Positions 1 to 64,000 of a stretch of DNA of 64,000 bases are shown here, in pieces; within the stretch, counting starts at the first letter, position 1, and the number at the start of each line of letters is the position of its first letter. Under the pieces are notes generated by a model, which searched no databases, was not told the origin of the DNA, and was given only the letters and a program-made list of their open reading frames with translations. The position numbers were made by a program, and so were the translations under genes. The DNA is from an uncultured virus (IMG/VR IMGVR_UViG_3300037043_000022) (taxonomy: Duplodnaviria; Heunggongvirae; Uroviricota; Caudoviricetes). Location of the stretch: the IMG/VR virus record IMGVR_UViG_3300037043_000022. One strand, given 5' to 3'.

Positions 1-6
1 GTAAAC

Positions 7-315
7 ATGCGGAAAGAGATAGATGCAATTTTAGAATCAGGATGGAGATTAGGCATAGTTACATGGGAAAAATCAGATTGTGTTTACACTGGCATAGGGG
101 CACAAAAAATTGGAACAAAAGATAAAAGCAGTTTTGTACCAATAGCATACGTTTTTACATATGATGGTGAAATCGATTGGGATGGTAAAGATGAAATTGA
201 TTTTAATATGTCGGATTATGATTTAAGCAAAGACGAAAGAAAAGCCATTGAAAAATTTCTTGCATCTAAAAACAAAGAAAATTTTAAAGGAATAAGAATT
301 GACGGGGCAAAGTAA
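7..315 (+). CDS. hypothetical protein
   Basis: 102-aa ORF on the coding strand; no recognisable motif. Confidence 0.6.
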   Translation: MRKEIDAILESGWRLGIVTWEKSDCVYTGIGAQKIGTKDKSSFVPIAYVFTYDGEIDWDGKDEIDFNMSDYDLSKDERKAIEKFLASKNKENFKGIRIDGAK

Positions 316-356
316 TCAAACCAAATTGAGGGATCCAGATAAGATTGGAGAAAAGA

Positions 357-629
357 ATGAATGAAGAGAGACTGTTGGATGCAACTGAATTACGGAAATT
401 AATGCTAACTAAGGTGGTTAGTAAAATTAAGGAATTAAATGAACTCATTGAAGGAATGATGGAACAGCCAGCTGTTGAACTGAGTTACGATGAGTTGAAT
501 GAAATGCTCGATCTGTCCATTGATCATGAATGGAACAACAAACCGAAGAAGATAATCTTCAAAGCAGGTAAAGCGGCTGGATGGGTAGAATTGCGATGTC
601 CAATCAGGACAGTGATGAGAAAAGTTTAG
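357..629 (+). CDS. hypothetical protein
   Basis: GGAG RBS about 10 nt before ATG 357. Confidence 0.6.
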   Translation: MNEERLLDATELRKLMLTKVVSKIKELNELIEGMMEQPAVELSYDELNEMLDLSIDHEWNNKPKKIIFKAGKAAGWVELRCPIRTVMRKV

Positions 630-705
630 ACCCCATCAAGGATGGAATACGGTTTTTACCCGCACTTCCAAAAACATTTTAAAATCTTGACTGAAGGAGA
701 ACAAA

Positions 706-765
706 CCCGTCTGACGAGACCGAATGGTCGAAACGGGGAGAGGAACAAGCGCTCCCCGTCACGGG
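706..765 (+). ncRNA. type I hammerhead ribozyme (HHR1)
   Basis: Stem I CCCGT/ACGGG, core CTGACGA, stem II GACC-gaat-GGTC, GAAA, stem III CGGGGAG/CTCCCCG, GTC cleavage triplet (cut after 760). Confidence 0.93.
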
Positions 766-806
766 AAAAGAAACCCACCTAAAACCCCATTCTAAGGAGA
801 AAACAC

Positions 807-1004
807 ATGAGCAGATTTGCCCTGATCGTGTTCGACGGTTGTAACGGTGACCAAAACAGAGGGGTCATTTCGGACGAGAAAGCTGTCGAGACGTTGGTGA
901 ACGAGGGCAAACGCACGGAGGAAGAGTTGGAAGAATGTGAAGATGGAAGTGAAGTCATTATTGACGTTGAAGGTGACCAGCACAAACGTCTTCGCAAGCT
1001 GTGA
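807..1004 (+). CDS. small acidic hypothetical protein flanked by hammerhead ribozymes
   Basis: AAGGAG RBS; 65 aa, Glu/Asp-rich. Confidence 0.7.
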   Translation: MSRFALIVFDGCNGDQNRGVISDEKAVETLVNEGKRTEEELEECEDGSEVIIDVEGDQHKRLRKL

Positions 1005-1188
1005 CCCGCCGGAGCGAGCAAGGCGGCACGGACACCAACGGAGTGAGCAAGAACAAGTACGATCTAAGATAAAAACCCTTGAGATCACGAAAGGAGGTGC
1101 CACTTCAATTAGTTACCGATCATGTTCGACGTGAGCGGCACACGTCAAGGCCATTTAATTGCCGAACGGAATAATTGAAAGGGTAAAA

Positions 1189-1280
1189 CCCATCTGACGA
1201 GATCTTAATGATCGAAACAAGCACACCACACGGGTTATAAGGCACAGAAGTCCGCCGCCCGTTGGTGTGCTTGTAATGGG
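1189..1280 (+). ncRNA. type I hammerhead ribozyme (HHR2) with extended stem III
   Basis: Stem I CCCAT/ATGGG, CTGACGA, stem II GATC-ttaat-GATC, GAAA, stem III CAAGCACACCA/TGGTGTGCTTG, GTA triplet (cut after 1275). Confidence 0.92.
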
Positions 1281-1297
1281 CAAGGAGATTAAAATCG

Positions 1298-1360
1298 TTT
1301 TGATTGACGATGACTAGATGGTAACTAGTCGAAACGGGGAGTTCTCTCCCCGTCATGGGA
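1298..1360 (+). ncRNA. degenerate hammerhead-like motif (HHR3)
   Basis: TTGACGA variant core, stem II GACTAG/CTAGTC, GAAA, stem III CGGGGAG/CTCCCCG (same arms as HHR1), GTC then ATGGG; stem I pairs poorly. Confidence 0.55.
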
Positions 1361-1390
1361 AACCTAATCAAATCATAGAAAGGAGCTTGA

Positions 1391-1936
1391 ATGCACTGGA
1401 TGATAGACATAACTAAAGAGCAATTAGCTGACGTGCTTCAAGCCTGTCGTTCATTGGAAACGGTAAATTTGGCATTCAGCGGTGATTTGCCACCAGAAAC
1501 AATTATTGAGCTGTTATTGAACAATAAAGTAAATTTATCTGGTATCATCGGACAATTAGATAAGCAATTTCTATCTATATGTATGGCAGCAGTGCAACAG
1601 AATGGTTATGCACTTAAGTACATTAAAAATCAGACGCCAGAAATCTGTCTGGCGGCAGTAAAACAAAATGGTTGGGCACTTAAATATGTCAGGGAACAGA
1701 CACCAGAAATATATATGGCAGCAGTAAAACGAGATGGTTATGCACTTCACTTTATTAAAGAACAAACACCAGACATATGTTTAGCAGCAGTACAACGAAA
1801 TGGTCAGGCACTTCAACATGTTAAAAAACAAACACCTGAAATATGCATGGCAGCAGTACAACAAGATTGCCATGCACTTAATCTTGTTAGGGATCCAGCC
1901 ATTAAATGGGAGATAGAACGTGCATTGGCTCTCTGA
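1391..1936 (+). CDS. DUF4116-type 22-aa repeat protein with MHW leader
   Basis: EQTPEICxAAVxxNGxALxYVK repeats; MHWMIDITKEQLADV N-terminus. Confidence 0.85.
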   Translation: MHWMIDITKEQLADVLQACRSLETVNLAFSGDLPPETIIELLLNNKVNLSGIIGQLDKQFLSICMAAVQQNGYALKYIKNQTPEICLAAVKQNGWALKYVREQTPEIYMAAVKRDGYALHFIKEQTPDICLAAVQRNGQALQHVKKQTPEICMAAVQQDCHALNLVRDPAIKWEIERALAL

Positions 1937-2456
1937 GGTGACTAAAGAACAATTAGCTGACGTGATTAAAGCCTATCATTCATCCTTTGGGCTACTGAAT
2001 CAGAAGGAACCAGAAATAATTATTGATATGTTATTAAATGATGAAATAAACTTATGTGACATCATCAAACATTTAAATAAACAATTTCCAGCTATATGTC
2101 TGGCGGCAGTACAACAGTATAATTGGGCACTACAATATGTTAAGGAACAAACGCCAGAAATGTGTATGACAGCAGTACAGCAGAATGGTTGGGCACTTCG
2201 ATATGTCAAAAAACAGACACTAGAGATGTGTATGACAGCAATACAAGAAAGTGGCCATGTGCTTCAATGTGTCAAGGAACAAACGCCAGAAATCTGTATG
2301 GCAGCAATACAACAACAATGGGGTTGGGCACTACAATATGTCAAAGAACAGACGCCAGAAATATGTATGACATCAGTACAACGAGATAAGGATACACTTC
2401 AATTTGTTAGAAACCCAACTCTTAGAGAGGAGATAAAACGTGCATTGGCTCTCTGA
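1920..2456 (+). CDS. DUF4116-type repeat protein with MHW leader
   Basis: GTG start, MHWLSEVTKEQLADV leader, repeats. Confidence 0.85.
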   Translation: MHWLSEVTKEQLADVIKAYHSSFGLLNQKEPEIIIDMLLNDEINLCDIIKHLNKQFPAICLAAVQQYNWALQYVKEQTPEMCMTAVQQNGWALRYVKKQTLEMCMTAIQESGHVLQCVKEQTPEICMAAIQQQWGWALQYVKEQTPEICMTSVQRDKDTLQFVRNPTLREEIKRALAL

Positions 2457-2590
2457 AGTGATTAAAGAACAATTAGCTGACGTGATTAATGGTTGAAATA
2501 AACCCAATGTGCATCTTAATGCGCATCTTAATGCATTCTGAAAAGCTCTTCAATTTGTTAAAGACCCAACTCTTAAGAAAGAGATAGCTA
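2428..2590 (+). pseudogene. collapsed DUF4116 gene remnant
   Basis: RBS plus leader DNA (gtgcattggctctctgaagtgattaaagaacaattagctgacgtgatt), then a copy of the C-cap (cttcaatttgttaaagacccaactctt); repeats are missing. Confidence 0.7.
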
Positions 2591-2645
2591 AGACATCAAC
2601 AAAGTGTGGGAAGAATGGGAACGGGTGATGAGAGGGAGGTGACAG

Positions 2646-3185
2646 ATGGGTAAATTGGTGCTCGAAATTTTACAGGACGAATCCGCCCCAAATCCTCGCA
2701 AAGAATATGATTGTTTCGGCAAGATGGTGTGCTTTCATCGCCGTTATGACTTAGGCGATGAACATGATTTCAAACATGAAGATTTCAATGGATGGGATGA
2801 ATTAGAGGGCCATTTACGCAAAGAATTGAATGCGGAAATCGTCTTACCATTATATCTTTATGATCACAGTGGCATTACGATGAACGTTACCGGATTCTCC
2901 TGCTCATGGGACTCTGGGCAAGTTGGTCTCATCTATGCCACCAAAGAAATGATCATGGAGGAACATGGGGATTGTAATGAGGAATCACTCAAGAAGACGA
3001 AGGAATTGTTAATCGCGGAAGTGGCGACGTACGATCAATATTTACAAGGCGACGTTTGGGAATACGTAATAAAGGACAAAGATGGCACTTGTGTCGATTC
3101 ATGTGGTGGATTCTACAACAAGGAATATTGCGGAGAGGAGGCGAAACGCTCCCTCAAGACTTTGGAAGCACGCATTAAAAAATAA
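2646..3185 (+). CDS. conserved phage/MGE hypothetical protein
   Basis: PNPR...GKMVCFHRRYDLGD...LPLYLYDHSGITM...WDSGQVG motifs recalled from a widespread uncharacterised MGE family. Confidence 0.7.
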   Translation: MGKLVLEILQDESAPNPRKEYDCFGKMVCFHRRYDLGDEHDFKHEDFNGWDELEGHLRKELNAEIVLPLYLYDHSGITMNVTGFSCSWDSGQVGLIYATKEMIMEEHGDCNEESLKKTKELLIAEVATYDQYLQGDVWEYVIKDKDGTCVDSCGGFYNKEYCGEEAKRSLKTLEARIKK

Positions 3186-3200
3186 CGGAAGGATGAGAAA

Positions 3201-3644
3201 ATGACCAAAGAGGGCTATTGGATCACTGATAAGGACAGACGACATGAGGTTTATGATCATGCTCAATGGGCATCTGAACGCGGTCTAGTCGATAAGGATT
3301 TAAATCCACACAATGACAAAGACCGCGTTCAGATTCTGCTACAAGTCATGAACAAAGGTTGGATCAGAGTTAGAGGACATGGCAACAGCATTACTTTCGA
3401 ATTTTCCAAAAACACGGATTCAGCCCTCTGGTCCATTTATCTCTTTTTAGAGAAAACCGGAATGGCAGGGCCATATACGCAATTGATTGTCAACAACCTC
3501 CGAACCAAAGACATGATTGACGTGCCTTATGACGGATTTAAAAAGGCTATGAAGAGCGACGAGGTGTTGATGCGTGAAGGTCTAAAGTATAATTATGATG
3601 AGAAATTCATCGCCAGAATAAACCAGAGGTTACGTCAAATTTGA
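3201..3644 (+). CDS. hypothetical protein, paralog of 30773..31168
   Basis: Shared GxWI...H..WA...GW[IV]R[VM]R pattern. Confidence 0.65.
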   Translation: MTKEGYWITDKDRRHEVYDHAQWASERGLVDKDLNPHNDKDRVQILLQVMNKGWIRVRGHGNSITFEFSKNTDSALWSIYLFLEKTGMAGPYTQLIVNNLRTKDMIDVPYDGFKKAMKSDEVLMREGLKYNYDEKFIARINQRLRQI

Positions 3645-3665
3645 ATCACAAAAAGGAGTGGGCAA

Positions 3666-4151
3666 ATGACGCTAATCGAATTATTGACGATGGCGGACAA
3701 AGAAACCATCGATGACATATTGCAAGCTGCACATAAGATCAATAAAAATTGGGCAAGATATAAAGATGAAACGATTATCAAGAAATTATGTAATGATGGA
3801 ATTAGGGCAGGATATGAAGAAGTATCGATGTTCTTATCAGAACTTCGAAAACCGGAAAAATTCGCCCATGTTAGATTTAAAGTGCCGTTCAGTACGGCCA
3901 TGGTTCCAGCATTGACGCTTGTGATACGTGATGGCTACTTCTATAATAGAATGGTTGATAAACAAATAAAATTGGTAGAAAAATTGCTGATGGGTGGGGC
4001 AGACCCTCATGAGACATGCGAAATTGAAGGCTGGACTCCTATGAAATTCGCAAAGAACCTCAACGATAGTGACATAATCAACATGTTAGAAAATCAAGAA
4101 AGGAATTTAAATGCACTGGATGACGACCGTAACCAAAGAACAGTTAGCTGA
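3666..4151 (+). CDS. leader-domain protein with ankyrin-like C-terminus
   Basis: ADKETIDDILQAAHKINKNWARYKDETIIKKL resembles the DUF4116 leader; LLMGGADPH...GWTPMKFA is ankyrin-like. Confidence 0.65.
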   Translation: MTLIELLTMADKETIDDILQAAHKINKNWARYKDETIIKKLCNDGIRAGYEEVSMFLSELRKPEKFAHVRFKVPFSTAMVPALTLVIRDGYFYNRMVDKQIKLVEKLLMGGADPHETCEIEGWTPMKFAKNLNDSDIINMLENQERNLNALDDDRNQRTVS

Positions 4152-4905
4152 CGTAATCCGAGCAGTGAGAAAGACTGATAGCAATTATAAACAGATGAAG
4201 GATGAAGTGATTATTGAGATACTATTGACTCGCCCCGTCCGCGCTCCGTCCCTACGCGGGTATGGGCCCAAATCGCTGCCAAGCGGTGATGCACTAAAAC
4301 ATTTAAACAAGCAATTTCCAGAAATATGTATGGCAGCAGTGCAAGAAGATGGTTATGCACTTGAATATGTCAAGGAGCAGACGCCAGAAATCTGCATGGC
4401 GGCAGTAAAACAAAATGGTGGTGCACTTAAACATGTCAAATGTTCTGCGAACAACAAAGAGCAGACGCTAGAAATATGCATGGCAGCAGTAAGACAAAAT
4501 AGTCATGCACTTCAGCATGTCAAAAAACAAACACCAGAAATATGTATAGCAGCAGTACAACGACATGGTTCGGCACTTGAATATGTTAAGGAACAAACGC
4601 CAGAAATGTGTATGGCAGCAGTGCAGCAGAATAGCAATGCACTTGAACATGTCAAATGTTCTGCGAACAACAAAGAACAGACACCAGAAATCTGTATGGC
4701 AGCAGTAAAAGGTAATGGTTTGGTACTTCAATTTGTCAAGGAACAGACGCCAGAATTGTGCATGGCAGCGGTACAACGAAATGGTCATGCACTTGAATAT
4801 GTCAAGGAGCAGACACCAGAGATATGTACGGCAGCAGTGCAGCAAGATGGTGAAGCACTTGAATATGTTAACAAAAAATTCAAGATCAAGATTGTTGAGG
4901 GGTGA
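4111..4905 (+). CDS. DUF4116-type repeat protein with MHW leader (two CSANNK inserts)
   Basis: Leader plus about 8 repeats. Confidence 0.85.
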   Translation: MHWMTTVTKEQLADVIRAVRKTDSNYKQMKDEVIIEILLTRPVRAPSLRGYGPKSLPSGDALKHLNKQFPEICMAAVQEDGYALEYVKEQTPEICMAAVKQNGGALKHVKCSANNKEQTLEICMAAVRQNSHALQHVKKQTPEICIAAVQRHGSALEYVKEQTPEMCMAAVQQNSNALEHVKCSANNKEQTPEICMAAVKGNGLVLQFVKEQTPELCMAAVQRNGHALEYVKEQTPEICTAAVQQDGEALEYVNKKFKIKIVEG

Positions 4906-4925
4906 CATTTGCGATGGAGGTTAAA

Positions 4926-5174
4926 ATGAACAAGAAACATAAAGAATATCAACGCTTAATGAAAGCACGACAATCAATAATCTCAACTAATGCATCACGG
5001 AGAATTAAGGGATTGACGCCATTGCCAGTGCCAGATAAACCTAAAGCGCCACTTGTGTCCATCCTGTATGATAAGGACGGCACATACGTTGGGCGATGTG
5101 AAGATGAAGAGGAAGCAAAACGAATTGCCATTAACATTAATGGCACCGTTAAAATGGAACCAATGAGATGGTAA
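4926..5174 (+). CDS. hypothetical protein
   Basis: GGAGG RBS before ATG 4926. Confidence 0.6.
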   Translation: MNKKHKEYQRLMKARQSIISTNASRRIKGLTPLPVPDKPKAPLVSILYDKDGTYVGRCEDEEEAKRIAININGTVKMEPMRW

Positions 5175-5186
5175 AGGAGAAGATGA

Positions 5187-5471
5187 ATGTTTGGTGACAA
5201 TAGGCCGATAGAAGAACGTCTTCCTAAGCCAACCACTTGGTTGTCGGTGGAACCATCTACGTCATTGGCCGGTCGAGAATACGTTTGGATTACGCTGCTT
5301 GATTCTCGCGTCCAATCGGCCATGAAGGTGACTGCCGATACCTTACGTGAGGCGCGTGAGCAAGTCATCGAAGAATTGCTCGACCATGAGATTAATTTGA
5401 CGAAAGAGGAAGCGAAGATTAAAATCATGAAACTGGAGGGTGAAACATGGATGGTGATCAAACTCCAATAG
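5187..5471 (+). CDS. hypothetical protein
   Basis: AAGGAG RBS, 94 aa. Confidence 0.6.
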   Translation: MFGDNRPIEERLPKPTTWLSVEPSTSLAGREYVWITLLDSRVQSAMKVTADTLREAREQVIEELLDHEINLTKEEAKIKIMKLEGETWMVIKLQ

Positions 5472-5656
5472 GTAATCTGGAAATCGCAATCCGTGAAATG
5501 GACGATGCACGAATCGAACAACAGGAAATGACCGAATTGACGGTGATGGATGGGCCGTCATTGTCTGAAATGCTGCAGGACGCTGAATTTGAACGTGATT
5601 TGAATGTTTGGTGGGATGAGCAAGATCAAAGCATCGACCAAAACCAAGAGAGATGA
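5447..5656 (+). CDS. small acidic hypothetical protein
   Basis: GGAGG RBS; a degenerate copy of its DNA lies at about 6625-6730. Confidence 0.5.
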   Translation: MDGDQTPIGNLEIAIREMDDARIEQQEMTELTVMDGPSLSEMLQDAEFERDLNVWWDEQDQSIDQNQER

Positions 5657-5707
5657 AAACTTCATGGGTGGACAATGGAAGAATTATCTTGACGTGTGGG
5701 TGAAAAC

Positions 5708-5830
5708 ATGACGACCGCAAGCAAGGAACTGGTTGACGCAATTGATAAGAAGATGATGGCATCATGAACGAATAAGAAATGCATTAAGTACGTCACGTAA
5801 ATCTGTCTTATCATTTATATAAAACAGACG
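5708..5830 (+). pseudogene. degenerate DUF4116 leader remnant
   Basis: atgacgaccgcaagcaaggaactggttgacgcaattga resembles atgacgaacgcaagcaaggaacaattagctgacgtaattga. Confidence 0.5.
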
Positions 5831-6640
5831 TTGGCGGCATTTCGCCGTGCCAGTCTGGTACTTAAATTTCTGAAGAAGCCACGATGAAACGCGGTAGGGT
5901 GCTGCAATTGTGAGAGGAGATAAGATGACGACCACAAACAAGGAACTGGCAGCGGTACAACGAAATGGTTGGGCACTTGAATATGTTAAGGAACAGACAC
6001 CAGAATTGTGTCTGGCAGCAGTGCAACAAAATGGTTCGGCACTTGAATATGTCAAGGAACAAACACCAGAATTATGCATGGCAGCAGTGCAACAGGATGG
6101 TCGGGCACTTGAATATGTCAAAAAACAGACGCCGGAATTATGCATGGCAGCAGTGCAACAGGATGGTCGGGCACTTGAATATGTTAAGAAACCGCCAGAA
6201 TTATGTATGGCAGCAGTGCAACAAGATGGGCGAGCGCTTGAATTTGTTGAAGAGCAGACACCAGAAATATGCATAGCAGCAGTACAACAACATGGTCTGG
6301 CACTCCAACATGTCAAGGAACAGACGCCAGAAATATGCCTGGCAGCAGTAAAACAACATAATTGGGCATTACAGTATGTTAAGGAGCAGACACCAGAAAT
6401 ATGTATGGCAGCGGTACAACGAAATGGTTGGGCACTTGAATATGTCGAAGAACAAACACCAGAAATATGTATGGCGGCAGCACAACAAAATGGTGGTGCA
6501 TTTGAATATGTCGAAGAACAGACGTTGGCGGCATTTCGTCGTGCCAGTCTGGTACTTCTTGAGGGACTAAACCAATCTGAAGAAGCCACGATGAAACGCG
6601 GTAGGGTGCTACAATTGTGAGAGGAGATGGATGACAACCA
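5823..6640 (+). repeat. ~110-bp direct repeats (5823-5933 and 6517-6640) flanking a DUF4116 repeat block
   Basis: aacagacgttggcggcatttcg...atgaaacgcggtagggtgct.caattgtgagaggagat occurs twice. Confidence 0.9.
5925..6620 (+). CDS. leaderless DUF4116-type repeat protein
   Basis: About 9 repeats, no MHW leader, ends KRGRVLQL. Confidence 0.75.
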   Translation: MTTTNKELAAVQRNGWALEYVKEQTPELCLAAVQQNGSALEYVKEQTPELCMAAVQQDGRALEYVKKQTPELCMAAVQQDGRALEYVKKPPELCMAAVQQDGRALEFVEEQTPEICIAAVQQHGLALQHVKEQTPEICLAAVKQHNWALQYVKEQTPEICMAAVQRNGWALEYVEEQTPEICMAAAQQNGGAFEYVEEQTLAAFRRASLVLLEGLNQSEEATMKRGRVLQL

Positions 6641-6717
6641 AATTCCAGTGGGCAATCCGGAAATCGCAGCCCGTGAAAGGACGATCGAACGGTGGGATGA
6701 ACAAAGGAGATGAAAAC

Positions 6718-6993
6718 ATGGGTGAAAACATGTGCCCTTACACCGAATTGTTTAAATGCATTGCTATGGAATTCGATTCACCAATATGTAGTGAAGACAT
6801 AGACGATTCCACTTATATTTATGTGATTTCGCCAAGCATGATCTGGGGCATTTACGACAACAAAGTCAGCATTATGAATTTCAAAGAATCGAATTGGAAT
6901 TTCGTTACCGATCTCCATGACCTTGACTGCATTGAAAAGATCAAAGCGGTATGGAGACAATTCCAAACCATTCAAAAGGAGAAAGACGAATGA
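6718..6993 (+). CDS. hypothetical protein (LHDLD family)
   Basis: AAGGAG RBS; TDLHDLDCIEKIK resembles 13777 and 24094 products. Confidence 0.55.
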   Translation: MGENMCPYTELFKCIAMEFDSPICSEDIDDSTYIYVISPSMIWGIYDNKVSIMNFKESNWNFVTDLHDLDCIEKIKAVWRQFQTIQKEKDE

Positions 6994-7349
6994 GCCACGT
7001 AACGACGGTACAAACGGAAATTAAGGACAAGACAGCATTGATGATGGCGTGCAAGCAACTTGGTTGCCAATTCAAGACCGGCAAGCACAAAGTCACGATG
7101 TACAGCGGCAGCGTTGAATGTGAATTCTCATTCAATCTGCCAGGATGGAGATACCCAGTCGCATTGTTGAACGATGGGACGCTGAAATTTGACAACTTTA
7201 ACGGCAATTGGGGCAATTCGAAAGAACTTGACAAAATGAAACAGGCATACGGCGTGGAAGTGGCCACTAAGAAGGCCCGCAGCATGGGTTATATCGTTCA
7301 GAAAAAGATCAAACAAGACGGCACGGTCCAATTAGCCCTGAGCAAGTGA
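6990..7349 (+). CDS. DUF1257 / Ycf35-like protein
   Basis: MSHVTTVQTEIKD..AL..A...LG start, FDNFNGNWG, QAYGVE..K.A...GY. Confidence 0.75.
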   Translation: MSHVTTVQTEIKDKTALMMACKQLGCQFKTGKHKVTMYSGSVECEFSFNLPGWRYPVALLNDGTLKFDNFNGNWGNSKELDKMKQAYGVEVATKKARSMGYIVQKKIKQDGTVQLALSK

Positions 7350-7360
7350 AGGAGTAAGCG

Positions 7361-8002
7361 ATGAAACTTAGTGAAGCGTTTGGTGAAACGTTTGGGAGTG
7401 TGCAACGTTCCCAGATGCTTTCACAACTTCAACTCGAAGGGCTTAATCGGAAGTTCTATCTGATCACTGACGTAATGAAAACGTTGAATGATGCAGGAAT
7501 TGAATGCGTTCTCGTCGGCGCACAGGCGTTGTCCCAACATACCAATCAGCCGAGAGCTACGGAGGACGTCGACGTAGTGGTCGATGATCATAAATTGGCC
7601 GTTAAGGCGATAATGAACAAGTGGCCAAATCTTAAACCGGTTGATGAATCGGATGCCGTGAGAATTTTTGACGGCGAACACGTAGTGATCGACATACTCA
7701 AGCCGATTGGTTTTTATAAATCAACGCTCAACAATTCTCAAACTGGAAAAATAGGAAACATAAAAATAAACATACCTACACCAGAAATGGCAGTGGTTAT
7801 GAAATATGCGGCATTTATCAGTCCCAATCGATCAAAAGCAAGGAAACACCAAGATGTGTCTGATTTCATTTCACTAGTAAAGGCGCAAAAAATCAACGAC
7901 GATAAGGTCGCCGAATTGGTCGGATCACTTTATGTTGGTGCCGACAAGGAAGTTAAGGATTACCTGTACAAGGCAAGAAACGACGTAACGATAATCGTTT
8001 AA
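7361..8002 (+). CDS. nucleotidyltransferase (Pol-beta superfamily, AbiEii/DUF6036-like)
   Basis: VLVGAQAL...PRATEDVDVV; later MK...R..KH..D motif. Confidence 0.7.
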   Translation: MKLSEAFGETFGSVQRSQMLSQLQLEGLNRKFYLITDVMKTLNDAGIECVLVGAQALSQHTNQPRATEDVDVVVDDHKLAVKAIMNKWPNLKPVDESDAVRIFDGEHVVIDILKPIGFYKSTLNNSQTGKIGNIKINIPTPEMAVVMKYAAFISPNRSKARKHQDVSDFISLVKAQKINDDKVAELVGSLYVGADKEVKDYLYKARNDVTIIV

Positions 8003-8031
8003 TGGTGACAAACATTTGAAAGGAGAAAGAG

Positions 8032-8424
8032 ATGAATTTACCACAATTTTTAGAAGGACGCGCATCAGAATTGCTCTCCGTGGAAATGGACGGTGCAGAT
8101 AGACGACGGCAATGGGCCGTCGTGCTTGGCCTTAAACCATTCCTCGACGGTGATCAGTACTGTGTCCTGTGGGGCAACAACATCCAAGACGGCGTTGCCG
8201 GTTTTGGTAAGACGCCGGTCGAAGCAATGGCTGCTTTTGAAAAAGCAATGTACGAAAAGAGAGAGCAAAACGCCAGCGTTGTTCGGAACCAAAACGCCAC
8301 CAAACATGTAGCAATCATCGTAAGCGGCGGCGTCGTTTCCGAAGTCAAGACCAATGTGGAAGATTTAAAAGTGGACGTGATCGACGTTGATGTCCTGAAA
8401 ACAACAGGCGGTCGACGAGCGTAG
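8032..8424 (+). CDS. hypothetical protein
   Basis: AAGGAG RBS; GVAGFGKTPVEAM motif. Confidence 0.6.
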   Translation: MNLPQFLEGRASELLSVEMDGADRRRQWAVVLGLKPFLDGDQYCVLWGNNIQDGVAGFGKTPVEAMAAFEKAMYEKREQNASVVRNQNATKHVAIIVSGGVVSEVKTNVEDLKVDVIDVDVLKTTGGRRA

Positions 8425-8528
8425 CGGCAGCACATCAGAAGGCGTTACTTGATGCAACCGTTACTTGATGCAACGAACGGCATGCAAGACGCCGACATAA
8501 ACTTTGTGGAATGAGAAAGGGGAATGAC

Positions 8529-8726
8529 ATGCACCAGATAATCATTGAAATTTCACCATCGGGTGAAAGCATGATCAAAGTACAAGGAATGAAGGGCAGC
8601 AAATGTTCAAAATTGACGGCAGACATCGAAAAGGCACTTGGTAAGGTCACGTCGACGAAAAAGACCAGCGAATATTACATGTCCGAGGGACAAGGACTCA
8701 AACAGGGACAAGGGACCGGAACGTGA
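8529..8726 (+). CDS. DUF2997-like protein
   Basis: IIIEISPSGE..IKVQGMKGSKCSKLTADIEKALG......TSEYY. Confidence 0.75.
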   Translation: MHQIIIEISPSGESMIKVQGMKGSKCSKLTADIEKALGKVTSTKKTSEYYMSEGQGLKQGQGTGT

Positions 8727-8986
8727 ACAACGTAATGGAAGAGATTGATTTAACAAAATGTCTTCCGGGAGATGAATTGATATCCATTCACGGAGTGACT
8801 TTCATATATTGTAAAAAGGCTGAAACTCCATACCCACATTGGATTGTTTTAAAAGGCACTAATCGACGTACTTCCCGTGCAGACAATGGACAGGAACATT
8901 TGGCCAGTTTGCCATGTGATCATGATATTGTTAAAGTGATCCGACACGGTGTGGTTTTGCAGGAGAATAAAGAACCAAAGAGATAA
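8723..8986 (+). CDS. hypothetical protein
   Basis: Overlaps the previous stop (GTGA). Confidence 0.5.
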   Translation: MNNVMEEIDLTKCLPGDELISIHGVTFIYCKKAETPYPHWIVLKGTNRRTSRADNGQEHLASLPCDHDIVKVIRHGVVLQENKEPKR

Positions 8987-9043
8987 AGACCCACCCTACG
9001 TCTGTTTAAGAGGAAGAATAGAACTTCAATCATGGGGGTCAAA

Positions 9044-9299
9044 CATGAAAGCTGAACGAATCGCAGCGAAGATCGAAGCACTAGGCGTACCAACTGAGGT
9101 GGTTTGTGATCAAGACTATTGGGATGGTGATGATTTCATCATGTTGGGGGAGAAAAACGGACCACGAGTACCGGTTCATCCCTACTCCAATCAGATTGAA
9201 GCAACGTCGGTCAATGGTGAAATCTTTGAATATAATAATAACCTCGGTCTGCAGAAATTGGTTAACGACTTCAAATGCGGCAAATTGATGAAAAGATGA
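9044..9299 (+). CDS. hypothetical protein
   Basis: MKAERIAAKIEALG after GGGGG RBS; start approximate. Confidence 0.45.
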
Positions 9300-9311
9300 A
9301 AGGACCGGAAC

Positions 9312-9545
9312 ATGATCAACGTGATGCCTGACGGCACGATTAAATTCGTCTACAACGATGATCTGCGCGGTCTGATGACTGAAGGCAAGGCAACCACCAA
9401 ACGCGTCAGTCACGTCGAACCAGACGACGACGGCAAATGGGTAGCCGACATGTCGCCAATCAGACCAAACGTCATGCTCGGACCGTTTGAGACTAGATGG
9501 GAAGCATTGGACGCAGAACGAAAATGGCTTGAGGAACACTTATAA
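9312..9545 (+). CDS. conserved hypothetical protein (R.SHVEPD family, recalled near Ycf46/DUF1257/DUF2997 clusters)
   Basis: PDGTIKFVY...RVSHVEPDDDGKWVADMSP...LGPF..R.EAL.AE..WL. Confidence 0.65.
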   Translation: MINVMPDGTIKFVYNDDLRGLMTEGKATTKRVSHVEPDDDGKWVADMSPIRPNVMLGPFETRWEALDAERKWLEEHL

Positions 9546-9559
9546 AAGGGAGGGACGAA

Positions 9560-10192
9560 ATGAGTTTTCGACAATTCATGTGTGATCCTACACAAGCAGA
9601 TCGAAGAGTAGTAGAGTGCTTAGCAAAAACACATACACGGAAGGAATTTCTTCGTATGTGCGAGGAGGACCGGCCAGAAATAAACATACATAAGATTTAT
9701 GATGTGTATGTTCTTAAAAAACTCTCTAAGGTTATTCCAGACATTAAGGAGAGGATCAAATTCGTCAATTATCTGGCCTCTGATGGGAATGATCCTGAAA
9801 CATTTATAAATCTGGTTGATGATATATTGTCTTCGTTTTGCAAACATAGTCATGTGCGGCGGCGGACACACATTAATGAATGGTATTATTACGGACAGCG
9901 GCTGAAGAAGATAGGAGTAGATGTATGGATTACAAAAAGCAAATCATTCTATCGTTCCGAGCTTCCGCACCAAGTGCCACGTAAAGGATGGGTTAAGATG
10001 GTGTTTGATAAATCAACTAGTAGAGGAATTGCATGGCATACGCCGGACGATCTCCGCAGAATCCTCTGTGAATCTTATTTATCGAAAGTAGGACCTATGT
10101 ACGAAAAAATAGGTGAAGGATTACGGAACATCGAGAAATACAAAAAAAGCAAGCAAAAAGCACTAAAACGTGCTGGTGAATTGGTACGGTAA
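9560..10192 (+). CDS. hypothetical protein
   Basis: GGAGG RBS, 210 aa. Confidence 0.65.
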   Translation: MSFRQFMCDPTQADRRVVECLAKTHTRKEFLRMCEEDRPEINIHKIYDVYVLKKLSKVIPDIKERIKFVNYLASDGNDPETFINLVDDILSSFCKHSHVRRRTHINEWYYYGQRLKKIGVDVWITKSKSFYRSELPHQVPRKGWVKMVFDKSTSRGIAWHTPDDLRRILCESYLSKVGPMYEKIGEGLRNIEKYKKSKQKALKRAGELVR

Positions 10193-10194
10193 TT

Positions 10195-10533
10195 TTGCAG
10201 AACATTTATGATCGTCTCATCTCTAAAGCATCAAAATCAATATGTAAACACCGCGTTGCGGCTTTAGGTCTCGATGCCGAAGGACGCATCGTCAATTGTA
10301 AATTCAATCGTCCGAGATTCAGCAAGAAGGGTGGTGGCGTGCATGCTGAATTGGATGCCATTAAAGATCAACGAGTGAAAAGCGTCGTCATTTGCCGCAT
10401 CAGCAGTGCCGGACGCATATTGCCGCTGGAACCATGTCTAGCCTGTCGCAAGGTTTTAAACAAATTGAAGATCAAGATCTTGTCGATTTCCGATGTGGTG
10501 ATAAAAAAGAGAGGGAAAGGGGTGCGAAAATGA
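10195..10533 (+). CDS. Zn-dependent deaminase (CMP/dCMP deaminase superfamily)
   Basis: HAE ... PCxxC motifs. Confidence 0.75.
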   Translation: MQNIYDRLISKASKSICKHRVAALGLDAEGRIVNCKFNRPRFSKKGGGVHAELDAIKDQRVKSVVICRISSAGRILPLEPCLACRKVLNKLKIKILSISDVVIKKRGKGVRK

Positions 10534-12089
10534 GCAAACTGAATTTGGCAAATTACATGCGTGCCGGATATCCAGCAATTTATCTGCAGACGGCCGAAGA
10601 GGGTCGTGCCGAATTGATGTTGTTGGATGCTGCCAAAGAATTGAATCGCAAAGTCACCTTCTGGTCACACTCTGAAGGTTGGCTCAAAGAGGTTTACGTC
10701 AAAGGCCAATGGAAAGAAGAAGAGAAGGACAAGGAATTGGATGATCCAGTGGGTGCCCTCCAAAAAGCGCTCGACGATACTGAAAGCGATGGCGTCGTAT
10801 ATGTCTTCCGGGACATACATCCCTTCTTTGAAATGCCAAAAGTCAGACGCATGATCAGGGACATCTGTCGGGAATTCAAATCGCAACAGAAGATGCTGAT
10901 TTGTCTCAGCCCGGTCAAATCAATCCCACAAGATTTGGAACGTGATCTGGTTCTCCTGGAATTCGATTTGCCATCAGAGAAAGACATCCTGTTAGTCTTG
11001 GATAATCTGATGTCTGAGAATAAGAACGTTTTCGGTAAGATCGAGGAAGAAGAAAAAGACATGATCATCCAATCAGCTATGGGGCTGACGATTGGTGAAG
11101 CGGAAAACGCAATCGCAAAGGCAGCAATCGACAAAAAGAAATTGAATCTTGATCTACCGATCAGTCGAATTGTCATGAAAGAAAAATCATTGGCGGTCAA
11201 AAAGAGCGGCATCTTGGAAATCTTCGAGGCGGTTGAGAAACCTGAAGACGTGGGTGGTTTGAACCGCTTGAAACGATGGCTCAAAAATCGCGTCCAACCA
11301 TGCTTCACCAAAGAGGCGAAACAGTATGGTCTGCCGTCGCCGAAGGGCGTCATGCTGGTGGGCCTGCCAGGGTGTGGTAAAAGCCTCGCCGCCAAAGCAG
11401 CATCAAACCTAATCGGCGTCCCACTCATTCGATTTGACGTCGGCAAAGTATTTGGGTCGTTGGTCGGTCAATCGGAAGCAAACGTGCGGACGGCCATCAA
11501 CACGATCGATGCCGTCGGTCGCTGCATCGTCTGGATCGATGAATTGGACAAGGCATTCGCCGGAATGGGCGGTAGCGGTGAGACTGACGGCGGCACCGGC
11601 AAACGGGTGTTCGGCACCTTCATTACGTGGATGCAGGAAAAGAAATCACAAGCCTTCATCATGGCCACAGTGAACAGAATTGATTTGTTGCCAGATGAAT
11701 TGCTCAGAAAAGGTCGCTTCGACGAAATCTTCTTCGTCGGTCTGCCGTCTGAGAGGGAACGTAAGGACATTTTTGAAATCCAAATCCGCAAACACGGTCG
11801 CGATCCAAAGAAGGTCGGCGTTGATGAATTGGTCAAACAATCTAGGGATTACAGTGGCGCAGAAATCGAACAAGCCGTCATCGGTGGATTGTTTCATGCT
11901 TATCACATGGGCGGTGATCGCCAATTGACCAAGGAACACATCTTGGCAGAAATGGACAGCTTCACACCATTGGCCAAATCACGCGCCAAGCAATTGGAGA
12001 CAATGGCAAATTGGGCCAAGGAAAACGCCACACCAGCCTCAGACGATGAGGAAGTAGAGACGACCAACGTCAGGAAATTGAGGGAATGA
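10530..12089 (+). CDS. Ycf46-like AAA+ ATPase
   Basis: Inactive N-terminal AAA-like domain (FRDIHPFF); Walker A GLPGCGKS, Walker B VWIDE, SRH LLRKGRFDE; SLVGQSE pore loop. Confidence 0.88.
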   Translation: MSKLNLANYMRAGYPAIYLQTAEEGRAELMLLDAAKELNRKVTFWSHSEGWLKEVYVKGQWKEEEKDKELDDPVGALQKALDDTESDGVVYVFRDIHPFFEMPKVRRMIRDICREFKSQQKMLICLSPVKSIPQDLERDLVLLEFDLPSEKDILLVLDNLMSENKNVFGKIEEEEKDMIIQSAMGLTIGEAENAIAKAAIDKKKLNLDLPISRIVMKEKSLAVKKSGILEIFEAVEKPEDVGGLNRLKRWLKNRVQPCFTKEAKQYGLPSPKGVMLVGLPGCGKSLAAKAASNLIGVPLIRFDVGKVFGSLVGQSEANVRTAINTIDAVGRCIVWIDELDKAFAGMGGSGETDGGTGKRVFGTFITWMQEKKSQAFIMATVNRIDLLPDELLRKGRFDEIFFVGLPSERERKDIFEIQIRKHGRDPKKVGVDELVKQSRDYSGAEIEQAVIGGLFHAYHMGGDRQLTKEHILAEMDSFTPLAKSRAKQLETMANWAKENATPASDDEEVETTNVRKLRE

Positions 12090-12128
12090 AATAACAAAAG
12101 AGACAAATTGGTCCAATAGGAGATAAAC

Positions 12129-12788
12129 ATGCACTGGATGACGAACGCAAGTAAGGAACAATTGAATGATGTGATTGAAGCAGTGAGAAAGTTTGATGGC
12201 AATTATAAACAGATGAAGGACGAAACGATCGTTAAGAAATTATTGGATGATGAGATTCGGGTTTTAAGTGATGTGCTTAAACATTTAGACAATCAATTTC
12301 CAGCCATATGCCTGGCAGCAGTACAACAATGGGGTCATGTACTTGTATATGTCAAGGAACAGACACCAGAAATATGCATGGCGGCAGTACGACAAAATGG
12401 TGCAGCACTTGAACACGTCAAGGAACAAACACCAGAAATATGCATGGCAGCAGTACAACAAGATAATGATGCACTTAAATATGTCAAGGAACAGACGCCA
12501 GAAATATGTATGGCAGTAGTACAACAATGGGGTTGGGTACTTGTATATGTCAAAAAACAGACGCCAGAAATATGCCTGGCAGCAGTACAACAAGATGGTG
12601 ATGCACTTCGGTTTGTCAAAAAACAGACGCCAGAAATATGCATGGCCGCAGTACGACAAAATGGTGCAGCACTTGAATATGTCAAAGAACAGACGCCAGA
12701 AATATGCATGGCAGCGGTAAGACAAAATGGTGATGCACTTAAATATGTTGATAGGAAATTCAAGACCAAGATCTGCATTCTGGCATAG
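12129..12788 (+). CDS. DUF4116-type repeat protein with MHW leader
   Basis: Leader plus about 7 repeats. Confidence 0.87.
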   Translation: MHWMTNASKEQLNDVIEAVRKFDGNYKQMKDETIVKKLLDDEIRVLSDVLKHLDNQFPAICLAAVQQWGHVLVYVKEQTPEICMAAVRQNGAALEHVKEQTPEICMAAVQQDNDALKYVKEQTPEICMAVVQQWGWVLVYVKKQTPEICLAAVQQDGDALRFVKKQTPEICMAAVRQNGAALEYVKEQTPEICMAAVRQNGDALKYVDRKFKTKICILA

Positions 12789-12798
12789 GAGATAAAAC

Positions 12799-13410
12799 GT
12801 GCACTGGATGACGAACGCAAGCAAGAAACAAATAAGCGACGTAATTCAAGTAGTGCAGAAGATTGACGATTATAAACAGATGAAGGATGAAACGATTGTA
12901 GAGAGATTGTTGAACAATGAAATAAGCTTGTGGGGCGTACTCCATGATTTGGGCGATCAATTTCCTGAAATATGCATGGCAGCAGTACAACGAAATGGTT
13001 ATACAATTAAATTCGTCAAAGATCAGACGCCAGAGATATGTCTGGCGGCAGTAAAACAAAATGGTCAGGCGCTTGAATATGTAAAAAAGCAGACGCCGGA
13101 AATATGTATGGCAGCAGTAAAAGAAAATGGTTGGGCACTTCGATATGTCAAAAAACAGACACCTGAAATATGTCTGGCGGCAGTAAAACAAAATGGTCAG
13201 GCGCTTGAATATGTAAAAAAGCAGACGCCGGAAATATGTCTGGCAGCAGTGCAGAAATGCGGGATGGCGCTTGAATTTGTTAAAAAGCAGACGTTGGAAA
13301 TTTGCACTGCAGCGATTGATGCAGCAATTGCAGCAAATATGACGGAGGTAATAGATTTTGTCGATACAACTAAATTTGAAATAGAATCACTTTCCATAAA
13401 GAAGAAGTAG
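12799..13410 (+). CDS. DUF4116-type repeat protein with MHW leader
   Basis: GTG start, leader plus about 5 repeats. Confidence 0.87.
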   Translation: MHWMTNASKKQISDVIQVVQKIDDYKQMKDETIVERLLNNEISLWGVLHDLGDQFPEICMAAVQRNGYTIKFVKDQTPEICLAAVKQNGQALEYVKKQTPEICMAAVKENGWALRYVKKQTPEICLAAVKQNGQALEYVKKQTPEICLAAVQKCGMALEFVKKQTLEICTAAIDAAIAANMTEVIDFVDTTKFEIESLSIKKK

Positions 13411-13433
13411 AGAAACGTCAGGAAATTGAGGGA

Positions 13434-13772
13434 ATGACGACCATCAATGTTGATGGTCGTCTGCTCCGTGGACGCAGAAAGAGGAGAATGAAAATGAAAA
13501 AACAAAAGAAGCAAAAGAAGCAAAAACCGGACATTCGTGAATTTAAGATAGTTTTCACAAGGAAGTCAAGAAGTGGCTTTACTGTAAATGGAAAGGAATG
13601 GAATTGCGACTATTGTTCTTGGTGGATTGGTCTATTGTTCTTGGTGGATTGGTTAATGGATCACCATATAAAAATCAACATCAAGGATGATATTAACAGT
13701 GGAAATGTAATGCCATTCATAGATGAATCAGACAAAAAGAAGAAGCAGAGACGACCAACGTCAGGAAATTGA
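13434..13772 (+). CDS. basic hypothetical protein
   Basis: Bounded by two copies of the AAA gene 3' end; true start may be about 13488. Confidence 0.45.
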   Translation: MTTINVDGRLLRGRRKRRMKMKKQKKQKKQKPDIREFKIVFTRKSRSGFTVNGKEWNCDYCSWWIGLLFLVDWLMDHHIKINIKDDINSGNVMPFIDESDKKKKQRRPTSGN

Positions 13773-13776
13773 GGCC

Positions 13777-14286
13777 ATGTATCAGAAAATCCTCGATGAA
13801 TTGACCAAAGACTTGGGCATTAAATTCGTTCAAGTAGCCACTCAAGTAGCCACGGCATCATTTAAATTAGAATCGCCGTTCGGCGTACCATTGGCGAACG
13901 TTTATATCATCTTTTATGAAAATGGAAACGTATGGATGCATTATAGATTGAAAGGTGATGAGTTTGAAATTCAGACGAATCTTCATGATTTGGACAGCAT
14001 TCAACACATTCGTGATTGGATAGGATTTCTGGCTACCTGCAGAAATGAGGAACGTTTGTCAATCCATACTACAAGAAAGGAGAGAATGCCCGGAATTAAG
14101 CCACGGAAGGTTAAGAAATGCGATGATTGTGAAGCAGTCATGATAAATGGCGTTTTTTGTCATGAGACCGGATGTCCATCATGGCAAAATCCGCGACAAT
14201 GTGATTGGTGTGGAAATTGGTTTGAACCGACAGAACGCGGGCAACGATGCTGCGATGAGGATTGTCAGACGGCGTACAACGGATAG
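13777..14286 (+). CDS. hypothetical protein with C-terminal Cys-rich Zn-binding region
   Basis: CDDC...CHETGCP...CDWC...CC..C; internal AAGGAG RBS before MPGIKP suggests a two-gene fusion. Confidence 0.6.
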   Translation: MYQKILDELTKDLGIKFVQVATQVATASFKLESPFGVPLANVYIIFYENGNVWMHYRLKGDEFEIQTNLHDLDSIQHIRDWIGFLATCRNEERLSIHTTRKERMPGIKPRKVKKCDDCEAVMINGVFCHETGCPSWQNPRQCDWCGNWFEPTERGQRCCDEDCQTAYNG

Positions 14287-14295
14287 GAGGAAGAA

Positions 14296-15615
14296 ATGGA
14301 AAAAGACGTGACTCCGCTCTTCCAGGGTACCAACATGAAGTCTGGGCTGGACTTCGGCAAGATGCAAAGTAAGGACGGCGATTACTGGATCGTCGGGATT
14401 CAGAGCACCAGGAACGAGGACCGGGGCGGATCGGGGAAGATCAGTAACGTCGTGGTCTCCGTCCAGAAAGGCGGAGAGGGAGCGCTCTCCGAGACGTACG
14501 ATGGCAACTTCCACTGGCACACTACGCGGAATGCCGCTTTCATTTCCAAGGATGGCGCAATCTATCGGACGCTGGAAGTCCCCGGCAATCAGAAGATTAC
14601 CATTACCATGGGCCGGGGCGACAAGAAGAAACACGCCATTCGGACCGGAACGTTCCTGGTGATCAAGATCTTTTTCAATAAGACAGGCGAGGTGTCCAAA
14701 CGGACGGTCAGGGCCGTGGAGACTCACGACGAGGCGATGCACGCCCTACTGGCTGGTGTAACCAATCAATACGCCCAGACCGACGTGTTCGAGATCAAGA
14801 ATTACGAGGCCGTGCTTCTGGGGTCGACCGCCTCCGTGCAAGGGGCAACGGATGCGAGGACCACCGGATTCTCCTGTTTCGATCGCGGATATAACCCGTA
14901 CACTGGTTGCTCCCACGGCTGCGTCTACTGCTACGGCTGTGTGTCCAAGGATTTTTCCTGCTTACCACTTGACCTCAAGGGAAGGGTGGTTATCGGCACC
15001 CATATAGACCCGTACCAGCCCTGCGAGGAGAAGGCGCTGGCGACGCAGACCATCCTACGTCACCTTGTCGGCGGTAAAGATGTGACCAAGGTCGGGATCT
15101 TCACCAAATCACCACTTGTGGTTCGTGATCTCGACCTCATATCGAAGCTCCCGAATCCGTCCATCCACATGGCACTCTCTCCATTCGACGAGGAGATGCG
15201 AAAGCGGCTGGAACAAAACGCGCCGCCCAACGAACAGAGGATTGCTGCGATTAGGGAGATCTACAGACAGAGGAAAATCAAACTGGTGGTCAACGTCTGT
15301 CCATGTATGCCGGACATCTCTAGCATGGCAATAGAACATGGGACGTTCGCCGAGGCGTATGGGTTGGCCGACGAGATTTGCGTCGGGTTGACCTGCCTCT
15401 ATGGGGACATCCCCAAGAAGCTGGCCGAGAGGGTTGGGTCCGAGATTGTGACCAAGATGACGACGGCATGGGAAGTGCCATTCTTGGCCCAATGTCGGAA
15501 AGTCTTCGCTCCGTACGCCGAGAAGAAGCTGGTCATCTGGCGGGATACCGGACGCCGGGGGTGGAAGAATATGTGGGACATGAGCCTGCTACCTCAGGAG
15601 TTCTACGCCTCATAA
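14296..15615 (+). CDS. radical SAM protein, spore photoproduct lyase-like family, with ~180-aa N-terminal extension
   Basis: NPYTGCSHGCVYC (CxxxCxxC), DPYQPCE, TKSPLVVRDLDL; visibly GC-richer than its flanks. Confidence 0.8.
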   Translation: MEKDVTPLFQGTNMKSGLDFGKMQSKDGDYWIVGIQSTRNEDRGGSGKISNVVVSVQKGGEGALSETYDGNFHWHTTRNAAFISKDGAIYRTLEVPGNQKITITMGRGDKKKHAIRTGTFLVIKIFFNKTGEVSKRTVRAVETHDEAMHALLAGVTNQYAQTDVFEIKNYEAVLLGSTASVQGATDARTTGFSCFDRGYNPYTGCSHGCVYCYGCVSKDFSCLPLDLKGRVVIGTHIDPYQPCEEKALATQTILRHLVGGKDVTKVGIFTKSPLVVRDLDLISKLPNPSIHMALSPFDEEMRKRLEQNAPPNEQRIAAIREIYRQRKIKLVVNVCPCMPDISSMAIEHGTFAEAYGLADEICVGLTCLYGDIPKKLAERVGSEIVTKMTTAWEVPFLAQCRKVFAPYAEKKLVIWRDTGRRGWKNMWDMSLLPQEFYAS

Positions 15616-15918
15616 AGGAGGAAGAAATGAAAAAACCATGCGGGAAGCGGAAAAAGAAAGTGAAATCCATTGGGACGATTTTGTCTGAAATCGGTAAGAC
15701 CGTCCCAGATAGTGTCTGGAGACGCGTGCCGCGAGACCTATCCGCTACGGTAGGTGGAGCGATTAAGCTTAAATATGTCGGAAAAAAGAAAACAAAAAGG
15801 AGCAAAAGATGAATAGTAAGACAAAGAAAAGAATCACCAAGATCCGTGAGGTCGCTCAACGTTTCGCCGACATCGAATTTGGTGATCATGGCACGCTTGG
15901 CGGTAACGTAGCCCCAGA

Positions 15919-16473
15919 TTGACTTTGTTCGTTTTTGATTTACAAGGACATGAACGTCTGCTTTTCGTCGAACAATATCTGGCTGAATTGCGGCTACGAC
16001 TGCTCTCACCCAGTTTCGACACCACTACAAGATACAAAAACAAGCACATGGTAGTTTCAATCCACGTTTATAAGGAGATCAAGATGGTTTATTCATACGA
16101 CCCAACGACCGGCAAACGATTAATGCGATCCGGCATCCCCGTTAATCCAATCCAGCCGATGACACAGAAGGAGGTGGATGAACAACACGATTTAGTCAAC
16201 GCCTATCTTGAGCAGGAACGTTATGGACCGTTCACGGAATTGGATGAACAAGAAATGCACCCCAAACCCACGACAATGAAGTTAAAGACGCGCTTTTTAA
16301 TCTGCGCAATCACAAAAAACCCCAAGGGTAATCCCTGCTATGAGGGTTGTTACCAGGAGTTGGATGCCCTAACGTTTCCGGTTACCGAAATAGAAAAAGC
16401 AAAAGCACGATTAAGCGTGCTACGGAGTCAAGGTAAGAATGCAAGAATTTTCATGATGGGTGAGCCAGAATGA
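15919..16473 (+). CDS. hypothetical protein
   Basis: Strong AAGGAG RBS before internal MVYSYDP (about 16084); start uncertain. Confidence 0.5.
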   Translation: MTLFVFDLQGHERLLFVEQYLAELRLRLLSPSFDTTTRYKNKHMVVSIHVYKEIKMVYSYDPTTGKRLMRSGIPVNPIQPMTQKEVDEQHDLVNAYLEQERYGPFTELDEQEMHPKPTTMKLKTRFLICAITKNPKGNPCYEGCYQELDALTFPVTEIEKAKARLSVLRSQGKNARIFMMGEPE

Positions 16474-16477
16474 CGAA

Positions 16478-16505
16478 GCTGGGCGAGTAAGCCTCGCCGC
16501 CCAGC
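16478..16505. repeat. GC-rich hairpin related to the 17586-17617 hairpin in inverted orientation
   Basis: ggcgagtaagcctcgcc versus reverse complement of ggcgaggcttacctcgcc. Confidence 0.6.
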
Positions 16506-16522
16506 CCATGGAAGGAGAAACG

Positions 16523-16966
16523 ATGATTGACCAATTAAAACACAAGCTTAATGAACTCGATATAAAACGAGTGCCCGTCAAAATAACCATCGGCGACGCA
16601 TCGTTCGAAATGTCTGCACCAGACATGCCAAACGCAATAGACGAATTTAAGGCTGCGATTGTACGCATGGAAGAGACGTATGTCAATGAGCAAATCATTA
16701 AGAAATTTGGACGGAAGATCAACATTGAAGACTGCATTTGGCCAAATAAATTCGGCAATAAAATAGAAGCTAGAATTGTAGACGGATGCAACGTCATGTT
16801 GGTCGTGTTAAATAACCGTCATTATGGTGATTATCAAATAGTCATAGGTTACTTGCTCACTGGTGAGAAATCTGTCTTCTCTCCAGAATGCTTCTGCAAG
16901 CCTACTGATTTCAGTAGGAATTTTGCCAAATTCTTATCTAAATCGAAAAAAATAAAAATTATGTAA
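16523..16966 (+). CDS. hypothetical protein
   Basis: AAGGAG RBS before MIDQLK. Confidence 0.6.
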   Translation: MIDQLKHKLNELDIKRVPVKITIGDASFEMSAPDMPNAIDEFKAAIVRMEETYVNEQIIKKFGRKINIEDCIWPNKFGNKIEARIVDGCNVMLVVLNNRHYGDYQIVIGYLLTGEKSVFSPECFCKPTDFSRNFAKFLSKSKKIKIM

Positions 16967-17123
16967 TGTATGAGCCGAATGCGGGAGCGACGCAGCGGGC
17001 GGACGTACCCCAAGGGCAGGCTCAGCGGCCGAAAGGTCGTAACATTCAGCCCCAAATCACCCGCAGGTCCCTATCGGTCTCCTTCCCGATTGCGGGACTT
17101 GCCGGTCAAGAAGTTAGACCGGC
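16965..17123 (+). ncRNA. candidate structured RNA (unassigned)
   Basis: GC-rich intergenic stretch: TGAGCC/GGCTCA, GCGGCC-GAAA-GGTCGT, GCAGGTCCC/GGGACTTGC, GCCGGTC/GACCGGC. Confidence 0.55.
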
Positions 17124-17136
17124 ATTAATTTAATTC

Positions 17137-17165
17137 TTGACAATCGACCCAATAGAGATTAAAAC
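17137..17165 (+). promoter_or_regulatory. putative promoter TTGACA-N17-TAAAAC
   Basis: Perfect -35 box in intergenic DNA after a hairpin. Confidence 0.45.
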
Positions 17166-17291
17166 GCAAATGCAAACGCAATGATTGACAACAATCAAAA
17201 GGAGATTAAACGAATGTGATGATTAAGACGTAAACCGTGTCGTACAAATCGTGCAATTGGCAATTGAACCGAAACAAAAGGAGAAGAGACC

Positions 17292-17576
17292 ATGGCAAAG
17301 CAAGCAAAGCAAGTGAAAAGAAAAGGCGATGAATACTTCGCCAAGTATCCACACTTCGTCGCGGGTTCCATCGTTTGGGATGCCACCAAGAACAAACAAC
17401 GTGCGCGTTGTAAATGTGCCTGTGGTACGGAATACGAATGCTTCACATCCGATCTGTTCCAACTGAAGACATGTGCGGATTGTCGCAAGAAAACCAAGAA
17501 AATTAAAGAAGAGACCAAAGAAGAAACAAAGACAAAGAAAGAGGTCAAGAAAGAAACGAAGAAAGATAAGAAATAA
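17292..17576 (+). CDS. small Zn-ribbon protein with Lys-rich tail (paralog of 18355)
   Basis: KYPHFVAGS...CKC...FTSDLFQLKTCADC. Confidence 0.7.
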   Translation: MAKQAKQVKRKGDEYFAKYPHFVAGSIVWDATKNKQRARCKCACGTEYECFTSDLFQLKTCADCRKKTKKIKEETKEETKTKKEVKKETKKDKK

Positions 17577-17585
17577 CGATAACGA

Positions 17586-17617
17586 CATGGGTGGCGAGGC
17601 TTACCTCGCCACCCATG
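17586..17617. terminator. 14-bp perfect hairpin, possible terminator or processing stem
   Basis: catgggtggcgagg-ctta-cctcgccacccatg; no U-tract. Confidence 0.5.
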
Positions 17618-17636
17618 CTCATTGGAAGGAGAAGCG

Positions 17637-18413
17637 ATGAATGAACCGAAGTGGAGACCAATGCCGTTCAAGGAATTTATTGCATCATCATTAGCGACGC
17701 GGGAAATCGTCGAAGACATATTGCAAGCAATGCGAAAAGTCGACAAAAACGTCTTACGAATGACGGATCATAAATTGATGGCTAATTTGATTGAACATGC
17801 CGACACTGGACATAAAAAATATTCTCTCATAAATGGAACATGGATTTATAACATGAAATGCAAAGTGCCGGAATTGATTCTACAGACATACACGAACGTC
17901 AATAGAGGTCACATTACAATCCCATCAGAATTAGATAATTTTGAATTCCGCCATGCAGCGATGCATGCCGCATCCGAAAAATGTGTCAGTAATTTCCTAA
18001 ATCAATGCAAGCATAGTTGCAAGCATTTGAATTATACGGAAGAACAAATCAGGGAGTTGACAATCATCGCGATCAACGTTAACCCAAAATTACCCTTAGA
18101 CTACGGTTATGCCATGGGTGATGACATGAAATTGATCGCAATTAAAAAAAGTCGATCGCCGTGGTTGTTACATAAACTTCGGTTCAAAGACAAACAAACG
18201 CTGCTCGAAGCACAAATGATAGTTGCTGAAAACATGGCCAACAAAAGAGATCTGTACGTCGATGAATTTTCGGAATTCATACGCATAATGCCAAACGAAC
18301 ACAGACATCTGAACAGCATGATCAGAACGTGGATCGAGAACACGGAGGAGAAAAATGGACAAAAAAGAAATGCAGATGCTGTTGGAACGAGTAGCCGCAG
18401 CCAGGATGGATGA
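17637..18413 (+). CDS. helical protein with divergent leader domain
   Basis: ATREIVEDILQAMRKVDKNVLRMTD resembles the DUF4116 leader. Confidence 0.6.
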   Translation: MNEPKWRPMPFKEFIASSLATREIVEDILQAMRKVDKNVLRMTDHKLMANLIEHADTGHKKYSLINGTWIYNMKCKVPELILQTYTNVNRGHITIPSELDNFEFRHAAMHAASEKCVSNFLNQCKHSCKHLNYTEEQIRELTIIAINVNPKLPLDYGYAMGDDMKLIAIKKSRSPWLLHKLRFKDKQTLLEAQMIVAENMANKRDLYVDEFSEFIRIMPNEHRHLNSMIRTWIENTEEKNGQKRNADAVGTSSRSQDG

Positions 18414-18732
18414 AACGGAATTAAAAGAGAAATATCCACATTTCGTCGTCGGATCATTGAGATACGACTTAGAATCGAACAAGCAGATTGGCACGCTAAT
18501 CTGCAAGAAATGCAAAAAGAAGCATGAATCGTTCACGTCATGTTTCTATCAATCCGAATTGTGTAAAGAATGTCGCAAACAGGCGAAAAACAATCGTCGC
18601 AGAGAAGCTAGAATGCTGTTGTCGTTGTTGAGGCAAAATCCGGGATTGATTGCAAAAATTACGGCCACGCCTAAAGATAAATTAAAGGGCGTAATCGACA
18701 AATACTGTCAACCAAAAGGGGAACGTCGATGA
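18355..18732 (+). CDS. Zn-ribbon protein (paralog of 17292)
   Basis: KYPHFVVGS...CKKC...FTSCFYQSELCKEC. Confidence 0.7.
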   Translation: MDKKEMQMLLERVAAARMDETELKEKYPHFVVGSLRYDLESNKQIGTLICKKCKKKHESFTSCFYQSELCKECRKQAKNNRRREARMLLSLLRQNPGLIAKITATPKDKLKGVIDKYCQPKGERR

Positions 18733-19469
18733 AACAAATCTTCACGTGCAAAGAGGGAAGTTCGAATAAGATGTGGGCATACGAGGAAATTGGTACGACT
18801 TCCGTGAAAGTTCAGTGGGGAAGGATTGGATTGAAACCGCAAGAAAAGACGCACGATTTCGGATCGCCATATGAACGTGCCGCATTCATCCAAGACAAAA
18901 TCAATGAAAAGGTGAAGAAAGGTTATGCACCACAGGACGAGAAACAACTCAAGAAGGACAACGAGGCGGCCAGAATGCTCGGCACTCAATATAAAGTGAC
19001 GCAACTGGAATACGTCCAGAATGCTCAAGATGGCACGTTTAAGGTCCTACAATCGTATGACCCATCAAAACACATGATGGTGACCGTGTTGAACTCCTGG
19101 TCCAAGGATTCACACGTGTTGCTGCTCAGCAAGAACGAGACGAAGGTTGCCAATGGCGTACGGCGAATGCGTGATACGTTGACAATGAATTTGGAGGAAT
19201 GTAACGAAAAGGATGCTGCACTGTCACAATCAATCCGCGAATACCTGAAAAAATTAGCCGAGAGAATCATCAACGTCGTCCGCGTCAAATTTGGTGGATT
19301 AGGCCAACGAAAATTAATGTTAGATGGATCAGACGCGGACGCAGATGCAGACGTGGCCATCACGTCACAGCAGGAGGATGAAGTGATCGAGGAGATGCAC
19401 GAAACGTCGGTAGATAGAATGGTAATTAAGAAATTCTGCGCATTGGGCCACAGAAAACTAGAATTGTGA
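18729..19469 (+). CDS. WGR domain protein
   Basis: GSSNKMW...VQWGRIG...EKVKKGY. Confidence 0.8.
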   Translation: MKQIFTCKEGSSNKMWAYEEIGTTSVKVQWGRIGLKPQEKTHDFGSPYERAAFIQDKINEKVKKGYAPQDEKQLKKDNEAARMLGTQYKVTQLEYVQNAQDGTFKVLQSYDPSKHMMVTVLNSWSKDSHVLLLSKNETKVANGVRRMRDTLTMNLEECNEKDAALSQSIREYLKKLAERIINVVRVKFGGLGQRKLMLDGSDADADADVAITSQQEDEVIEEMHETSVDRMVIKKFCALGHRKLEL

Positions 19470-19470
19470 G

Positions 19471-19857
19471 ATGAACATGGATTGTTGGAAATATCTTGTT
19501 GCACCATCCTGGAACTTGGGCGATCTCGCCCCGAATGAACCGTTGACAATCGTGGATAAACCAAAATTCGGAGTCCCAACGGAATTCATCGGCATGATCA
19601 CGCGAGCAAAATCACCAGTCGGTCTAGTAATGAAAGTATCTGAGTCCGTGTCTTGGTTGGCCAGGATAGCAGTTTTGAACAAATACGGTGAAGTTGGCAA
19701 TCGAGACCAATACATCATGAGGATGTGGGCCGAGGCTTGTAAGATCAGACAAATAAGAAATTTGATTAAAGATCTAAAGGTCGGCACTACGATCGGTGCT
19801 TACTACGATCAAGACGGCAAATTAGATTCCCTGGTCGAAGACGAAGCATTCGAATAA
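19471..19857 (+). CDS. hypothetical protein
   Basis: Tightly packed ORF. Confidence 0.55.
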   Translation: MNMDCWKYLVAPSWNLGDLAPNEPLTIVDKPKFGVPTEFIGMITRAKSPVGLVMKVSESVSWLARIAVLNKYGEVGNRDQYIMRMWAEACKIRQIRNLIKDLKVGTTIGAYYDQDGKLDSLVEDEAFE

Positions 19858-19898
19858 TCCCAACAAAACTACCACCTAATTCCAACCTAACGAGGAGA

Positions 19899-20804
19899 AT
19901 GAACATGACGACGGCAAGTGCCATCTTTGGACAAATCAAACAGGAAAACGTGAACGTACGAATTTTGGGGCATGTCTGCTGGACGAGCGCACACAACGTG
20001 GAATTGACGCAAGACAGATTCGCTGCAATTCTAGAATCGGTCGGTTTGCCCACCAGTTTCGCACGAGAACATAATTGGCGCTCATCATTCATTCGTGCTC
20101 TACGCAACATGGAAGAAAAACGCATCATCAAATTGGTGTCGGAAAATAAAGATCGTCTAATCTATCAGTTCACTGCCGAGACGTTGCAGGATGATGACAC
20201 ACCATATATCGATTACGTGAAGGAAACGAGCGTCGTGATCGATAAGAACAAATATGCCGAAACCGGCATCTTTGCCGACTCATTGGTGAAAGGCAACGAG
20301 GAAATCAAGAAACGGATCGCTGAGTTATTCGAAATTGAGAAGACGAAGTACAATTCGTCCGACATGAATCGATACGTACAGAAGATCTTTAGGAGTCGTG
20401 CCGACATCGTGGCACTCCGAAATCAAGGTGGCGTCTATTTCATCCCAGCCACATACGGCGAAGTCATCGATGCCGTCTCACGGATGGTGCAACAAATCCC
20501 CGGTCTCACTTTTGATCATCTTCCGATTCCCGATGTGGAAAGCAGTCGCGTAACGGTTAGAACCGCCGTCAACGATGAGGTGCTGGCGTCGATGCTCGAA
20601 ATTGACCGTGACATCAAAGCCGTGGCTGAAGGCCATCAACAAGTCACTGAAACGTGGCGTAAGACGCGCATCGGCAGAATTGAGGCGATCAAGGAACGGA
20701 TCAGACAATACTCATCGATTCTGAATGGGGCAGGGACCGACCTCGAAAAACAGGCAATCACTTTGGAATCACGCATTTTGGGTCGCAGGAAATTGGAAGT
20801 CTAA
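19899..20804 (+). CDS. DUF3150/DUF6744-like protein
   Basis: ILGHVCW...FIRALR...ALRNQGGVYFIP and helical C-terminus. Confidence 0.6.
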   Translation: MNMTTASAIFGQIKQENVNVRILGHVCWTSAHNVELTQDRFAAILESVGLPTSFAREHNWRSSFIRALRNMEEKRIIKLVSENKDRLIYQFTAETLQDDDTPYIDYVKETSVVIDKNKYAETGIFADSLVKGNEEIKKRIAELFEIEKTKYNSSDMNRYVQKIFRSRADIVALRNQGGVYFIPATYGEVIDAVSRMVQQIPGLTFDHLPIPDVESSRVTVRTAVNDEVLASMLEIDRDIKAVAEGHQQVTETWRKTRIGRIEAIKERIRQYSSILNGAGTDLEKQAITLESRILGRRKLEV

Positions 20805-20815
20805 GGAGGATCGAC

Positions 20816-21103
20816 ATGGAGGACGATAGATGCGAGCGCAAAGTAATTCTCATAGGCGACAATGAAACATGGAATAAACTTAGGGAATGTAAAGATTTTA
20901 ATGCAGCGGTCGGATATTTGGCAACGTGGGCGTTTCATCATAAGGGTTACAATTTCTGTTATTTATGTCCATTGGCGAACGACAATCTGGAATATGAAAT
21001 CACCGCCACTTATTATCCCAAAGAAGGTCTTCCACAAAATCCAGCATACGTCATTGGTGGGATTTACCATCATGAAGATAAACGTTGGTCATTCCACTCT
21101 TAG
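20816..21103 (+). CDS. hypothetical protein
   Basis: AAGGAGG RBS; C-terminal GGIYH....WSFHS. Confidence 0.65.
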   Translation: MEDDRCERKVILIGDNETWNKLRECKDFNAAVGYLATWAFHHKGYNFCYLCPLANDNLEYEITATYYPKEGLPQNPAYVIGGIYHHEDKRWSFHS

Positions 21104-21138
21104 AAAGACATGGTGGTTTGCCACAGAAAGGGAACGAA

Positions 21139-21366
21139 ATGAATAAAGCGACGAAGAAACCGAAGAAACCTAACAATCAAGTAGCTAGACTTGTTAAAGT
21201 TCCATACGGCATTTTGAGAGACATGAATCAGATTCTTAATTATCAGTGGGATGAGGAATCACGACATTATGAAGAAATGAAGACATGTGATAATCGTCGA
21301 CATGTCTTCACGTACATGCGTCGAGTTCGAGCCTGGCTTGAATTGAATGAGATAATGCGGAAATAG
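21139..21366 (+). CDS. hypothetical protein
   Basis: MNKATKK after AAAGGG. Confidence 0.5.
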   Translation: MNKATKKPKKPNNQVARLVKVPYGILRDMNQILNYQWDEESRHYEEMKTCDNRRHVFTYMRRVRAWLELNEIMRK

Positions 21367-21375
21367 GTGATCTGG

Positions 21376-21404
21376 GGTGCACCATATTATCAGTATGGTG
21401 CACC
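21376..21404. terminator. intergenic 11-bp hairpin
   Basis: ggtgcaccata-ttatcag-tatggtgcacc. Confidence 0.45.
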
Positions 21405-21423
21405 AGAAAAGGAGGAATAAAGA

Positions 21424-22191
21424 ATGGACGTTTCACAGTGGTTGGAAACTGCCACCAAGGAGGAAATAGACGACATCATCGAAGCCGTGCACAATGTAAA
21501 TGGAAACACGGCACGATGGAATCCGGCCACATGTTTGAAAAGATTAATGTCTTACCCCATAAAAGATCTCTACCCATATCTTAAGAATGAACGCACTAAA
21601 GAATTATTGTTCGATCCAGCATGGTACGCACATCGGGATACCCGTGCTATGGTGTGCAAGCATGCACCAATTCATTTAGTTGAAAGATTTACGAAAGAAT
21701 TTTTGTTGACTATGTCGAAAAACGGACGATTAATAAAGGTCATAGAAATTCTAAAGAATCAACCATCCTTCGAAAGAGTGGCCATCATTACGTCACTCTA
21801 TGATCCAGAGTTGAATTTGTTCATCAACAATTCATTCGTTTTATCTCAGTATCTGCCCAGTGCCATGCTCGCAACGGTTGCTCGCGTATATCCCAAAATG
21901 ATAAGTTGTCTAAGCCATTATGTAATGATGAGTAACGTTGAACTTTTTGACATCATGTTTTCTCTTTTACCGACAGATGCACCAAAGATTCTGTCAGGTT
22001 TTGAACCAATCAAGGATTTACGCATAGCGATGAAGGCAGTCAAATGTAATCCTCGTTGTCTGCCCTATTTGGATGCCAGCATACAATCACAAATATTCGA
22101 GGAAATCGGATATGACGTGATGTCAGAAGCTGCCATCAAATGCATAGAAAGAAGCACACAAGGGATGTGGAAAGGAGAATGCCATGGGTAG
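21424..22191 (+). CDS. helical repeat protein with divergent leader domain
   Basis: WLETATKEEIDDIIEAVHNVNGN resembles the leader; IAMKAVKCNPRCLPYL is a degenerate DUF4116-like repeat. Confidence 0.65.
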   Translation: MDVSQWLETATKEEIDDIIEAVHNVNGNTARWNPATCLKRLMSYPIKDLYPYLKNERTKELLFDPAWYAHRDTRAMVCKHAPIHLVERFTKEFLLTMSKNGRLIKVIEILKNQPSFERVAIITSLYDPELNLFINNSFVLSQYLPSAMLATVARVYPKMISCLSHYVMMSNVELFDIMFSLLPTDAPKILSGFEPIKDLRIAMKAVKCNPRCLPYLDASIQSQIFEEIGYDVMSEAAIKCIERSTQGMWKGECHG

Positions 22192-22561
22192 AGTGAAGGA
22201 AGTGATTTTTGAGATCGTCGAAAACAGCAATACGTACGAAGAAGCCGTTGTTAAATTGGAAGCGACTAAATTAGGTAAGGATTGTAAAACGTTCCGGACG
22301 ATGTGGAATGATGCTCGGAAAATAAACAAGACAACTTGTCTATCGGTCGCCGTCGTCAGTGAAAATTGTACGTGTGATACTGATTATGGATTGTTCGGTC
22401 ATCGTGAATTTGCGGCTGAATTCCATTGTCCGACATGCGAGGAGATGATTACAATTAGAGCATGTCAAGCCTGGCCGATCGTCGTAAAAGCCTGTCCGAA
22501 CTGCGGCATCGAACATGAATGGTCGTTGTCTGAACAAATGACGCATTGTCCATTGCGATAA
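22184..22561 (+). CDS. Zn-finger hypothetical protein
   Basis: CPTC...CPNC. Confidence 0.6.
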   Translation: MGRVKEVIFEIVENSNTYEEAVVKLEATKLGKDCKTFRTMWNDARKINKTTCLSVAVVSENCTCDTDYGLFGHREFAAEFHCPTCEEMITIRACQAWPIVVKACPNCGIEHEWSLSEQMTHCPLR

Positions 22562-22571
22562 GGAGAAAATC

Positions 22572-23105
22572 ATGCACTGGATGATGAACGCAAGCAAGGA
22601 ACAGTTGGCTGATGTAATCCAAGCAGTAAAGAAGATAAACAATAATTATGAACGAATGAAGGATGTAACGATTGTCAAGAAACTGATGAATGATGAAGTA
22701 AATCTATTGAATGTGTTCAAACATTTGGACAAGCAATTTCCAGAAATCTGCATAGCAGTAGTAAAACAACGTAGTTATGCACTTGAATGCATCGAAAAAC
22801 AGACACCAGAATTGTGTTTAGTTGCAGTACAACAAAATGGTTTGGCACTAAAATATGTGAAGGAGCAGACACCAGAAATATGTATGGCAGCAGCGCAAGA
22901 AAACGGTTATGCGCTTCAGCATGTTAAGAAACAGACACCAGAAATCTGTCTGGCAGCAGTACAACAGGACGGTTCGGCACTTAAATATGTCAAAGAACAG
23001 ACACTAGAAACGTGCATGGCGGCAGCACAAGGAAATGATACAGTGTTTGATCTCATCGATAAGACTAAATTCAGGGTCGAAATCGAGATCACAAAAATCA
23101 CATAA
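22572..23105 (+). CDS. DUF4116-type repeat protein with MHW leader
   Basis: Leader plus about 5 repeats. Confidence 0.87.
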   Translation: MHWMMNASKEQLADVIQAVKKINNNYERMKDVTIVKKLMNDEVNLLNVFKHLDKQFPEICIAVVKQRSYALECIEKQTPELCLVAVQQNGLALKYVKEQTPEICMAAAQENGYALQHVKKQTPEICLAAVQQDGSALKYVKEQTLETCMAAAQGNDTVFDLIDKTKFRVEIEITKIT

Positions 23106-23130
23106 ACTACAATCCAAGGGAGGATGACGA

Positions 23131-23397
23131 ATGCTAAGCATAGCTACGGGTAAGGTCACAAAGGGTGGGATACGATTATATCGCAATACCTGCAACCGCA
23201 GGCGTGCCATCAAGATGCTGATGAAGAGCGGATTGAATTATTTCATCAGTTTTCGTGACGTAGACAAAAAACACCCAGCAGGATTAGCCTACGGTTTTAC
23301 GGAATGGGCTGGTCTGTTTCCACACATGTATGGAGATTTAGGAGGATGCGATGAGAAGGAAAATCAAAAGCTTCAAAAAAGCAAAAGCCTTACTTGA
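23131..23397 (+). CDS. hypothetical protein
   Basis: GGAGG RBS. Confidence 0.55.
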   Translation: MLSIATGKVTKGGIRLYRNTCNRRRAIKMLMKSGLNYFISFRDVDKKHPAGLAYGFTEWAGLFPHMYGDLGGCDEKENQKLQKSKSLT

Positions 23398-23569
23398 AAG
23401 TTGTCCGGCACCGTTTCGAATCCGGCACGGTAAGGAGTGGAACGACTACGGCGATTTGTGTCGTTCACAGATCATAATTGACGCTGATGGCAAAGAACGT
23501 ATGCTGATTTTAACGTCGGCACATAAAGCCGACGTCTATGTGTTAGGAGATAAAACGTGCACTGGATGA
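23351..23569 (+). CDS. hypothetical protein
   Basis: AGGAGG RBS; its 3' end runs into an orphan leader start. Confidence 0.55.
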   Translation: MRRKIKSFKKAKALLESCPAPFRIRHGKEWNDYGDLCRSQIIIDADGKERMLILTSAHKADVYVLGDKTCTG

Positions 23570-23580
23570 CGAACGCCAAG
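23545..23580 (+). pseudogene. orphan DUF4116 RBS plus leader start
   Basis: aggagataaaacgtgcactggatgacgaacgc matches the 12799 gene start, then truncates. Confidence 0.75.
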
Positions 23581-23596
23581 TCAAGGAGAAAGAAAA

Positions 23597-24079
23597 GTGG
23601 TAAGCGGTCCAAAAAACTTTGAACATAACAAAATCAATAGAGTAGTTGAATATGACATTAAACCAAAGCATGTCCGTTTAATTGCAACGATGCCAATCGA
23701 ATTAGTGAAAACGCCAAGAATGACGGCTGGATGCAACAAGGAATGTGAAATCATAGCCGTCAAATATGATGTCATTTTAGATGCGTATAATTATAATCTA
23801 CAGTTGATGCTTGATCTCGACCCGACTAAATGTGACATATATGTCACAGGAGTCGGGGGACGTCCAAGCATGGCATTTGTCAGCAATAGATGGTGGGTCG
23901 TTTTTGGCGCTAGAAATTTCTACGAACCCGGAATAACGAATCTTAAAGGGAAGCATCGGACACAACATCTGATGTTACATTCACTCAATCCAGGAACGAT
24001 TTACAACCCAGACGTAAAAGAAATAATCATACAAGCATTGTTGTGGAATGCTAAAGAGAACAAACTTCTTCAATATTAA
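23597..24079 (+). CDS. hypothetical protein
   Basis: AAGGAG RBS, GTG start. Confidence 0.55.
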   Translation: MVSGPKNFEHNKINRVVEYDIKPKHVRLIATMPIELVKTPRMTAGCNKECEIIAVKYDVILDAYNYNLQLMLDLDPTKCDIYVTGVGGRPSMAFVSNRWWVVFGARNFYEPGITNLKGKHRTQHLMLHSLNPGTIYNPDVKEIIIQALLWNAKENKLLQY

Positions 24080-24093
24080 GAAAGGAGAGACGG

Positions 24094-24381
24094 ATGGACA
24101 TAGAACCATTTCAGTCATTGGTAGATGAATTATCACATCTCAAATTCAACGTCATTGATCATTATCAACATCCATCAATGTTATGGTTCGTCCATTATCT
24201 CGATGAGCGTAAATCCATTGGCATCAAATTCTACCAGAATTTCAACGTCTCTGTTTATCTCAGATACGTGCCTAATACGACGAGCTTTGACGTAGAAATG
24301 TTAGTAAATTTGCTAGAATCGTCGTCAATAAATGACATTCGTGATTTTTTAGATGCAGCAGCAAGAGGGAGGACGAGATGA
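24094..24381 (+). CDS. hypothetical protein
   Basis: AAGGAG RBS. Confidence 0.6.
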   Translation: MDIEPFQSLVDELSHLKFNVIDHYQHPSMLWFVHYLDERKSIGIKFYQNFNVSVYLRYVPNTTSFDVEMLVNLLESSSINDIRDFLDAAARGRTR

Positions 24382-24626
24382 TTCACAGCGGAAAACCGCC
24401 GTCGAGAAAGACTGAAATCGATTTAAGCGGTCCACAAGGCAATGCCTTTTGTTTACTCGGCATAGCCAAACAATTATGTGAAGAATTGAATTTGAATAAT
24501 TGGGAAGACATACGGCGACGGATGATGGCCGGCAACTACAATAACTTAATTGAAATCTTTGACGAAGAATTCGGTGATTACGTCGATCTTTACAGATCAG
24601 TAAGTAATGCCAAAGGAGACCGATGA
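24378..24626 (+). CDS. conserved phage hypothetical protein
   Basis: IDLSGPQGNAFCLLG...MMAGNY..L...F...FG motif. Confidence 0.7.
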   Translation: MIHSGKPPSRKTEIDLSGPQGNAFCLLGIAKQLCEELNLNNWEDIRRRMMAGNYNNLIEIFDEEFGDYVDLYRSVSNAKGDR

Positions 24627-24847
24627 TGATAAAAATCAAATTAGGAAATAAAGCGAGAGACGTGAATTTGGTCCTTCCATCCGGCAAAGAAATTTTACTG
24701 CAATGGCGATTGGAAGCGCCATCTTTGGACATATGTCTGCCATACGTAACATCCGTCACAAACATGAAAAAAGAAATGCCTGGCAAATCGCATAAAGCCG
24801 ATCAAATTGTCATTGACGTCAACCCAGAAGATCTAAAGGAGAAATGA
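24623..24847 (+). CDS. hypothetical protein
   Basis: AAGGAG RBS, ATGA coupling. Confidence 0.55.
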   Translation: MMIKIKLGNKARDVNLVLPSGKEILLQWRLEAPSLDICLPYVTSVTNMKKEMPGKSHKADQIVIDVNPEDLKEK

Positions 24848-25488
24848 TGACCTACATTTTCGATTTTGACACCGAGACAGATGACGGTGGCATCTGGTAT
24901 GAAAAAGACATCGTCGTGAAGAACGACAAGGGGTATGCGTACGATCCAGAAGACGAAGAAGAGGGAGTATGCATTAAGATGAGAATCAATGATGAAATTA
25001 TGGAAGCAATATTAGAGGAATTGAAAATCGACTCAACGAGGTTTCTCATGGATATCAAAGAAAATAACTTTGATTATCTTGAGCAATATGCATGGCCATT
25101 AAAGATTAAATTATTGACGCTTGCTGGTTGGCCAAGGGATGTAGCTAATTCGACGATGTTTATTTATGAGGATGATAAAGATGATGTAATTAAAAAGACA
25201 CCGAAAAAATACCGACATTTAATTGAATTAATAGAAGTAAAGGAAGAGGAAGAATGTAACGGAACTGTTGATGATGATCTTGTTTTTGACGTGAAAACAA
25301 TGACCATGACTAAAAAGAAGTTTGATGATGATGGTCTTGTTTTTGACGTGAAAACAATGACCATGACTAAAAAGAAGGCATATCTGGCGGCAGTACAACA
25401 GGATGGCTGGGCGCTTCAAGATATCAAAGAACAGACGCCAGAAATATGTATGGCAGCAGTACGAGAAGATGGTTATGCACTACAATGA
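24844..25488 (+). CDS. acidic protein fused to ~1.5 DUF4116 repeats
   Basis: Internal duplication DDDLVFDVKTMTMTKKK x2, then LAAVQQDGWALQDIKEQTPEIC. Confidence 0.65.
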   Translation: MMTYIFDFDTETDDGGIWYEKDIVVKNDKGYAYDPEDEEEGVCIKMRINDEIMEAILEELKIDSTRFLMDIKENNFDYLEQYAWPLKIKLLTLAGWPRDVANSTMFIYEDDKDDVIKKTPKKYRHLIELIEVKEEEECNGTVDDDLVFDVKTMTMTKKKFDDDGLVFDVKTMTMTKKKAYLAAVQQDGWALQDIKEQTPEICMAAVREDGYALQ

Positions 25489-26177
25489 AGAAGAGAAAGA
25501 ACGCCTGGATAACGACCGTAACCAAAGAACAATTGAATGACGTAATCAAAGCAGTGAGAAAGATTGATGATTATAAACAGATGAAGGATACAACGATTGT
25601 CAAGAAATTATTGGATGATGGAATAGATTTATATTCCACATGCAAGAATATAGATAAACAATTTCCCGCAATCTGTATGGCAACAGTAAAACAAAATGGT
25701 TATGCGCTTGAATATGTCAAGGAGCAGACGCCAGAATTGTGCATGGCAGCAGTAAGACAAAATGGTCATGCACTTCAGCATGTCAAAAAACAAACACCAG
25801 ATACATGTCTGACTGCAGTACAACAAAATGGTCATGCACTTCAGCATGTCAAGGAACAGACACCAGAAATCTGTATGGCGACAGTGAGACAATATGGCTT
25901 GGCACTTGAATTTGTTAAAAAGCAGACGCCAGAAATATGCATGGCAGCAGTAAAAGAAAATGGCTGGGCACTTAAATATGTCAAAAAACAAACGCCAGAG
26001 GTATGTATGACGGCGGTAAAACAAAATGGTGAGGCACTTGAATACGTTAAGGAGCAGACGCCAGAATTGTGCATGGCGGCAGTAAAACAGAACAATGAGG
26101 CACTTGAATACGTTAATAAAAAATTCAAGATCAAGATACTCGTTGGTTCAAACCCCAAAAGGAGACAGAATGACTAA
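25485..26177 (+). CDS. DUF4116-type repeat protein with leader
   Basis: ATGA-coupled start; AWITTVTKEQLNDV leader plus about 7 repeats. Confidence 0.85.
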   Translation: MKKRKNAWITTVTKEQLNDVIKAVRKIDDYKQMKDTTIVKKLLDDGIDLYSTCKNIDKQFPAICMATVKQNGYALEYVKEQTPELCMAAVRQNGHALQHVKKQTPDTCLTAVQQNGHALQHVKEQTPEICMATVRQYGLALEFVKKQTPEICMAAVKENGWALKYVKKQTPEVCMTAVKQNGEALEYVKEQTPELCMAAVKQNNEALEYVNKKFKIKILVGSNPKRRQND

Positions 26178-26397
26178 GATTGATAAGAAGAACGTCATGC
26201 TCGCTGAATTGAAAAAGATTGACGTTCTTGGTGACGATCCGGTTGATTCCCTGGAATCATTGCCAGGCAATCAGTATCATCAGTTGACGTATCGACTCGC
26301 TAGAAAGACCGGATTTTCATATGATGAAATCACGGGATTGTTGGACGAACTGCGTGAAGAGCATGAGACGAAAGAATCTAAGGAGACTGAAGAATGA
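26170..26397 (+). CDS. small hypothetical protein sharing its RBS/start sequence with the ligase
   Basis: ggagacagaatgactaagattgat versus ggagactgaagaatgaccaagattgat. Confidence 0.55.
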   Translation: MTKIDKKNVMLAELKKIDVLGDDPVDSLESLPGNQYHQLTYRLARKTGFSYDEITGLLDELREEHETKESKETEE

Positions 26398-28316
26398 CCA
26401 AGATTGATGCGCTCAAGAAGGCTGCCGAAGCTTACTACAATGACAAAGCAGTCATGTCAGACGCCGATTACGACCGTCTGTATGACGAGGCGAAGGCTGA
26501 ACATCCCAACGACCCGTTCTTTAAAACGGTTGGGGCACCAGTCTCCGACCTCTTTACCAAGATCAAGCATAGCATCCCAATGGGCAGTCTCAACAAAGTC
26601 AAGGATGAGAAAGAAATCAAGCGCTGGTTGGACAAAACCCCTGGTACGAAAATTCTCGTCCAATGGAAGTTCGACGGCTGCTCATTGTCTCTTAAATACG
26701 AGAAGGGACAACTGGTACAGGCCATCAGTCGTGGGGATGGAAATACCGGCGAGGACCTGACCGAAAACGTCAAGAAATCCAAATTCATTCCCCAACGGTT
26801 GAATGAAGAATTCACCGGTTACGTACGTGGTGAGGCAATTCTCCACCAAGACGAATTTAAAACGCATTTCGCCGATTGTGCCAATCCCCGCAATGCCGGT
26901 AACGGTGCATTGCGCAACAAACGCGGTGATGGTTGTGAATGGTTGCGTCTAAAGGCATACGACGTGCTGTGCGACGGTGAATCATGCTGCGACACCGAAC
27001 GGGATAACCAACAATATCTCGCTCGATTGGGATTCGACGTCGATGAGGGCGCATTGGTTACTGGCGCAGACACATTGGGTCTGATACAAACCGTCTATGA
27101 CAAACGACGTAACGAACGGGCCACACTGCCGTTCGAAGTGGATGGATTGGTGCTGCGGTTTGACGACATTGCAACGCAAAAGGCACTTGGGTTTCATGAC
27201 CAGAACCCCAAGGGTCAAATGGCTTACAAATTCCCACCGATGGGCGGAAAATCAATTCTACGTTCCATCGAATGGTCGGTAGGTCACACCGGCAGCATCG
27301 TCCCCGTTGGTAAAATTGACCCGATCAACATTGGCGGCGTAACCGTCACTTCCGTCTTAGTCAACAATGAAGATGAGATTAAGCGTCTCAATTTAGGGAT
27401 CGGCGGTGAGGTCGAAGTCATCAGAGCAGGGGATGTGATCCCTAAGTTAGTATCCTGTAAGGGTGGTACGCCAATTACAATCCCAACGGTCTGTCCAGTC
27501 TGTGGCGGTGCGGTGGCTCGCGATGGTGCAGCATTGGTTTGTCAAAATGACGAGTGCGACGGTAAGGCCGTCCGTAAAGTCCGTCGCTGGATTAAGTCGA
27601 ACGACATCAAGTTCATCGGTCCGGAAGTGGAAGCGGCGTTGTATGAATCCGGTCTGGTTAAAGACCCAGCCGATCTCTACGTCCTCGACATGGAAAGGTT
27701 GCCGAATCTGACCGTCGGCAACGGCAATCTCGGCATCAAACGAGCACAAGCAATTCTTGCTGAGATTGAGAAGAAAAAGAATTTGACCTTGGCCGAATTC
27801 ATTGGCTCATTGGGCATCCGCTTCCTAGGTAAACGGGCGGCGGAAGAGTTCATCAAGAAATGCGGCAAGAAGACGCTCAGGGAATGGCGTGAGATGACGA
27901 CGGAAGAATCGCTTGCGCTCGGCAGCGGCATTGGTCCTGTCGTCGTGGCCGGACTGGCGGCGTGTAGCGGACTCGTCGACAAACTGCTGGCAAACGGCGT
28001 GGTCGTCGGTGACGCGGACGACGCGGCGGAGGAGACGCCGGCGGCGACGAGCGGCGGGAAACTGGCGAATCTCGTCATGGTGTTTACGGGAGCGTTGCCG
28101 TCGGGTATGAAACGGGCAGCGGCGCAGCAATTGGTCCTTGAAAACGGTGGGGCGGTGAAGGATGAAGTCGGTCCAACGGTGACCCACTTGGTGCAAGCGG
28201 ACCCGTCAAGCCAATCATCTAAAACCCGCAAGGCCGCAAAATACGGCACAAAAGTGATTAGTGAGGAGCAATTTCTGGAGATGATCAAATTGTCCAGCGC
28301 TGCAGAGTACACTTGA
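26394..28316 (+). CDS. ligA: NAD-dependent DNA ligase
   Basis: YY...MSDADYD domain Ia, KFDG adenylation motif, SRGDG, VRGE, ANPRN, DGLV, AYKF, RAGDVIP, C4 Zn finger, HhH, C-terminal BRCT (VFTG...ISEEQFL). Confidence 0.95.
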   Translation: MTKIDALKKAAEAYYNDKAVMSDADYDRLYDEAKAEHPNDPFFKTVGAPVSDLFTKIKHSIPMGSLNKVKDEKEIKRWLDKTPGTKILVQWKFDGCSLSLKYEKGQLVQAISRGDGNTGEDLTENVKKSKFIPQRLNEEFTGYVRGEAILHQDEFKTHFADCANPRNAGNGALRNKRGDGCEWLRLKAYDVLCDGESCCDTERDNQQYLARLGFDVDEGALVTGADTLGLIQTVYDKRRNERATLPFEVDGLVLRFDDIATQKALGFHDQNPKGQMAYKFPPMGGKSILRSIEWSVGHTGSIVPVGKIDPINIGGVTVTSVLVNNEDEIKRLNLGIGGEVEVIRAGDVIPKLVSCKGGTPITIPTVCPVCGGAVARDGAALVCQNDECDGKAVRKVRRWIKSNDIKFIGPEVEAALYESGLVKDPADLYVLDMERLPNLTVGNGNLGIKRAQAILAEIEKKKNLTLAEFIGSLGIRFLGKRAAEEFIKKCGKKTLREWREMTTEESLALGSGIGPVVVAGLAACSGLVDKLLANGVVVGDADDAAEETPAATSGGKLANLVMVFTGALPSGMKRAAAQQLVLENGGAVKDEVGPTVTHLVQADPSSQSSKTRKAAKYGTKVISEEQFLEMIKLSSAAEYT

Positions 28317-28382
28317 TGTCGGGATGATCGTTATGGTCACGGGGACCGTTGAAAGTAGAAACATCCAGCAAAGGAGAATAGA

Positions 28383-28805
28383 ATGATGAAACGATTTGCC
28401 GTAGCAACGACGCAACATGTTATTGACCATCTAGGATTAGATCCAACACAGTTAAATTTTTATCGTGCTAAAAACGCATATGATGCCGCTCGACAGAGTT
28501 TATGTGAACGCATGCTCGAACGTGAAAGCGACGATTGGCAAGAGCTAGAGGAAGACTTGCGCGTTGTCGTCAGCTTGAAAGATCCACTTCGTGCTGCGGA
28601 ACTCAAGGACTGGAAGCGACGCGCTCGCAAAAGCGGAATTCCGGAAGATCAGAACAAAGGTAGCAAAAAACAATTCTTGGCCCGTCGTAAACTTCATTGG
28701 TTAAAAACGAAGTTGGAAAAAGATGAGGATGAAGAATACGATTTCATTTATCGTGATGACGATGCCGACGATGTCTTTGCCTTTGTAGTAAGAGAAATAA
28801 AATGA
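28383..28805 (+). CDS. hypothetical protein inside the ligase-tail duplication
   Basis: AAGGAG RBS. Confidence 0.6.
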   Translation: MMKRFAVATTQHVIDHLGLDPTQLNFYRAKNAYDAARQSLCERMLERESDDWQELEEDLRVVVSLKDPLRAAELKDWKRRARKSGIPEDQNKGSKKQFLARRKLHWLKTKLEKDEDEEYDFIYRDDDADDVFAFVVREIK

Positions 28806-28854
28806 TAGCGGTAGTTTACTGCAAAGAGGAATTCGCCAACTTAGGGGAGGCGGG

Positions 28855-29082
28855 ATGAACATAAGAGAAGCGGTTGACAGGTATATTCAGTGGGATGCGA
28901 TAAATAATGAGAACCGCAAGCGGTTGTTGTCCCGCCATGCGGAAGAACTAGAGGAATTTGAACGATACTGTAAGCACGACTCAGATCCGTTTAGGGTTGC
29001 ATTAAAAGATGATTACAGCCTGGAAAACGTGGAAATACTCGCCGAGGCGCTTAGGAAAAGATTGACCGTCAAGCCAAAGTAG
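28855..29082 (+). CDS. hypothetical protein inside the ligase-tail duplication
   Basis: GGAGG RBS. Confidence 0.55.
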   Translation: MNIREAVDRYIQWDAINNENRKRLLSRHAEELEEFERYCKHDSDPFRVALKDDYSLENVEILAEALRKRLTVKPK

Positions 29083-29155
29083 CAAGACCAAAAAAGCTGA
29101 GAAGTATGGCACGAAAGTGATTAGCGAGGAACAATTTTTGGAGATGATCAAATGA
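29066..29155 (+). pseudogene. displaced second copy of the ligase 3' end
   Basis: Encodes PSSQSSKTKKAEKYGTKVISEEQFLEMIK*, 27/29 aa identical to ligase 28203-28289. Confidence 0.9.
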
Positions 29156-29403
29156 AGACAAAAACGATGATGACCAAGACAACGAAGGCCGAGGATTTTA
29201 CCATCTACAGTTTAGGAATCTGTTATGCTTCCGTCTGTACGAGTTTGACGAATAGGGAAGCGACGAGAAGGCTTAACTCGGAACAACCGGTGAACAGTGG
29301 ATGGAAAGTCTCCAAAGATAAAAAGTTTCACAGTGGTCAACCGAATCCCTGTCGTTGCGAAGACAATCCTAAGACGCACCGACACATTCTCTTTAGCTGT
29401 TAG
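29152..29403 (+). CDS. hypothetical protein
   Basis: Coupled (ATGA) to the displaced ligase tail. Confidence 0.65.
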   Translation: MKTKTMMTKTTKAEDFTIYSLGICYASVCTSLTNREATRRLNSEQPVNSGWKVSKDKKFHSGQPNPCRCEDNPKTHRHILFSC

Positions 29404-29415
29404 GAGTAGGAAAGA

Positions 29416-29619
29416 ATGAAGACCAAAACGATTACAATCCCGGCTGAAATCTACGACGATTTTCTGAATCTGCTCGACGTTGCACAATCCTCGATCTCGG
29501 ATGAAATGAAATTGAAATGTTCGCCTAAAGAACGAAAAACGTTGAAATTTGTCCGCAAATTGTTAGGCAATAAAGCATCACAACCGACCACGGACGGAAT
29601 TTACTCGGAAAGAGATTAG
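29416..29619 (+). CDS. hypothetical protein
   Basis: AGGAG RBS. Confidence 0.55.
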   Translation: MKTKTITIPAEIYDDFLNLLDVAQSSISDEMKLKCSPKERKTLKFVRKLLGNKASQPTTDGIYSERD

Positions 29620-29622
29620 GAG

Positions 29623-30024
29623 ATGAAAATGGCAAAGCTTGAAGCCGGCATGGTCGTTTACGCCGACAATTTTTATCAGGGGCTGACGAAGTTCGTGATT
29701 TCGCGTACGACGGAAAAGCAAGCCGTCGTTGAAAGGATGAAGCCGCAGCCGCCCATCAAATTCTATCGTGAAATCTACACATATGATCAAGTGAGGATAG
29801 TTGGCGGTCAAAGCTACGATCGCGTGATTTATCGCGTCGAAACTGAAGATCTTAAATGTCGGTATCTCAAACAATGTCTGACTCGTAAATTCGAGAAGAT
29901 TGACGTCAAGACGCTGACCGTCGAGCAATTGAAGGCCATCGTCAACGTCGCTTTCCCCGCACGGAGCGGCGACCTCGTTGCCGATACGGACCGGCAGAAG
30001 GAGGAGAGCGAAAATGGCGCATAA
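29623..30024 (+). CDS. hypothetical protein
   Basis: AGGAG RBS. Confidence 0.6.
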   Translation: MKMAKLEAGMVVYADNFYQGLTKFVISRTTEKQAVVERMKPQPPIKFYREIYTYDQVRIVGGQSYDRVIYRVETEDLKCRYLKQCLTRKFEKIDVKTLTVEQLKAIVNVAFPARSGDLVADTDRQKEESENGA

Positions 30025-30517
30025 AAGATGCAAAGCGTGTGAGAGTCGTGGTTACTTGCTCGTTGAAAACGACGTCCATGGCGTCCGCATTGAGCGTTGC
30101 GACGCTTGCGGTAAATTTGAATCCGATGCCGCAGTCCATGAGCACGTCTTCAAAGCGGTGTCACAAACCGAAAGCAAAAATGGGGAGGAAAAAGATGAGA
30201 AAATTCACGATCCAAAACGACAATGATGCAAATGATTCATTCGTAGTCAAAGCAATTGACGTGCAGGATGCTGCATTGGAGGCGCTCAACATGTTGGGTT
30301 GGCGTCTAATAGTACACGCAAACGTTAAGACAAACGTTAAGGCTGGCTCTTTCTACGTCTTATCTGCTGGCAAATTGATCGGACCATTCCTTACCAAGAA
30401 AGAGCGCAACAAACACATCGTTGAATTTCGAAAGAAGCAACATGATTCCGTTCCCCTGACCGAACGAATGAAATGTTTCAAACTTGACATGGCTAACAAC
30501 GTGCCTAGGATTTACCA

Positions 30518-30769
30518 GTGATGGTGAAACAGGAATTCACGCATGCTTATCTCACTTACTGCAAAGCTCGTGGATTCCCAGATGATCCGGAAGCGTGCTT
30601 ACAAGATGATGACCTGAAATGGCCGGGAGGTAAAATGACCGGTTACATTCTCTGGGTTTCTGCGTGCCGTAAGGCATACGCCAAGGCAACGGGCGACAAG
30701 GGGTGGAACGTTAACGTGTGCCAATTTCAGATATGGTTGTTAAAACATGGACAAACGATAAAGGAATGA
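30518..30769 (+). CDS. hypothetical protein
   Basis: WPGGKMTGYILW motif. Confidence 0.6.
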   Translation: MMVKQEFTHAYLTYCKARGFPDDPEACLQDDDLKWPGGKMTGYILWVSACRKAYAKATGDKGWNVNVCQFQIWLLKHGQTIKE

Positions 30770-30772
30770 AAC

Positions 30773-31168
30773 ATGGATTTCAAGGAATGGCTGGACATGC
30801 GCATCGATGAAATGGCGAAGAACAAATTGTTCAAAGAGGCAGGAATTGGGATTTGGATCAACCCCGATGACAAGGCATTCACCTTCAAGGATGTCATTCA
30901 CAATGAGTGGGCAATCGCTCACGGCCTAAACATGAGCGACATGTTAAAGACTGGTTGGGTAAGAATGCGCATCATGCCCGACAAAACGGCATGCGCCGAG
31001 ACAACCAGACCCATTATGTTCAAGCATTCGGCAATATGGCCGATCATATCATTGGCTGATCAACATGCGGTCCATAAAGTACAATTGCTTCTTAATGGAA
31101 GAGAATCCATTTTGTCTAAGAACAACGTCGGTTGGGAACTCGATGGTAAATCATTGGTAAATCATTGA
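30773..31168 (+). CDS. hypothetical protein, paralog of 3201
   Basis: GIWINP...HNEWA...GWVRMR. Confidence 0.65.
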   Translation: MDFKEWLDMRIDEMAKNKLFKEAGIGIWINPDDKAFTFKDVIHNEWAIAHGLNMSDMLKTGWVRMRIMPDKTACAETTRPIMFKHSAIWPIISLADQHAVHKVQLLLNGRESILSKNNVGWELDGKSLVNH

Positions 31169-31198
31169 GTGACGTTTCCGAATCACGAAGGAGGAATA

Positions 31199-31819
31199 AT
31201 GTTTAGAAGATACTGTGACGACTGCGTAAGGCGGCTCCCGAATTGTCTGAATGAATTTGAAGAAGGAAAATATTCTGCAGAATTCAAGGCAGATGGTTAC
31301 AGGGTTCATTTGGAATTTACTGATCATGGCATCGTGCCATGGTCCAGAAAGTGGAAAAAGCACCCAATCTCAAAGGAGATGGCGACACTCTTAAAAGAAA
31401 AATTAAGCTTTCCACGCGGCACGATTCTAGATGGAGAATGGCTCGAACGTCGTACGGTTGGACCGGAAACGATCATTCTGTGGGATGCAATGTTCCATGC
31501 CGGTGAATGGTTGGGTGGGATGACATACGCAGAAAGAATGAATTTCCTTGATTGCGTGCCAAACGTCTGGAATGACGACACGCTGAAGAATTTTTCGACG
31601 TTGCCTGGCCCAATATTGACGGTGACGCATCGAACGCGTAAAAGTTTTGTTGAAGCGTTCGAATTGTCGAAATCGCTCCCATGGACGGAAGGATTGGTCA
31701 TCAAAGCATTAGATTCAACGTTGGTCGGTTCGATCAAAGAACGAACGGTCAACTATGCTTGGACCAAATGTAAATGGCGCGGCGGATCCGATGGCAACAA
31801 AATGGGCGTACAAACGTAA
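31199..31819 (+). CDS. stand-alone ATP-dependent ligase/capping-type adenylation domain
   Basis: KADG (motif I), ILDGE (III), LWD (IIIa), EGLVIK (IV), WTKCK (V); no OB-fold follows. Confidence 0.8.
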   Translation: MFRRYCDDCVRRLPNCLNEFEEGKYSAEFKADGYRVHLEFTDHGIVPWSRKWKKHPISKEMATLLKEKLSFPRGTILDGEWLERRTVGPETIILWDAMFHAGEWLGGMTYAERMNFLDCVPNVWNDDTLKNFSTLPGPILTVTHRTRKSFVEAFELSKSLPWTEGLVIKALDSTLVGSIKERTVNYAWTKCKWRGGSDGNKMGVQT

Positions 31820-31836
31820 TTTCTACCTGATGTAAA

Positions 31837-31860
31837 ATTTCATGCCATGTGGCATGAAAT
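31837..31860. promoter_or_regulatory. 24-bp palindrome, possible operator
   Basis: atttcatgcca-tg-tggcatgaaat; a 2-nt spacer favours a DNA site over an RNA hairpin. Confidence 0.5.
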
Positions 31861-31898
31861 GATTACATAATGGCTGAGAATCAGAGGAGAAAACGAAC

Positions 31899-32570
31899 AT
31901 GGCTAAAGACAAAAAGTCAGACAAAAGTGCACCGCTCGGTGGCGTATTAGGTGGTTTGATCAAGAAAGCTGCACCGTCTTCCAGTAAGGCAAAAGAAGAA
32001 AAACCACGCATCAATCTTCCCGATCTGGACATGGCCGTTGATGGCTTCATTAAAGCGGCCGAGGACTTCAAAGATGCCGAGGGACGGAAGGAACAATTCA
32101 AAGGCATCATCGCTAAGAGCATCGAAGGTGAGCACAAGAAAGCCTGTCGTGACGGTAGCGGCTACAAAGGCTCCGTCAAACTGAACGACAAGCTTCTCTG
32201 CTACGTACAATACAACGAATTGCACCAAACGGTGGTCAAGGGTGCTGGCGAAGAAACCGCAGCCAAAGTCAATGAAGTCTTGGATGAAGCCAAGAAAGCA
32301 TTTGGTGATGAGGTAGATAGATTCTTCTCTACCAAGTATTCAATCGCTCTGAAGAAAGAAGGACAGGATGACGAAACGTTGCGGAAAATCATCGAAGCAG
32401 TTGGTGGCCCGGAAAGATTCAATGAGTTGTTCGCGATTAATGTGACGCTCTTTACCACCAAAGAACTGCACGAACGACGCTTCATTGACGCTGATGTAGA
32501 TAAAAAGGCAAAAGTCCTTGAAACGATGGGATTTGTCAAGAAATACAGTCCTTCTTTAAAACCAGATTAA
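31899..32570 (+). CDS. hypothetical protein
   Basis: GAGGAG RBS, 223 aa, followed by a terminator. Confidence 0.7.
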   Translation: MAKDKKSDKSAPLGGVLGGLIKKAAPSSSKAKEEKPRINLPDLDMAVDGFIKAAEDFKDAEGRKEQFKGIIAKSIEGEHKKACRDGSGYKGSVKLNDKLLCYVQYNELHQTVVKGAGEETAAKVNEVLDEAKKAFGDEVDRFFSTKYSIALKKEGQDDETLRKIIEAVGGPERFNELFAINVTLFTTKELHERRFIDADVDKKAKVLETMGFVKKYSPSLKPD

Positions 32571-32595
32571 CATAAATAAAATAGCAGGGGGGGGT

Positions 32596-32640
32596 AGCAA
32601 CGCGAGGGGGATTCTCCCTCGCGTTGCTGTCGTTTATTTG
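32596..32640 (+). terminator. intrinsic terminator candidate
   Basis: agcaacgcgaggg.../...ccctcgcgttgct then T-rich sequence. Confidence 0.6.
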
Positions 32641-32647
32641 TCAAGAA

Positions 32648-32675
32648 TTGACAAATGTGAAAACATTGATAAAAG
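32648..32675 (+). promoter_or_regulatory. putative promoter TTGACA-N16-TAAAAG
   Basis: Lies directly after the terminator and before the sigma gene. Confidence 0.45.
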
Positions 32676-32708
32676 GAAATGACGTAATGTGAGAATGGAG
32701 GGTTACAA

Positions 32709-33806
32709 ATGCAAGAGGAAGTCGGGATGACCACACGAAGAAATACGTTGACGGAAAAACCAATCAATCCACAATATATGGATGAAGCCGGACGATTGCT
32801 GACCGAAGACGAATCGAAACGTCTCCAAGCAGAGGGTATCAGGACGATCCGACTGGTGCCAGACGATGAAATGGAAGAACGCATCAAGTTGTGCATGAGC
32901 ATGATCGAACGCGAATCAAGGAGATATTCCAATCCCAAAATCTCCTTCGAAGAGATGAAAGCCAATGCCATATATGCATTGTGGCGTGCCGCCTTAACCG
33001 ACAAGTGGATGCCGACAATTACAATGGAGGGATTCAGTAGGAGATGGGTCCGTCAAATCTGTCAACGGGCAAAATATCATCGCAGCTTGATGAGAGTCCC
33101 ATTGAAGAAACGATGGTTCTGTACCAATCCAAATTGTGAAAATCACAACGTCGGAATGGCTGCCATCCCAAATGCAGACGGTACGGTAAAATGTCCATCT
33201 TGTGATTACAATCTCAAACATAAATTGCCCCCAATGATGGTACAGATTGATCCGCTCGACAAGGATAAAGATGATCAGTACAAGCTTGATCTTGTGGATA
33301 AGGGAATGCCGGAAGAGTTGAAAGCAATGACTAAACGTCTCTTTGAAGCAATGCATGAATCTGCCAAAAGTCCAGACCAGAAAGAGATCGTAAACGACTT
33401 ACTGACTGGGTTGCAACCGGTCGACATCGCCAGAAATCGTAAAGTCAGCCGACAGATGATCCACATGACGATTGACAAATTGAAAGGTCGTGCCATAACC
33501 ATCATTCTTGAGGAATACCCACGCGAGGACGTGGACCGCGTGCTTGGCAGAGACGTGGTGGACAAAATTCTCGATACGACGCAAAAAGTCAGTGAGCACA
33601 AACGGCAACGCATTGAACGAAAGAAAAAGAATAAAAAAGACATGATGAATGAGGCCAGAATCATGGCCGGTGAACAGTCCGATGAATTGTCAAAAGAACA
33701 AGCCGAGGCCAACGACCGACGATTACGATTAAAGAACGAATTGCGTGGCACCATAATGGCAAGAGTGACGGCAGAGTTGGAAAGGAGGTCTGATGCCAAC
33801 GTTTAG
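32709..33806 (+). CDS. sigma70-family-like factor with inserted Zn ribbon
   Basis: Region 2-like FEEMKANAIYALWRAA; region 4-like LQPVDIARNRKVSRQMIH; CTNPNC...CPSC between them. Confidence 0.6.
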   Translation: MQEEVGMTTRRNTLTEKPINPQYMDEAGRLLTEDESKRLQAEGIRTIRLVPDDEMEERIKLCMSMIERESRRYSNPKISFEEMKANAIYALWRAALTDKWMPTITMEGFSRRWVRQICQRAKYHRSLMRVPLKKRWFCTNPNCENHNVGMAAIPNADGTVKCPSCDYNLKHKLPPMMVQIDPLDKDKDDQYKLDLVDKGMPEELKAMTKRLFEAMHESAKSPDQKEIVNDLLTGLQPVDIARNRKVSRQMIHMTIDKLKGRAITIILEEYPREDVDRVLGRDVVDKILDTTQKVSEHKRQRIERKKKNKKDMMNEARIMAGEQSDELSKEQAEANDRRLRLKNELRGTIMARVTAELERRSDANV

Positions 33807-34827
33807 CAACACACATGACACGATCATGGCTTGGCAATCCGGTGCAATGGCATATGCTGGATTGAATTATGAGGAAATCATCTCGCCGAAAACCTTATCA
33901 AGATTTTTACAATTCTACCAGGCGGCACATTACAACGGTCTTGAGCTAAACGTCGTCGGACCAAATGAGAGAGACTGTAAACGATTGGATTTCATCAGCA
34001 AGTTCTATCGAAAGTTCATCCACAAAGAGATCGGATTGGAATTCAAATGCGTACACGAAAACGACGCATCGCTGGCCGAATGGCGTAATGCACATAGTCC
34101 ATCACGTCAGAAATGGGAAACGTTCAAAGCAAGGTTTTGGACGTTCATCGGTTGGGCATACGGTGCCAAACATCTTGTCGGTGCGAACGACCAAACTGGG
34201 GTCGGCAATGCAATGTTCGGACTTGAAGGTCTGCGCAAGGCAACTGGATTGGAGTTCGAGGAATTCAAATTACATGCTTGTTGGCGACCCCTATCATGGG
34301 AAGAATTCTGTTGGAGCGAACGCTGCAAACTGCGTCATAAAGATGAAATTGGTACTTATTCATTACCCAAGAAGGTCTTTCCAGCGGCGGAAGTATCAAG
34401 CAGACCAATGATTTATAGGTGGTCGCCAGAAGTGCCGGACAAAGTAAGAGAGACCGATTACAGTCTGAAGCTCCCGACTGAAACCGAATTGAAATATGGT
34501 CGAAATTTACTGACCAAAGAAATCATCTTAAGTGGACAAGACTGGGAAACGGCTTGTGAAGATGAAATGAAACGGTTGTGGGGGTTGTGGGTAGAAGAAG
34601 TGATTAAACCGCAGGAGGCGGATTTAGCTGAATGCCTGACACAATCAGAAGCACAGGCTGACACATTGATTAAACGCCAAGATGAACTGAAACGCATGGA
34701 TGCCAGCATTGAACGCACGAAGGAACTCGCCATTGAACGAATTGAAGCGAGTGAGGAATGCCTCAAAATATTCAGTTCATTCAATGCACTCTTTGATAAA
34801 GGATGCAAAAATGAAGACAAATCTTGA
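33793..34827 (+). CDS. hypothetical protein
   Basis: AAGGAGGT RBS, 344 aa. Confidence 0.7.
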   Translation: MPTFSNTHDTIMAWQSGAMAYAGLNYEEIISPKTLSRFLQFYQAAHYNGLELNVVGPNERDCKRLDFISKFYRKFIHKEIGLEFKCVHENDASLAEWRNAHSPSRQKWETFKARFWTFIGWAYGAKHLVGANDQTGVGNAMFGLEGLRKATGLEFEEFKLHACWRPLSWEEFCWSERCKLRHKDEIGTYSLPKKVFPAAEVSSRPMIYRWSPEVPDKVRETDYSLKLPTETELKYGRNLLTKEIILSGQDWETACEDEMKRLWGLWVEEVIKPQEADLAECLTQSEAQADTLIKRQDELKRMDASIERTKELAIERIEASEECLKIFSSFNALFDKGCKNEDKS

Positions 34828-35233
34828 ACGATACATGTTAGTGACCATATCGGAAGTCGACGGCCAGGGTGATGACATATTTGTCGTAGATAGGATCAAT
34901 CTGCCATGGGTGTATATCAGAGACAGAGACAAGACTCGTAAGATGCATTATACCCGCATCTTTCAGGTGCCGACCGTCAAAGTGACGAATTACAGACATT
35001 GGTTGAAATCCGGACAAATGGGCGGCATCACCAATCACATCGCATTGATAAACGACAGTAAATTCATCATATTCTCTACTATGACCGCAGAGGAGGAAGA
35101 CGCTGCCCTGACAGCCATCAGAGAACACAAGAGAGTGAAAGGCGGACAGAAATACTCAATCAGAAATGAGAAACATTTGAACAAACTGATGTTACGATGG
35201 CAATCAAAAGGTTACGTAGAATGCAAAGAATAA
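34811..35233 (+). CDS. hypothetical protein
   Basis: MKTNLE start after AAGGA. Confidence 0.55.
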   Translation: MKTNLERYMLVTISEVDGQGDDIFVVDRINLPWVYIRDRDKTRKMHYTRIFQVPTVKVTNYRHWLKSGQMGGITNHIALINDSKFIIFSTMTAEEEDAALTAIREHKRVKGGQKYSIRNEKHLNKLMLRWQSKGYVECKE

Positions 35234-35243
35234 GGAGGGAAAG

Positions 35244-35582
35244 ATGTCAAATGAACCTGAACAACCAAATGCATTATTGGAAGTGTTAAAATCAGAAATC
35301 TTATTGAAAGCCAAAACCCCATTTGACATAGACGTCTCGAAATCACAGTGCACCATCAAAATGAATTGGCGTCACGTAGTCGTTATTACGATAACCGACC
35401 ATACACTCGACATCAGCGGCAATTTCGATCGTGAATCCATCCCACTTGAAAGACTGAAACCGGTACGATTGGCGTCGGCAATCGCACGATATGTAGATCA
35501 GATAACCATCGAAAATAATAAAATAATAGCTGAACTTCGCAAAAATTACGCCTATGCTAAAGACGAAAAAAGTGAACAATAA
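35244..35582 (+). CDS. hypothetical protein
   Basis: AAGGAGG RBS. Confidence 0.6.
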   Translation: MSNEPEQPNALLEVLKSEILLKAKTPFDIDVSKSQCTIKMNWRHVVVITITDHTLDISGNFDRESIPLERLKPVRLASAIARYVDQITIENNKIIAELRKNYAYAKDEKSEQ

Positions 35583-36148
35583 TGCATTGGATGATGGAAG
35601 TGACCAAGAAACAGTTACAAGACATACTCCGAGTATTAAAGAAAAATAAGGAGTATGAGAACATGGACGATGCGGTTTTAGTAGAAATGTTGCTTAAGGA
35701 CGAGATTAATTGGAATATTTTAATAGATAATTTAAGACCAGGTCAACGATTTCCAGCATTGTGTATGGCAGCAATTATGACCGATGGTCAACACATAAAA
35801 TATGTCCCGAAGCAGACGCCAGAATTATGCATGATGGCAGTAAAACAAAATGGAATGGCATTAAGCAATGTGCATCGGCGATACCTGACGCCTGAACTCT
35901 ATAGGGCGGCCATAACACAGAATGGTGGTGCGATAGCATACTTAGAGGAGAAGAGGAAGACGCCAGAATTGTGTAAATTGGCCATAGAAGGTCCGGACGG
36001 TGATTGGGCGATGCAATTCATCAAACAAACACCCGAATTGTGCAGAGAAGCAGTAAAACGACATGGCAGATCGGCAATCAATCATGTCAAAGACGTTGAA
36101 CTCAGAAAAAGACTCCAGAAGGAATTCCTAGAAAGGAAATCCCAATGA
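35582..36148 (+). CDS. divergent DUF4116-type repeat protein with MHW leader
   Basis: MHWMMEVTKKQLQDI; TPELC repeats. Confidence 0.8.
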   Translation: MHWMMEVTKKQLQDILRVLKKNKEYENMDDAVLVEMLLKDEINWNILIDNLRPGQRFPALCMAAIMTDGQHIKYVPKQTPELCMMAVKQNGMALSNVHRRYLTPELYRAAITQNGGAIAYLEEKRKTPELCKLAIEGPDGDWAMQFIKQTPELCREAVKRHGRSAINHVKDVELRKRLQKEFLERKSQ

Positions 36149-36313
36149 ATCCTAGAATCATCAGCGCAATCAACGCAGTGCGACGACGAATGCAATCGGA
36201 AATAATGAAGCTAAAATTCTCCACTAATCCAAGAGAACGTCGGAGGGCAGACATGTTACAAATCCGCGTGTCCGGCGTAGAATTGACTCTAAAACTGATT
36301 GAGGGTGTGAAAA

Positions 36314-36934
36314 ATGTCGAGATCCGATAGAATGGCCAAACGGACGACGCATTGCACCAAATGTGGCATCTACGTTGGAGAATATGGTACGCCACAGGCA
36401 GACAATCCCTTGTTTGGAATCAGAGGACAATGTTATTGTTTCGAATGTCGATTCAATCATGAATATGCAACCAAAGAGTGGTATGACGGACTGAAACAAA
36501 ATACGGTCGCATATGATGCACCGGAACCGTATCATCCAGATTGGATGTGTGAAATCAAAGAAAGGGAAGTCGGCGTCGTTATCAAAGATCCAATAGAAGA
36601 CCATTGGTTTGATTATGAAAAATATCAAGCGACGATGACCGACAGAAGATTAATGGGGCTGGTAATTTTCGAATACGTTCTGTGTGCACGCAAATCGCCA
36701 TACGAAAATCTGAAAATCTGGAATCGACGAAGAAGTCAGATCATGACACGTCTCAACGAACTGTATTCATACGGGAAAGATGAAGTATATGCCGTCTGTA
36801 GTTATGCAGCAGCATATCATGAAGCAAACAATACAGTCAGAGGTCAGGACATGATGGTCCGTGCGTGTCTGATTTTCTTATTGCGATTGGAACAATTACG
36901 TGAACAATTAGCCATCAAAAAGAAGATGACCTAG
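36314..36934 (+). CDS. hypothetical protein with N-terminal Cys cluster
   Basis: CTKC...CYCFEC. Confidence 0.6.
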   Translation: MSRSDRMAKRTTHCTKCGIYVGEYGTPQADNPLFGIRGQCYCFECRFNHEYATKEWYDGLKQNTVAYDAPEPYHPDWMCEIKEREVGVVIKDPIEDHWFDYEKYQATMTDRRLMGLVIFEYVLCARKSPYENLKIWNRRRSQIMTRLNELYSYGKDEVYAVCSYAAAYHEANNTVRGQDMMVRACLIFLLRLEQLREQLAIKKKMT

Positions 36935-36983
36935 ATGAACCACCTTCTAAGACGGTGCAAGAACAACTGAAAGGAGATAATAA

Positions 36984-37253
36984 ATGGAATATGATCCAGA
37001 TGAAATTCAGGCATCTGCCATAACGGACCCAAAAGAGAGAGAAAGGAAGATGTACAAATTTTTAGACATCCACATGAATTGGATGAAGCTTTCAGAGCAT
37101 GCTAAAAGAGCATTGCAACGAAAAGTACTTGACATGGCCATCGCTGAAGGTTATGATTATCTGGACGCCGCCGACAGGGCCTTGGACATATGCGACGAAA
37201 TGCGTCGCATTGAGAGACGCGGGGAGAAATGCATTACTTATGAAGATAATTAA
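36984..37253 (+). CDS. hypothetical protein
   Basis: AAGGAG RBS. Confidence 0.6.
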   Translation: MEYDPDEIQASAITDPKERERKMYKFLDIHMNWMKLSEHAKRALQRKVLDMAIAEGYDYLDAADRALDICDEMRRIERRGEKCITYEDN

Positions 37254-37701
37254 ACCACGACCACGAGACATGAAACATTGTGATGCATTTGAGAAATACC
37301 TCAAAAAGATAAAATTCAACAAAATTGTTGCCGAAGACGTTGATACGTTTGACGGATTTACAAAATTCATATTAAATACCTATTTTGAGGGCACTGGCAT
37401 TGGACTTAAACTAGGGTCGCATCGCATTTGGTCGGCAGACGATTTGCACAGCATCATCTTCAAAACCGACGACGATTACATTACATATCTTGACATCTTT
37501 CCGTCGTCAAAACAGTTTATGTTCATTTCTGATAAGAATCATAATGACAGCATGCATCCGGATCAAGCCATGATTTATCTGTTGTCTAAACGACATCCCG
37601 GTCAATACTCATGTATGATCGGTGATCATGGCAGCGTCGTCACCATGCAGCATGGCGATGTCACAGTTGAGGTGTGTGACACAAGACGGAAAAAAGTTTG
37701 A
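37240..37701 (+). CDS. hypothetical protein
   Basis: Start uncertain. Confidence 0.5.
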   Translation: MKIIKPRPRDMKHCDAFEKYLKKIKFNKIVAEDVDTFDGFTKFILNTYFEGTGIGLKLGSHRIWSADDLHSIIFKTDDDYITYLDIFPSSKQFMFISDKNHNDSMHPDQAMIYLLSKRHPGQYSCMIGDHGSVVTMQHGDVTVEVCDTRRKKV

Positions 37702-37763
37702 CGTTTTCTGTTTTTAGTGATTGATGTAGACGTATTAATAAACGTAACCTAGGAGAATCAACA

Positions 37764-38249
37764 ATGAACATGATGGACGTATGGACGAAAGACGTGACAT
37801 TAATGCATCGCACGGCATTGGATCTATTTAAATCAAACAAATTGGTCGAGGCCAATGACATAATTTTACATCTTGCGGACATGGCTGAGGAACGCGCATT
37901 GTTTTGTAGACGATCAATTAAACATTCGGATGAATCGGAACGCATTGCCTACGCTAAGATGGCCACTGATTTCTTTGACATCAGGCACGTTTGGATGAAA
38001 CGGCACCTTAAAATCAACAATTACATTTTGATAAGGGAGATGATGACCATGGGTGAGATCACGTTCGAGAAGCTTCCAGACCAAGTAAAAGAATTGCTCG
38101 CAGTGCAGAACATCAGCGTAGAAAAAATCGACGGCATTTCGGCAAAATGTGAAGATGCAACGATCACAGTAACCACTGAACGGCACGATCGACCGTTTAA
38201 GTATGTCGATGGTAGATGGACCGCAATAAAAATCAAAAAGAGAAAATGA
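37764..38249 (+). CDS. hypothetical protein
   Basis: AGGAG RBS. Confidence 0.6.
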   Translation: MNMMDVWTKDVTLMHRTALDLFKSNKLVEANDIILHLADMAEERALFCRRSIKHSDESERIAYAKMATDFFDIRHVWMKRHLKINNYILIREMMTMGEITFEKLPDQVKELLAVQNISVEKIDGISAKCEDATITVTTERHDRPFKYVDGRWTAIKIKKRK

Positions 38250-38284
38250 TTTACGAATTCAACCCATGTCGTTAAAAACGAGGT

Positions 38285-38521
38285 ATGGAGATGAAATCAC
38301 CTAAATATGATGCTTGGGCTAGACTCATTTCGCGTGAATCACATGCGTTCGTAAATTACGATCAATTACCTAAGAGTGCGAATGCGAAACGCCAGATAAA
38401 TGCACTGAAATTGGATAAAAAATGGATGAAAGTTCATTATGGCCAAATATGTAGGCGCATGGATGCATTAATCGATGACATTGAACAAAATGTGGCGCGA
38501 AAGAAAAGCCGACAACGTTGA
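38285..38521 (+). CDS. hypothetical protein
   Basis: GAGG RBS. Confidence 0.55.
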   Translation: MEMKSPKYDAWARLISRESHAFVNYDQLPKSANAKRQINALKLDKKWMKVHYGQICRRMDALIDDIEQNVARKKSRQR

Positions 38522-38581
38522 GCGTGTGGACGTTCAACGCACAAAATGTGGCGCGAGACGCCCAAGATAGGGAGAAGAACG

Positions 38582-39019
38582 ATGCACAAGCAAATGATCG
38601 CTGAATTGAAGAAAAATCTGGAAGATCTGAAACTCGAACGGAGCAAACATGTCGCTGCTCTCAATGAAATCAATGAAATTGCGGCAAGTCTCAACATCAA
38701 CATCGACGTTGATGAAATGCGCCAGACCAGACGGACACGAGGTAAGAACAAAAGCAAGAGCGAGAACGGCAGGGGCCGCAGGGGCCGCAGGGGCCGCAAG
38801 AGTCGCAAGATTCAGAGTCAAACCGTATCAGACAAGGATAGGTTATTCAAGGTCATCTCGCGTAGCATGCAAGACGGAACTAACACCGTTCCAGTGTCAT
38901 TGGTCGCCGGTCGTTGGGCAAAAGGCCGCAATGAAATGGAGGCTTTTCATTATACGTTGATGCGCTTGGTGAAAGGACGCAGAATTACGGTGTCGGACGA
39001 CGTCATTACGTTAAAATAA
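38582..39019 (+). CDS. basic protein: coiled coil, Arg/Gly linker, possible winged helix
   Basis: GRGRRGRRGRKSRK encoded by a 9-bp tandem repeat; C-terminal LMRLVKGRRITV. Confidence 0.6.
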   Translation: MHKQMIAELKKNLEDLKLERSKHVAALNEINEIAASLNINIDVDEMRQTRRTRGKNKSKSENGRGRRGRRGRKSRKIQSQTVSDKDRLFKVISRSMQDGTNTVPVSLVAGRWAKGRNEMEAFHYTLMRLVKGRRITVSDDVITLK

Positions 39020-39036
39020 TTCAAAGGATCGTCGAC

Positions 39037-39327
39037 ATGGAATATGAGCACGAGACGAGAGATGGGACGATCATAAAAATCTCAGAAATGAGTGATCAGC
39101 ACTTAATCAATACAATAAGGATGATTAGGAAAAGAGCCGTCGCCGGAATTACGTTGAGATCCGGTGGCGGCTCATTCCCAGATGATCATTGATATGACGA
39201 AACCTTTGTCATTGGGAAGGAGGCGGCACGACATCTTAATCTTCATATTTATGAGGCTGAATTGGCAAAACGGACAAAAGTAAAACAAGACAAACGCCGG
39301 CCCACCCGACGCATCCTCAAATTGTGA
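39037..39327 (+). pseudogene. hypothetical gene with one in-frame TGA (39190-39192)
   Basis: MEYEHETRDGTIIKISEMSDQHLINTIR...PDDH*YDETF...RRILKL*; frame continues past the TGA. Confidence 0.65.
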
Positions 39328-39339
39328 AAGGAACAAGAC

Positions 39340-39630
39340 ATGAAAAAGCAACGGCAGCGCAAAAAGCAATGTGGTCCAGATGGGTGGATAAAAGTGATGA
39401 TCGAAACGGAGAAACAACGTTGGCCGCACACGTTGGATGCACAGAAATGGACTTCGGAATTCTGCAAAAGATTTAGCGTCTTCACTAAGGAAGGCATAGT
39501 GCAGGACCAGCGCGGATTGATGATTGGTTGGTTTGCCAATGCCATCATGGCCGGATATGATACGGCCATGATGCGATCCGCACAAACTAAACGAAAAACC
39601 AAGAGAAAACCAACTAAGAAAAAATCATAA
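39340..39630 (+). CDS. hypothetical protein flanked by 18-bp direct repeats
   Basis: DAQKW..EF...MIGWFANAIMAGYD; cgacgcatcctcaaattg at 39307 and 39648. Confidence 0.65.
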   Translation: MKKQRQRKKQCGPDGWIKVMIETEKQRWPHTLDAQKWTSEFCKRFSVFTKEGIVQDQRGLMIGWFANAIMAGYDTAMMRSAQTKRKTKRKPTKKKS

Positions 39631-39675
39631 TATGAAATCGGCCCGTTCGACGCATCCTCAAATTGGGGTGATTTC

Positions 39676-40308
39676 ATGCATTGGCTGATGGATATAACCA
39701 AAGAACAATTACAAGACGTAATTCGGACTGCGAAACGTAGTTATAAGCCTCATAATCTCTCTAATCTTACTGATGTTCGTATAATCGAGAAATTATTCAA
39801 CAACGAGGTAAATCTACATTATGTATGTAAGAGCATGAATGAACAATTTCCAGCAATCTGCATAGCAGCAGTAAAACAGGATGTGAGCGGCAAAGCACTT
39901 AAATGTGTCAAGAAACAGACGCCAGAGATATGTCTGGCAGCAGTACAACAAGACGGTCATGCACTTCAATATGTTAAGGAACAGACACCAGAGATATGTC
40001 TGGCAGCAGTACAACAAGACGGTCATGCACTTCAATATGTTAAGGATCAGACGCCAGAGATATGTATAACAGCAGTAAAACAATATGGTTGGGTACTTCG
40101 ATATGTCAAAGAACAGACGCTAGAAATATGTATGGTGGCAGTACAGCGACATGGTTGGGCACTTAAGTATGTCAGGGAACAAACGCCAGAAATGTGTATG
40201 GCAGCAGTGAAACAAAGCCACCCAATGTCATGCACATATAAACACATCAAAGATCCAGTTCTTAAAGAAGAATTCAAAACGTGGGGAGTTAAAAAATGCA
40301 TTGGCTGA
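39676..40308 (+). CDS. DUF4116-type repeat protein with MHW leader
   Basis: MHWLMDITKEQLQDV plus repeats. Confidence 0.87.
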   Translation: MHWLMDITKEQLQDVIRTAKRSYKPHNLSNLTDVRIIEKLFNNEVNLHYVCKSMNEQFPAICIAAVKQDVSGKALKCVKKQTPEICLAAVQQDGHALQYVKEQTPEICLAAVQQDGHALQYVKDQTPEICITAVKQYGWVLRYVKEQTLEICMVAVQRHGWALKYVREQTPEMCMAAVKQSHPMSCTYKHIKDPVLKEEFKTWGVKKCIG

Positions 40309-41048
40309 TGGATATAACCAAAGAACAATTACAAGACGTAATCCAGACTGCAAAGCATGGTTATGATCTTATGTCTCCAGAAAATAGGTCCGTCATCACA
40401 GACACATCGGAACATGGCATAATTGAGAGATTGTTATGTGGTAAGATAGATTTATATTTTATCTTGGGACATATGAATAGACAATTTCCAGCGATTTGCA
40501 TGGCTGCCGTGCAACAAAATGGTTATGCACTCAGACTTGTCAAGGAACAAACACCAGAAATATGTCTGGCTGCAGTACAACAGAACGGCTATGCGCTTGA
40601 ATTTGTCAAAGAACAGACGCCAGAAATATGCCTGGCAGCAGTAAAAGATAATGGTTATGCTCTCCAAGATGTCAGAAGACAGATATTAGAAGGCATCTAT
40701 GGCGCACAAATACGTATGGCAGCGATAAGACAACAAGGCCATGCACTCAAATACATCGGAGAGCAAACACCCGAAATGTGTATGGCAGCAGTGCAACAAA
40801 ATGGTTGGGCACTGCAATTTGTCAAGAGTCAGACGCCAGAGATATGTATGGCAGCAATAAAACAAGATGGTCGAGCGCTTGAATATGTCAAGAATCAGAC
40901 ACCAGAAATATGTATGACAGCAGTGCGACAGGATGGTGGGGCACTTAAATATGTCAAGGAACAGACGCCAGAAATATGTTTAACTGCGGTGCAGCAATAT
41001 GGTCCAGCGCTTAAATATATGGCGGCGAACGTGCCGCCTAGGAGTTAA
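40296..41048 (+). CDS. DUF4116-type repeat protein with MHW leader
   Basis: MHWLMDITKEQLQDV plus repeats. Confidence 0.87.
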   Translation: MHWLMDITKEQLQDVIQTAKHGYDLMSPENRSVITDTSEHGIIERLLCGKIDLYFILGHMNRQFPAICMAAVQQNGYALRLVKEQTPEICLAAVQQNGYALEFVKEQTPEICLAAVKDNGYALQDVRRQILEGIYGAQIRMAAIRQQGHALKYIGEQTPEMCMAAVQQNGWALQFVKSQTPEICMAAIKQDGRALEYVKNQTPEICMTAVRQDGGALKYVKEQTPEICLTAVQQYGPALKYMAANVPPRS

Positions 41049-41051
41049 AAA

Positions 41052-41495
41052 ATGCACTGGCTGATGGATATAACTAAAGAACAATTACAAGACGTAATCC
41101 AGATTGTAAAGCATGGTGCCGCCGTCGGCGCTTTCGGTTATAATATGGAACGCAGTACAACGGATTATGAGATCGTCGAAAAATTATTAAACGATGAAAT
41201 AGATTTATATTACATATGCAATAACATAGATAAACAATTCCCCGCAATTTGTATGGCAGCAGTAAGACAAGATGGTTATGCACTGAATTGCATTAAGGAG
41301 CAGACGCCAGAATTGTGTATGGCCGCAGTACAACAAGATGGTTGGGCACTACAATTTGTCAAGGATCAGACGCCAGAAATATGCCTGGCAGCAGTAAGAC
41401 AAAATGATAACACTCACCGTTTCATTAGAAGCACAGAACTTCGTGCATCTATTAGAAGAGGTGATAAATTGGCCGATACAACCCTTTTACCATAG
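41052..41495 (+). CDS. DUF4116-type repeat protein with MHW leader
   Basis: MHWLMDITKEQLQDV plus about 3 repeats. Confidence 0.85.
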   Translation: MHWLMDITKEQLQDVIQIVKHGAAVGAFGYNMERSTTDYEIVEKLLNDEIDLYYICNNIDKQFPAICMAAVRQDGYALNCIKEQTPELCMAAVQQDGWALQFVKDQTPEICLAAVRQNDNTHRFIRSTELRASIRRGDKLADTTLLP

Positions 41496-41498
41496 GAG

Positions 41499-42404
41499 AT
41501 GAACATGGAACGATTTCCACCATTCATGGGCGAGATTTACGTAGCTAGGAAAGCAATCAAAGGAGCAGGACTACAGAAGATGCGCACCAGCAAAGACGTG
41601 CTCGATCTGTCAATACAAGCCGCAAAACAATTGCATGATTCATCGGCACATGATCCATCGATCTTCGGAGTGGTTATTGAAGCAATGCATTATGCCATTT
41701 CACATAAAGTTGTGTGCATCACCAAGGATCTTGCTGAATCCATAGTCAATACTAACATGAATGAAATATGCTTGGACAATCTACGATTGCCGTTTCATCT
41801 GTTCGAATTGTGCGTCGAACGTGGCACAAGATTGCCGAACGTGATTGGCGACGTGCCCAGTCTATTGGTATTGGTCGGACCAGATGAAGCTACTACCAAT
41901 ACGATTATGAAATTATTGGATCGTGCCGGTATGGTCATAGACGGCGGCATTGATCATGTCAGCAATGCCTTCAGGATGATGTATGGACAACCGCCTGAGA
42001 AATATCAGAGCAACGTTGATTTGCGCGAAACGAAAGGTAAGACCATTGACGACGTAATCAATGAATTGCCTGCCTTCAAAGTTGGACACTCATTAAACGA
42101 CGCAGAAAAAAAGCAATCGGCATCATTGATGCGTCTAATCATGGGCACGTTATGTTACTTAAACGTTAGAGAACCGGATCTACGAACGTTTAAAGACAAA
42201 CAACGGATGCAGTTAGGTGAGAAACCTAGTTGCATCCTACTAGGCGATAAATTCAAACCATCGCCATCATGGTATTTACGAAGGGCGCATTTCCGCATAT
42301 TACGTGATGAACGATATCGCAGAGACGATGAAGGCAAACCACGGGTAGTCTGGATTAGAGAAACTGAGGTCGCGGCGGAGGATAAAAATGAAAATAGGCA
42401 TTGA
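41499..42404 (+). CDS. phage hypothetical protein with C-terminal RRAHFR...WI motif
   Basis: YLRRAHFRILR...VVWIRETEV. Confidence 0.65.
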   Translation: MNMERFPPFMGEIYVARKAIKGAGLQKMRTSKDVLDLSIQAAKQLHDSSAHDPSIFGVVIEAMHYAISHKVVCITKDLAESIVNTNMNEICLDNLRLPFHLFELCVERGTRLPNVIGDVPSLLVLVGPDEATTNTIMKLLDRAGMVIDGGIDHVSNAFRMMYGQPPEKYQSNVDLRETKGKTIDDVINELPAFKVGHSLNDAEKKQSASLMRLIMGTLCYLNVREPDLRTFKDKQRMQLGEKPSCILLGDKFKPSPSWYLRRAHFRILRDERYRRDDEGKPRVVWIRETEVAAEDKNENRH

Positions 42405-42753
42405 TTTGGACGATACGATTACTGCCATGCCGGAATTCTTTGCAATCATCACCAAAGCATTGATCCAAAAACATCAGATTTATATCATTACGTATAGGGA
42501 CGGTCGCGAAGCTACAATCATCGACCTAAATGATTATAACATATCTTATACCGAATTAATCATGCCAAACGACAATGACGAAACGCCACAAGCGTTCAAA
42601 TCGAGAGTGGCCACGGAATTGGGCATTGATCTAATGATCGACGATTCGCCCGAAAACTTGTCAGAAATGCCCCCCGGCGTAAAACGAATGTGGATGTGCG
42701 ACGATGACGTATTCGATTTGAAAAAATGCATCAGAGCATTAAAGGAGAAATGA
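42388..42753 (+). CDS. HAD-superfamily phosphatase/nucleotidase-like protein
   Basis: IGIDLDDTI (DxD), IITYR, K, MIDDS motifs. Confidence 0.75.
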   Translation: MKIGIDLDDTITAMPEFFAIITKALIQKHQIYIITYRDGREATIIDLNDYNISYTELIMPNDNDETPQAFKSRVATELGIDLMIDDSPENLSEMPPGVKRMWMCDDDVFDLKKCIRALKEK

Positions 42754-43157
42754 GCATGAAAATGACCTTACTGGAAACTCCCGAAGATTTTAAATGGCTT
42801 GAAGAAACACACGGCATAAACCTAAGCCTACGACTCAAACCAAACGAAAAAGTGGTTTGCGCATTACTTAAAGGTAATGAAGATGTTCCATATAAGATTG
42901 AAACCTACGCCAGAAATGACATTAATTGTCCACCCGAAAGAACCTATTTGCCCTATGAAGTTTCTGACGAACTTTGCATGGTTGAAATTTCTAAAGGACA
43001 TTTAAGGTTTCATGGTCAATATGAATACTTCGGATTTGAAGATTCTGTTTATAAAGCAAACATTCATGATTTGGTAACAACAAATGGAACGAGAGATGGG
43101 CGATTTGAATGTTATGTCTCGTCGTGGGACGCATGTCAAGGACTGATGACACAATAG
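42750..43157 (+). CDS. hypothetical protein
   Basis: AAGGAG RBS. Confidence 0.55.
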   Translation: MSMKMTLLETPEDFKWLEETHGINLSLRLKPNEKVVCALLKGNEDVPYKIETYARNDINCPPERTYLPYEVSDELCMVEISKGHLRFHGQYEYFGFEDSVYKANIHDLVTTNGTRDGRFECYVSSWDACQGLMTQ

Positions 43158-43183
43158 CATGGGGCTATAGGAGGGGTGAAATC

Positions 43184-43822
43184 ATGAAAGAAGAGAAAGG
43201 TACGACGTATCTCGTCGTCAGTTACATCCCACTGTTCTTGAAACCGGCACCGGTCATGTTCTACGCAAAGGTCGAGAAAGACGTGGAAGAGTATTCCAAC
43301 GAAATATCCCGTGCCATAAATGAAGCACCCTCGCCTGGAGCATGTCTCTGGTACTCCACTGAAGACGGCGGGACGGCCACGCCCTGCTTCTTAATCGATC
43401 GGGCTGAGGAGGTCGTCGAACACCTAAAGGTTTGGACGGAAGGCAATCCGTCTGAATGGTTTAAATTGTTTGTTTATGCTGAGAGCGACAAGTATCACGT
43501 CGTCCTCTTTCCAAATCTGGAGAAATCAATTGAACGATTCAAAATCAGCATGCTTCATCTGACTGGTGAATTTGCTGACAACCACGGTAAATTTTCGCTG
43601 CTGTTTAGACCGCTGCACTTCATCAGCCCTGGATTGGGTTATGGCAGCAAAATGCTGTCGAAAGTCGGTAAAACGGCCATGCTCGGTTTTCTCGACGCAA
43701 AGACTGATCACAATGATTTCCAACACGCCAAACCGGTAGAAGTCGGACCGTTTGAAGTAAACCCTGAAGGCTTTATGAAAGGACAATGGAAGAATTATCT
43801 TAGAAACAGCGAAAAGTATTGA
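43184..43822 (+). CDS. hypothetical protein
   Basis: AGGAGG RBS before MKEEKG. Confidence 0.6.
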   Translation: MKEEKGTTYLVVSYIPLFLKPAPVMFYAKVEKDVEEYSNEISRAINEAPSPGACLWYSTEDGGTATPCFLIDRAEEVVEHLKVWTEGNPSEWFKLFVYAESDKYHVVLFPNLEKSIERFKISMLHLTGEFADNHGKFSLLFRPLHFISPGLGYGSKMLSKVGKTAMLGFLDAKTDHNDFQHAKPVEVGPFEVNPEGFMKGQWKNYLRNSEKY

Positions 43823-43896
43823 CGGTAAGGTCCAAAAGAAGTAAAATCAGACACCAATTGAGACGTCGAATCTGGCCTCTATCGAGGGTGAGTAAA

Positions 43897-44388
43897 ATGA
43901 TCCATGACGCGGCACGTCTGGCAGCCAATGCCCATTATGGGCAAGACAGGAAATATACCGGCGACCCCTATATCGTTCATCCCGCAGCCGTAGCCACTAT
44001 GGTGAACGCCGTGGAGGGCAGATGCGATGCCATAGTTGCTGCTGCTTGGTTGCATGATGTGTTGGAAGACACCAAGATTACAGTAGCCCACATGCAAGAG
44101 ATGGGAATCGACAAACAAGTCATTTTCTATGTATGCGAGCTTACTGATCAGAGCAGTGGTCTGGGCAATCGGGCTGTTCGAAAAGCGACTGAATGCCGAC
44201 GATTGGGAGAATGTTGTGCTGAGGTTCAGACCATCAAGTTGGCCGATCTCATCGACAATACGAAATCCATCGTCGATCACGATCCACACTTTGCTCAATT
44301 ATACTTACAAGAGAAGGAAGAATTGTTAAAGGCATTGACTAAAGGAGATCGGAAGTTGTTTGATCAAGCAAACGACGTTAAAACATAG
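43897..44388 (+). CDS. HD-domain hydrolase, RelA/SpoT-hydrolase (Mesh1/SAH)-like
   Basis: AHYGQDRKYTGDPYIVHP, AAWLHDVLEDT, LTD, IKLADLIDN. Confidence 0.85.
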   Translation: MIHDAARLAANAHYGQDRKYTGDPYIVHPAAVATMVNAVEGRCDAIVAAAWLHDVLEDTKITVAHMQEMGIDKQVIFYVCELTDQSSGLGNRAVRKATECRRLGECCAEVQTIKLADLIDNTKSIVDHDPHFAQLYLQEKEELLKALTKGDRKLFDQANDVKT

Positions 44389-44432
44389 TCTCGATAAATT
44401 AAGTAAACATTCATCGTTTGAGGAGGAACGAC

Positions 44433-44633
44433 ATGTGTAAATGTGCTTTTTGTGGACAAGTGATGCCTGAAGAGAGATTGGAACTCGGATTGACGGAATG
44501 CATCAAATGCGCCCCACAAGACAGACCATTAGGTGTCATGGAATATGGACATAAGACAGCAGGCGTATTGGTCGTCACCTATTCACGCCAAGAATTTGAA
44601 GACCTCAAAAAGCCAGCCAATAAGAGACGGTAA
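44433..44633 (+). CDS. DksA/TraR C4 zinc-finger protein
   Basis: CAFCGQVMPEERLEL...CIKC. Confidence 0.7.
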   Translation: MCKCAFCGQVMPEERLELGLTECIKCAPQDRPLGVMEYGHKTAGVLVVTYSRQEFEDLKKPANKRR

Positions 44634-44646
44634 CGATGACAAGAGA

Positions 44647-45042
44647 ATGGAGATGCCCATGACAAATGAAGAGATTCTATCAGGACTGCATTCAAATAGC
44701 GACATCAGTTTCAAAAACGGCAGTGGTTATATTCAACACAATCGACATGACGTTATATCCGCCAGAAGAAAGTTGATGAAAGCAATCTATGAAGGTGTTG
44801 ACCCATTTGACCAACGAATCAACGATTATGCTTTTGGTAGGATGTTAGACGATACCAACAATCCACATTATGGCACGTACGTCAGATTATTTTTATGTAT
44901 TGATAATAAAACGTGGCGCGAATATGGTCAACCATATTTTGCCATTAATCCGGGCGAAGCCGAAGACGTATGTTTGAATAAAGTAAGCGGGGCGAAACGC
45001 GCCGTGTCAAAGAAGAAACGCGGGAGAATATTGCAGTTATGA
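44647..45042 (+). CDS. hypothetical protein
   Basis: Ends KKRGRILQL; start approximate. Confidence 0.55.
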   Translation: MEMPMTNEEILSGLHSNSDISFKNGSGYIQHNRHDVISARRKLMKAIYEGVDPFDQRINDYAFGRMLDDTNNPHYGTYVRLFLCIDNKTWREYGQPYFAINPGEAEDVCLNKVSGAKRAVSKKKRGRILQL

Positions 45043-45077
45043 GGCTGCAATAAAAGGAGGCTATAAGGAGAACGGAA

Positions 45078-45506
45078 ATGAGCCTTTACAATTTACTTCA
45101 CGGCATGACTCCAGCAACATTTTTTGTGCTTCCGATTCTTGGTCAACATCCAGACAAATATCCTCGGTTTCGTGACTGTTTCTTAATGGATGAAACATGT
45201 CCGGAATACAATGGAATGATTCATATTTATACTCGCGTTGGGGGTAATAATAGAGAGGAATACGCCAATCAAATTTCAGCCCTACAATCCAAAAATGGTT
45301 ATGTGACTGATTACGACGATCCTTACGATTCAACATATGCTACTTTTGTATTTGAAATACCGCCGAAATGGCGCGAAGACGTTGATAAATTCGTTCGCGG
45401 AGAATTACTAGAAACCAGTCAGGAATATAAAGATTTGATAATAAGTACATATCCAAAGCTAGCAGACAAACTTCAACATGCCTTTAAGGAGTCGGGGAGA
45501 ACATGA
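45078..45506 (+). CDS. conserved phage hypothetical protein
   Basis: RFRDC...YTRVGGNNREEY...DD.YDSTYA. Confidence 0.7.
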   Translation: MSLYNLLHGMTPATFFVLPILGQHPDKYPRFRDCFLMDETCPEYNGMIHIYTRVGGNNREEYANQISALQSKNGYVTDYDDPYDSTYATFVFEIPPKWREDVDKFVRGELLETSQEYKDLIISTYPKLADKLQHAFKESGRT

Positions 45507-46006
45507 ACCTCAAACTTGATCTGCATCCTCCAATCGAGAAATGTCGCTGCGTCATTCGATTGCGAACGTCGATTTGGTCGGACAAAAATGGTTTTCATGT
45601 CAAGCGCAGCCTGACTTATCTGCGTCGTAAATGTATGGGGCATAATCTTCTCGAAAACGACATAGAATATGTAGGTGCCGAAGAAATGTCATTAAAAATG
45701 AACCTCAACAAATACGAAGATGGTATTTATGAAGTGAAGACCTGTAACATAAGACGAGATTGGGAGACCGGTATGATTGACGATTATGATTATGCACTAG
45801 TGCCAATAGATGAGAAGGAAGCAAGGGATGAGCAATTAAGACAAACATGCTCCCCTGAGCATCCAATGCCCAAAGACGCCACAGGGCGATGGGAACATAC
45901 CAACGTAGAGGAAATCAAATGTGAAGATGGTCATCCTGGTGGTGATGTCGTAACCCTACGATGTAAAGACTGCGGCAAGATATGGAGATCAGAATCGCCA
46001 CAATGA
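45503..46006 (+). CDS. hypothetical protein
   Basis: RDWETGMIDDY; C-terminal CKDC. Confidence 0.6.
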   Translation: MNLKLDLHPPIEKCRCVIRLRTSIWSDKNGFHVKRSLTYLRRKCMGHNLLENDIEYVGAEEMSLKMNLNKYEDGIYEVKTCNIRRDWETGMIDDYDYALVPIDEKEARDEQLRQTCSPEHPMPKDATGRWEHTNVEEIKCEDGHPGGDVVTLRCKDCGKIWRSESPQ

Positions 46007-46019
46007 AAGGAGAAGGAAG

Positions 46020-47048
46020 ATGAAAGAGTGGGAGAAGGAAGATGAAAAAATATCATTATCAGCTGTAGACGCTAGGGCGTTAGTCCGCAATGCAATTGCG
46101 GCGAGGGGGGATGTAGCTGCAAAGTTGCTGGAAACATGCCAAAAAGAATGCGAATTGGAACATGTAGTGTCATCTGTTGTCTCATTTGTAGGTAATCGAA
46201 TCAGAGAGGCGGCTATGAACGAGAAGCTGTCAATTGTGGTAGACTCGTCGAATATATCCGATGCGTTTAGTAAAATTGATCCGCAGCTACGGAGATCGAT
46301 GTTTATGTTAGACAATACGAGATTTAATGATATTGATTGGATACCCTCAATCGCGCTAGGTGAATTGATCAAAAATAAACTCTCAGATGCCGGATATGCA
46401 GTTCATATCGAACGGGTTGGTTCAAGTGTGTATTTTGTCGGGCAGGAAGCCACATTCGGCCGGGGTTTCGTATTACGCATAAGTTGGGAGTCACAAAACA
46501 CACACACCAACACCACAGTGAGTAAAGAGGAAGGAAAGATGATAAACGATGTTCCGAAAACGGCGGACATGGAAGAACGAACGACAGAACTACGGCTGGT
46601 GACGAGGGAAGTGCTTATCCTGGTTGACGGGACGAAAAACATTGCGAAGACATCTAATAAAGAGATTTTACAACAGAAGTGGCTTGTTGGTGCGGAAGGA
46701 AAATGTGAAGCGGAATGGCGAGACGTCCCTATTGTTAAAGAGACGGCAACGGTTAAAGAGACGGCAACGGATGTTAAAAAACTGACTGAATTGCAGTGCA
46801 AAATTCTACATACGCTGTGGCCCACGATCGCCGACAAGGTGTATCCAGGGCTGGAATATACCGTTGAGCAGGGTGGTACTCGCATATGCTTACAATTTGT
46901 GACGTTGATTGACAACATTGAGGGGTTTGACCTTCAAACAGATCGTCCGTGTGCGTGTCTTGTATTCGACATTGGCGATCTGGCTGTTTTATTTGGCGTA
47001 CCTGCCGCTTCGCACATTAAGGTTGACTCGCCAAAGGCACAAAAATAG
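46020..47048 (+). CDS. hypothetical protein, possibly a fusion of smaller genes
   Basis: AAGGAG RBS; internal RBS-like sites. Confidence 0.6.
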   Translation: MKEWEKEDEKISLSAVDARALVRNAIAARGDVAAKLLETCQKECELEHVVSSVVSFVGNRIREAAMNEKLSIVVDSSNISDAFSKIDPQLRRSMFMLDNTRFNDIDWIPSIALGELIKNKLSDAGYAVHIERVGSSVYFVGQEATFGRGFVLRISWESQNTHTNTTVSKEEGKMINDVPKTADMEERTTELRLVTREVLILVDGTKNIAKTSNKEILQQKWLVGAEGKCEAEWRDVPIVKETATVKETATDVKKLTELQCKILHTLWPTIADKVYPGLEYTVEQGGTRICLQFVTLIDNIEGFDLQTDRPCACLVFDIGDLAVLFGVPAASHIKVDSPKAQK

Positions 47049-47061
47049 GAGTAGACAAGAA

Positions 47062-47292
47062 ATGAAAATTACTGAATTGGTTGAGAAATTATTGAAATTG
47101 CGCGACGAATATGGTGATCTGGATGTCGAAACCAGAAATCCTGCAGGTGATCGAGATACGGTTAGGGATGTGATCGTTGAGATTCAGAAGATTTTGTCAT
47201 ATGCCCGATCCCAACTACGCGAATATGCTTTTATTTCGACTGACGAGGGTGATGGGAATGAGGATAGGGATGAGAGTACGAAGCCAACGTAA
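47062..47292 (+). CDS. hypothetical protein
   Basis: MKITELVEKL...YGDLDV. Confidence 0.6.
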   Translation: MKITELVEKLLKLRDEYGDLDVETRNPAGDRDTVRDVIVEIQKILSYARSQLREYAFISTDEGDGNEDRDESTKPT

Positions 47293-47408
47293 ACAAGCAG
47301 CCAAGGACGAGAAGCGGCGACGGCATCGTAATGCTGTAGAATGTGTGCGGCAGGCCACAGAAAAAGCTCTACAAGCTCTACAGGCTGAGACGGAAGAGAG
47401 GATAAAAC

Positions 47409-47921
47409 GTGCACTGGATGATGAGCGCAAGCAAGGAACAATTAGCTGACGTAATTGAAGCAGTAAGGAAGATAAACAATGATTATGAACAAATGAAGGA
47501 TGAGGAAATTGTCGAGAAACTGTTGAGTGATGAAATAAATTTTTGTGAGATACTTAAACGTTTGGATAAACAATTCCCTGAGATCTGTATGGCAGCCATA
47601 ACGAAAGATGATTGGGATTTCCTTAGCGGCGGAAAATACACACTGAGCGTAACCACTGGTCGAACGATAGATCACGTTAAGGAGCAGACGCCGGAAATGT
47701 GTCTGGCAGCAGTAAAACAGGATGGTCATGCACTTGAATATGTCAGAGAACAAACACCAGAAATATGCATGGCAGCAATAAAACAAAATAGCAATGCACT
47801 TCAATATGTCAAAGACGAGAGATTAAGGAAGGAATTAAGGAAGGAAATATGCGAACAAGTGCCTGTGCAATGGTTTGCACCCGCTGGTCTTTTGGAACGA
47901 ACGCAAAGAAAGGAGCAATAA
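47409..47921 (+). CDS. DUF4116-type repeat protein with MHW leader
   Basis: GTG start, MHWMMSASKEQLADV. Confidence 0.85.
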   Translation: MHWMMSASKEQLADVIEAVRKINNDYEQMKDEEIVEKLLSDEINFCEILKRLDKQFPEICMAAITKDDWDFLSGGKYTLSVTTGRTIDHVKEQTPEMCLAAVKQDGHALEYVREQTPEICMAAIKQNSNALQYVKDERLRKELRKEICEQVPVQWFAPAGLLERTQRKEQ

Positions 47922-48181
47922 TGGGTCTTGTCATCGGGCAATTACAATTGCCCAAGATGGACGGCGTGTGGATTACGCCAAGGATTAGAATCATAGGTGA
48001 ACCAACGCCCCGGCCTGATCTCGGTGACAATAAATTGGCATGTCTTGCCGACGTGGACGGACTGCTCTGCGTGATTGAATTATCTTTACGAATGCTCGTT
48101 GATGGGATAAAAGACGGCAGAAACCGGACGGACGAGATAATGACGGCGACGGACAAACACAACACCAAACTGACGTGGTAA
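47921..48181 (+). CDS. hypothetical protein
   Basis: AAGGAG RBS before MGLVIG. Confidence 0.55.
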   Translation: MGLVIGQLQLPKMDGVWITPRIRIIGEPTPRPDLGDNKLACLADVDGLLCVIELSLRMLVDGIKDGRNRTDEIMTATDKHNTKLTW

Positions 48182-48214
48182 AACAATCCCACCCCATAAT
48201 GAAAGCGAGAAAAC

Positions 48215-51200
48215 ATGAGATTGATTCACCCATTTCGGGACTTCGTTGATCCGGATGAATTATTTGACGGCGTGAATGGTCTGAATGCATATTGTAATAA
48301 ACTCGAATCATTGGCTATTAAATATGCCAACAGAATGGAACCGAATTTAATTAAGGGCAATGGGTTCGAATTGTTCGTTGAATATTTAATTAAAATGTCA
48401 TCAAACGATAATCGGATCGGCATTTCCGATTATGAACCAGTAGACGTATCTTCAGATACTGGCGTTGACGGCAAAGGCACATCCACAATAAATGGAAGAC
48501 CAATCACGGTACAAGCAAAATATCGTCAAGCAAATCATGTGTTGACGAATGAAGACAAACTGACGAATTTATTGTCTGCGTCGTGGGGTAAATATGGCGT
48601 CCATATTAAAGACGACAAGAACATGCTGATCATGTCTTCGGCCGGTAGCATACATCATTTTACGGAATCTGAGATGTTACAGGGCAAGGTGCGGACGCTT
48701 CTTCGTGAAGACCTCCGCCATATGACCGACAACATGGTAGGTTTCTGGTCTGATTTTAAGGCGTCAGTCATTGCAAGTCAGACGCCGACGGCGGATAGAC
48801 AACAAATCAAATTGCGACAACATCAGACTGAAGCCATTGACGTGGTGGTTGGATTAATCGCTTCAAACGTCAACAAAGGCATTGTGGAATTGCCGACTGG
48901 AACCGGCAAGACGTACGTGCAAGCTGCAATTATCAATGAATTGATCAAAAAGGGAATGAAAACGTTTGCAGTTTTCTCACCCCGAATTCTGTTGTCGTTT
49001 CAACTGTTGGAAAACGTCGCAGAATATCTCAACGGCATTGGTACCGAAGTTGAATATCTTAACGTCAACAGTGGTCGTTTCGACGAGACTGAAATCAACG
49101 AGGCAAGAAAATCATCCGGCATGTTGGTCAGTCAAGTTAAATCAACTACGTCGTCGTTGGAAATTTATGAAGTATACAAACGAGCACAAGCCAACAATAA
49201 ACCGTTGGTTATCTCATCTACATATCATTCTGCTGAACAACTGGACGAAGCCAAGAAATTGGGCTTCGAATTGGACGTTCAACTCAATGATGAAGCTCAT
49301 CATATGGTTTCTGACGAATTTGGTAAATTTACGTCAATCGGCAATTTCTCTTATTCATTTACCGCCACACCCAAAATAACTGAAGGTGGCAAAAAAGGTT
49401 ATGGTATGAACAATGAGGAGAAATTTGGCAAAATCATCTTTAGAAAGACGCCGCGTGAAATGATTGACGCCGGTGAAATGTTGCCGCCAGCCTTACACAT
49501 CGTGGAAGCATTAGGTGAAAGCAACAAGGAAGCAGAAGTAAAAGTAGATGCCTATGACGAAATAACCAGATGTTTGATGCTTACATTTGCCAGACATGAA
49601 GAATGGTTGTTTCTAAAGAGCAAAGAACCGACCAAAATCGGCGCAAAAATGTTGATCACCGTAAAGGATCAAAAGACGTTGAAGGGAATATTGAACAGTA
49701 AGGAATTGCAGGAGTTCCACAAGACCAGAACAGACGTCCACGTCATGGCATTGTCCTCCAACGTCGGCGTATATTCCGATGGTTGGGTGATTCAAGGGAC
49801 GTCCGATGATTGGATGCTGCCGTCTCGTCATAAAGACCCGTTTTTGAGAAATCTCCAAAACCTTAAGGAAGACGACAAAGCCATCATTCTATATGTAGAC
49901 ATGTTGACGGAAGGCATTGACGTCCCTGGCATTACGTCGTTCATGCCGCTTCGATCAATGTCCGACACCGGTTTTAAGCAGGGTGTCGGTCGGTCCTGTC
50001 GTCTTCAAAGAGACGACAGGAAGGCACTTTATGAGGGTTCTCTAAAACCAGAACAACATGTCCGATTCGTCAAACCCTACGCCGCAATCGTCATACCACG
50101 CGTGTTGATTGAATCGAAAGACTATACAGAGAGATATAAAGATCTGCTTTATACGTTGGTCGATGAATATGGTTTAGATAAAGAAATGATCAGAATTGAC
50201 GACATGTTCGGTGCAAAGGACGAAGAACCCAAAGGACAAAATAGTCTAACGAGACGCTTAAAAACGTCTAAAATGGAAGTTGAAAAGTATTTCCAAGAAG
50301 TAAAGGATGATTTGGACCGACCGCTTGAAATCCATGAATTGGCGGTCTTTGATTTATTAAATTTGTTCATTGCCGATCCGGATGCTAAAGATAAAGTATT
50401 TGGTAAAATTAAGACGTGGTTTAAAGACGGATTGAAAGAATACGACGACCGAGCATGGCGACGCTACAAGAGGGATGAGGATTACTTGAAGACGATCGAC
50501 AAAGCACGGAAAGCAAAGCGCGGCGTCTTCTCCGATGATTGTCGGAAGAAGTATGGCACAATCTATACGCCGGAATTTGTAGTAAAAGAGACCGTGGATT
50601 TGGCTTTCAAATATCTTCCTAAAGACGTTGACATTTTGAACCTTACTTATTGCGATCCAGCCAGCGGCGACGGCAATTTCTTGATCTTCCTCTATCACAA
50701 ATTGATGAGAGAAGGCACATCCATCGTTGATCCAATTGAACGCTCATACCACATTCTGACCCATTGTCTCCACGGCATCGAAATCCTAGAACCGATGTAT
50801 TATGCTTGCAAAATCCGTTTAGTTACGGCACACTTCGAGACGGTCCTAAAACATGGTGGTGACTGCACAAAATATGTTGATCTGATGGATAATTGGTCAC
50901 CGACCAATAACGGCAAAGTGTTGAACATCCACTGGGGCAACACGATCTGTATGCCGGATGATACCAAAGAAGAATGGTATCAACAACCAGTCATTAAGAA
51001 GACGATCAAATGTTCTGCGAACAACAAGGACAAAGAAGGCAAGGATGTTGATGTCGAAATCGGTCGTCCGGAAAATGAAGGTGGATTGTTGCCGGAAGAA
51101 ATCCGAAACAAGAAATATGATATGATCGTGGGGAATCCGCCCTATACTAGATTTATTGGATATAAATATTCTGAATATAAAGAACAAATGGATTTTGCTC

Positions 51201-52075
51201 AGATATTTGTCCTATGGTCTTTAAACCATTTAGACAATGGAATATGCGCCTTAAATATAAGCGATGTTTGGTTATTAAATAAATTAGCCGAAGGCGCAAA
51301 GCAGACACGTTTACTTATTTGTGGTAAAATACGAGAGATAGTATCAAATTCCAAGATAATTTCATATTCAATGAATGGTGGTGGTGATCTGCCAACCACC
51401 GTGGTTTGTTTAAATAATGTAATAGAAAATAAACTCATTTATAATGATAAGGAATATCAATATTCAGAAAGTGATCTTCTCCAACAAAGATTTATAGATA
51501 AATTAACTGATGACTGGAAGCCTAGTTTCAATTTTAAGACAATGAATGATTATGGAACTGTTCAAGTGTCTGGTAGAGGAAACAGAGATGGTCAGCATAA
51601 ATTAAATTCTGGTGCTTATTTTGATTTGGGTGGTGAAAATTTTTATATAGCCAGATCGGAATTTGTCTACATTAGGAGCAGCAATAATATTGATGTCTTA
51701 TTTAAAATCATCAAATGCAATGATTTATCTATTGATGTGCAAAAAATGTGTGTTGGTCAAGGGACTGGATATATGAAACATATTGGTCCTATGTCTAAAG
51801 AGAAAATTATTTGGCTATTTGGGTGGCTTAACTCTACTATGTTTAGAGGGAAAATACAAAAATTCCTAAAACGCAAACGAATAGAAAAAGGTGGCACAAA
51901 TTATCAACTCATAAATAACATTTTTAAAGATGCACCAGTTCCAGATTATGACTTTTATCTCAATGACCGACCGGAACGCGTCAAAGCGTACATGGAATGG
52001 ATAGAAAACAATGTACGAGACAAGGATAATTTCCTTGCTGGGATTGATGCAGAATTTGAAAGGATGATAAAATGA
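48215..52075 (+). CDS. Type ISP-like single-chain restriction-modification protein (nuclease-SF2 helicase-N6 MTase-TRD)
   Basis: GNGFE...DTGVDG...QAK (Mrr-like), LPTGTGKT, DEAH, TATP, EGIDVP, QGVGRSCR, YTP, DPASGDGNF, GNPPY; domain order as in LlaGI/LlaBIII. Confidence 0.8.
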   Translation: MRLIHPFRDFVDPDELFDGVNGLNAYCNKLESLAIKYANRMEPNLIKGNGFELFVEYLIKMSSNDNRIGISDYEPVDVSSDTGVDGKGTSTINGRPITVQAKYRQANHVLTNEDKLTNLLSASWGKYGVHIKDDKNMLIMSSAGSIHHFTESEMLQGKVRTLLREDLRHMTDNMVGFWSDFKASVIASQTPTADRQQIKLRQHQTEAIDVVVGLIASNVNKGIVELPTGTGKTYVQAAIINELIKKGMKTFAVFSPRILLSFQLLENVAEYLNGIGTEVEYLNVNSGRFDETEINEARKSSGMLVSQVKSTTSSLEIYEVYKRAQANNKPLVISSTYHSAEQLDEAKKLGFELDVQLNDEAHHMVSDEFGKFTSIGNFSYSFTATPKITEGGKKGYGMNNEEKFGKIIFRKTPREMIDAGEMLPPALHIVEALGESNKEAEVKVDAYDEITRCLMLTFARHEEWLFLKSKEPTKIGAKMLITVKDQKTLKGILNSKELQEFHKTRTDVHVMALSSNVGVYSDGWVIQGTSDDWMLPSRHKDPFLRNLQNLKEDDKAIILYVDMLTEGIDVPGITSFMPLRSMSDTGFKQGVGRSCRLQRDDRKALYEGSLKPEQHVRFVKPYAAIVIPRVLIESKDYTERYKDLLYTLVDEYGLDKEMIRIDDMFGAKDEEPKGQNSLTRRLKTSKMEVEKYFQEVKDDLDRPLEIHELAVFDLLNLFIADPDAKDKVFGKIKTWFKDGLKEYDDRAWRRYKRDEDYLKTIDKARKAKRGVFSDDCRKKYGTIYTPEFVVKETVDLAFKYLPKDVDILNLTYCDPASGDGNFLIFLYHKLMREGTSIVDPIERSYHILTHCLHGIEILEPMYYACKIRLVTAHFETVLKHGGDCTKYVDLMDNWSPTNNGKVLNIHWGNTICMPDDTKEEWYQQPVIKKTIKCSANNKDKEGKDVDVEIGRPENEGGLLPEEIRNKKYDMIVGNPPYTRFIGYKYSEYKEQMDFAQIFVLWSLNHLDNGICALNISDVWLLNKLAEGAKQTRLLICGKIREIVSNSKIISYSMNGGGDLPTTVVCLNNVIENKLIYNDKEYQYSESDLLQQRFIDKLTDDWKPSFNFKTMNDYGTVQVSGRGNRDGQHKLNSGAYFDLGGENFYIARSEFVYIRSSNNIDVLFKIIKCNDLSIDVQKMCVGQGTGYMKHIGPMSKEKIIWLFGWLNSTMFRGKIQKFLKRKRIEKGGTNYQLINNIFKDAPVPDYDFYLNDRPERVKAYMEWIENNVRDKDNFLAGIDAEFERMIK

Positions 52076-52554
52076 ATACTTACGAACCAGCGATTGATTT
52101 ATTGCTTAAAACGAAGCATTGGTTTGGTCCAACTATCCATCTTTGTTCAAGTCAATGTAGTGGTAATTGTATTGGTTATTTTTGTTTAATCGCAAATGCA
52201 GGCCCGTTTCTTATAAAAAACATTAAAATAACACCAGTGATCGAGTTATATGGAGCAGAAAACTTTGGAACTGGAACGGAAATCATTAAGATCGATGAAC
52301 TATATTCAAAACAAGTTATAGAATATGGAATATCAAATAATGCAACAACACAATTCTTTATACAATTAGGAACTTCATATGGAGGTAGGCTTCCAGAACT
52401 ACGATTATCGATTGAATATGATTTGTTTTCACAAGTTGATCTCCGACTATTTAAATTGGATATTGGTAAATTGCTTGCATTCTTTCCTATTTGGAGAGTT
52501 AAGAAAATTTGCAAATTTAGTTTAGCACAAGCACAAAGGCCGTTGACACCTTAA
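52072..52554 (+). CDS. AT-rich hypothetical protein
   Basis: ATGA-coupled to the RM gene. Confidence 0.5.
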   Translation: MNTYEPAIDLLLKTKHWFGPTIHLCSSQCSGNCIGYFCLIANAGPFLIKNIKITPVIELYGAENFGTGTEIIKIDELYSKQVIEYGISNNATTQFFIQLGTSYGGRLPELRLSIEYDLFSQVDLRLFKLDIGKLLAFFPIWRVKKICKFSLAQAQRPLTP

Positions 52555-52574
52555 TCGGATTTATATCCGATTAA
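52551..52574. promoter_or_regulatory. palindrome beside TTGACA, possible operator
   Basis: ttaatcggat-ttat-atccgattaa, TTGACA at 52543. Confidence 0.45.
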
Positions 52575-53091
52575 TATGGAGCATAATAATGGAATTTCAT
52601 TTCATTGGTCAATCACATGACTGATATTCTCCACCAAATCCTCTACAATCGCGATGCGTTCGTCGATGCCGTCTACTCGTCCAAGATGAGTAATGAGAAA
52701 AAGAAGACATTGCTCAAATTGTGTCTGATGAATAAGCGTGAATTGTTGGAGACGGCGGCACACAATCATTTTTTGAAAAAATTCAAAGCCAGTCCAATTA
52801 AGGGGAGAAAAAAGATCGACATACCACTTTTTACGACGACGGACGAGATGATAAAAACAATGTTGGACGAGTTAAAACCGTAAGGAAGAGAATTGGAGGA
52901 CACGGTGAGTACAAATAAACTGACTCAAGAGGTTTTGCCGCCAGACGGCGTGAATGAGGCATTAGAAGCACTGATTGCTGCATTGGAGAAAGTTCAAAAA
53001 GCGGATTGGACGAATGTCGAGAGTGTAACGCGAATGAATGCGTTGTGTATGACCGCCATGATTTGTGAAACTCTAGAAAGACGGCCCAAAC

Positions 53092-53364
53092 ATGAACAAA
53101 AAGGTTGAGAGTCACGAGGTAGGCAAGCACGCTTTCAGTGGGTTGTGCGACCCATCTGTTATGGGAGCAACCATCAGCACTTTTAGTGTTGGAATCTTCC
53201 AGTGGCTGCCGAAGACGAACGGGAAGGGCTGTAGAAAGTCGGCTGTAAAGGTTCGCATTCGGGGGTCGGTAAAAGATTTCGGGGCGGTTTACACAAAAGC
53301 CGCAGAGATTGTAGCCGCCCTCGATGCTGGCACGTATACCGGCAAACGCAACGTTAATGTTTAA
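53092..53364 (+). CDS. hypothetical protein
   Basis: ORF in a packed + strand run. Confidence 0.55.
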   Translation: MNKKVESHEVGKHAFSGLCDPSVMGATISTFSVGIFQWLPKTNGKGCRKSAVKVRIRGSVKDFGAVYTKAAEIVAALDAGTYTGKRNVNV

Positions 53365-53864
53365 CGGAAAGTGGCATATAATGAAAAAGATATGGTATTC
53401 GATTAAGGAAGTGGGCGAATCAAAGTATTTGCTGAGGGAACCATCGGCAGATACGGGTGAGGCCGAAAGCATTGCCGAGGAGTGCGCCGAAAGATTTTGG
53501 CAGCGCGGGGGGCGGAGTTATAAATGGCCGCTCACATTCAATCTGTATTGGGAAAAAGATGACGAAAACCCGTATTGTACCGTTGAGGTGAGCATAAAAT
53601 ATGTACCACATTTTCACGGTACGAAGAAAAGCGGGATGCAATTAAAGAAAAAATGATGTTGGATGAATAACCTGATGAAAGGAGCAAATGATGGAACCAG
53701 TAACTGCCCTGATTATAGTAGGTATTGTCTTATTGTTGACGATCTTTGAATCAGGCGAAACCAGAAGAGAGAAAGATGGTAACGCATTGGCGTTCATCAT
53801 CGTTGGTCTCATCGCATATATGCTCATATCTTGTTGAAACCGATCAAGGGAGGAGGCGAGAAAG

Positions 53865-54473
53865 ATGGACACTTTACCAAATGCCGTTAGAAAATTGCTG
53901 GACGTAGAGACCCATCTCTTTAATGCAATGAAAGACCCACACAGTTTCAAATATGCTGGTGCGGTAGGGGAATATGTTCTTGTACGTGATGAAATATTGA
54001 AATTGTTGAAAACACAAGAGCCAGAATTGAAAACACAAGAAGAGCAAGAATTGTTGAAAACACAAGAAGAGCAAACACAAAAAGAGCAAGAACCTGAAAC
54101 AAAAGACTCTAAAAATGAAAACCTACTTCGATTCATCGCAGAAACGGAACGCAAGCATTTCCGTACCGTCGCAGATCACGGGGCAAACCCACACTCCATG
54201 ATGTTCTGGAACATGCTGCGGAAATTCGCCGGTCTGTCCGAATTGACGCTTGATGACCTTCCGGCATGGTGCCCAACATGTAAACGTTATCACGTCAAAC
54301 CACATATATCCGATCTTGAAACTTCTTATCTATTAGGACGACATTTAACAGATGGATCAACTAAAATCTGCCCACAGTGTAAAAATATGGTGGTTAAGGG
54401 ACTTGGCCGTCAATATTACCCAGGGGAATTACCCTTCGTATGTTCTCGGTGCGAGGATTCCCGATCGATGTAA
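53865..54473 (+). CDS. hypothetical protein with Zn-finger motifs and LKTQE repeats
   Basis: CPTC, CPQC, CSRC. Confidence 0.6.
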   Translation: MDTLPNAVRKLLDVETHLFNAMKDPHSFKYAGAVGEYVLVRDEILKLLKTQEPELKTQEEQELLKTQEEQTQKEQEPETKDSKNENLLRFIAETERKHFRTVADHGANPHSMMFWNMLRKFAGLSELTLDDLPAWCPTCKRYHVKPHISDLETSYLLGRHLTDGSTKICPQCKNMVVKGLGRQYYPGELPFVCSRCEDSRSM

Positions 54474-54830
54474 TTGCGGAGCATTTACAGGAGAAAATAA
54501 TGAGAAAAATGACAGAAGAGGACTTAAGGCATAAGGGATTACCTTTCGTATGCAATAATTGCGGGGCAAAGCCGACAACGGTTAAGGGGTCAAGCATAAC
54601 ATGGAAATCGGTCAAAGAGTGTTTACCAGAAATGACGTTAAGTGACATTGGTAATTTAAGATCAAAGAACGTATTAATTCGGTGCGATGGTGACATACGC
54701 ATTGGCTATGTCAGTCAGTGGGACGAGGAAGAACCGAAATGGCTCCTTGCTGGCCGAGACAGCTACGGAGCAGAGAATACTACCCATTGGCGTTACATGG
54801 ATGATTTATATCTGGCAGCAATGAAGGGAG

Positions 54831-55097
54831 ATGAAAATGCGAGCTTATAAAATTTTAATGATTTTCTGTGTTGTCTTCTATTCCTTCGCCGCCCTTTTTT
54901 ATTTATTACGCATGTTAGTGACTGGCGATTACTACAATGTTCTATATTTACTATTGTATACCATCATTTCGTTTATTATGATTTATAGCATCAAAACACA
55001 AAACATGATCATCAAAGCACAAAATGTGGTCTTGGAACTTAAGGTTCTTAGAGAACAAAGTGAAAAACAGGACGGAAAACAGGAGGAACAACAATGA
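54831..55097 (+). CDS. two-TM membrane protein (paralog of 55721)
   Basis: MKMRAYKILMIFCVVFYS..LFYLLRMLV. Confidence 0.65.
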   Translation: MKMRAYKILMIFCVVFYSFAALFYLLRMLVTGDYYNVLYLLLYTIISFIMIYSIKTQNMIIKAQNVVLELKVLREQSEKQDGKQEEQQ

Positions 55098-55720
55098 CGA
55101 CAGAAGAACACAAGAAACGTCACATGGAATTACATAAGGCATTCGACGAATTATTGGCTGATTGGATTAACACAACCAATGGTCTGCCAAGCAAAGCGAG
55201 CATCATGGACCTATTAAAATGGTCACATACACAGATTAACAGTCCTGTACTCGTTCAGGTGGGCCAAGAGAGACCTATCATTCAACAAGGCCCACAAGAT
55301 GCACACTGTTCCGTGATCAGCATTGTCTTTCGTGGCTCACTTGGTCCGGAATTTCCAGAATTTGTCGGGATTGAATTCGACAACAGAAAATGCCGCAGCG
55401 TCGGCAAGTGGTTCGAGCGTGATGATGGGGATTGGGTATTAGAAATTATGAAGGACGATAAGGGATGGGCATCAGAAAAGGACGATAGAGGATGAGTAAT
55501 CTTCTTTGCTCTGCATGTGGAAAAGCAGGGGCAGACTGCAAGGGTGGCTTATGTCGTTGTTGTTCGTCTCCGCCCTCACCTGAACCGTGGCCGGAATTGA
55601 GAAATCTGCTTAACCGTCTCGATAATATAGAGACTAAAATGCGACGTGAATTAAACAAATTCAAGACAGCATTAGATATGATTGAAAAAACAGCACAAGA
55701 AACCAAACAGAAAGGAAGGA

Positions 55721-56041
55721 ATGAAAATGCGAGCCTTTAGAATCTTTGTGGTTTTCTGTACTGTTTTCTGTATTGTTTTCTATTCTGTTGCCATCCTTTT
55801 TTATTTATTGCGTATGCTAGTAATTGGAGTTTCTTACGACAGCGTCTTATATTTACTGTTGCATGTCACCTGCTTGTTGATTATGTTGTATGTAAGAACG
55901 CCAGCACAGGACGGAGGAACAAAAGAGAACATCAAAGCACAAGAGGACATAATCACTGCTTATGTGACTTTGAAACTTAAGGAACAAAATGTGACTTTGG
56001 AACTTAAGGAACAAAGAGAGAAAGGTGGAGAGGATGAGTAA
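55721..56041 (+). CDS. two-TM membrane protein (paralog of 54831)
   Basis: MKMRAFRIFVVFC...LFYLLRMLV. Confidence 0.65.
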   Translation: MKMRAFRIFVVFCTVFCIVFYSVAILFYLLRMLVIGVSYDSVLYLLLHVTCLLIMLYVRTPAQDGGTKENIKAQEDIITAYVTLKLKEQNVTLELKEQREKGGEDE

Positions 56042-56520
56042 AAAACGCAAAAACAAATCAATGTTGGAAAAAGAATATGTAGAAGCATTCTTGATGCTTT
56101 GTGACGTTGGTGTTATTCATGAAAAGCTTCAAAAGAAAGTCGAACAGTTATCCGCTGCATTGAATGATAAACCACCCATAATTGGATCTATTGGTCCAGG
56201 AATCAAAGTAGAGAAAGGGAAACCAGTAAAAGACAAACCTGTCGCTATGCTGGAAGAATTGGTTGACCGAATATTTGAATTACACACATTGACCATTTAT
56301 CCATGTTCTGATCTAATTGAATCATGTGAAATGTATTTAAAACATGTGAGAAAAAAGACGACTGTGATTAAAAAAATACATATCCAGGAAGAATGGGATA
56401 TGATCAAGAGTTCAAGAACACCAACGTTCGGACATAGTTCAAGAACACCAACGCTCGGACGTGCCTCATTCGTGATTCCGAATGAAAGATGATGCCAACC
56501 CCTTTAAAAGGAGAACTGAA

Positions 56521-57042
56521 ATGACAGACCGCGTTCCAGACCTTAATGAAAGCACGACAATTAAATCGATGCGTGAGACTGCATATGGAATGGCAATCTC
56601 AAGCTTCAATTCCGATGACGACGTTGATAATTACATGGCTATCGTTTCAATGTGCACAAAAATAGAAAGTCGCCATGAATGTCTCAATCGTGCAAAATCC
56701 ATGAGAGAATTTTCTACTCATTCGTCTGATATGGAATTCAGATTTTCCGAGTTATGTAAACTATTAGAATTATTCCCAGAAGAGAAGGAGTCGATCAAAT
56801 CCAAATTACTTTTAATCATGGACGCATCAGTCCGTGCCGAATCCAAATTTATATGGCTCGAAAAATTATTAAAATTATTCCCAGAGGATAAAGAGACGAT
56901 CAAGTCTAAGTTGTTATGTCTTACAGGCATTCACGATGCTGACTTGGTGGCGTTCCAGCAGGATATAGCAGCTGTCCATCCTGGAATGACAATAAGCGTT
57001 TTATGTGAAGACATTCAACCATCAGAAGAGGATGAAAAATGA
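56521..57042 (+). CDS. hypothetical protein with internal LLxLFPE.KE.IKSKLL duplication
   Basis: AAGGAG RBS. Confidence 0.6.
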   Translation: MTDRVPDLNESTTIKSMRETAYGMAISSFNSDDDVDNYMAIVSMCTKIESRHECLNRAKSMREFSTHSSDMEFRFSELCKLLELFPEEKESIKSKLLLIMDASVRAESKFIWLEKLLKLFPEDKETIKSKLLCLTGIHDADLVAFQQDIAAVHPGMTISVLCEDIQPSEEDEK

Positions 57043-57257
57043 CTGAAGTTGGATATACGCAATCTGGGATGTGGGCCGAAGGATCAACATATGGTCCACT
57101 ACAATCGAATGGAATCGATTATTTATGCCCACAATGTGGTGGATATGGAAAATGTAGTGGACAAGATTGCGAATTTTGTAATGGTGTTGGGACAATCGCA
57201 TTAAACGACCCACGAATTAGATCAAATAAAAACAGAAACCGTAAATTGGTGCTCTAA
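57039..57257 (+). CDS. small DnaJ-type Zn-finger (CxxCxGxG) protein
   Basis: CPQCGGYG...CEFCNGVG. Confidence 0.65.
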   Translation: MTEVGYTQSGMWAEGSTYGPLQSNGIDYLCPQCGGYGKCSGQDCEFCNGVGTIALNDPRIRSNKNRNRKLVL

Positions 57258-57589
57258 GTATTTGAGCAGAAACTGGCCTGATAAGAAAGGATCTAATCAT
57301 GACAATTGGTGAAATTGCTGATCATTTGGGAGCACGTGGTTTTGCAACTAGAAAAACATGGTATCTAAATGGGAAATTAAGCAGCATTTTGGTATTCGGT
57401 ATAGACAACCTCGCTTGGATTTGCCATGAAGAGAATGAATTGAATAAACGTCGAAAAGACTTATGGCAACCATGTCTTGCCGAAATATCAGCCACAGATT
57501 GGGTTGCTCTTCCATTCTTCTGGAACGATCCGAGAGACGACTTTCTTCCATTTGAGACAATCAAGTAAGAACTGACAAAAGGAGATGTT

Positions 57590-58561
57590 ATGTCAGAAAC
57601 GTTGTTGTTCATGATTATCTGTTTAATCTGTTCTACGATATTGATGTGGAAATTATGTAACGATCACAAACCAAAGGATAAACCAAAACGTCCAGGGTGG
57701 TCATATGATGAGGTCATGAATGACGAACATGATGAGGAAACGGGTGCAAGCAAACGAGAAGACATACATGGAAAGGCTCTCTTCGAAGCAATTAATGAGA
57801 GTAAAAAGGGTTTAAGCGACAAAGTTAAGGAGTTGCCTGACAAAAGGCTGTTGCCTTTGGTTGCGGCAGGAGAATCTGAAGCAATCAAAGGTCTTACGTT
57901 ACCCACTGTGGTATGTCTATGTGGATCAACGCGTTTCCGGGATGAATTTATCGAAGCCAATCGTCGCGAAACGATGACCGGACGGATCGTTCTTGCACCA
58001 GGTGTGTTCATGCATTCTGGTGACCACATAACGGACGATGACAAACGACGGCTGGACGAACTTCATCTCCGTAAGATTGACATGGCATCTCATGTGTTGG
58101 TAATCAATCCTGGTGGATATATCGGCGAGAGCACGCGCCGCGAAATTGCTTACGCCAGAGCGACGGGTAAATCAGTGGAATTTACACACAAGACAGAAGA
58201 AATAAAAACAGACAAACAAGAAGGAGAAAATAACATGCAACAAGAACCTCCCGAAAAATGTAAAATATGCGACAAGCGAAGGATGAGCGACTGCACACAT
58301 CATTCTCCGTTATGGGAATGGCATTCAAAAGGTTGTCATGTCGTTCCAGCTTATATTGTCTATTGTTCTGATTGCAACGAAATGTTGTTTACGACAATTT
58401 ATGACGCAGAAAAGAATGAACACCGCATTTCAGTTCCAAATTTTCACACCATAAAATGGCAAGAATATATCGTAGATGTATTCCGTAAAAAGTTCCCAAA
58501 CGATCGCATAATAATATCGCCAGAAGATGATACGAGCAACGGCACAAGCCATCGCAGATGA
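57590..58561 (+). CDS. multidomain protein: N-terminal TM, nucleoside deoxyribosyltransferase-like/DUF4406-type domain, Cys-rich tail
   Basis: VVCLCGSTRF...LHLRKIDMA..VLVIN.GGYIGEST..EI.YA. Confidence 0.65.
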   Translation: MSETLLFMIICLICSTILMWKLCNDHKPKDKPKRPGWSYDEVMNDEHDEETGASKREDIHGKALFEAINESKKGLSDKVKELPDKRLLPLVAAGESEAIKGLTLPTVVCLCGSTRFRDEFIEANRRETMTGRIVLAPGVFMHSGDHITDDDKRRLDELHLRKIDMASHVLVINPGGYIGESTRREIAYARATGKSVEFTHKTEEIKTDKQEGENNMQQEPPEKCKICDKRRMSDCTHHSPLWEWHSKGCHVVPAYIVYCSDCNEMLFTTIYDAEKNEHRISVPNFHTIKWQEYIVDVFRKKFPNDRIIISPEDDTSNGTSHRR

Positions 58562-58874
58562 CAGCCGATGAAAAGGATAGAGGTTGATACGAATGTCTAG
58601 AGCAGACATGAAACGATATAATCATGCAATAACTATCGAATATACAATTTGGTGTGCTCGATGCAGCGTATGGGTACAACGATCGGGATATAAAAAGACA
58701 GGCTTTATAGAGCTTGTCCAGAGTCTGGGTTGGGCCATTAGAAATGGCAGAGTCTGCTGTCCAGAATGCGTGTCTGAATTGGACAGTGGAAATGCTGTTG
58801 ATGATGTTGGATGGCGGCAAGCGACTTTGCATTGATTTACATGAACGAAAGCAAGATAAAGAAGAATTCAAAAC

Positions 58875-59204
58875 ATGAATGAAAAACCACGCAAAATGAT
58901 GTTGGACCCAATGCCACGCGACGTTGACGAAGAATTGTGTCGCAAGACATGTCTTATGTTTAAGTCAACCATAAGGATTGACAATGGATTCGTATATATC
59001 AATGATTTTAAATTCAAAAATTGGTATGATGCTCGCATTTTTATGGATGGATTTGCATTCGGCATTGACGGTGCTTTGCGATGCACGCAGAGGAACCGCG
59101 ACAGTCTGGAGAAAACTGCTTTACGGGCATTGTTAAAGGCAAATTATAAACATTACGTACCGTTGGAAGGAGCTGATAATGGCATTGTTAAAGGCAAATT
59201 ATAA
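58875..59204 (+). CDS. hypothetical protein
   Basis: 3' end lies within the 55-bp tandem repeat. Confidence 0.55.
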   Translation: MNEKPRKMMLDPMPRDVDEELCRKTCLMFKSTIRIDNGFVYINDFKFKNWYDARIFMDGFAFGIDGALRCTQRNRDSLEKTALRALLKANYKHYVPLEGADNGIVKGKL

Positions 59205-59292
59205 ACATTACGTACCGTTGGAAGGAGCTGATAATGGCATTGTTAAAGGCAAATTATAAACATTACGTACCGTTGGAAGGAGCTGATAATGG
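59126..59292 (+). repeat. three exact 55-bp tandem copies
   Basis: ggcattgttaaaggcaaattataaacattacgtaccgttggaaggagctgataat at 59126, 59181, 59236. Confidence 0.95.
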
Positions 59293-59543
59293 GAAACGAC
59301 ATTAATTTGAACAAAGTCGTTAATAAGTTGGTCGGACCCATCAATCCGGTTGGTGAAACGAACGAGGATGATGTGAGATTTGAAAATCTCAAACAAATGA
59401 CGCACCTCATAGATCATTTGTTATTCGCCATTGCTATAATATCTAAAGACAAAGAATCAGAATTGTTTTCAGTCCGTCGGGCTGGTTTATTTGCAGATGA
59501 ATTTATACGAGCAACGGCACAAGCCATCGCAGATGATGAATGA
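59289..59543 (+). CDS. conserved phage hypothetical protein
   Basis: KLVGPINPVGETNEDDVRFENL. Confidence 0.65.
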   Translation: MGNDINLNKVVNKLVGPINPVGETNEDDVRFENLKQMTHLIDHLLFAIAIISKDKESELFSVRRAGLFADEFIRATAQAIADDE

Positions 59544-59555
59544 AAAGGATAGAAC

Positions 59556-60260
59556 ATGCATTGGATGATGGAAGTGACCGATAAACAGTTGCAGGACGTG
59601 TTTCGAGCCGTAAGAAGCATAGATGATGTCCATGCTTCAATGAAAGACAAAAAAATTGTCAAGAAATTACTGGATGATGACATAGATTTATATGAGACGC
59701 TTGCGCATTTAGATAAACAATTCCCCGCAATTTGTATGGCCGCAGTAAAACAGAATGGCCATGCACTCTTATTTATCAAAGAACAGACGCCAGAATTATG
59801 TTTAGCGGCAGTAAAACAGAATTGTTGGGCACTTGAATATGTCAAAGAACAGACGCCTGAATTATGTATGGCAGCAGTGAAGCAGGATGAATTCGTCCAC
59901 TGTTTCCATTTTGTCAAAGAACAGACGCCAGAGATATGTATGGCGGCAATAAAACAAAATGGTCGGGCACTTCAATGGATCAAAGAGCAGACACCAGAAA
60001 TGTGTATGATGGCAGTAAAACGACATGGCCCAGTACTTGAATATGTTAAATGTTCTGCGAACAACAAAGGGCAGACGCCAGAAATATGCATGGCAGCAGT
60101 AAAACAAGACGGTTATGCACTCAAATATGTCATAGAACAGACACCAGAGATATGTATGGCGGCAATAAAACAAAATGGTCGGGCATTTGAATTCGTCAAG
60201 AATGAAAAGCTTCGTACATCATTGAGAAAAGCAGGGATAGGAGCAGAACCCTCATGTTAG
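59556..60260 (+). CDS. DUF4116-type repeat protein with MHW leader (one CSANNK insert)
   Basis: MHWMMEVTDKQLQDV plus about 7 repeats. Confidence 0.87.
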   Translation: MHWMMEVTDKQLQDVFRAVRSIDDVHASMKDKKIVKKLLDDDIDLYETLAHLDKQFPAICMAAVKQNGHALLFIKEQTPELCLAAVKQNCWALEYVKEQTPELCMAAVKQDEFVHCFHFVKEQTPEICMAAIKQNGRALQWIKEQTPEMCMMAVKRHGPVLEYVKCSANNKGQTPEICMAAVKQDGYALKYVIEQTPEICMAAIKQNGRAFEFVKNEKLRTSLRKAGIGAEPSC

Positions 60261-60435
60261 TCGCTTTTATAGCAATGTCAATTTTGTTTGTATTTATTAC
60301 ATATGACGAAATAAGACACAGCAAATGCGAGATGTGTGGGAGACCGTTCAGGCGGGTTAGATATACGGTGAAAACGGATAGGACGCGTCACGTCTGTCCG
60401 CGTTGTTACCAACGATTCTTTTGAGGAGACAAATC

Positions 60436-60846
60436 ATGGCCGATGAATTAACTGCGACTGCGACGTTCGAACAACGAATGAAAGACCGGATTAGAGCCTC
60501 CATCGGGGATTGTTTAAGCGATGAGGACATCATGAAGTTGATCACACGCAGCATGGAAGAACTATTCTTTAATGAGAGAAGGACTCAAAGTTCTTCTTGG
60601 AGCGAAACTAAGATCTTACCACCGCTCGCTCATGAATTGGTGTCAAATTTGATGAAAGAACGAATGGACATTTTGTTGAGAAAATGGCTGGATGACAATC
60701 ATGCAAAAGTTGAAGAAACCATGCAGGAGGTCATCCGCAATGGTGCTGGAGCAGCACTCTTAACCGGCATGAACAATTTTTTCAAACATGCGCTTAATGA
60801 TTTCGCCATGCAGGTTACTGATAATCTTAAAACAATAGGAAGGTGA
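60436..60846 (+). CDS. hypothetical protein
   Basis: GAGGAG RBS before MADEL. Confidence 0.65.
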   Translation: MADELTATATFEQRMKDRIRASIGDCLSDEDIMKLITRSMEELFFNERRTQSSSWSETKILPPLAHELVSNLMKERMDILLRKWLDDNHAKVEETMQEVIRNGAGAALLTGMNNFFKHALNDFAMQVTDNLKTIGR

Positions 60847-60849
60847 CAT

Positions 60850-61212
60850 ATGGACGAACGAAATAAGATCGCCGCATTAAAATCATTAGATGACATGTTA
60901 AAATTAGAACGTGATTGGGATGGATATGGGTCAGAAGCACCAAATATAATTGCGGTCGATTTAGCAAAGAGAACAATCATGTCTGCGTACGAGAAAACGT
61001 TCCCTTGGACTAACGTCTTAGCAAGTGTACAAGAAGGCGTAGCGATATCATTCACCACACCCTCAAATAAAACATATGCATATGTTGAGACTTACAATGT
61101 TGGTGAAATTACTGCACTCGTCTGTGTGAATGGTCAAATCCGGAGTTGGGACATCCCTCCTGCTGAGTTAGATCAACATATAGAAAACATACGGAATGCA
61201 ATTCTCAGATAA
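60850..61212 (+). CDS. conserved hypothetical protein (L..DWDGYG..AP family)
   Basis: LERDWDGYGSEAP. Confidence 0.65.
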   Translation: MDERNKIAALKSLDDMLKLERDWDGYGSEAPNIIAVDLAKRTIMSAYEKTFPWTNVLASVQEGVAISFTTPSNKTYAYVETYNVGEITALVCVNGQIRSWDIPPAELDQHIENIRNAILR

Positions 61213-61216
61213 AACA

Positions 61217-61244
61217 TTGACGACAACGGAACCAGTATTAAAAA
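61217..61244 (+). promoter_or_regulatory. putative promoter TTGACG-N16-TAAAAA
   Basis: Intergenic; resembles the 17137 and 32648 sites. Confidence 0.35.
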
Positions 61245-61279
61245 ATGAGAAGAATGCAGCAATTTTGGAGGGTTAAGAC

Positions 61280-61747
61280 ATGTTAAGCGAGCATGAATTG
61301 GTTGTTAAAGTCAGAATAGAATTATACCCAACCGCTAAAAAAGTCAATGACACTTGCGAGGCACTATTCAATACCTCCTTCAAACAAGCGATAGGACCGA
61401 CTGGGGTAACTGGAACAAACGAGTTGGCGTGGACCGTTCATTATCTGAGATCAGCGGCGGGCATGCTTGAACGGATTGGTGCTGCCGGAGATCTTGTTGA
61501 TGTGTCTACCGAAACTATAGAAGAATTATACAAAATTGCCGTAGGTCTCGACAGGACTTGTCATTCGTTATTTGAACAGCACATTTATCCAGGATGTCCG
61601 CCAACTGGAGTAGGCGGATCAAGCAGATTGGACTTTACCGCCGGTTATCTTAAATCATCGGCAAGCATGCTCGAACGCATTGGAGGTGATAAAGGTTTTG
61701 TTGAAAAACAAGCGCAATGGGAACGGGGAGTGGACGATTTGTACTGA
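61280..61747 (+). CDS. protein made of two internal repeats
   Basis: ELY..A.....TC..LF.......PTGV.G...L..T..YL.S.A.MLERIG occurs twice. Confidence 0.7.
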   Translation: MLSEHELVVKVRIELYPTAKKVNDTCEALFNTSFKQAIGPTGVTGTNELAWTVHYLRSAAGMLERIGAAGDLVDVSTETIEELYKIAVGLDRTCHSLFEQHIYPGCPPTGVGGSSRLDFTAGYLKSSASMLERIGGDKGFVEKQAQWERGVDDLY

Positions 61748-61783
61748 ATTATCGGTGTGATTTGATGTGCAAGGAGATAAAAC

Positions 61784-62401
61784 ATGCATTGGCTCTCTGA
61801 GGTGACTAAAGAACAATTGAATGACGTGATCCAGGCAGTGAGGAAGATTGATGATAATCATAAAAACATGGAGGACGAAATGATCGTTGAGCAATTATTG
61901 AATGATAAAGTGTCTTTATATTCCTTCTGGTGTGATGTACTTAAACATTTAGATAAACAATTTCCTGAAATATGCATAACGGCGGTACGAGAAGACTGTA
62001 ATGCACTTCAATATGTCAAGGAACAGACGCCAGAAATGTGTATAGCAGCAGTGCAACGAATTGGTTGGGCACTTCGATATGTCAGAGAGCAGACGCCAGA
62101 AATGTGTATAGCAGCAGTGCAATGGGATGGTTCGGCACTTGAATACGTCAAAGAACAGACGCCAGAAATCTGTCTGGCAGCAGTAAAACAAAATAATGAC
62201 GCGCTTGGGCATATCAGAGATGAGAAATTAAGAGGGATAGTTGGACAAATGTTGGTTGGCCACGTGAGCGAAATTAAGCGAGCTTTCATATACAATGGCA
62301 ATGTCTTCTGTTCCTTACAGGAGGCGAGGGCGGCGAAGAAAGAACATGAGTCGAAAAATAAAGACGAAGAATTACTCATTGAGCACATCGTTATTGGTTA
62401 G
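61784..62401 (+). CDS. DUF4116-type repeat protein with MHW leader
   Basis: MHWLSEVTKEQLNDV plus about 4 repeats. Confidence 0.87.
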   Translation: MHWLSEVTKEQLNDVIQAVRKIDDNHKNMEDEMIVEQLLNDKVSLYSFWCDVLKHLDKQFPEICITAVREDCNALQYVKEQTPEMCIAAVQRIGWALRYVREQTPEMCIAAVQWDGSALEYVKEQTPEICLAAVKQNNDALGHIRDEKLRGIVGQMLVGHVSEIKRAFIYNGNVFCSLQEARAAKKEHESKNKDEELLIEHIVIG

Positions 62402-62877
62402 TCCGCTAGCAATTTGGGGAGCGTAGAAACATGACGAGACTAGATATGCAGATGCCGGGGATATTGACGAAAAGGCGAAAGGACATAGTGTAAAGAACGA
62501 GAGAATTGTGAATTTCAGCACTGGTGCATGACATGTGCAGGAAGACGCAGAGAGCAGTTGGGCTAGGGGAGGGAAGAAGAAATGGCAAGCAAATGGGTCA
62601 CGAGCAGGGCAAAGGGCGAAAAGACGAGCGATTACAATCGTCGTGCCCACGCCAATCACGTCGATCGCGGCGTGTCGGCAAAGAAGTCATCCGGAAATTG
62701 GCTGTCCAAGGCCGATTACGAGGCTAAGACCGGCCGGCCCGGTAGGTAACCGTAGAAAGGGGGAATGATGGCCGTCATTGCAGTCGTCGTAGCCATGTTT
62801 AAGTCGTTAATAATGCTTGGTTTAGCGTTGTGCGTACTCAGTTTCATCGCCGGAACGTTAATTAATTAACAATTTCC

Positions 62878-62913
62878 AAATGCAGGGGTTATAGCCAGCC
62901 CCTGCATTTTTTT
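62878..62913 (+). terminator. intrinsic terminator
   Basis: aaatgcagggg-N10-cccctgcattt plus T run. Confidence 0.7.
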
Positions 62914-62950
62914 AGGAAACGTGAGGGAGAACCAGACAAGGAGAAAACGC

Positions 62951-63160
62951 ATGAATGAGAAAGAAAAAGAATTGGCAAAGTCTGGGACGGCGACCGCCGC
63001 CGGGGCAGCAGCGGGGGCGACCGTTGCCGCCATCGTTGGGCGTGGTGGTCTTGTCATCGGTGGGACTGCCATTGCGGTCACGGCTGCTCCCGTCATCATC
63101 GCAGGTGCGATAACAGGCTTGGCCGTCTATGGCCTTGGCAAAACATTCAAATGGTGGTAA
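62951..63160 (+). CDS. small Gly/Ala-rich hydrophobic (glycine-zipper-like) protein
   Basis: AAGGAG RBS; GAAAGATVAAIVG...GAITGLAVYGLG. Confidence 0.7.
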   Translation: MNEKEKELAKSGTATAAGAAAGATVAAIVGRGGLVIGGTAIAVTAAPVIIAGAITGLAVYGLGKTFKWW

Positions 63161-63360
63161 ATGAGAAGTGGTGATAAGAACGCGGCGATACGGTAATTAC
63201 CGTAAGATTACTGTCGTCTTGTTTGGTGAAGATAGCAAGCAAGTGAAATTCCTCGACGATAAAATCAAGTCCAGTCCACACGGGTCTGAAGAGAAGGTAA
63301 TTGCAGACGAACGACAAGTGTTACATATGCTTGCGTCATTGCAAACGCTAGGAGAAAACA

Positions 63361-63747
63361 ATGAAGATTGAGCAAGTTGAAGAATATAATGATCTAAGAA
63401 TCGGCGATCACGTAACGCACATTGAAGATAGCGGTTTCAAAGAGGGTGTGCCTCAACGAAAACGGATAGCATCAATCAAAATTATCGAATGGAATGAAGA
63501 AGAACAGCGGCGACTGCAAGAATCAAAAATTTCCACATATTTCCGTTTTACTGATGGCACAATAGCAAGCTCATTTCATCGCGTTCAAAAACGAGCAATT
63601 GAGAAATGTTATAGTTGCGGGAAATTGTCCTTTAATTTAGGTAATTGCCCTAAATGTGGTAAGACGTTTTGTCATGACTGCGTACCACGCTTTACGCCTC
63701 TTAGGCAAGATGATAAATGTTGTAGTCGCTTCGTTAAGGAGGTGTGA
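63361..63747 (+). CDS. hypothetical protein with Cys-rich C-terminus
   Basis: CYSC, CPKC, CHDC. Confidence 0.6.
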   Translation: MKIEQVEEYNDLRIGDHVTHIEDSGFKEGVPQRKRIASIKIIEWNEEEQRRLQESKISTYFRFTDGTIASSFHRVQKRAIEKCYSCGKLSFNLGNCPKCGKTFCHDCVPRFTPLRQDDKCCSRFVKEV

Positions 63748-63748
63748 G

Positions 63749-64000
63749 ATGAGTGGCGGAAGTTGGAACTACGTCAGCAACACATTCGAAGATGTGGCAA
63801 AAGAGCTTATGTCAAGCGAAGCCCCAGAGAGAGTCGCCCTAGGGCAGATCATACTTCCGATTGCGGATGCTCTACACGCCATCGAGTGGGCAGATAGCGG
63901 AGATTGTGCCGCTGGCAGCGAAAAGGAGGCCATCTTAAAAGCGCTTGGGCCACTGGCGACGACCGCACCTCTTCAGATCAACATTGATAGATTGGCAAAT
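63749..64000 (+). CDS. hypothetical protein, truncated by the window end
   Basis: AAGGAGGT RBS; MSGGSWNY...LHAIEWADSGD. Confidence 0.65.
   Translation, partial: MSGGSWNYVSNTFEDVAKELMSSEAPERVALGQIILPIADALHAIEWADSGDCAAGSEKEAILKALGPLATTAPLQINIDRLAN

Follow-up and report, generated by a model that had tools for sequence, protein, structure and literature searches.

Multiple hammerhead ribozymes flanking single genes or short gene blocks were described in prophages by Perreault et al. in 2011 (PMC3088659), and three such arrangements were found to cut. A pseudoknot between loop II and the flank was needed for speed, as judged from mutation of a type II ribozyme, and was predicted for all three types; the available text of that paper also states that spliced or circular products were sought and that none were found. 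What hammerheads do for DNA phages has yet to be settled, as far as the accessible part of another account goes (PMC6765202).

Here, we analyzed a 64,000-nt stretch of DNA (the window), which corresponds to C1:42959-106958 (minus strand) of a 320,399-bp virus record. An earlier note on this DNA had proposed that two complete type I hammerheads in the same orientation, followed by a degenerate third, excise a 515-nt RNA with a small open reading frame (ORF), and that the pair yields either a ribozyme-processed, possibly circular, phage mRNA or a defined 5′-OH end for the downstream DUF4116 transcript. The array layout has already been described in phages since 2011, and this phage is another case of it: same-strand copies lie between phage genes, and the genes that they flank vary.

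Hammerhead motifs and the 515-nt piece

The features of the locus are collected in Table 1. In HHR1, stem I (706–710/761–765) encloses the core CUGACGA (711–717), a 4-bp stem II (718–729), GAAA at 730–733, and an 8-bp stem III (733–759), and the GUC triplet ends at 760. HHR2 consists of stem I (1189–1193/1276–1280), the core (1194–1200), a 4-bp stem II (1201–1213), GAAA at 1214–1217, and a perfect 12-bp stem III (1217–1228/1263–1274) with an extra hairpin within it; GUA precedes the predicted cut between 1275 and 1276. Both motifs match CUGANGA, GAAA, and NUH with zero deviations, and in both the 5′ and 3′ ends lie in stem I, while stems II and III are closed. Folded singly, each forms the hammerhead three-way junction (z of −3.3 for HHR1 and −4.6 for HHR2), and 0 of 200 shuffles were equally stable. 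A strict descriptor gave six matches in the real 320-kb genome, compared to none in 18 and one in 2 of 20 shuffled genomes, and a chance origin of the motifs is therefore excluded. Cores, stems, folds, and shuffles thus agree with the claim of two complete same-strand hammerheads, and the predicted cut sites after 760 and 1275 would bound a 515-nt piece carrying a Shine-Dalgarno (SD) sequence and an ORF, as the earlier note had it.

Table 1. Features of the locus in window coordinates.
Feature	Position	Strand	Basis or remark
Last gene of upstream piece	345-629	+	Stop 76 nt ahead of HHR1
HHR1, complete type I hammerhead	706-765	+	Predicted cut 760/761 (GUC)
Predicted released RNA, 515 nt, 5′-OH and 2′,3′-cyclic phosphate if both ribozymes cut	761-1275	+	Inferred
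Candidate displaced pseudoknot partner CAUUC of HHR1 loop II (722-726)	788-792	+	5-bp match
SD AAGGAG of 65-aa ORF	794-799	+	Sequence
65-aa acidic orphan ORF within released piece	807-1004	+	ORF list
Noncoding stretch, orphan SD-like motif at 1090-1099	1005-1188	+	Structure equals shuffles (z −0.4)
HHR2, complete type I hammerhead, long stem III	1189-1280	+	Predicted cut 1275/1276 (GUA)
Orphan SD (element 1282-1296)	1282-1287	+	ATC instead of ATG at start-codon spacing
HHR3, 5′-damaged hammerhead, same subfamily	1304-1359	+	41.2 bits with R1, outside training set
DUF4116-repeat gene, SD 1377-1385	1391-1936	+	PF13475, E 1e-33

Rfam hammerhead models, to which the earlier note had pointed (RF00163, RF03152, and others), gave no match at gathering score in the window; the top match was RAGATH-1-hammerhead on HHR1, with 26.7 bits against a gathering score of 56.3. 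A model, R1, was trained on 28 sequences, six of them from this genome. It scored HHR1, which was in the training set, at 46.2 bits and HHR2, which was outside it, at 30.4 bits (E 1.9e-6).

The degenerate third motif sharing the stem III arms of HHR1 was also recovered. HHR3 retains stem II, GAAA, stem III, and GUC followed by AUGGG; its stem III arms are common to HHR1 (families D16 and D17), and its stem II arms are shared with copy C of the array described below. Position 3 is U (or C3 is missing), and stem I cannot form. HHR3 is thus probably inactive, and since it is damaged, the transcript end at 1355 expected by the earlier note is unlikely. A rescue in which HHR3 borrows its 5′ half from HHR1 or HHR2 was inspected by eye and discarded: stable local hairpins would have to break. 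The distance from the HHR2 cut to the damaged HHR3 is 79 nt. In what appears to be the simplest account, HHR3 is probably a relic, and a gene between HHR2 and HHR3 would have been deleted along with the first bases of HHR3.

The 65-aa ORF has no match in Pfam, PHROG, or NCBIfam, all its Atlas matches are below 0.8, and a protein search returned its own record only, with no relative in viral contigs. The same absence of relatives in viral contigs was found for a DUF2201 protein. A distant blastn search of 600–1450 against GenBank phages gave three matches, at chance level. RNA-library contigs cover 830–1234 and 815–1075 at depths of 3.7 and 4.4 and may stem from DNA carry-over. An anti-SD switch was considered and found unsupported, the predicted SD accessibility of the ORF at 807 being 0.56 both before and after cleavage. 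The gene at 1391–1936 belongs to a large paralogue expansion: at least 14 DUF4116-repeat genes lie in the window (1391-2456, 4111-4905, 5910-6620, 12129-13410, and on to 62401), with one more upstream, and many have a common N-terminal leader.

The array, its genome, and its subfamily

Seven complete type I copies, with HHR1 and HHR2 closing the row, form an array to which HHR3 is added; all are on the + strand of the window, and none were found elsewhere in the 320 kb (one mismatch or insertion was tolerated at the base of stem II in this count). The array spans C1 105,765-120,634 and thereby takes up less than 15 kb, where a block of co-directional genes begins. In window numbering extended upstream, the cores are located at −13675 (A), −12559 (B), −10048 (C), −4885 (D), −3852 (E), 711 (HHR1), and 1194 (HHR2), so that five further complete copies lie 3.9 to 13.7 kb upstream of the window. 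The predicted pieces are 1111, 2513, 5166, 1028, 4566, and 515 nt long, the 515-nt RNA being the smallest. Stem I is CCCAU/AUGGG in six of the seven copies, and HHR1 carries a two-sided change to CCCGU/ACGGG. Pairing between loop II and the 3′ tail is copy-specific: over eight motifs with 12-nt tails, just 15 of 40,320 permutations of the partners give a sum this high, which argues that selection acts on the whole array to keep the active fold.

A clear SD followed by ATG is located 28 to 75 nt past the cut in five of the seven complete copies (A, B, D, E, and HHR1); copy C has a weak SD only, and the next gene after HHR2 is 115 nt off. In copies D and E, the UGA of the core serves as the stop codon of the upstream gene. 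The genes that the ribozymes flank are unrelated from locus to locus. The first two genes of the array are tandem paralogues of 68 and 77 aa (L001 16,296-16,847), with hammerhead A between them, right after the first stop. Hammerhead B and a 61-aa ORF lie in a segment of ~730 nt bounded by a perfect 46-nt inverted repeat (L001 15,191-15,919; C1 119,190-119,918). The deepest RNA contigs listed in both RNA runs (depths of 24 and 34) fall inside this repeat, immediately 5′ of B, where no ORF is convincing, and one RNA contig links both repeat arms. It is possible that the segment is invertible or a noncoding RNA. A 351-aa ORF with a Cys-rich N terminus and no family match runs antisense to the array between two genes (L001 4361-5413); our guess is that it may be an inserted homing-endonuclease-like gene.

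The 320-kb genome encodes T4-like portal, capsid, sheath, and tube proteins (gp20, gp23, and gp19). The gene scan covered 213 ORF references, nearly all of at least 170 aa. From −14,100 to the end of the window, 140 of 143 SD-led ORFs are on one strand, and the array ORFs are small (median of 96 aa). A scan for sigma-70 promoters revealed no excess (26 sites compared to 32.9 expected). At Rfam gathering scores, the rest of the genome contains tmRNA and tRNA only (the tmRNA and one tRNA-Met, at C1 38,777-39,541). Searches for pistol, type II, and type III hammerheads gave no match in the genome, and the same searches matched no control genome either. The genome also encodes a full NAD-dependent DNA ligase at 26394-28316 of the window and a 425-aa protein that matches the actin-like Pfam family Volactin (E 1.5e-47, L007 8477-9751).

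DNA depth is ~2.3- to 2.6-fold higher over L001 13,900-17,000 in both DNA runs, one of which (X1) may be from the source sample, and a 13-nt motif with only three occurrences in the genome is present at both edges of this stretch. The high-depth stretch (L001 13,796-17,079; C1 117,795-121,078) holds copies A and B, and three 24-nt repeats and a very GC-rich run are located at its left edge. It is probably a direct terminal repeat of ~3.2 kb, although the raised depth could instead come from a second, related genome in the samples. A terminal repeat would place the array at the first-injected end, comparable to the host-takeover module of SPO1. The end repeat recorded for the virus lies inside a 27-nt collagen-coding tandem repeat, and one continuous gene spans the join, so closure of the 320-kb record is plausible, not proven. 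Another assembly (G001) breaks off at this point too, which leaves the length of the collagen-like gene uncertain.

When viral contigs were scanned twice with an exact pattern, 41 and 118 stretches were returned. The full type I fold was present in 106 of 153 loci, and 90 sequences were distinct after duplicates from overlapping loci were removed. The constancy of stem I in these sets is partly built in, since they were retrieved by stem I sequence. An SD and a start codon follow within 90 nt in 71 of 85 distinct members (background of 31%), and 59 of 72 have an SD-led upstream gene whose stop falls between −12 and +9 nt relative to stem I (background of 3%); in 12 of the 72, the core UGA is used as the stop. 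Pairing of loop II with its own tail scored above all 1000 partner shuffles, 94% of the cells in the family alignment are paired, and 13 of 17 pairs show two-sided change. The subfamily has a 5-bp stem I, a 6-bp stem II, often an extra base after A9, and a pseudoknot 1 to 2 nt past stem I. It is widespread (loci L016-L056 and L137-L248), and the ribozyme usually starts right at the stop codon. Several copies adjoin a gene that we take to resemble the anti-restriction protein ArdC.

The distance between neighboring copies is 279 to 6742 nt, and the genes that they flank are unrelated. Of 26 records picked by length among the 153 loci, 18 carry a single copy, as do 12 of the 18 records that are at least 90% complete, the count being confined to this subfamily; one family locus also carries a pistol ribozyme. 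None of seven loci tested reached an Rfam gathering score. By both pattern and model, the motif was absent from 22 capsid-related phage records (2 of them complete), which were the longest records of 80 loci; the sensitivity of the genome-wide model search is incomplete, as it missed HHR2 here. With 0 of 22 capsid-related records carrying it, the motif appears dispensable in this clade. A tight pattern gave no matches among metagenome contigs.

When compared to the family, HHR1 and HHR2 are atypical, and the stretch that holds them has an eroded look. Their stem II is 4 bp long, while 88 of 90 members have at least 5 bp; the loop II complement is located 22 nt (HHR1) and 7 nt (HHR2) past stem I instead of the usual 1 to 2 nt (77 of 84); and the nearest upstream stops are 76 and 184 nt away, with none adjoining. 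The putative HHR1 partner at 788–792 ends 1 nt 5′ of the SD. Its pairing with loop II is possible and could be a chance match, as 4 of 56 non-cognate comparisons with an equally large window also gave a 5-bp match. For HHR2, 1288–1292 is complementary to loop II (1205–1209) over 5 bp. Given these departures, HHR1 and HHR2 may be slow. In the energy model, the value for stem I of HHR1 drops from ~0.99 to 0.01–0.25 with 40 nt of tail, and values between 0.01 and 0.93 were obtained for stem I of HHR2; with flanks, alternative folds are often favored, for HHR1 mainly from a tail of 20 to 40 nt on; such nearest-neighbor folding ignores pseudoknots, and most other array copies likewise lose to alternative folds.

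Probable processing of a long message and competing readings

We consider it probable that the array of hammerheads processes a polycistronic, probably early, phage mRNA by co-transcriptional self-cleavage into linear units. The motifs, the array, the covariation, and the gene context are established by computation. The block would be transcribed early and as one unit, and each ribozyme would cut in cis. The downstream piece would then begin with a 5′-OH and a short leader ahead of the SD, while the upstream piece would be closed off by the stem III hairpin and bear a cyclic phosphate. A long message would in this way be converted into gene-sized or few-gene linear mRNAs with no need for a host nuclease, and stability and translation should thereby be set piece by piece.

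The one-strand array, the copy-specific pairing, the SD and start codon downstream, the stop upstream, and the varied flanking genes all support such processing, and the same layout was cut in vitro and in Escherichia coli for other phages, according to the available text of PMC3088659. Against it stand the atypical HHR1 and HHR2, the competing folds, the absence of the motif in capsid relatives, and the lack of a sigma-70 excess. The ribozyme-processed mRNA proposed in the earlier note fits as one case of the array-wide pattern but not as a purpose-built two-ribozyme cassette. In the same way, a defined 5′-OH end for the DUF4116 transcript, whose repeat gene at 1391–1936 is the first on the piece starting at 1276, agrees with the evidence only as part of that pattern.

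The array could work as proposed while HHR1 and HHR2 themselves are weak or partly active leftovers of gene loss and reshuffling, the 515-nt RNA being a minor product with no role. Their short stem II, the displaced or missing pseudoknot, and the lack of an adjoining stop point in this direction, as do the orphan SD motifs at 1090–1099 and 1282–1287, the damaged HHR3, the competing folds, and the orphan 65-aa ORF. However, the core bases and all three stems are intact in both motifs, with a two-sided change in stem I of HHR1 and a perfect 12-bp stem III in HHR2, and a 5-bp complement of loop II is present downstream of both. We regard local decay as unlikely.

In another reading, cleavage is gated by translation: the ribosome terminating on the upstream gene would cover stem I and the core, so that ribosomes would delay the cut, or the cut would free the SD. 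The stop adjoins stem I in 59 of 72 family members and coincides with the core UGA in 12 (and in copies D and E), and the putative tertiary partners of HHR1 and HHR2 each lie directly beside an SD, 788–792 ending 1 nt before that of ORF 807. Tight packing of phage genes explains this adjacency equally well, though, HHR1 and HHR2 have no adjoining stop, and the predicted accessibility of the SD of ORF 807 is unchanged by cleavage. In the available text of the mostly open-access literature searched, nothing was found on stop-codon gating of ribozymes. Translation gating seems distinctly improbable.

The retrozyme-like circle of the earlier note fared worse. In its narrow form, 761–1275 would be excised and its ends joined by RtcB of the host, or by enzymes of the phage, giving a stable circular mRNA that encodes the 65-aa protein; in a broader form, pieces of the array, including the 515-nt one, would be closed by host RtcB or by a phage OB-less ligase and a kinase to yield stable circular phage mRNAs. 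Hammerhead-type ends, with a 5′-OH and a cyclic phosphate, have the right chemistry for RtcB, which suits the host enzyme. RtcB itself, which the earlier note had suggested looking for, was not found in this genome, in 14 relatives, or in 26 subfamily-bearing records. The phage does encode an ATP-dependent ligase-like nucleotidyltransferase of 206 aa without an OB domain (31199–31819 of the window, + strand). It comes from a family common in viruses, in whose top cluster 65% of members carry PF01068 and 17% carry PF09414. For the second activity, a small protein resembling P-loop kinases is a weak candidate. Ligases of this class need a 5′-phosphate and a 3′-OH, so end healing would be required for a circle closed by the OB-less ligase. 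A PF09414 search gave no match in the genome, and a T4 Rnl1 search matched no genome at all and is hence uninformative.

The structure of the piece also argues against a circle. There are no direct repeats, and the longest stretches common to the copies are 14 to 17 nt; 761–1275 is branched rather than rod-like (57% paired, z −1.5 without HHR2); and its length of 515 nt is not a multiple of three, with no ORF spanning the junction. At the 1275-761 junction, stem I is mismatched (A·C) and the tertiary partner is non-cognate; the junction does not fold as a hammerhead, so self-ligation is unlikely, although copy-specific pseudoknots and a mismatched stem I would also make a poor chimeric ribozyme and leave a circle locked against re-cutting. 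The subfamily is mostly single-copy, the spacing of neighbors is highly variable, and 10 of 23 family neighbor junctions are mismatched. No 1275→761 back-junction was present in two RNA assemblies of depth ~4, a weak argument, as contigs drop rare forms. Circles sought in the similar arrays of Perreault et al. (PMC3088659) were not found there, and the accessible text of the mostly open-access literature searched yielded nothing on DNA phages that make circular mRNA by means of ribozyme pairs. We hold closure of the 515-nt piece to be very improbable, and closure across the array no less so. If circles did form, the early messages of a DNA phage would be circular and exonuclease-proof.

Comparison with known systems

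To a specialist, the layout is no surprise. Its value is that of a natural series: seven copies with one stem I, their own pseudoknots, and different genes at what is apparently the first-injected end. A curated model of the subfamily would be useful, since it is common in viral contigs yet falls below Rfam thresholds. Cloned cassettes are the only route to test the array, because the phage is uncultured.

Early transcripts of T7 are processed by RNase III. In the host-takeover module of SPO1, this enzyme cuts, at structured sites, the long early message that a terminal cluster of small genes produces, as described in the available text of PMC3896407. Unlike there, the RNA itself would cut here, leaving 5′-OH and cyclic phosphate ends, and the early timing and terminal position of our array are inferred. 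The ribozyme just before a ribosome-binding site that fixes the 5′ leader in RiboJ-type insulators is another parallel; stability was raised there (accessible part of PMC7536230). Those insulators are engineered, while the arrangement here is natural, and the effect of a 5′-OH depends on the nucleases of the host.

Retrozymes (Cervera et al., 2016, PMC4918200) likewise have two same-orientation hammerheads a few hundred bases apart. As far as the available text of that paper allows the comparison, our locus differs in having no ~350-bp LTRs, a coding insert (the SD-led 65-aa ORF), ribozymes of differing sequence, a DNA phage as host, and a pair that lies inside a longer array. Tandem ribozyme pairs of totiviruses, which resemble Zetaviruses, also surround a short ORF-bearing RNA, and their type I hammerheads lie in leaders ahead of ORFs, as here (PMC13725137, accessible part). 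The totivirus segments are 186 to 399 nt long, rod-like, a multiple of three, and stop-free; 761–1275 is none of these.

The closest relatives of the locus are the arrays of Perreault et al. (PMC3088659). The arrangements tested there were triple, whereas seven complete type I copies are present here in a jumbo T4-like phage, and the near-invariant 5-bp stem I and the scores below all Rfam gathering thresholds also set our copies apart. Shared features are same-orientation hammerheads between varying genes, the pseudoknot between loop II and the flank, the U10.1-U11.1 variant, seen here in copy E, and the same proposed role.

What the first reader, a model, noticed from the sequence alone, without database searches (positions are those of the whole stretch)
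1391..62401. Expanded family of 'constant leader + variable solenoid' proteins: a candidate phage substrate-adaptor system
Seen: 14 genes share a ~45-aa leader (MHW[ML]xx[AVI][ST]KEQLxDVIxAVRKxxxxYxxMKDExIVxKLLxDEI) followed by about 3-8 DUF4116-type repeats (1391, 1920, 4111, 12129, 12799, 22572, 25485, 35582, 39676, 40296, 41052, 47409, 59556, 61784). A recognisable version of the leader also starts three proteins with different bodies: 3666 (KETIDDILQAAHKINKNWARYKDETIIKKL plus ankyrin-like tail), 21424 (WLETATKEEIDDIIEAVHNV) and 17637 (ATREIVEDILQAMRKVDKN). Established: a constant docking domain on interchangeable repeat binders is how F-box/ankyrin adaptors of eukaryotic viruses work. Inference: the leader is an independent docking or targeting module (for a protease/AAA ATPase, or for packaging/injection) and the repeats pick targets such as host defence proteins.
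Basis: partly seen in the sequence, partly recalled or inferred. Interest (0 to 1): 0.9.

Follow-up and report, generated by a model that had tools for sequence, protein, structure and literature searches.

The report
Phage repeat-protein family with shared head
A very large uncultured groundwater phage carries about nineteen genes whose proteins all start with the same small, previously undescribed helical domain, joined mostly to variable helical repeat arrays that look like binding surfaces. What the shared domain attaches to is still unknown.

Summary
All 14 listed genes exist at the stated starts. Each has a ~50-residue N-terminal leader followed by 3-8 22-residue DUF4116 repeats.

A profile built only from those 14 leaders finds 3666 (E 3.5e-13), 21424 (E 1e-7) and 17637 (E 9.7e-5) among 2,141 genome ORFs. 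The leader is a separate, portable domain:
- it heads an ankyrin-type protein, two other helical bodies and a probable 94-aa stand-alone ORF;
- it is predicted to fold alone into the same helices as in the full protein;
- it shows no likeness to the repeat unit;
- it heads 23 further metagenomic proteins, always at the N-terminus.

It matches no Pfam family, no solved fold, and none of 50,697 phage records.

Its function is unproven. The adaptor idea (constant docking head, variable binding body) is the best reading, at about 0.4. The link to the AAA ATPase is weakened, because the two adjacent family genes are an insertion flanked by a duplicated ATPase 3' end.

The scan noted this family before on other DNA (e1-5404455).

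The parts
1391..1936 (+). leader + DUF4116 array (181 aa, 4 repeat anchors)
1920..2456 (+). leader + DUF4116 array (178 aa, GTG start, 5 anchors)
3666..4151 (+). leader + ankyrin-type body (161 aa)
   Evidence: leader HMM E 3.5e-13. 34% identity over 175 aa to P0022, which scores Pfam Ank_2 at 7.6e-13.
4111..4905 (+). leader + DUF4116 array (264 aa, 8 anchors; 13-aa insertion in the leader)
5910..6620 (+). leaderless DUF4116 array (236 aa, 7 repeats). A 35-nt copy of its own 3' end lies upstream at 5869-5903.
12051..12089 (+). 3' end of the AAA ATPase gene, first copy of the duplicated junction
12129..12788 (+). leader + DUF4116 array (219 aa, 7 anchors); this is the protein that was modelled
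12799..13410 (+). leader + DUF4116 array (203 aa, GTG start, 6 anchors)
13404..13437 (+). second copy of the AAA gene's 3' end (10 + 24 identical bases), closing the inserted pair 12129/12799
17637..18413 (+). leader + degenerate helical body (258 aa)
   Evidence: leader HMM E 9.7e-5. hhalign prob 92%, running into the first repeat helix. Body homologue P0027.
21424..22191 (+). leader + unrelated helical body (255 aa)
   Evidence: leader HMM E 1e-7. hhalign prob 95%, leader only. Orthologue P0013, 41% identical over its full length.
22572..23105 (+). leader + DUF4116 array (177 aa, 5 anchors)
24844..25488 (+). chimeric gene: an acidic N-terminal body with an internal duplication, ending in 1.5 DUF4116 repeats
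   Evidence: repeat HMM E 1.1e-18
25485..26177 (+). leader (MKKRKNAW variant) + DUF4116 array (230 aa, 7 anchors)
35582..36148 (+). leader + divergent DUF4116 array (188 aa)
39676..40308 (+). leader + DUF4116 array (210 aa, 6 anchors); first of three tandem genes
40296..41048 (+). leader + DUF4116 array (250 aa, 7 anchors)
41052..41495 (+). leader + DUF4116 array (147 aa, 3 anchors)
47409..47921 (+). leader + DUF4116 array (170 aa, GTG start, 3 anchors)
59556..60260 (+). leader + DUF4116 array (234 aa, 7 anchors)
61784..62401 (+). leader + DUF4116 array (205 aa, 4 anchors) with a non-repeat C-terminal tail

Best explanation
SHOWN. The window is one arm of a 320-kb uncultured phage with a contractile tail. 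It holds a lineage-specific multigene family. Each protein starts with a ~50-residue, four-helix domain (consensus W-x5-KEQLxDVIxAVRKIxxNYxxMKDxTIVKKL). Most continue as an alpha-solenoid of 3-8 two-helix DUF4116 repeats of 22 residues (consensus EQTPEICMAAVQQNGWALEYVK). The leader is a distinct, portable domain that also heads an ankyrin-type protein, two other helical proteins and probably a 94-aa stand-alone ORF. It recurs at the N-terminus of 23 metagenomic proteins from related, diverged phages.

INFERRED. The solenoid bodies are variable protein-binding surfaces, because variation is concentrated at repeat positions 14, 16, 19 and 20, in and next to the short second helix. The constant leader gives every member one common property, most likely docking onto a single shared partner or site in the infected cell. 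The family would then work as a set of interchangeable adaptors, or recruiters, for different targets.

The partner and the targets are unknown. The confidence given is for the adaptor mechanism. The statement that the leader is an autonomous portable domain I hold at about 0.85.
For: Family membership:
- 14 of 14 genes pass the Pfam DUF4116 cut-off.
- A repeat HMM finds 17 repeat-bearing ORFs among 2,141, all within about 70 kb.

Portability of the leader:
- The 14-leader HMM hits 3666, 21424 and 17637.
- hhalign matches are limited to the leader.
- Pairwise BLAST among nine of the library proteins (seven external, two identical to window proteins) plus w3666 aligns mostly the first ~50 residues only.
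- A probable stand-alone leader ORF exists.

Occurrence outside this genome:
- The profile search of 1.84 billion representatives gave 34 hits. These are 6 identical to window proteins, 3 near-identical variants, 2 repeat-motif false positives and 23 external proteins, all matched within the first 31 residues.
- Of the 23, 12 carry DUF4116, 1 carries ankyrin repeats and 10 have no Pfam family.
- A GC-54% relative has leader+ANK and leader+DUF4116 genes 3 kb apart.

Autonomy of the fold:
- The leader modelled alone gives pLDDT 82.9 and pTM 0.63, with the same helices as in the full-length model (pLDDT 93.9).
- The repeat HMM scores <=1.3 bits on the 14 leaders.

Selection: mean pN 0.35 against pS 0.73 over 91 pairs, and median dN/dS 0.30 in the 46 unsaturated pairs. 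The paralogues are therefore old and constrained at the protein level.

Variable surface: entropy over 82 repeats is 3.65, 2.89, 2.34 and 2.24 bits at positions 16, 19, 20 and 14, against <=0.6 at seven framework positions (2-5, 7, 10).

Analogy:
- In low-GC giant-virus contigs the same EQTPEIC repeat subtype is joined to a C-terminal RING finger (zf-C3HC4 23.8 bits against a cut-off of 21). Neighbouring genes there encode U-box and RING proteins.
- In another 145-kb viral contig, 12 of 14 DUF4116 ORFs share a different constant leader.
Against: - No partner was identified and no binding was tested.
- The leader has no recognisable relative among Pfam families (the best family is matched by only 2 of 17 leaders) or solved structures (best Z 3.3). 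Nothing therefore says it is a docking domain rather than some other small domain.
- The full-length model is one rigid body with no low-confidence linker, which also fits a cap.
- The hhalign match for the 17637 type runs on into the first repeat helix.
- Entropy at four positions shows variability, not binding, and I ran no test for positive selection.
- Expression is not shown. Metatranscriptome contigs cover 21 of 30 bins in each of two runs, but DNA carry-over is not excluded.
Confidence: 0.4

Rival explanations
1. The leader is only a structural N-terminal cap or folding and solubility element of a paralogous family. It is conserved by descent and has no partner of its own.
For: - The full-length model is a single rigid body (pTM 0.83) with no disordered linker.
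- The last leader helix sits where a repeat's second helix would sit, and the hhalign match of the 17637 type runs into repeat 1.
- No partner or known docking fold was found.
Against: - The leader heads an ankyrin-type body and the 21424 body, where hhalign matches only the leader.
- It probably occurs alone.
- DUF4116 arrays do without it: w5910 lacks it, and 0 of 1,195 ORFs in 17 IMG/VR loci match it at E<=0.01.
- It has no sequence likeness to the repeat.
- It is predicted to fold alone.
Confidence: 0.2
2. The leader is a virion-incorporation signal. It takes the proteins into the head or tail for injection with the DNA, like the capsid-targeting sequence of T4 internal proteins.
For: - The phage has head, portal, terminase, sheath and baseplate genes.
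- A constant N-terminus on variable cargo is the layout of T4 internal proteins (recalled, not from a call).
- An earlier scan note (e1-5730271, unchecked) describes a DUF4116 gene captured into a late polyprotein of another phage.
Against: - The leader is a folded 50-residue domain, not a ~10-residue peptide.
- No conserved acidic cleavage-type motif lies at the leader/body junction; position 17 varies among E, Q, K and R.
- The genes lie among ligase, ATPase, nucleotidyltransferase and helicase-methylase genes, more than 95 kb from the head genes found (window 42959-106958 against head genes at about 202-215 kb of the contig).
- No proteomic data exist.
Confidence: 0.15
3. The leader is an oligomerisation module that joins family members into homo- or hetero-oligomers with several binding arms.
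For: It is a small helical N-terminal domain with a conserved hydrophobic pattern, shared by about 19 co-encoded proteins. A stand-alone copy could act as a competitor (inference only).
Against: There is no positive evidence. Promiscuous pairing among 19 paralogues has no obvious logic.
Confidence: 0.1
4. The constant 5' region matters at the DNA level, as a homology anchor for recombination that shuffles or inserts repeat cassettes.
For: - Chimeric and truncated members exist (24844, 5910).
- Flanking duplications mark insertions.
- Contig joints run between paralogues (22768->12548 in X1 and X5; 22897->26096 in X5 only).
- Variants are known that are identical except for exactly 1 or 2 missing repeats.
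Against: - Synonymous sites in the leader are near saturation (mean pS 0.73), so DNA homogenisation is not recent.
- The domain is conserved at protein level in lineages of 43% and 54-56% GC.
- The joints and repeat deletions may be assembly artefacts.
Confidence: 0.07

Closest known systems
Pfam DUF4116 (PF13475) repeat proteins, including multi-copy sets in cultured large phages (Bacillus phage AgentSmith, Agrobacterium phage Atu_ph07, Salicola phage SCTP-2, Pseudoalteromonas phage Slicky01)
   Same: The bodies are bona fide DUF4116 arrays. tblastn with w5910 finds 5 records from 4 phages, with 15 places in AgentSmith. The fold is an alpha-solenoid, as modelled in PMC8078820 (passages read) and here.
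   Different: None of the 50,697 phage records has the leader (tblastn E<=1). The AgentSmith paralogues show no family-wide constant head. The function of DUF4116 is unknown everywhere: 4 papers hold the term, 3 were listed, and I read passages of 2.
Substrate-receptor families of eukaryotic viruses: a repeat array plus a ubiquitin-ligase domain (DUF4116+RING in giant-virus contigs seen here; poxvirus ankyrin/F-box-like proteins, recalled)
   Same: A constant small domain joined to a variable repeat array, amplified as a multigene family. The giant-virus proteins use the same EQTPEIC repeat subtype, up to 67% identical in the best segment.
   Different: The leader is not a RING or an F-box: neither appears among the Pfam matches of the 17 leaders. 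It is N-terminal, and the host is a bacterium with no SCF system (inferred from the phage gene set). No enzymatic hub is known.
T4 internal proteins with an N-terminal capsid-targeting sequence (recalled from the literature, not read here)
   Same: A constant N-terminus on unrelated or variable cargo proteins in a large tailed phage.
   Different: The leader is a ~50-residue folded domain rather than a ~10-residue peptide. No cleavage motif was seen, the genes are not near the head genes, and virion presence is untested.
Second 'constant leader + DUF4116' family in a 145-kb viral contig (loci L017/L023)
   Same: 12 of 14 tandem DUF4116 ORFs share one N-terminal head and vary in repeat number from 4 to 13.
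   Different: The head (MDxISKxxIDHKLQTGKKxTLKEFLEY) is unrelated to the MHW leader (leader HMM E>=1.2). The genes are strictly tandem rather than dispersed.

Membership tests
Pfam DUF4116 (PF13475) | whole-protein score above the curated cut-off (24.9 bits) | tested here: met
   14 of 14 listed genes score 40.1-150 bits and w5910 scores 177 bits. w24844 scores 20.7 bits, below the cut-off. 3666, 21424 and 17622 have no hit.
Pfam DUF4116 (PF13475) | alpha-solenoid of short two-helix repeats | tested here: met
   The AF2 model of w12129 has pLDDT 93.9 and regular 10+6-residue helix pairs every 22 residues. This is a prediction only. Foldseek finds no solved relative at E<=0.001.
F-box substrate receptors | F-box motif recognisable by sequence | tested here: not met
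   No F-box family appears among the 15 Pfam families matched at E<=10 by any of the 17 leaders.
F-box substrate receptors | F-box three-helix fold | tested here: inconclusive
   VIA-align gave a best Z of 3.3. A Cdc4 chain (1nex_B) appears at Z 2.9, tied with dozens of unrelated helical domains.
F-box substrate receptors | a Skp1/cullin partner in the host | not testable with these tools
   The host is unknown. The genome is a tailed phage, so a bacterial host is inferred.
RING-type DUF4116 proteins of giant viruses | RING finger joined to the array | tested here: not met
   There is no RING hit in any window protein. RING is present in L016 and L018.
T4-type capsid-targeted internal proteins | short N-terminal targeting peptide followed by a prohead-protease site | tested here: not met
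   The leader is a folded ~50-residue domain. No conserved acidic cleavage motif is seen in the alignment.
T4-type capsid-targeted internal proteins | presence in the virion | not testable with these tools
   The phage is uncultured and no proteome is available.
Ankyrin repeat proteins (body of 3666) | Pfam Ank-family match | tested here: inconclusive
   w3666 has no Pfam hit at E<=0.001. It is 34% identical over 175 aa to P0022, which scores Ank_2 at 7.6e-13.

The most novel reading that the evidence does not exclude
The MHW leader is a docking domain that plugs about 19 different binders into one phage- or host-encoded machine, such as an unfoldase, protease or other hub. That would give a bacterial virus a repertoire of interchangeable substrate adaptors. 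It would be the prokaryotic-virus counterpart of the RING/F-box repeat-protein families of giant viruses and poxviruses, built on the same DUF4116 repeat.
Probability: 0.2. Interest if true: 0.85.

Novelty: new variant of a known kind. Interest (0 to 1): 0.6.

Why it matters
DUF4116 arrays are common in large phages, giant viruses and protists, yet no function is known for them.

Here the same repeat subtype is tied to three different constant modules:
- the MHW leader in this phage;
- a second, unrelated leader in another viral contig;
- RING fingers in giant viruses.

This argues that the arrays are target-recognition parts and that the constant module sets what happens to the target. The leader is a small, well-defined bait of 53 residues, predicted to fold alone. 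That makes the question directly testable by pull-down: finding its partner would assign a function to a whole class of phage 'dark matter' genes. It might also reveal a phage system for recruiting many host proteins to one machine.

Tried and rejected
Searches for leader relatives that gave nothing:
- Word-indexed search of 5.8 billion proteins with residues 1-53 of w12129: 2 candidates, none significant.
- The search for related loci with the external-leader alignment A3: 285 pattern matches in viral contigs and 594 in metagenome contigs, none confirmed.
- The search for related loci with P0022 in viral contigs: none.

Attempts to name the leader that gave nothing:
- ESM Atlas on residues 1-45: best score 0.80 and structure TM 0.45-0.60 on about 40 residues. 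These are leads only.
- Pfam on the 17 leaders at E<=10: no shared family.
- Foldseek PDB and VIA-align wide on the leader model: no E<=0.001 match and best Z 3.3. RNAP omega, UBA, ET, death-fold and PKA docking domains are all tied.
- Foldseek on the full-length model: best is a designed armadillo protein at E 0.036.

Other tests without a result:
- Complex prediction of two leader copies: score 0.02 against a mark of 0.42, no verdict either way.
- Idea that the leader is a degenerate repeat: repeat HMM <=1.3 bits on all 14.
- Idea that the 21424 body is a hidden DUF4116 array: hhalign matches the leader only and the repeat HMM is not significant.
- Promoter search: enriched 8-mers upstream of genes are only Shine-Dalgarno words, and sigma-70-like sites are fewer than in shuffles (28 against 35.7). 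Timing of expression could not be inferred.
- Metatranscriptome contigs leave 9 of 30 bins uncovered in each RNA run. This says nothing about silence.
- A literature search with a 2-letter term failed and was not repeated.

Full report
**Setting**

The window is the minus strand of bases 42959-106958 of a single 320,399-bp contig. Of 78 ORFs of 300 aa or more outside the window, PHROGs names these among others:
- a major head protein, a portal, a large terminase, a tail sheath and tube, and a baseplate wedge;
- a UvsX-like recombinase, a DnaB-like helicase, a split DNA polymerase, ribonucleotide reductase and a sigma factor.

It is therefore a very large contractile-tailed phage. Megablast finds no near relative among 50,697 phage records. 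Near-identical DNA occurs in groundwater and coal metagenome runs. In the window, about 93% of the sequence is covered by plus-strand ORFs.

Each of the 14 starts opens a frame of 147-264 aa. Most of the 17 listed starts are preceded by an AGGAG/GGAG-type ribosome-binding site. Pfam DUF4116 passes its curated cut-off in 14 of 14. The repeat unit is 22 residues, with consensus EQTPEICMAAVQQNGWALEYVK. There are 3-8 anchors per protein, and 56 of 67 spacings are exactly 22. The leader aligns without trouble over about 52 columns up to the first repeat.

A repeat HMM run against all 2,141 six-frame ORFs of the genome finds 17 repeat-bearing ORFs:
- the 14 listed genes;
- a 15th leader-bearing gene just outside the window;
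- a leaderless gene at 5910-6620;
- a chimeric gene at 24844-25488, whose unrelated acidic body ends in 1.5 repeats.

All 17 lie within about 70 kb.

**The leader is a separate domain**

An HMM built only from the 14 leaders hits 3666 (46 bits, E 3.5e-13), 21424 (29 bits, E 1e-7) and 17622/17637 (19 bits, E 9.7e-5). Profile-profile comparison gives 95% probability for the 21424 type, confined to residues 5-55. It gives 92% for the 17637 type.

The 17637 match runs on into the first repeat helix (VPEL... against QFPAIC...). That protein is therefore probably a degenerate family member rather than a truly foreign body.

The body of 3666 is 34% identical over 175 residues to a metagenomic protein that scores Ank_2 at 7.6e-13, so it is a different repeat class.

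A 94-aa ORF between the sigma-factor and primase genes is a probable stand-alone leader. It scores E 0.004 with the 14-sequence HMM and 5e-7 with a 42-row HMM that did not include it.

The repeat HMM scores at most 1.3 bits on any leader. The leader is therefore not a decayed repeat.

**Structure predictions**

The full-length w12129 model has pLDDT 93.9 and pTM 0.83. Its leader helices are at residues 3-6, 9-20, 31-39 and 46-52, followed by regular two-helix repeats.

The 53-residue leader modelled alone, with a 42-row alignment, keeps the same helices at pLDDT 82.9 and pTM 0.63. This argues for an autonomous fold.

Neither model has a significant solved relative. Pfam has no family for the leader.

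**Outside this genome**

The leader profile, run against 1.84 billion representative proteins, gave 34 hits at E<=0.001. From the sequences they sort as follows:
- 6 are identical to window proteins;
- 3 are near-identical variants;
- 2 are false positives caused by an internal TKEQ(V/L)QD repeat;
- 23 are external.

All 23 external proteins carry the match within their first 31 residues. Twelve have DUF4116 at E<=0.01, one has ankyrin repeats, and ten have no Pfam family. One of the ten (P0013) is a full-length orthologue of 21424, 41% identical. All are metagenomic.

Short contigs of 54-56% GC share several window genes: DUF6744 at 68%, a DUF1257-like protein at 72%, DUF2997 at 75%, and leader+ANK at 35% identity. 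One of them carries leader+ANK and leader+DUF4116 genes 3 kb apart. The domain and its use on two repeat classes are therefore conserved across a diverged phage clade.

Close relatives of the repeat part in IMG/VR lack the leader altogether: 0 of 1,195 ORFs in 17 loci match at E<=0.01. No cultured phage has the leader.

**Evolution**

Synonymous differences between leaders are near saturation (mean pS 0.73), while non-synonymous differences are half that (pN 0.35 over 91 pairs; median dN/dS 0.30 in the 46 unsaturated pairs). The copies are old and the leader is held by selection on the protein.

The family is also rearranged:
- Genes 12129 and 12799 lie between two copies of the last ~39 bases of the AAA ATPase gene (12051-12089 and 13404-13437). 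They were inserted at that gene junction. This follows a lead from an earlier scan note on other DNA, which I tested here.
- Gene 5910 has a 35-base copy of its own 3' end just upstream.
- Two library proteins are 100% identical to w39676 and w12799 apart from exactly one and two missing repeats.
- DNA contigs show joints between paralogues.

The last two may be assembly collapse, because contigs regularly break inside the repeats.

**What it probably does**

Within the repeat, seven framework positions (Q2, T3, P4, E5, C7, A10) have 0.6 bits of entropy or less, and V11 has 0.72. Positions 16, 19, 20 and 14 reach 3.65, 2.89, 2.34 and 2.24 bits (82 repeats). Positions 16, 19 and 20 lie on one face of the short second helix in the model. 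This is the pattern of a repeat scaffold with a variable binding face, though I ran no test for positive selection.

Comparative evidence says such arrays are coupled to a constant functional module:
- In low-GC giant-virus contigs the same repeat subtype ends in a RING finger, among U-box, RING and SNF2-RING genes.
- In a 145-kb viral contig, 12 of 14 tandem DUF4116 ORFs share another, unrelated constant head.

I therefore favour the adaptor reading: a variable body that binds different targets and a constant leader that docks them to one partner or place. I hold this at about 0.4.

The partner is unknown. Gene order does not point to the AAA ATPase, since that adjacency is an insertion scar. 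The rivals are a plain cap, a virion-incorporation signal, an oligomerisation module and a DNA-level recombination anchor. They are set out with their evidence in the Rival explanations section.

**Expression**

Two metatranscriptome runs hold 100%-identical short contigs over 21 of 30 bins each. These include the starts of 12129, 12799, 17637 and 22572. DNA in RNA libraries is not excluded, so this is only a weak hint that the arm is transcribed in nature.

**Novelty**

The term DUF4116 occurs in 4 papers of the library (3 were listed). I read passages of two of them, and neither treats phage families. I searched jumbo-phage literature once and read passages of PMC7824862. These mention other lineage-specific expansions but not this one.

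The scan itself has noted this family before on other DNA (e1-5404455: a 320-kb groundwater phage, 16 copies, head new, function unproven). My results agree. They add the non-DUF4116 carriers, the external homologues, the autonomous-fold prediction and the giant-virus RING comparison.

I class it as a new variant of a known kind: a viral multigene family of repeat proteins with a constant module, built on a new domain.

Noticed in passing
window 12051-12089 and 13404-13437: The last ~39 bases of the AAA ATPase gene are duplicated (10 + 24 identical bases) on either side of family genes 12129 and 12799. This looks like an insertion scar at a tightly packed gene junction. The 23-mer I counted (within the 24-base block) occurs exactly twice in the genome.
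   Followed up: yes
window 24844-25488: A 214-aa acidic protein with an internal duplication (…LVFDVKTMTMTKKK, twice) ends in 1.5 DUF4116 repeats. Its stop overlaps the start of the next family gene as ATGA. It looks like a recombination chimera.
   Followed up: partly
window 5700-5910: Out-of-frame relics of a family gene's C-terminal end (KQTLAAFRRASLVL…; a 35-base exact copy at 5869-5903 of 6576-6610) lie just upstream of the leaderless gene 5910.
   Followed up: partly
window 6951-7349, 8511-8726, 10392-12089: A DUF1257-like protein, a DUF2997 protein and a 565-aa AAA ATPase (phrog_8638) lie close together. The first two are 72-75% conserved in the GC-54% relative. DUF2997-DUF1257 (ycf35) clusters are listed for cyanobacteria in PMC4284462 (one passage read).
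   Followed up: partly
window 48215-52075: A 1,286-aa fusion of a ResIII/DEAD helicase with an Eco57I/MmeI-type DNA methyltransferase domain.
   Followed up: no
window 7361-8002; 43819-44388; 26394-28316; 31169-31819: A DUF2204/AbiEii-like nucleotidyltransferase, an HD_4 domain protein, an NAD-dependent DNA ligase with BRCT, and a short ATP-dependent-ligase-like ORF.
   Followed up: no
L017 39-8363 and L023 8770-11991 (two ends of one 144,798-bp viral contig): Of 14 DUF4116 ORFs, 12 share a different constant head (MDxISKxxIDHKLQTGKKxTLKEFLEY) with 4-13 repeats. This is a second, independent 'constant leader + array' family.
   Followed up: partly
L016 9872-11266, L018 1728-3233, L016 5187-7301: In giant-virus-type contigs (GC 25%), DUF4116 arrays end in a RING finger. 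Neighbouring genes include a U-box+Vint protein, an SNF2-RING helicase and further RING proteins.
   Followed up: partly
P0006, P0008 (library proteins) against window 12799 and 39676: They are 100% identical except for the exact loss of two repeats and one repeat, each between identical flanking repeats. This is either real copy-number polymorphism or assembly collapse.
   Followed up: partly
window 22897->26096 (run X5) and 22768->12548 (runs X1, X5): Contig joints link different family genes. The first would delete 3.2 kb between paralogues. Depth is low (4.6) and the joints lie in repeats, so assembly artefacts are likely.
   Followed up: no
L009 16205-16489: A 94-aa ORF between the sigma-factor and primase genes looks like a leader with only a short tail. 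It lacks the conserved Trp and the NYxxMKD loop.
   Followed up: partly

Follow-up and report, generated by a model that had tools for sequence, protein, structure and literature searches.

DUF4116 repeat proteins with a common N-terminal domain in a T4-like jumbo phage: a putative adaptor repertoire with one fast-evolving position per repeat

TAL effectors are built from repeats of 33-35 amino acids in which two adjacent residues vary over a small alphabet, and PPR proteins from repeats of about 35 amino acids with the PPR sequence signature; both bind DNA or RNA in a sequence-specific manner with one repeat per base. Variable lymphocyte receptors arise by cytidine-deaminase-driven assembly of LRR cassettes into an incomplete germline gene, diversity-generating retroelements cause adenine-specific variation from a template repeat, the internal proteins of T-even phages are packaged in the head via a short N-terminal signal, and viral repeat proteins with F-box, RING or IBR domains follow the ankyrin/F-box logic. 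In Podospora anserina the WD40 repeats of about ten HNWD (het-d/het-e) paralogues, which have high internal conservation, undergo concerted evolution both inside a locus and from one locus to another, and diversifying selection acts on a few binding-surface residues of each repeat (PMC1805685; PMC13449251). For the DUF4116 family (PF13475) a trRosetta model with an alpha-solenoid fold has been reported (PMC8078820). In the available excerpts of the literature on this family no function was found, and neither selection nor exchange between genes is described.

The 22-residue helical repeat encoded in a 64,000-nucleotide stretch (the window) of a complete 320-kb T4-like jumbo phage is Pfam DUF4116. 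A six-frame pattern scan of the complete genome yielded 17 repeat ORFs, 16 of them in the window and all of these on its plus strand, with 91 anchored units altogether and 83 in the window. They form tandem arrays of three to eight anchored units with a period of 66 bp or 22 amino acids; the first anchored unit was found at 1562 and the last at 62153-62218, in agreement with the preliminary description of this DNA, where such arrays had been noted over 1560..62215. Of 15 repeat ORFs in the HMM scan, 14 scored 40-178 bits against DUF4116, over the curated cut-off of 24.9 bits, and one, the fused ORF at 24844, stayed under it with 20.7 bits; the gene at 35582, the sixteenth ORF, reached 29.8 bits in a separate scan. 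Every match sits in an open frame without internal stops. What is added here to the DUF4116 repeat is an undescribed N-terminal domain (N-domain) of about 55 amino acids, which heads 15 repeat genes, 14 of them in the window (Table 1). One ankyrin-like gene and two more genes for helical proteins start with this domain as well, and it also occurs in an ORF of its own. It is predicted to be a folded unit of three to four helices. It has no consistent Pfam match and only 31 matches among 1.84 billion representatives, and in the matches inspected it stands N-terminal with unrelated C-termini. Structural comparison gave a best Z of 3.9 (rmsd 3.0, 48 aligned), and PYD/DED chains at Z 2.8-3.7 were within background. 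The family identity of the repeat and the N-terminal domain common to most genes had both been overlooked in the preliminary description. The gene products are small two-part proteins of one paralogous family, in which the constant, predicted helical N-domain is followed by a predicted alpha-solenoid of three to eight DUF4116 units.

Table 1. Repeat genes, N-domain genes and associated features in the window.
Feature	Position	Strand	Remarks
Gene 2	1391..1936	+	N-domain and 5 DUF4116 units
Gene 3	1920..2456	+	N-domain and 5 units; GTG start overlapping end of gene 2
Orphan N-domain start	2440..2496	+	18 codons; other frame encodes last residues of gene 3; probable remnant of a lost paralogue
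Ankyrin-like gene	3666..4151	+	N-domain (E 1e-19, profile contains this sequence itself) and ankyrin-like C-terminus (Ank_2 E 0.0021, under curated cut-off); no DUF4116
Gene 4	4111..4905	+	N-domain and 8 units, 2 with 18-bp/6-aa insert
112-bp duplication	5823-5934 and about 6517-6640		Flanks gene 5
Gene 5	5925..6620	+	Repeats only, no N-domain
Gene 6	12129..12788	+	N-domain and 7 units; AlphaFold2 model
Gene 7	12799..13410	+	N-domain and 6 units; 72-bp exact internal repeat
N-domain gene	17637..18413	+	Divergent N-domain; C-terminus matches no known family
N-domain gene	21424..22191	+	C-terminus with one faint DUF4116-like stretch (E 0.017); homologue P0026
Gene 8	22572..23105	+	N-domain and 5 units
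Orphan ribosome-binding site and N-domain start	23557..23622	+	Probable gene remnant
Gene 9	24844..25488	+	Unrelated ORF ending in about 2 DUF4116 units (E 3e-4, under cut-off)
Gene 10	25485..26177	+	N-domain with altered start and 7 units
Gene 11	35582..36148	+	N-domain and divergent units
Gene 12	39676..40308	+	N-domain and 6 units; 59-bp exact internal repeat
Gene 13	40296..41048	+	N-domain, 7 anchored units and one irregular stretch
Gene 14	41052..41495	+	N-domain and 3 units
Gene 15	47409..47921	+	N-domain and 3 units
Restriction-modification/helicase gene	48215-52075
Stretch in this gene	51006..51027	+	22 bp identical to insert region of 2 gene 4 units
52-bp duplication	58530-58581 and 59505-59556		Precedes gene 16
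Gene 16	59556..60260	+	N-domain and 7 units, 1 with insert
Gene 17	61784..62401	+	N-domain and 4 units

The AlphaFold2 model of gene 6 (mean pLDDT 94.7) has a helix at unit positions 4-13 and a short helix at 15-20, so that helices of 10 and 6 residues alternate in a predicted alpha-solenoid, and Atlas models of DUF4116 clusters match at a TM of 0.67-0.82. In the second helix the variability moment (148 degrees) and the hydrophobic moment (310 degrees) point apart on a helical wheel. The variable positions 16, 19 and 20 lie opposite the hydrophobic face of this helix, by helical wheel only, which is in line with the earlier proposal that the variable sites line one face.

Per-position entropy was calculated for 56 inner units, a set which leaves aside both terminal units of every gene, the whole divergent gene at 35582 and units of odd length, and which includes the gene outside the window. 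The near-fixed scaffold of the preliminary description was confirmed: Q2, T3 and L18 are invariant and P4, E5, C7, A10, V11, A17 and V21 have at most 0.43 bits, the conservation of Q2, T3 and C7 being partly imposed by the anchoring pattern. With pN/p4-fold values of 0-0.3 the scaffold positions are under strong purifying selection. The unit alignment also bore out the residues listed earlier for positions 14, 16, 19 and 20; that they vary freely holds for position 16 alone, which has 3.42 bits and 15 different residues, the other three being chemically restricted: position 14 is N or D in 44 of the 56 units, position 19 E, Q, K or R in 52, and position 20 Y, F or H in 53. At 1.6 bits position 20 is nearly matched by positions 1, 6, 8, 12 and 13 (1.3-1.5 bits). 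No significant coupling or mutual information of position 14 with 16 was detected in the 56 units. Measured against four-fold sites, an imperfect neutral standard which may itself be constrained (in the viral loci L017 and L019 many positions exceed 1), pN/p4-fold was 2.08 at position 16 (gene bootstrap CI 1.66-2.64), the only position above this yardstick. The values for positions 14 (0.96), 19 (1.21) and 20 (0.94) have intervals which all include 1.

Near-identity of the units between genes, as claimed in the preliminary description, was not found: among 86 units the 3,438 between-gene pairs agree at 71% of DNA positions on average, or at 77% when inner units are compared. The closest pair agrees in 62 of 66 bases, and four pairs reach 90% and none 95%. 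The longest exact in-register run common to two genes, 39 bp, does not exceed what 40 codon-shuffled controls give (maxima of 35.7 on average and of 44 at most), and by this comparison no long recent block exchange between genes was seen. Identity is almost equal within genes (77.5%) and between genes (76.7%). Mean r2 is 0.021, compared with 0.030 +/- 0.004 in a clonal simulation (none of 150 simulations as low) and 0.018 under free reassortment; the four-gamete fraction (0.90 versus 0.93 in the clonal simulation) does not separate recombination from clonality. N-domain distances (0.19-0.52) and repeat distances (0.20-0.28) are uncorrelated (rho 0.007, 14 genes). The same 18-bp insert occurs in four units of three genes and in the restriction-modification gene, and the database protein P0006 has the tail of gene 1 (94% over 65 amino acids) joined to a different N-domain and only two units. 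The sequence comparisons support the view that units have been mixed between genes, with sites near linkage equilibrium. A weak within-gene signal persists (p 0.03), the nearest neighbour being in the own gene for 9.4 of 56 units where 3.5 are expected. A contig of another run and the database copies carry gene 2 unchanged, and shuffling is therefore not rapid across these samples, which may represent one campaign. The database proteins P0003 and P0004 differ in repeat number, which may be an assembly collapse.

In their mode of evolution, not by homology, the phage repeats resemble the HNWD repeats: they evolve in concert within and across loci, with diversifying selection at position 16 only. 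In contrast to the fungal proteins, the phage proteins are predicted alpha-solenoids instead of beta-propellers and carry no NACHT or cell-death domain, and one selected site stands against four in HNWD, whose repeats are 80-100% identical versus about 77% in the phage. Starting from the anatomy, the predicted fold, the purifying selection on the scaffold, the mixing of units and the replacement excess at position 16, we consider it moderately probable that the genes encode a set of adaptors for protein binding which, like the fungal repeats, owe their diversity to ordinary recombination together with selection. The short second helix would display a variable stripe, with position 16 above all and positions 19, 20 and 14 within limited chemistry. 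Mixing would occur by ordinary homologous or microhomology recombination in phage replication, with no dedicated diversifier; the phage encodes its own RecA and a gp32-like protein. New residues at position 16 would arise by point mutation, spread between genes and be retained by selection; codons at this position are mostly uniform between genes (histidine CAT in 8 of 8 cases in five genes, serine TCG in 4 of 4 in four genes). The solenoid may bind host proteins, targets of defence or takeover, during infection, by surface complementarity over several repeats and not by a one-repeat-one-base code, and the N-domain may dock all members on one common partner as F-box and RING domains do in other viruses. 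If this is true, a bacteriophage uses the diversification scheme of fungal non-self receptors for a set of host-protein binders, position 16 is the family-wide specificity site of DUF4116, and finding what the N-domain docks on would uncover a counterpart of F-box adaptors in phages.

That the arrays bind proteins is suggested by the domain fusions of homologues. DUF4116 is abundant in phages and giant viruses, where at least 3,024 of 8,000 scored candidates are homologues, and matches PHROGs 17056, 5925 and 31839 (function not known). Multiple copies occur in the cultured phages Pseudoalteromonas phage Slicky01 (9 places), Bacillus phage AgentSmith (17 places), Salicola SCTP-2 and Agrobacterium Atu_ph07. 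Homologues are fused to F-box (P0119), IBR (P0082), ankyrin (P0061) and RING domains (P0059 and P0135 over the cut-off, L017 and L019 below it), E3-type fusions amounting to 4 of 117 homologues screened plus the loci L017 and L019. Position 16 is the general site of variation in the family: in 467 units, taken from 105 of the 117 homologues, no other position varies as much, and in each of 7 other viral sets pN/p4 peaks there. The fusions likewise combine a constant adaptor with a variable solenoid; the phage repeat genes themselves carry no F-box or RING, and no ubiquitin machinery was found among the ORFs scanned. No DUF4116 match was detected in the complete or near-complete relatives G002-G005 (71-77% capsid identity), and the family is therefore dispensable in the wider clade. 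The recombination-diversified binder library of the preliminary description gains support on its evolutionary side, the repeats being homogenised across genes and position 16 evolving fast; that the library binds is suggested by the homologue fusions.

An extended version, which may be correct but which we regard as rather less than probable, sees an antibody-like adaptor repertoire: about 19 proteins with one new docking domain and interchangeable arms (DUF4116, ankyrin, other helical) would act on a single host or phage machine, for example protease, polymerase or virion, the arms being assembled from some 90 units that reassort freely over the whole genome, each with a single specificity residue. 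DUF4116 would then be a minimal, 22-residue programmable binder scaffold.

Tolerated drift we judge unlikely, though it accounts for several observations. A stable recombinogenic scaffold would have been spread by duplication, position 16, in the first turn of helix 2, would be the surface site under the weakest constraint, and the paralogues would be mostly redundant without distinct targets, an ordinary repeat-gene expansion. Remnant starts, a gene of repeats only, the repeat tail of an otherwise unrelated ORF and duplications beside genes indicate much gene birth and death, positions 14, 19 and 20 are at about the neutral level, and N/D-G at positions 14-15 fits helix capping. As expected of a permissive site, position 16 is variable in every lineage. 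Against drift, position 16 stands at about twice the four-fold yardstick, and transversion diversity is 0.30 and 0.38 at its first two bases versus 0.054 at four-fold sites (highest 0.125). The site is moreover rich in W, Y and H (with F, 41 of 84 residues) instead of small polar residues, and the 15 main genes are uninterrupted frames covering 9.3 kb or 14% of the window.

Less likely still are packaged effectors or decoys, for which the N-domain would be a head-sorting signal and the solenoids would be injected with the DNA and themselves block host defence proteins, no shared partner in the cell being involved. As with the T-even internal proteins, a conserved N-terminus heads variable small proteins, with unrelated C-termini, in a phage with a T4-like virion and a prohead protease gene, and the stand-alone N-domain-like ORF (G000:216205-216489) lies 1.6 kb downstream of the capsid gene. 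A predicted folded domain of 55 residues is, however, far longer than the short T4 signal, the bodies consist of repeats, the genes sit in a small-gene, single-strand region distant from the head and tail genes, and one of them has no N-domain.

The TALE/PPR-like code of the preliminary description, with one base read per 22-residue unit through positions 14, 16, 19 and 20 and the N-domain anchoring to DNA or RNA, is improbable. The phage proteins share with TALE and PPR proteins helical repeats in tandem whose scaffold is fixed and whose variation is tied to particular positions, aromatics at 16 and 20 could stack on bases, position 22 is K or R in 54 of 56 inner units, and PPR chains turn up at Z 4.2-4.7 (rmsd 11-14 A) among weak structural matches, where ankyrin and armadillo chains do equally well. 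Yet an array of three to eight units would be too short to specify a site, one position holds 15 residues and positions 14 and 16 form 30 different pairs in 56 units, which leaves no small code alphabet, net charge is +1 or less in 11 of 15 proteins, the majority being neutral to acidic, and position 16 varies in RING-fused homologues too. The 22-residue period and the lack of a TALE or PPR match in Pfam speak against membership in either family, and the single hypervariable site against TAL effectors.

A dedicated diversifier, with DGR-like or VLR-like templated mutagenesis or cassette assembly, is hardly credible. The very fine-grained mosaicism and a transition-rich spectrum would agree with it; against this, the complete genome has no reverse transcriptase (PF00078) match at E 10 (control positive in 4 of 14 genomes), and variable sites are not adenine-restricted, since the bases at which codon 16 varies have T, C or G as majority and both C/T and A/G polymorphisms occur throughout. 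Genome self-matches contain no untranslated template array, and gene 2 shows no change from sample to sample. The VLR analogy drawn earlier fails on anatomy because the genes are intact and dispersed and no donor-cassette array was seen; nor is the repeat an LRR in the Pfam scan. Assembly chimerism as the source of the mosaic is just as remote: contigs of other runs do break inside arrays and in two database variants units are missing at just the places of the longest exact repeats, but exact matches between genes do not exceed 39 bp, reading frames are intact, and a contig of run X4 covers gene 2 without a single difference.

The 22-residue unit is the Pfam domain DUF4116, which also matches PHROGs of unassigned function, and Tandem Repeats Finder together with a six-frame scan of the genome bore out that its 66-bp arrays lie across the span from 1560 to 62215. 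The unit occurs in seventeen open reading frames, of which 16 belong to the window and the remaining one lies 8 kb upstream of it, and 91 units could be anchored. Variability was calculated for 56 inner units from 15 genes, after trimming 28-residue units to 22 and excluding the terminal units of each gene, units of odd length and the divergent gene at 35582. Entropy was highest at position 16 (3.42 bits, 15 residues), followed by positions 19 (2.22 bits), 14 (1.95) and 20 (1.58); positions 1, 6, 8, 12, and 13 reached 1.3–1.5 bits and the scaffold 0–0.43 bits, positions 2, 3, 6, and 7 being partly held fixed by the anchoring pattern. The residues listed for the variable positions in the preliminary description were recovered, but its statement that these positions vary freely applies to position 16 alone. 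Its near-identical DNA units in distant genes could not be found, with a mean identity of 71% between genes, an identity of at least 90% in 4 of 3,438 pairs, and a longest exact run common to two genes of 39 bp, similar to that in shuffled controls. The original observation is real and was overstated in part.

Position 16 also stands out in its substitution pattern. Within the repeats the difference at four-fold sites is 0.31 per site, made up of 0.26 for transitions and 0.054 for transversions. This is so although codon usage in the rest of the window is close to even, and the sites are therefore not saturated. The first and second bases of codon 16 show a diversity of 0.64 and 0.70, with transversions of 0.30 and 0.38. 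Between-gene pN relative to the four-fold difference, an imperfect yardstick given possible constraint on such sites and the dependence among pairs, was 2.08 at position 16 (1.66–2.64 in 1,000 gene bootstraps), 1.21 at position 19, 0.96 at position 14, and 0.94 at position 20, the latter three with intervals spanning 1, and at most 0.3 in the scaffold. Over the whole unit dN/dS was 0.31. The position-16 pattern is family-wide: this position has the top entropy in 467 units of 105 of the 117 database homologues, and the top pN/p4 (range 1.2–6.6) in all seven other viral sets analysed, two of which (loci L017 and L019) show many positions above 1. L023, which duplicates L022, was omitted from these sets; L020, L021, L026, L027, and L029–L032 lay outside the analysis.

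That recombination diversifies the repeats, as had been proposed, is backed in its evolutionary part by linkage and by gene anatomy. Units are 77.5% identical within a gene and 76.7% between genes (permutation p 0.03). Linkage across 35 informative sites is near equilibrium, with an r2 of 0.021. None of 150 clonal simulations on the fitted tree gave so low a value (0.030 ± 0.004), and free codon reassortment gave one a little smaller (0.018); by the four-gamete fraction, recombination and clonal simulation could not be told apart. In the 14 genes compared, the N-terminal domains which precede the repeats have structured distances of 0.19–0.52 (four-fold transversions 0.147), the repeats distances of 0.20–0.28 (0.053), and the two are uncorrelated (rho 0.007). 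An 18-bp in-frame insert, which contains a short inverted repeat with 5-bp arms and a 3-base loop, occurs in four units of three genes over 68 kb, and the same sequence is found in a restriction-modification/helicase gene; elsewhere in their length the insert-bearing units agree at 47–57 of 66 positions against a background of 50.6 ± 3. The complete genome contains no reverse transcriptase, and ordinary recombination through the RecA-type system of the phage would be the simplest engine of mixing. Taken as a whole this is an unusually clean phage case of a known repeat family in concerted evolution, with diversification at a single site.

Orphan gene starts at 2440 and 23557, a repeat-only gene between 112-bp duplications, DUF4116 units added onto an unrelated reading frame, and duplicated junctions point to repeated gene gain and loss. 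The database homologue P0006 combines the tail of gene 1, the upstream gene, with a different N-terminal domain and has 2 units against 8. Gene 2 (1391..1936) is identical in a contig of the public run X4 and in database copies, which counts against fast turnover. Homologues P0003 and P0004 lack two units and one unit, respectively, where the longest exact repeats lie (72 and 59 bp); the longest contig is 138,175 bp for both, and they probably derive from one assembly, so that these losses, which assembly collapse could explain, were not counted as true variants. Of the 40 differing letters listed in contigs of four runs, the 33 checked match paralogues elsewhere in the genome exactly and thus reflect cross-mapping, not variants; this comparison covers contigs, with 116 further rows beyond those 40, and its RNA contigs say nothing on transcription. 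As separate observations, the 3' ends of an AAA ATPase gene, a small gene, and a DNA ligase gene are duplicated around short gene blocks, resembling insertion scars, a gene junction holds three perfect 55-bp tandem copies, and a reading frame ending in DUF4116 units holds two of 57 bp. A 7-bp inverted repeat, scored as terminator-like for the minus strand and perhaps incidental, lies in units with leucine at position 8.

The N-terminal domain of about 55 residues, which opens fourteen window genes and the upstream one, is a portable domain previously undescribed. At E ≤ 1 its profile matches the genome in 21 places, namely the 15 repeat genes, three window reading frames, a stand-alone reading frame, a remnant at 2440, and one weak match (E 0.016) which was disregarded. 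Reading frames with the domain and without proper DUF4116 arrays start at 3666, 17637, and 21424, their sequences being part of the profile; the C-terminus of the first has an ankyrin-like segment under the cut-off (E 0.0021). The stand-alone frame, which gave an hhalign probability of 91% with the N-terminal domain, is also present in the virus genome G001, and four less closely related jumbo phages gave no match; a homologue search with it returned only itself. Among 1.84 billion representatives the domain had 31 matches, several of them own or near-own proteins of this phage, and by the 28 inspected the remainder belong to a few other lineages, judged by sequence, and in nearly all of them DUF4116-like repeats follow an N-terminal copy of the domain. 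The predicted fold is a small helical bundle (pLDDT 80) with no Foldseek match at E 0.001 and a best VIA-align Z of 3.9, which is background; assignment to a Rho-N/SAP-type or death fold was unsupported in Pfam, PDB-sequence, and Atlas searches. At the gene starts 1920, 2440, 4111, and 47409 the stretch comprising the ribosome-binding site and initial codons of an N-domain gene also encodes, in another frame, the C-terminal residues of the upstream gene, and genes 2 and 3 have identical last five residues through this out-of-frame reading. As the start of the next gene doubles as the 3' coding end of the previous one, tandem copies overlap, and their translation is probably coupled.

AlphaFold2 modelled gene 6 (12129..12788) with 15 paralogue rows at a pLDDT of 94.7, each unit forming a helix at positions 4–13 and a short helix at 15–20. 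The whole protein had no Foldseek match at E 0.001 and a best VIA-align Z of 5.4, again background, with ankyrin, armadillo, and PPR chains tied at Z 4–5.4 and no clear solved relative. On the wheel of the short helix variability points to 148 degrees and hydrophobicity to 310 degrees, so that residues 16, 19, and 20 face away from A17, L18, and V21 and would form a concave binding stripe. Homologues of the repeat are fused to F-box (P0119), RING (P0059, P0135), IBR (P0082), and ankyrin (P0061) domains, the RING matches in L017 and L019 being under the cut-off. In E3 ligase fusions of this kind the partner module serves as substrate receptor, a point in favour of protein ligands, and tryptophan, tyrosine, histidine, or phenylalanine, typical of protein-binding interfaces, occupies position 16 in 41 of 84 units. 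The most likely reading, with chances we put a little above even, is that the DUF4116 genes are a predicted repertoire of protein-binding adaptors. A nucleic-acid code read base by base, as suggested by the earlier comparison with TALE and PPR repeats, is very improbable: the arrays are short, a single site has a large alphabet, position 14 is not coupled to 16, and protein charge is mostly neutral or acidic. The features of TALE, PPR, VLR, DGR, and T4 internal proteins used in comparison are general background.

Cultured phages also have multi-copy DUF4116 sets. The complete 145-kb virus record G006 has a like architecture, with a cluster of at least 14 DUF4116 genes and 92 units (loci L018, L024), most of these genes having their own, different constant leader, and has reached this architecture independently. 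In phage Slicky01 (L033, 10174-12498) three DUF4116 genes have a common short leader and two a common constant C-terminal tail. By mechanism the nearest described system, in the passages available of its reports, is the Podospora HNWD family (PMC1805685, PMC13449251). In excerpts of the literature DUF4116 was modelled as a solenoid (PMC8078820), appears in a figure legend (10.1101/2022.04.12.488082) and by chance (PMC13119156), and is grouped as PF13475 with ubiquitination domains in a passage which gives no support (10.1101/2022.05.19.492674). The family is absent from the inspected parts of a jumbo-phage review (PMC7824862), whose supplements might name it, and no description of a phage DUF4116 repertoire was found in the literature searched, where most subscription journals are uncovered and supplements may hold mentions.

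Coordinates of the window and of features in and around it
Feature	Position	Remark
Window	G000:42959-106958	minus strand; within 320,399-bp single contig
Stand-alone N-domain-like frame, 94 aa	G000:216205-216489 (L009:15205-15489)	1.6 kb downstream of capsid gene; E 1.6e-6, outside profile
18-bp insert copies	51006-51027 (restriction-modification/helicase gene), 4436, 4652, 60048, one 7.5 kb upstream of window	
Units with 7-bp inverted repeat	1635-1654, 5998-6017, 6325-6344, 12562-12581, 13028-13047	terminator-like scoring
Duplicated 3' ends	12048-12083 and 13739-13774; 58530-58581 and 59505-59556; 28203-28290 and 29066-29153	
Three 55-bp copies	59126-59292	
Two 57-bp copies	25269-25377	
Two small genes and AAA ATPase	6951-7349, 8511-8726, 10434-12089	
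Actin-like protein	L007:6477-7751 (G000 169477-170751)	Volactin E 1.5e-47
Mom-like domains	L011:679-2010, L011:16648-18432, L013:10841-12226, L013:14056-15693	

The genome G000 has direct terminal repeats and a completeness rating of 100%. Pfam found a T4-like Gp23 capsid protein, T4 portal, prohead protease, tail sheath, DnaE, RecA, a gp32-like protein, sigma factors, and an actin-like Volactin domain, the scan outside the window covering 112 of 152 reading frames of at least 200 residues, with 38 others scanned against PHROGs. The phage is a T4-like jumbo myophage. The fragment G001, in which DUF4116 gave no match, encodes an identical capsid protein. Five public runs labelled as groundwater or coal metagenomes, which may be a single campaign, contain half or more of the words sampled from 4000-13500. 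Alignments of the N-terminal domain against viral and metagenome contigs gave no match, although very near records may be missing from these collections, and neither did a word-based search with the domain alone or queries with the restriction-modification gene (48215-52075) and the 22-bp insert. A degenerate DNA pattern gave no matches in viral contigs and seven in metagenomes, none with DNA similarity to this genome; we take six to be retrotransposon-like frames and one another unrelated frame. The window consists of small genes, mostly of no known function and nearly all on one strand, and sigma-70-like promoters in its positions 1–14,500 gave 25 matches against 27.9 by chance. Two small PHROG-matched genes of no known function and an AAA ATPase in the window form a set which presumably resembles a DUF1257/DUF2997/Ycf46 module. 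Elsewhere this T4-like jumbo phage encodes the actin-like protein and four Mom-like DNA-modification domains, some with fused homing-endonuclease-like parts, and glycosyltransferases and methyltransferases are numerous.
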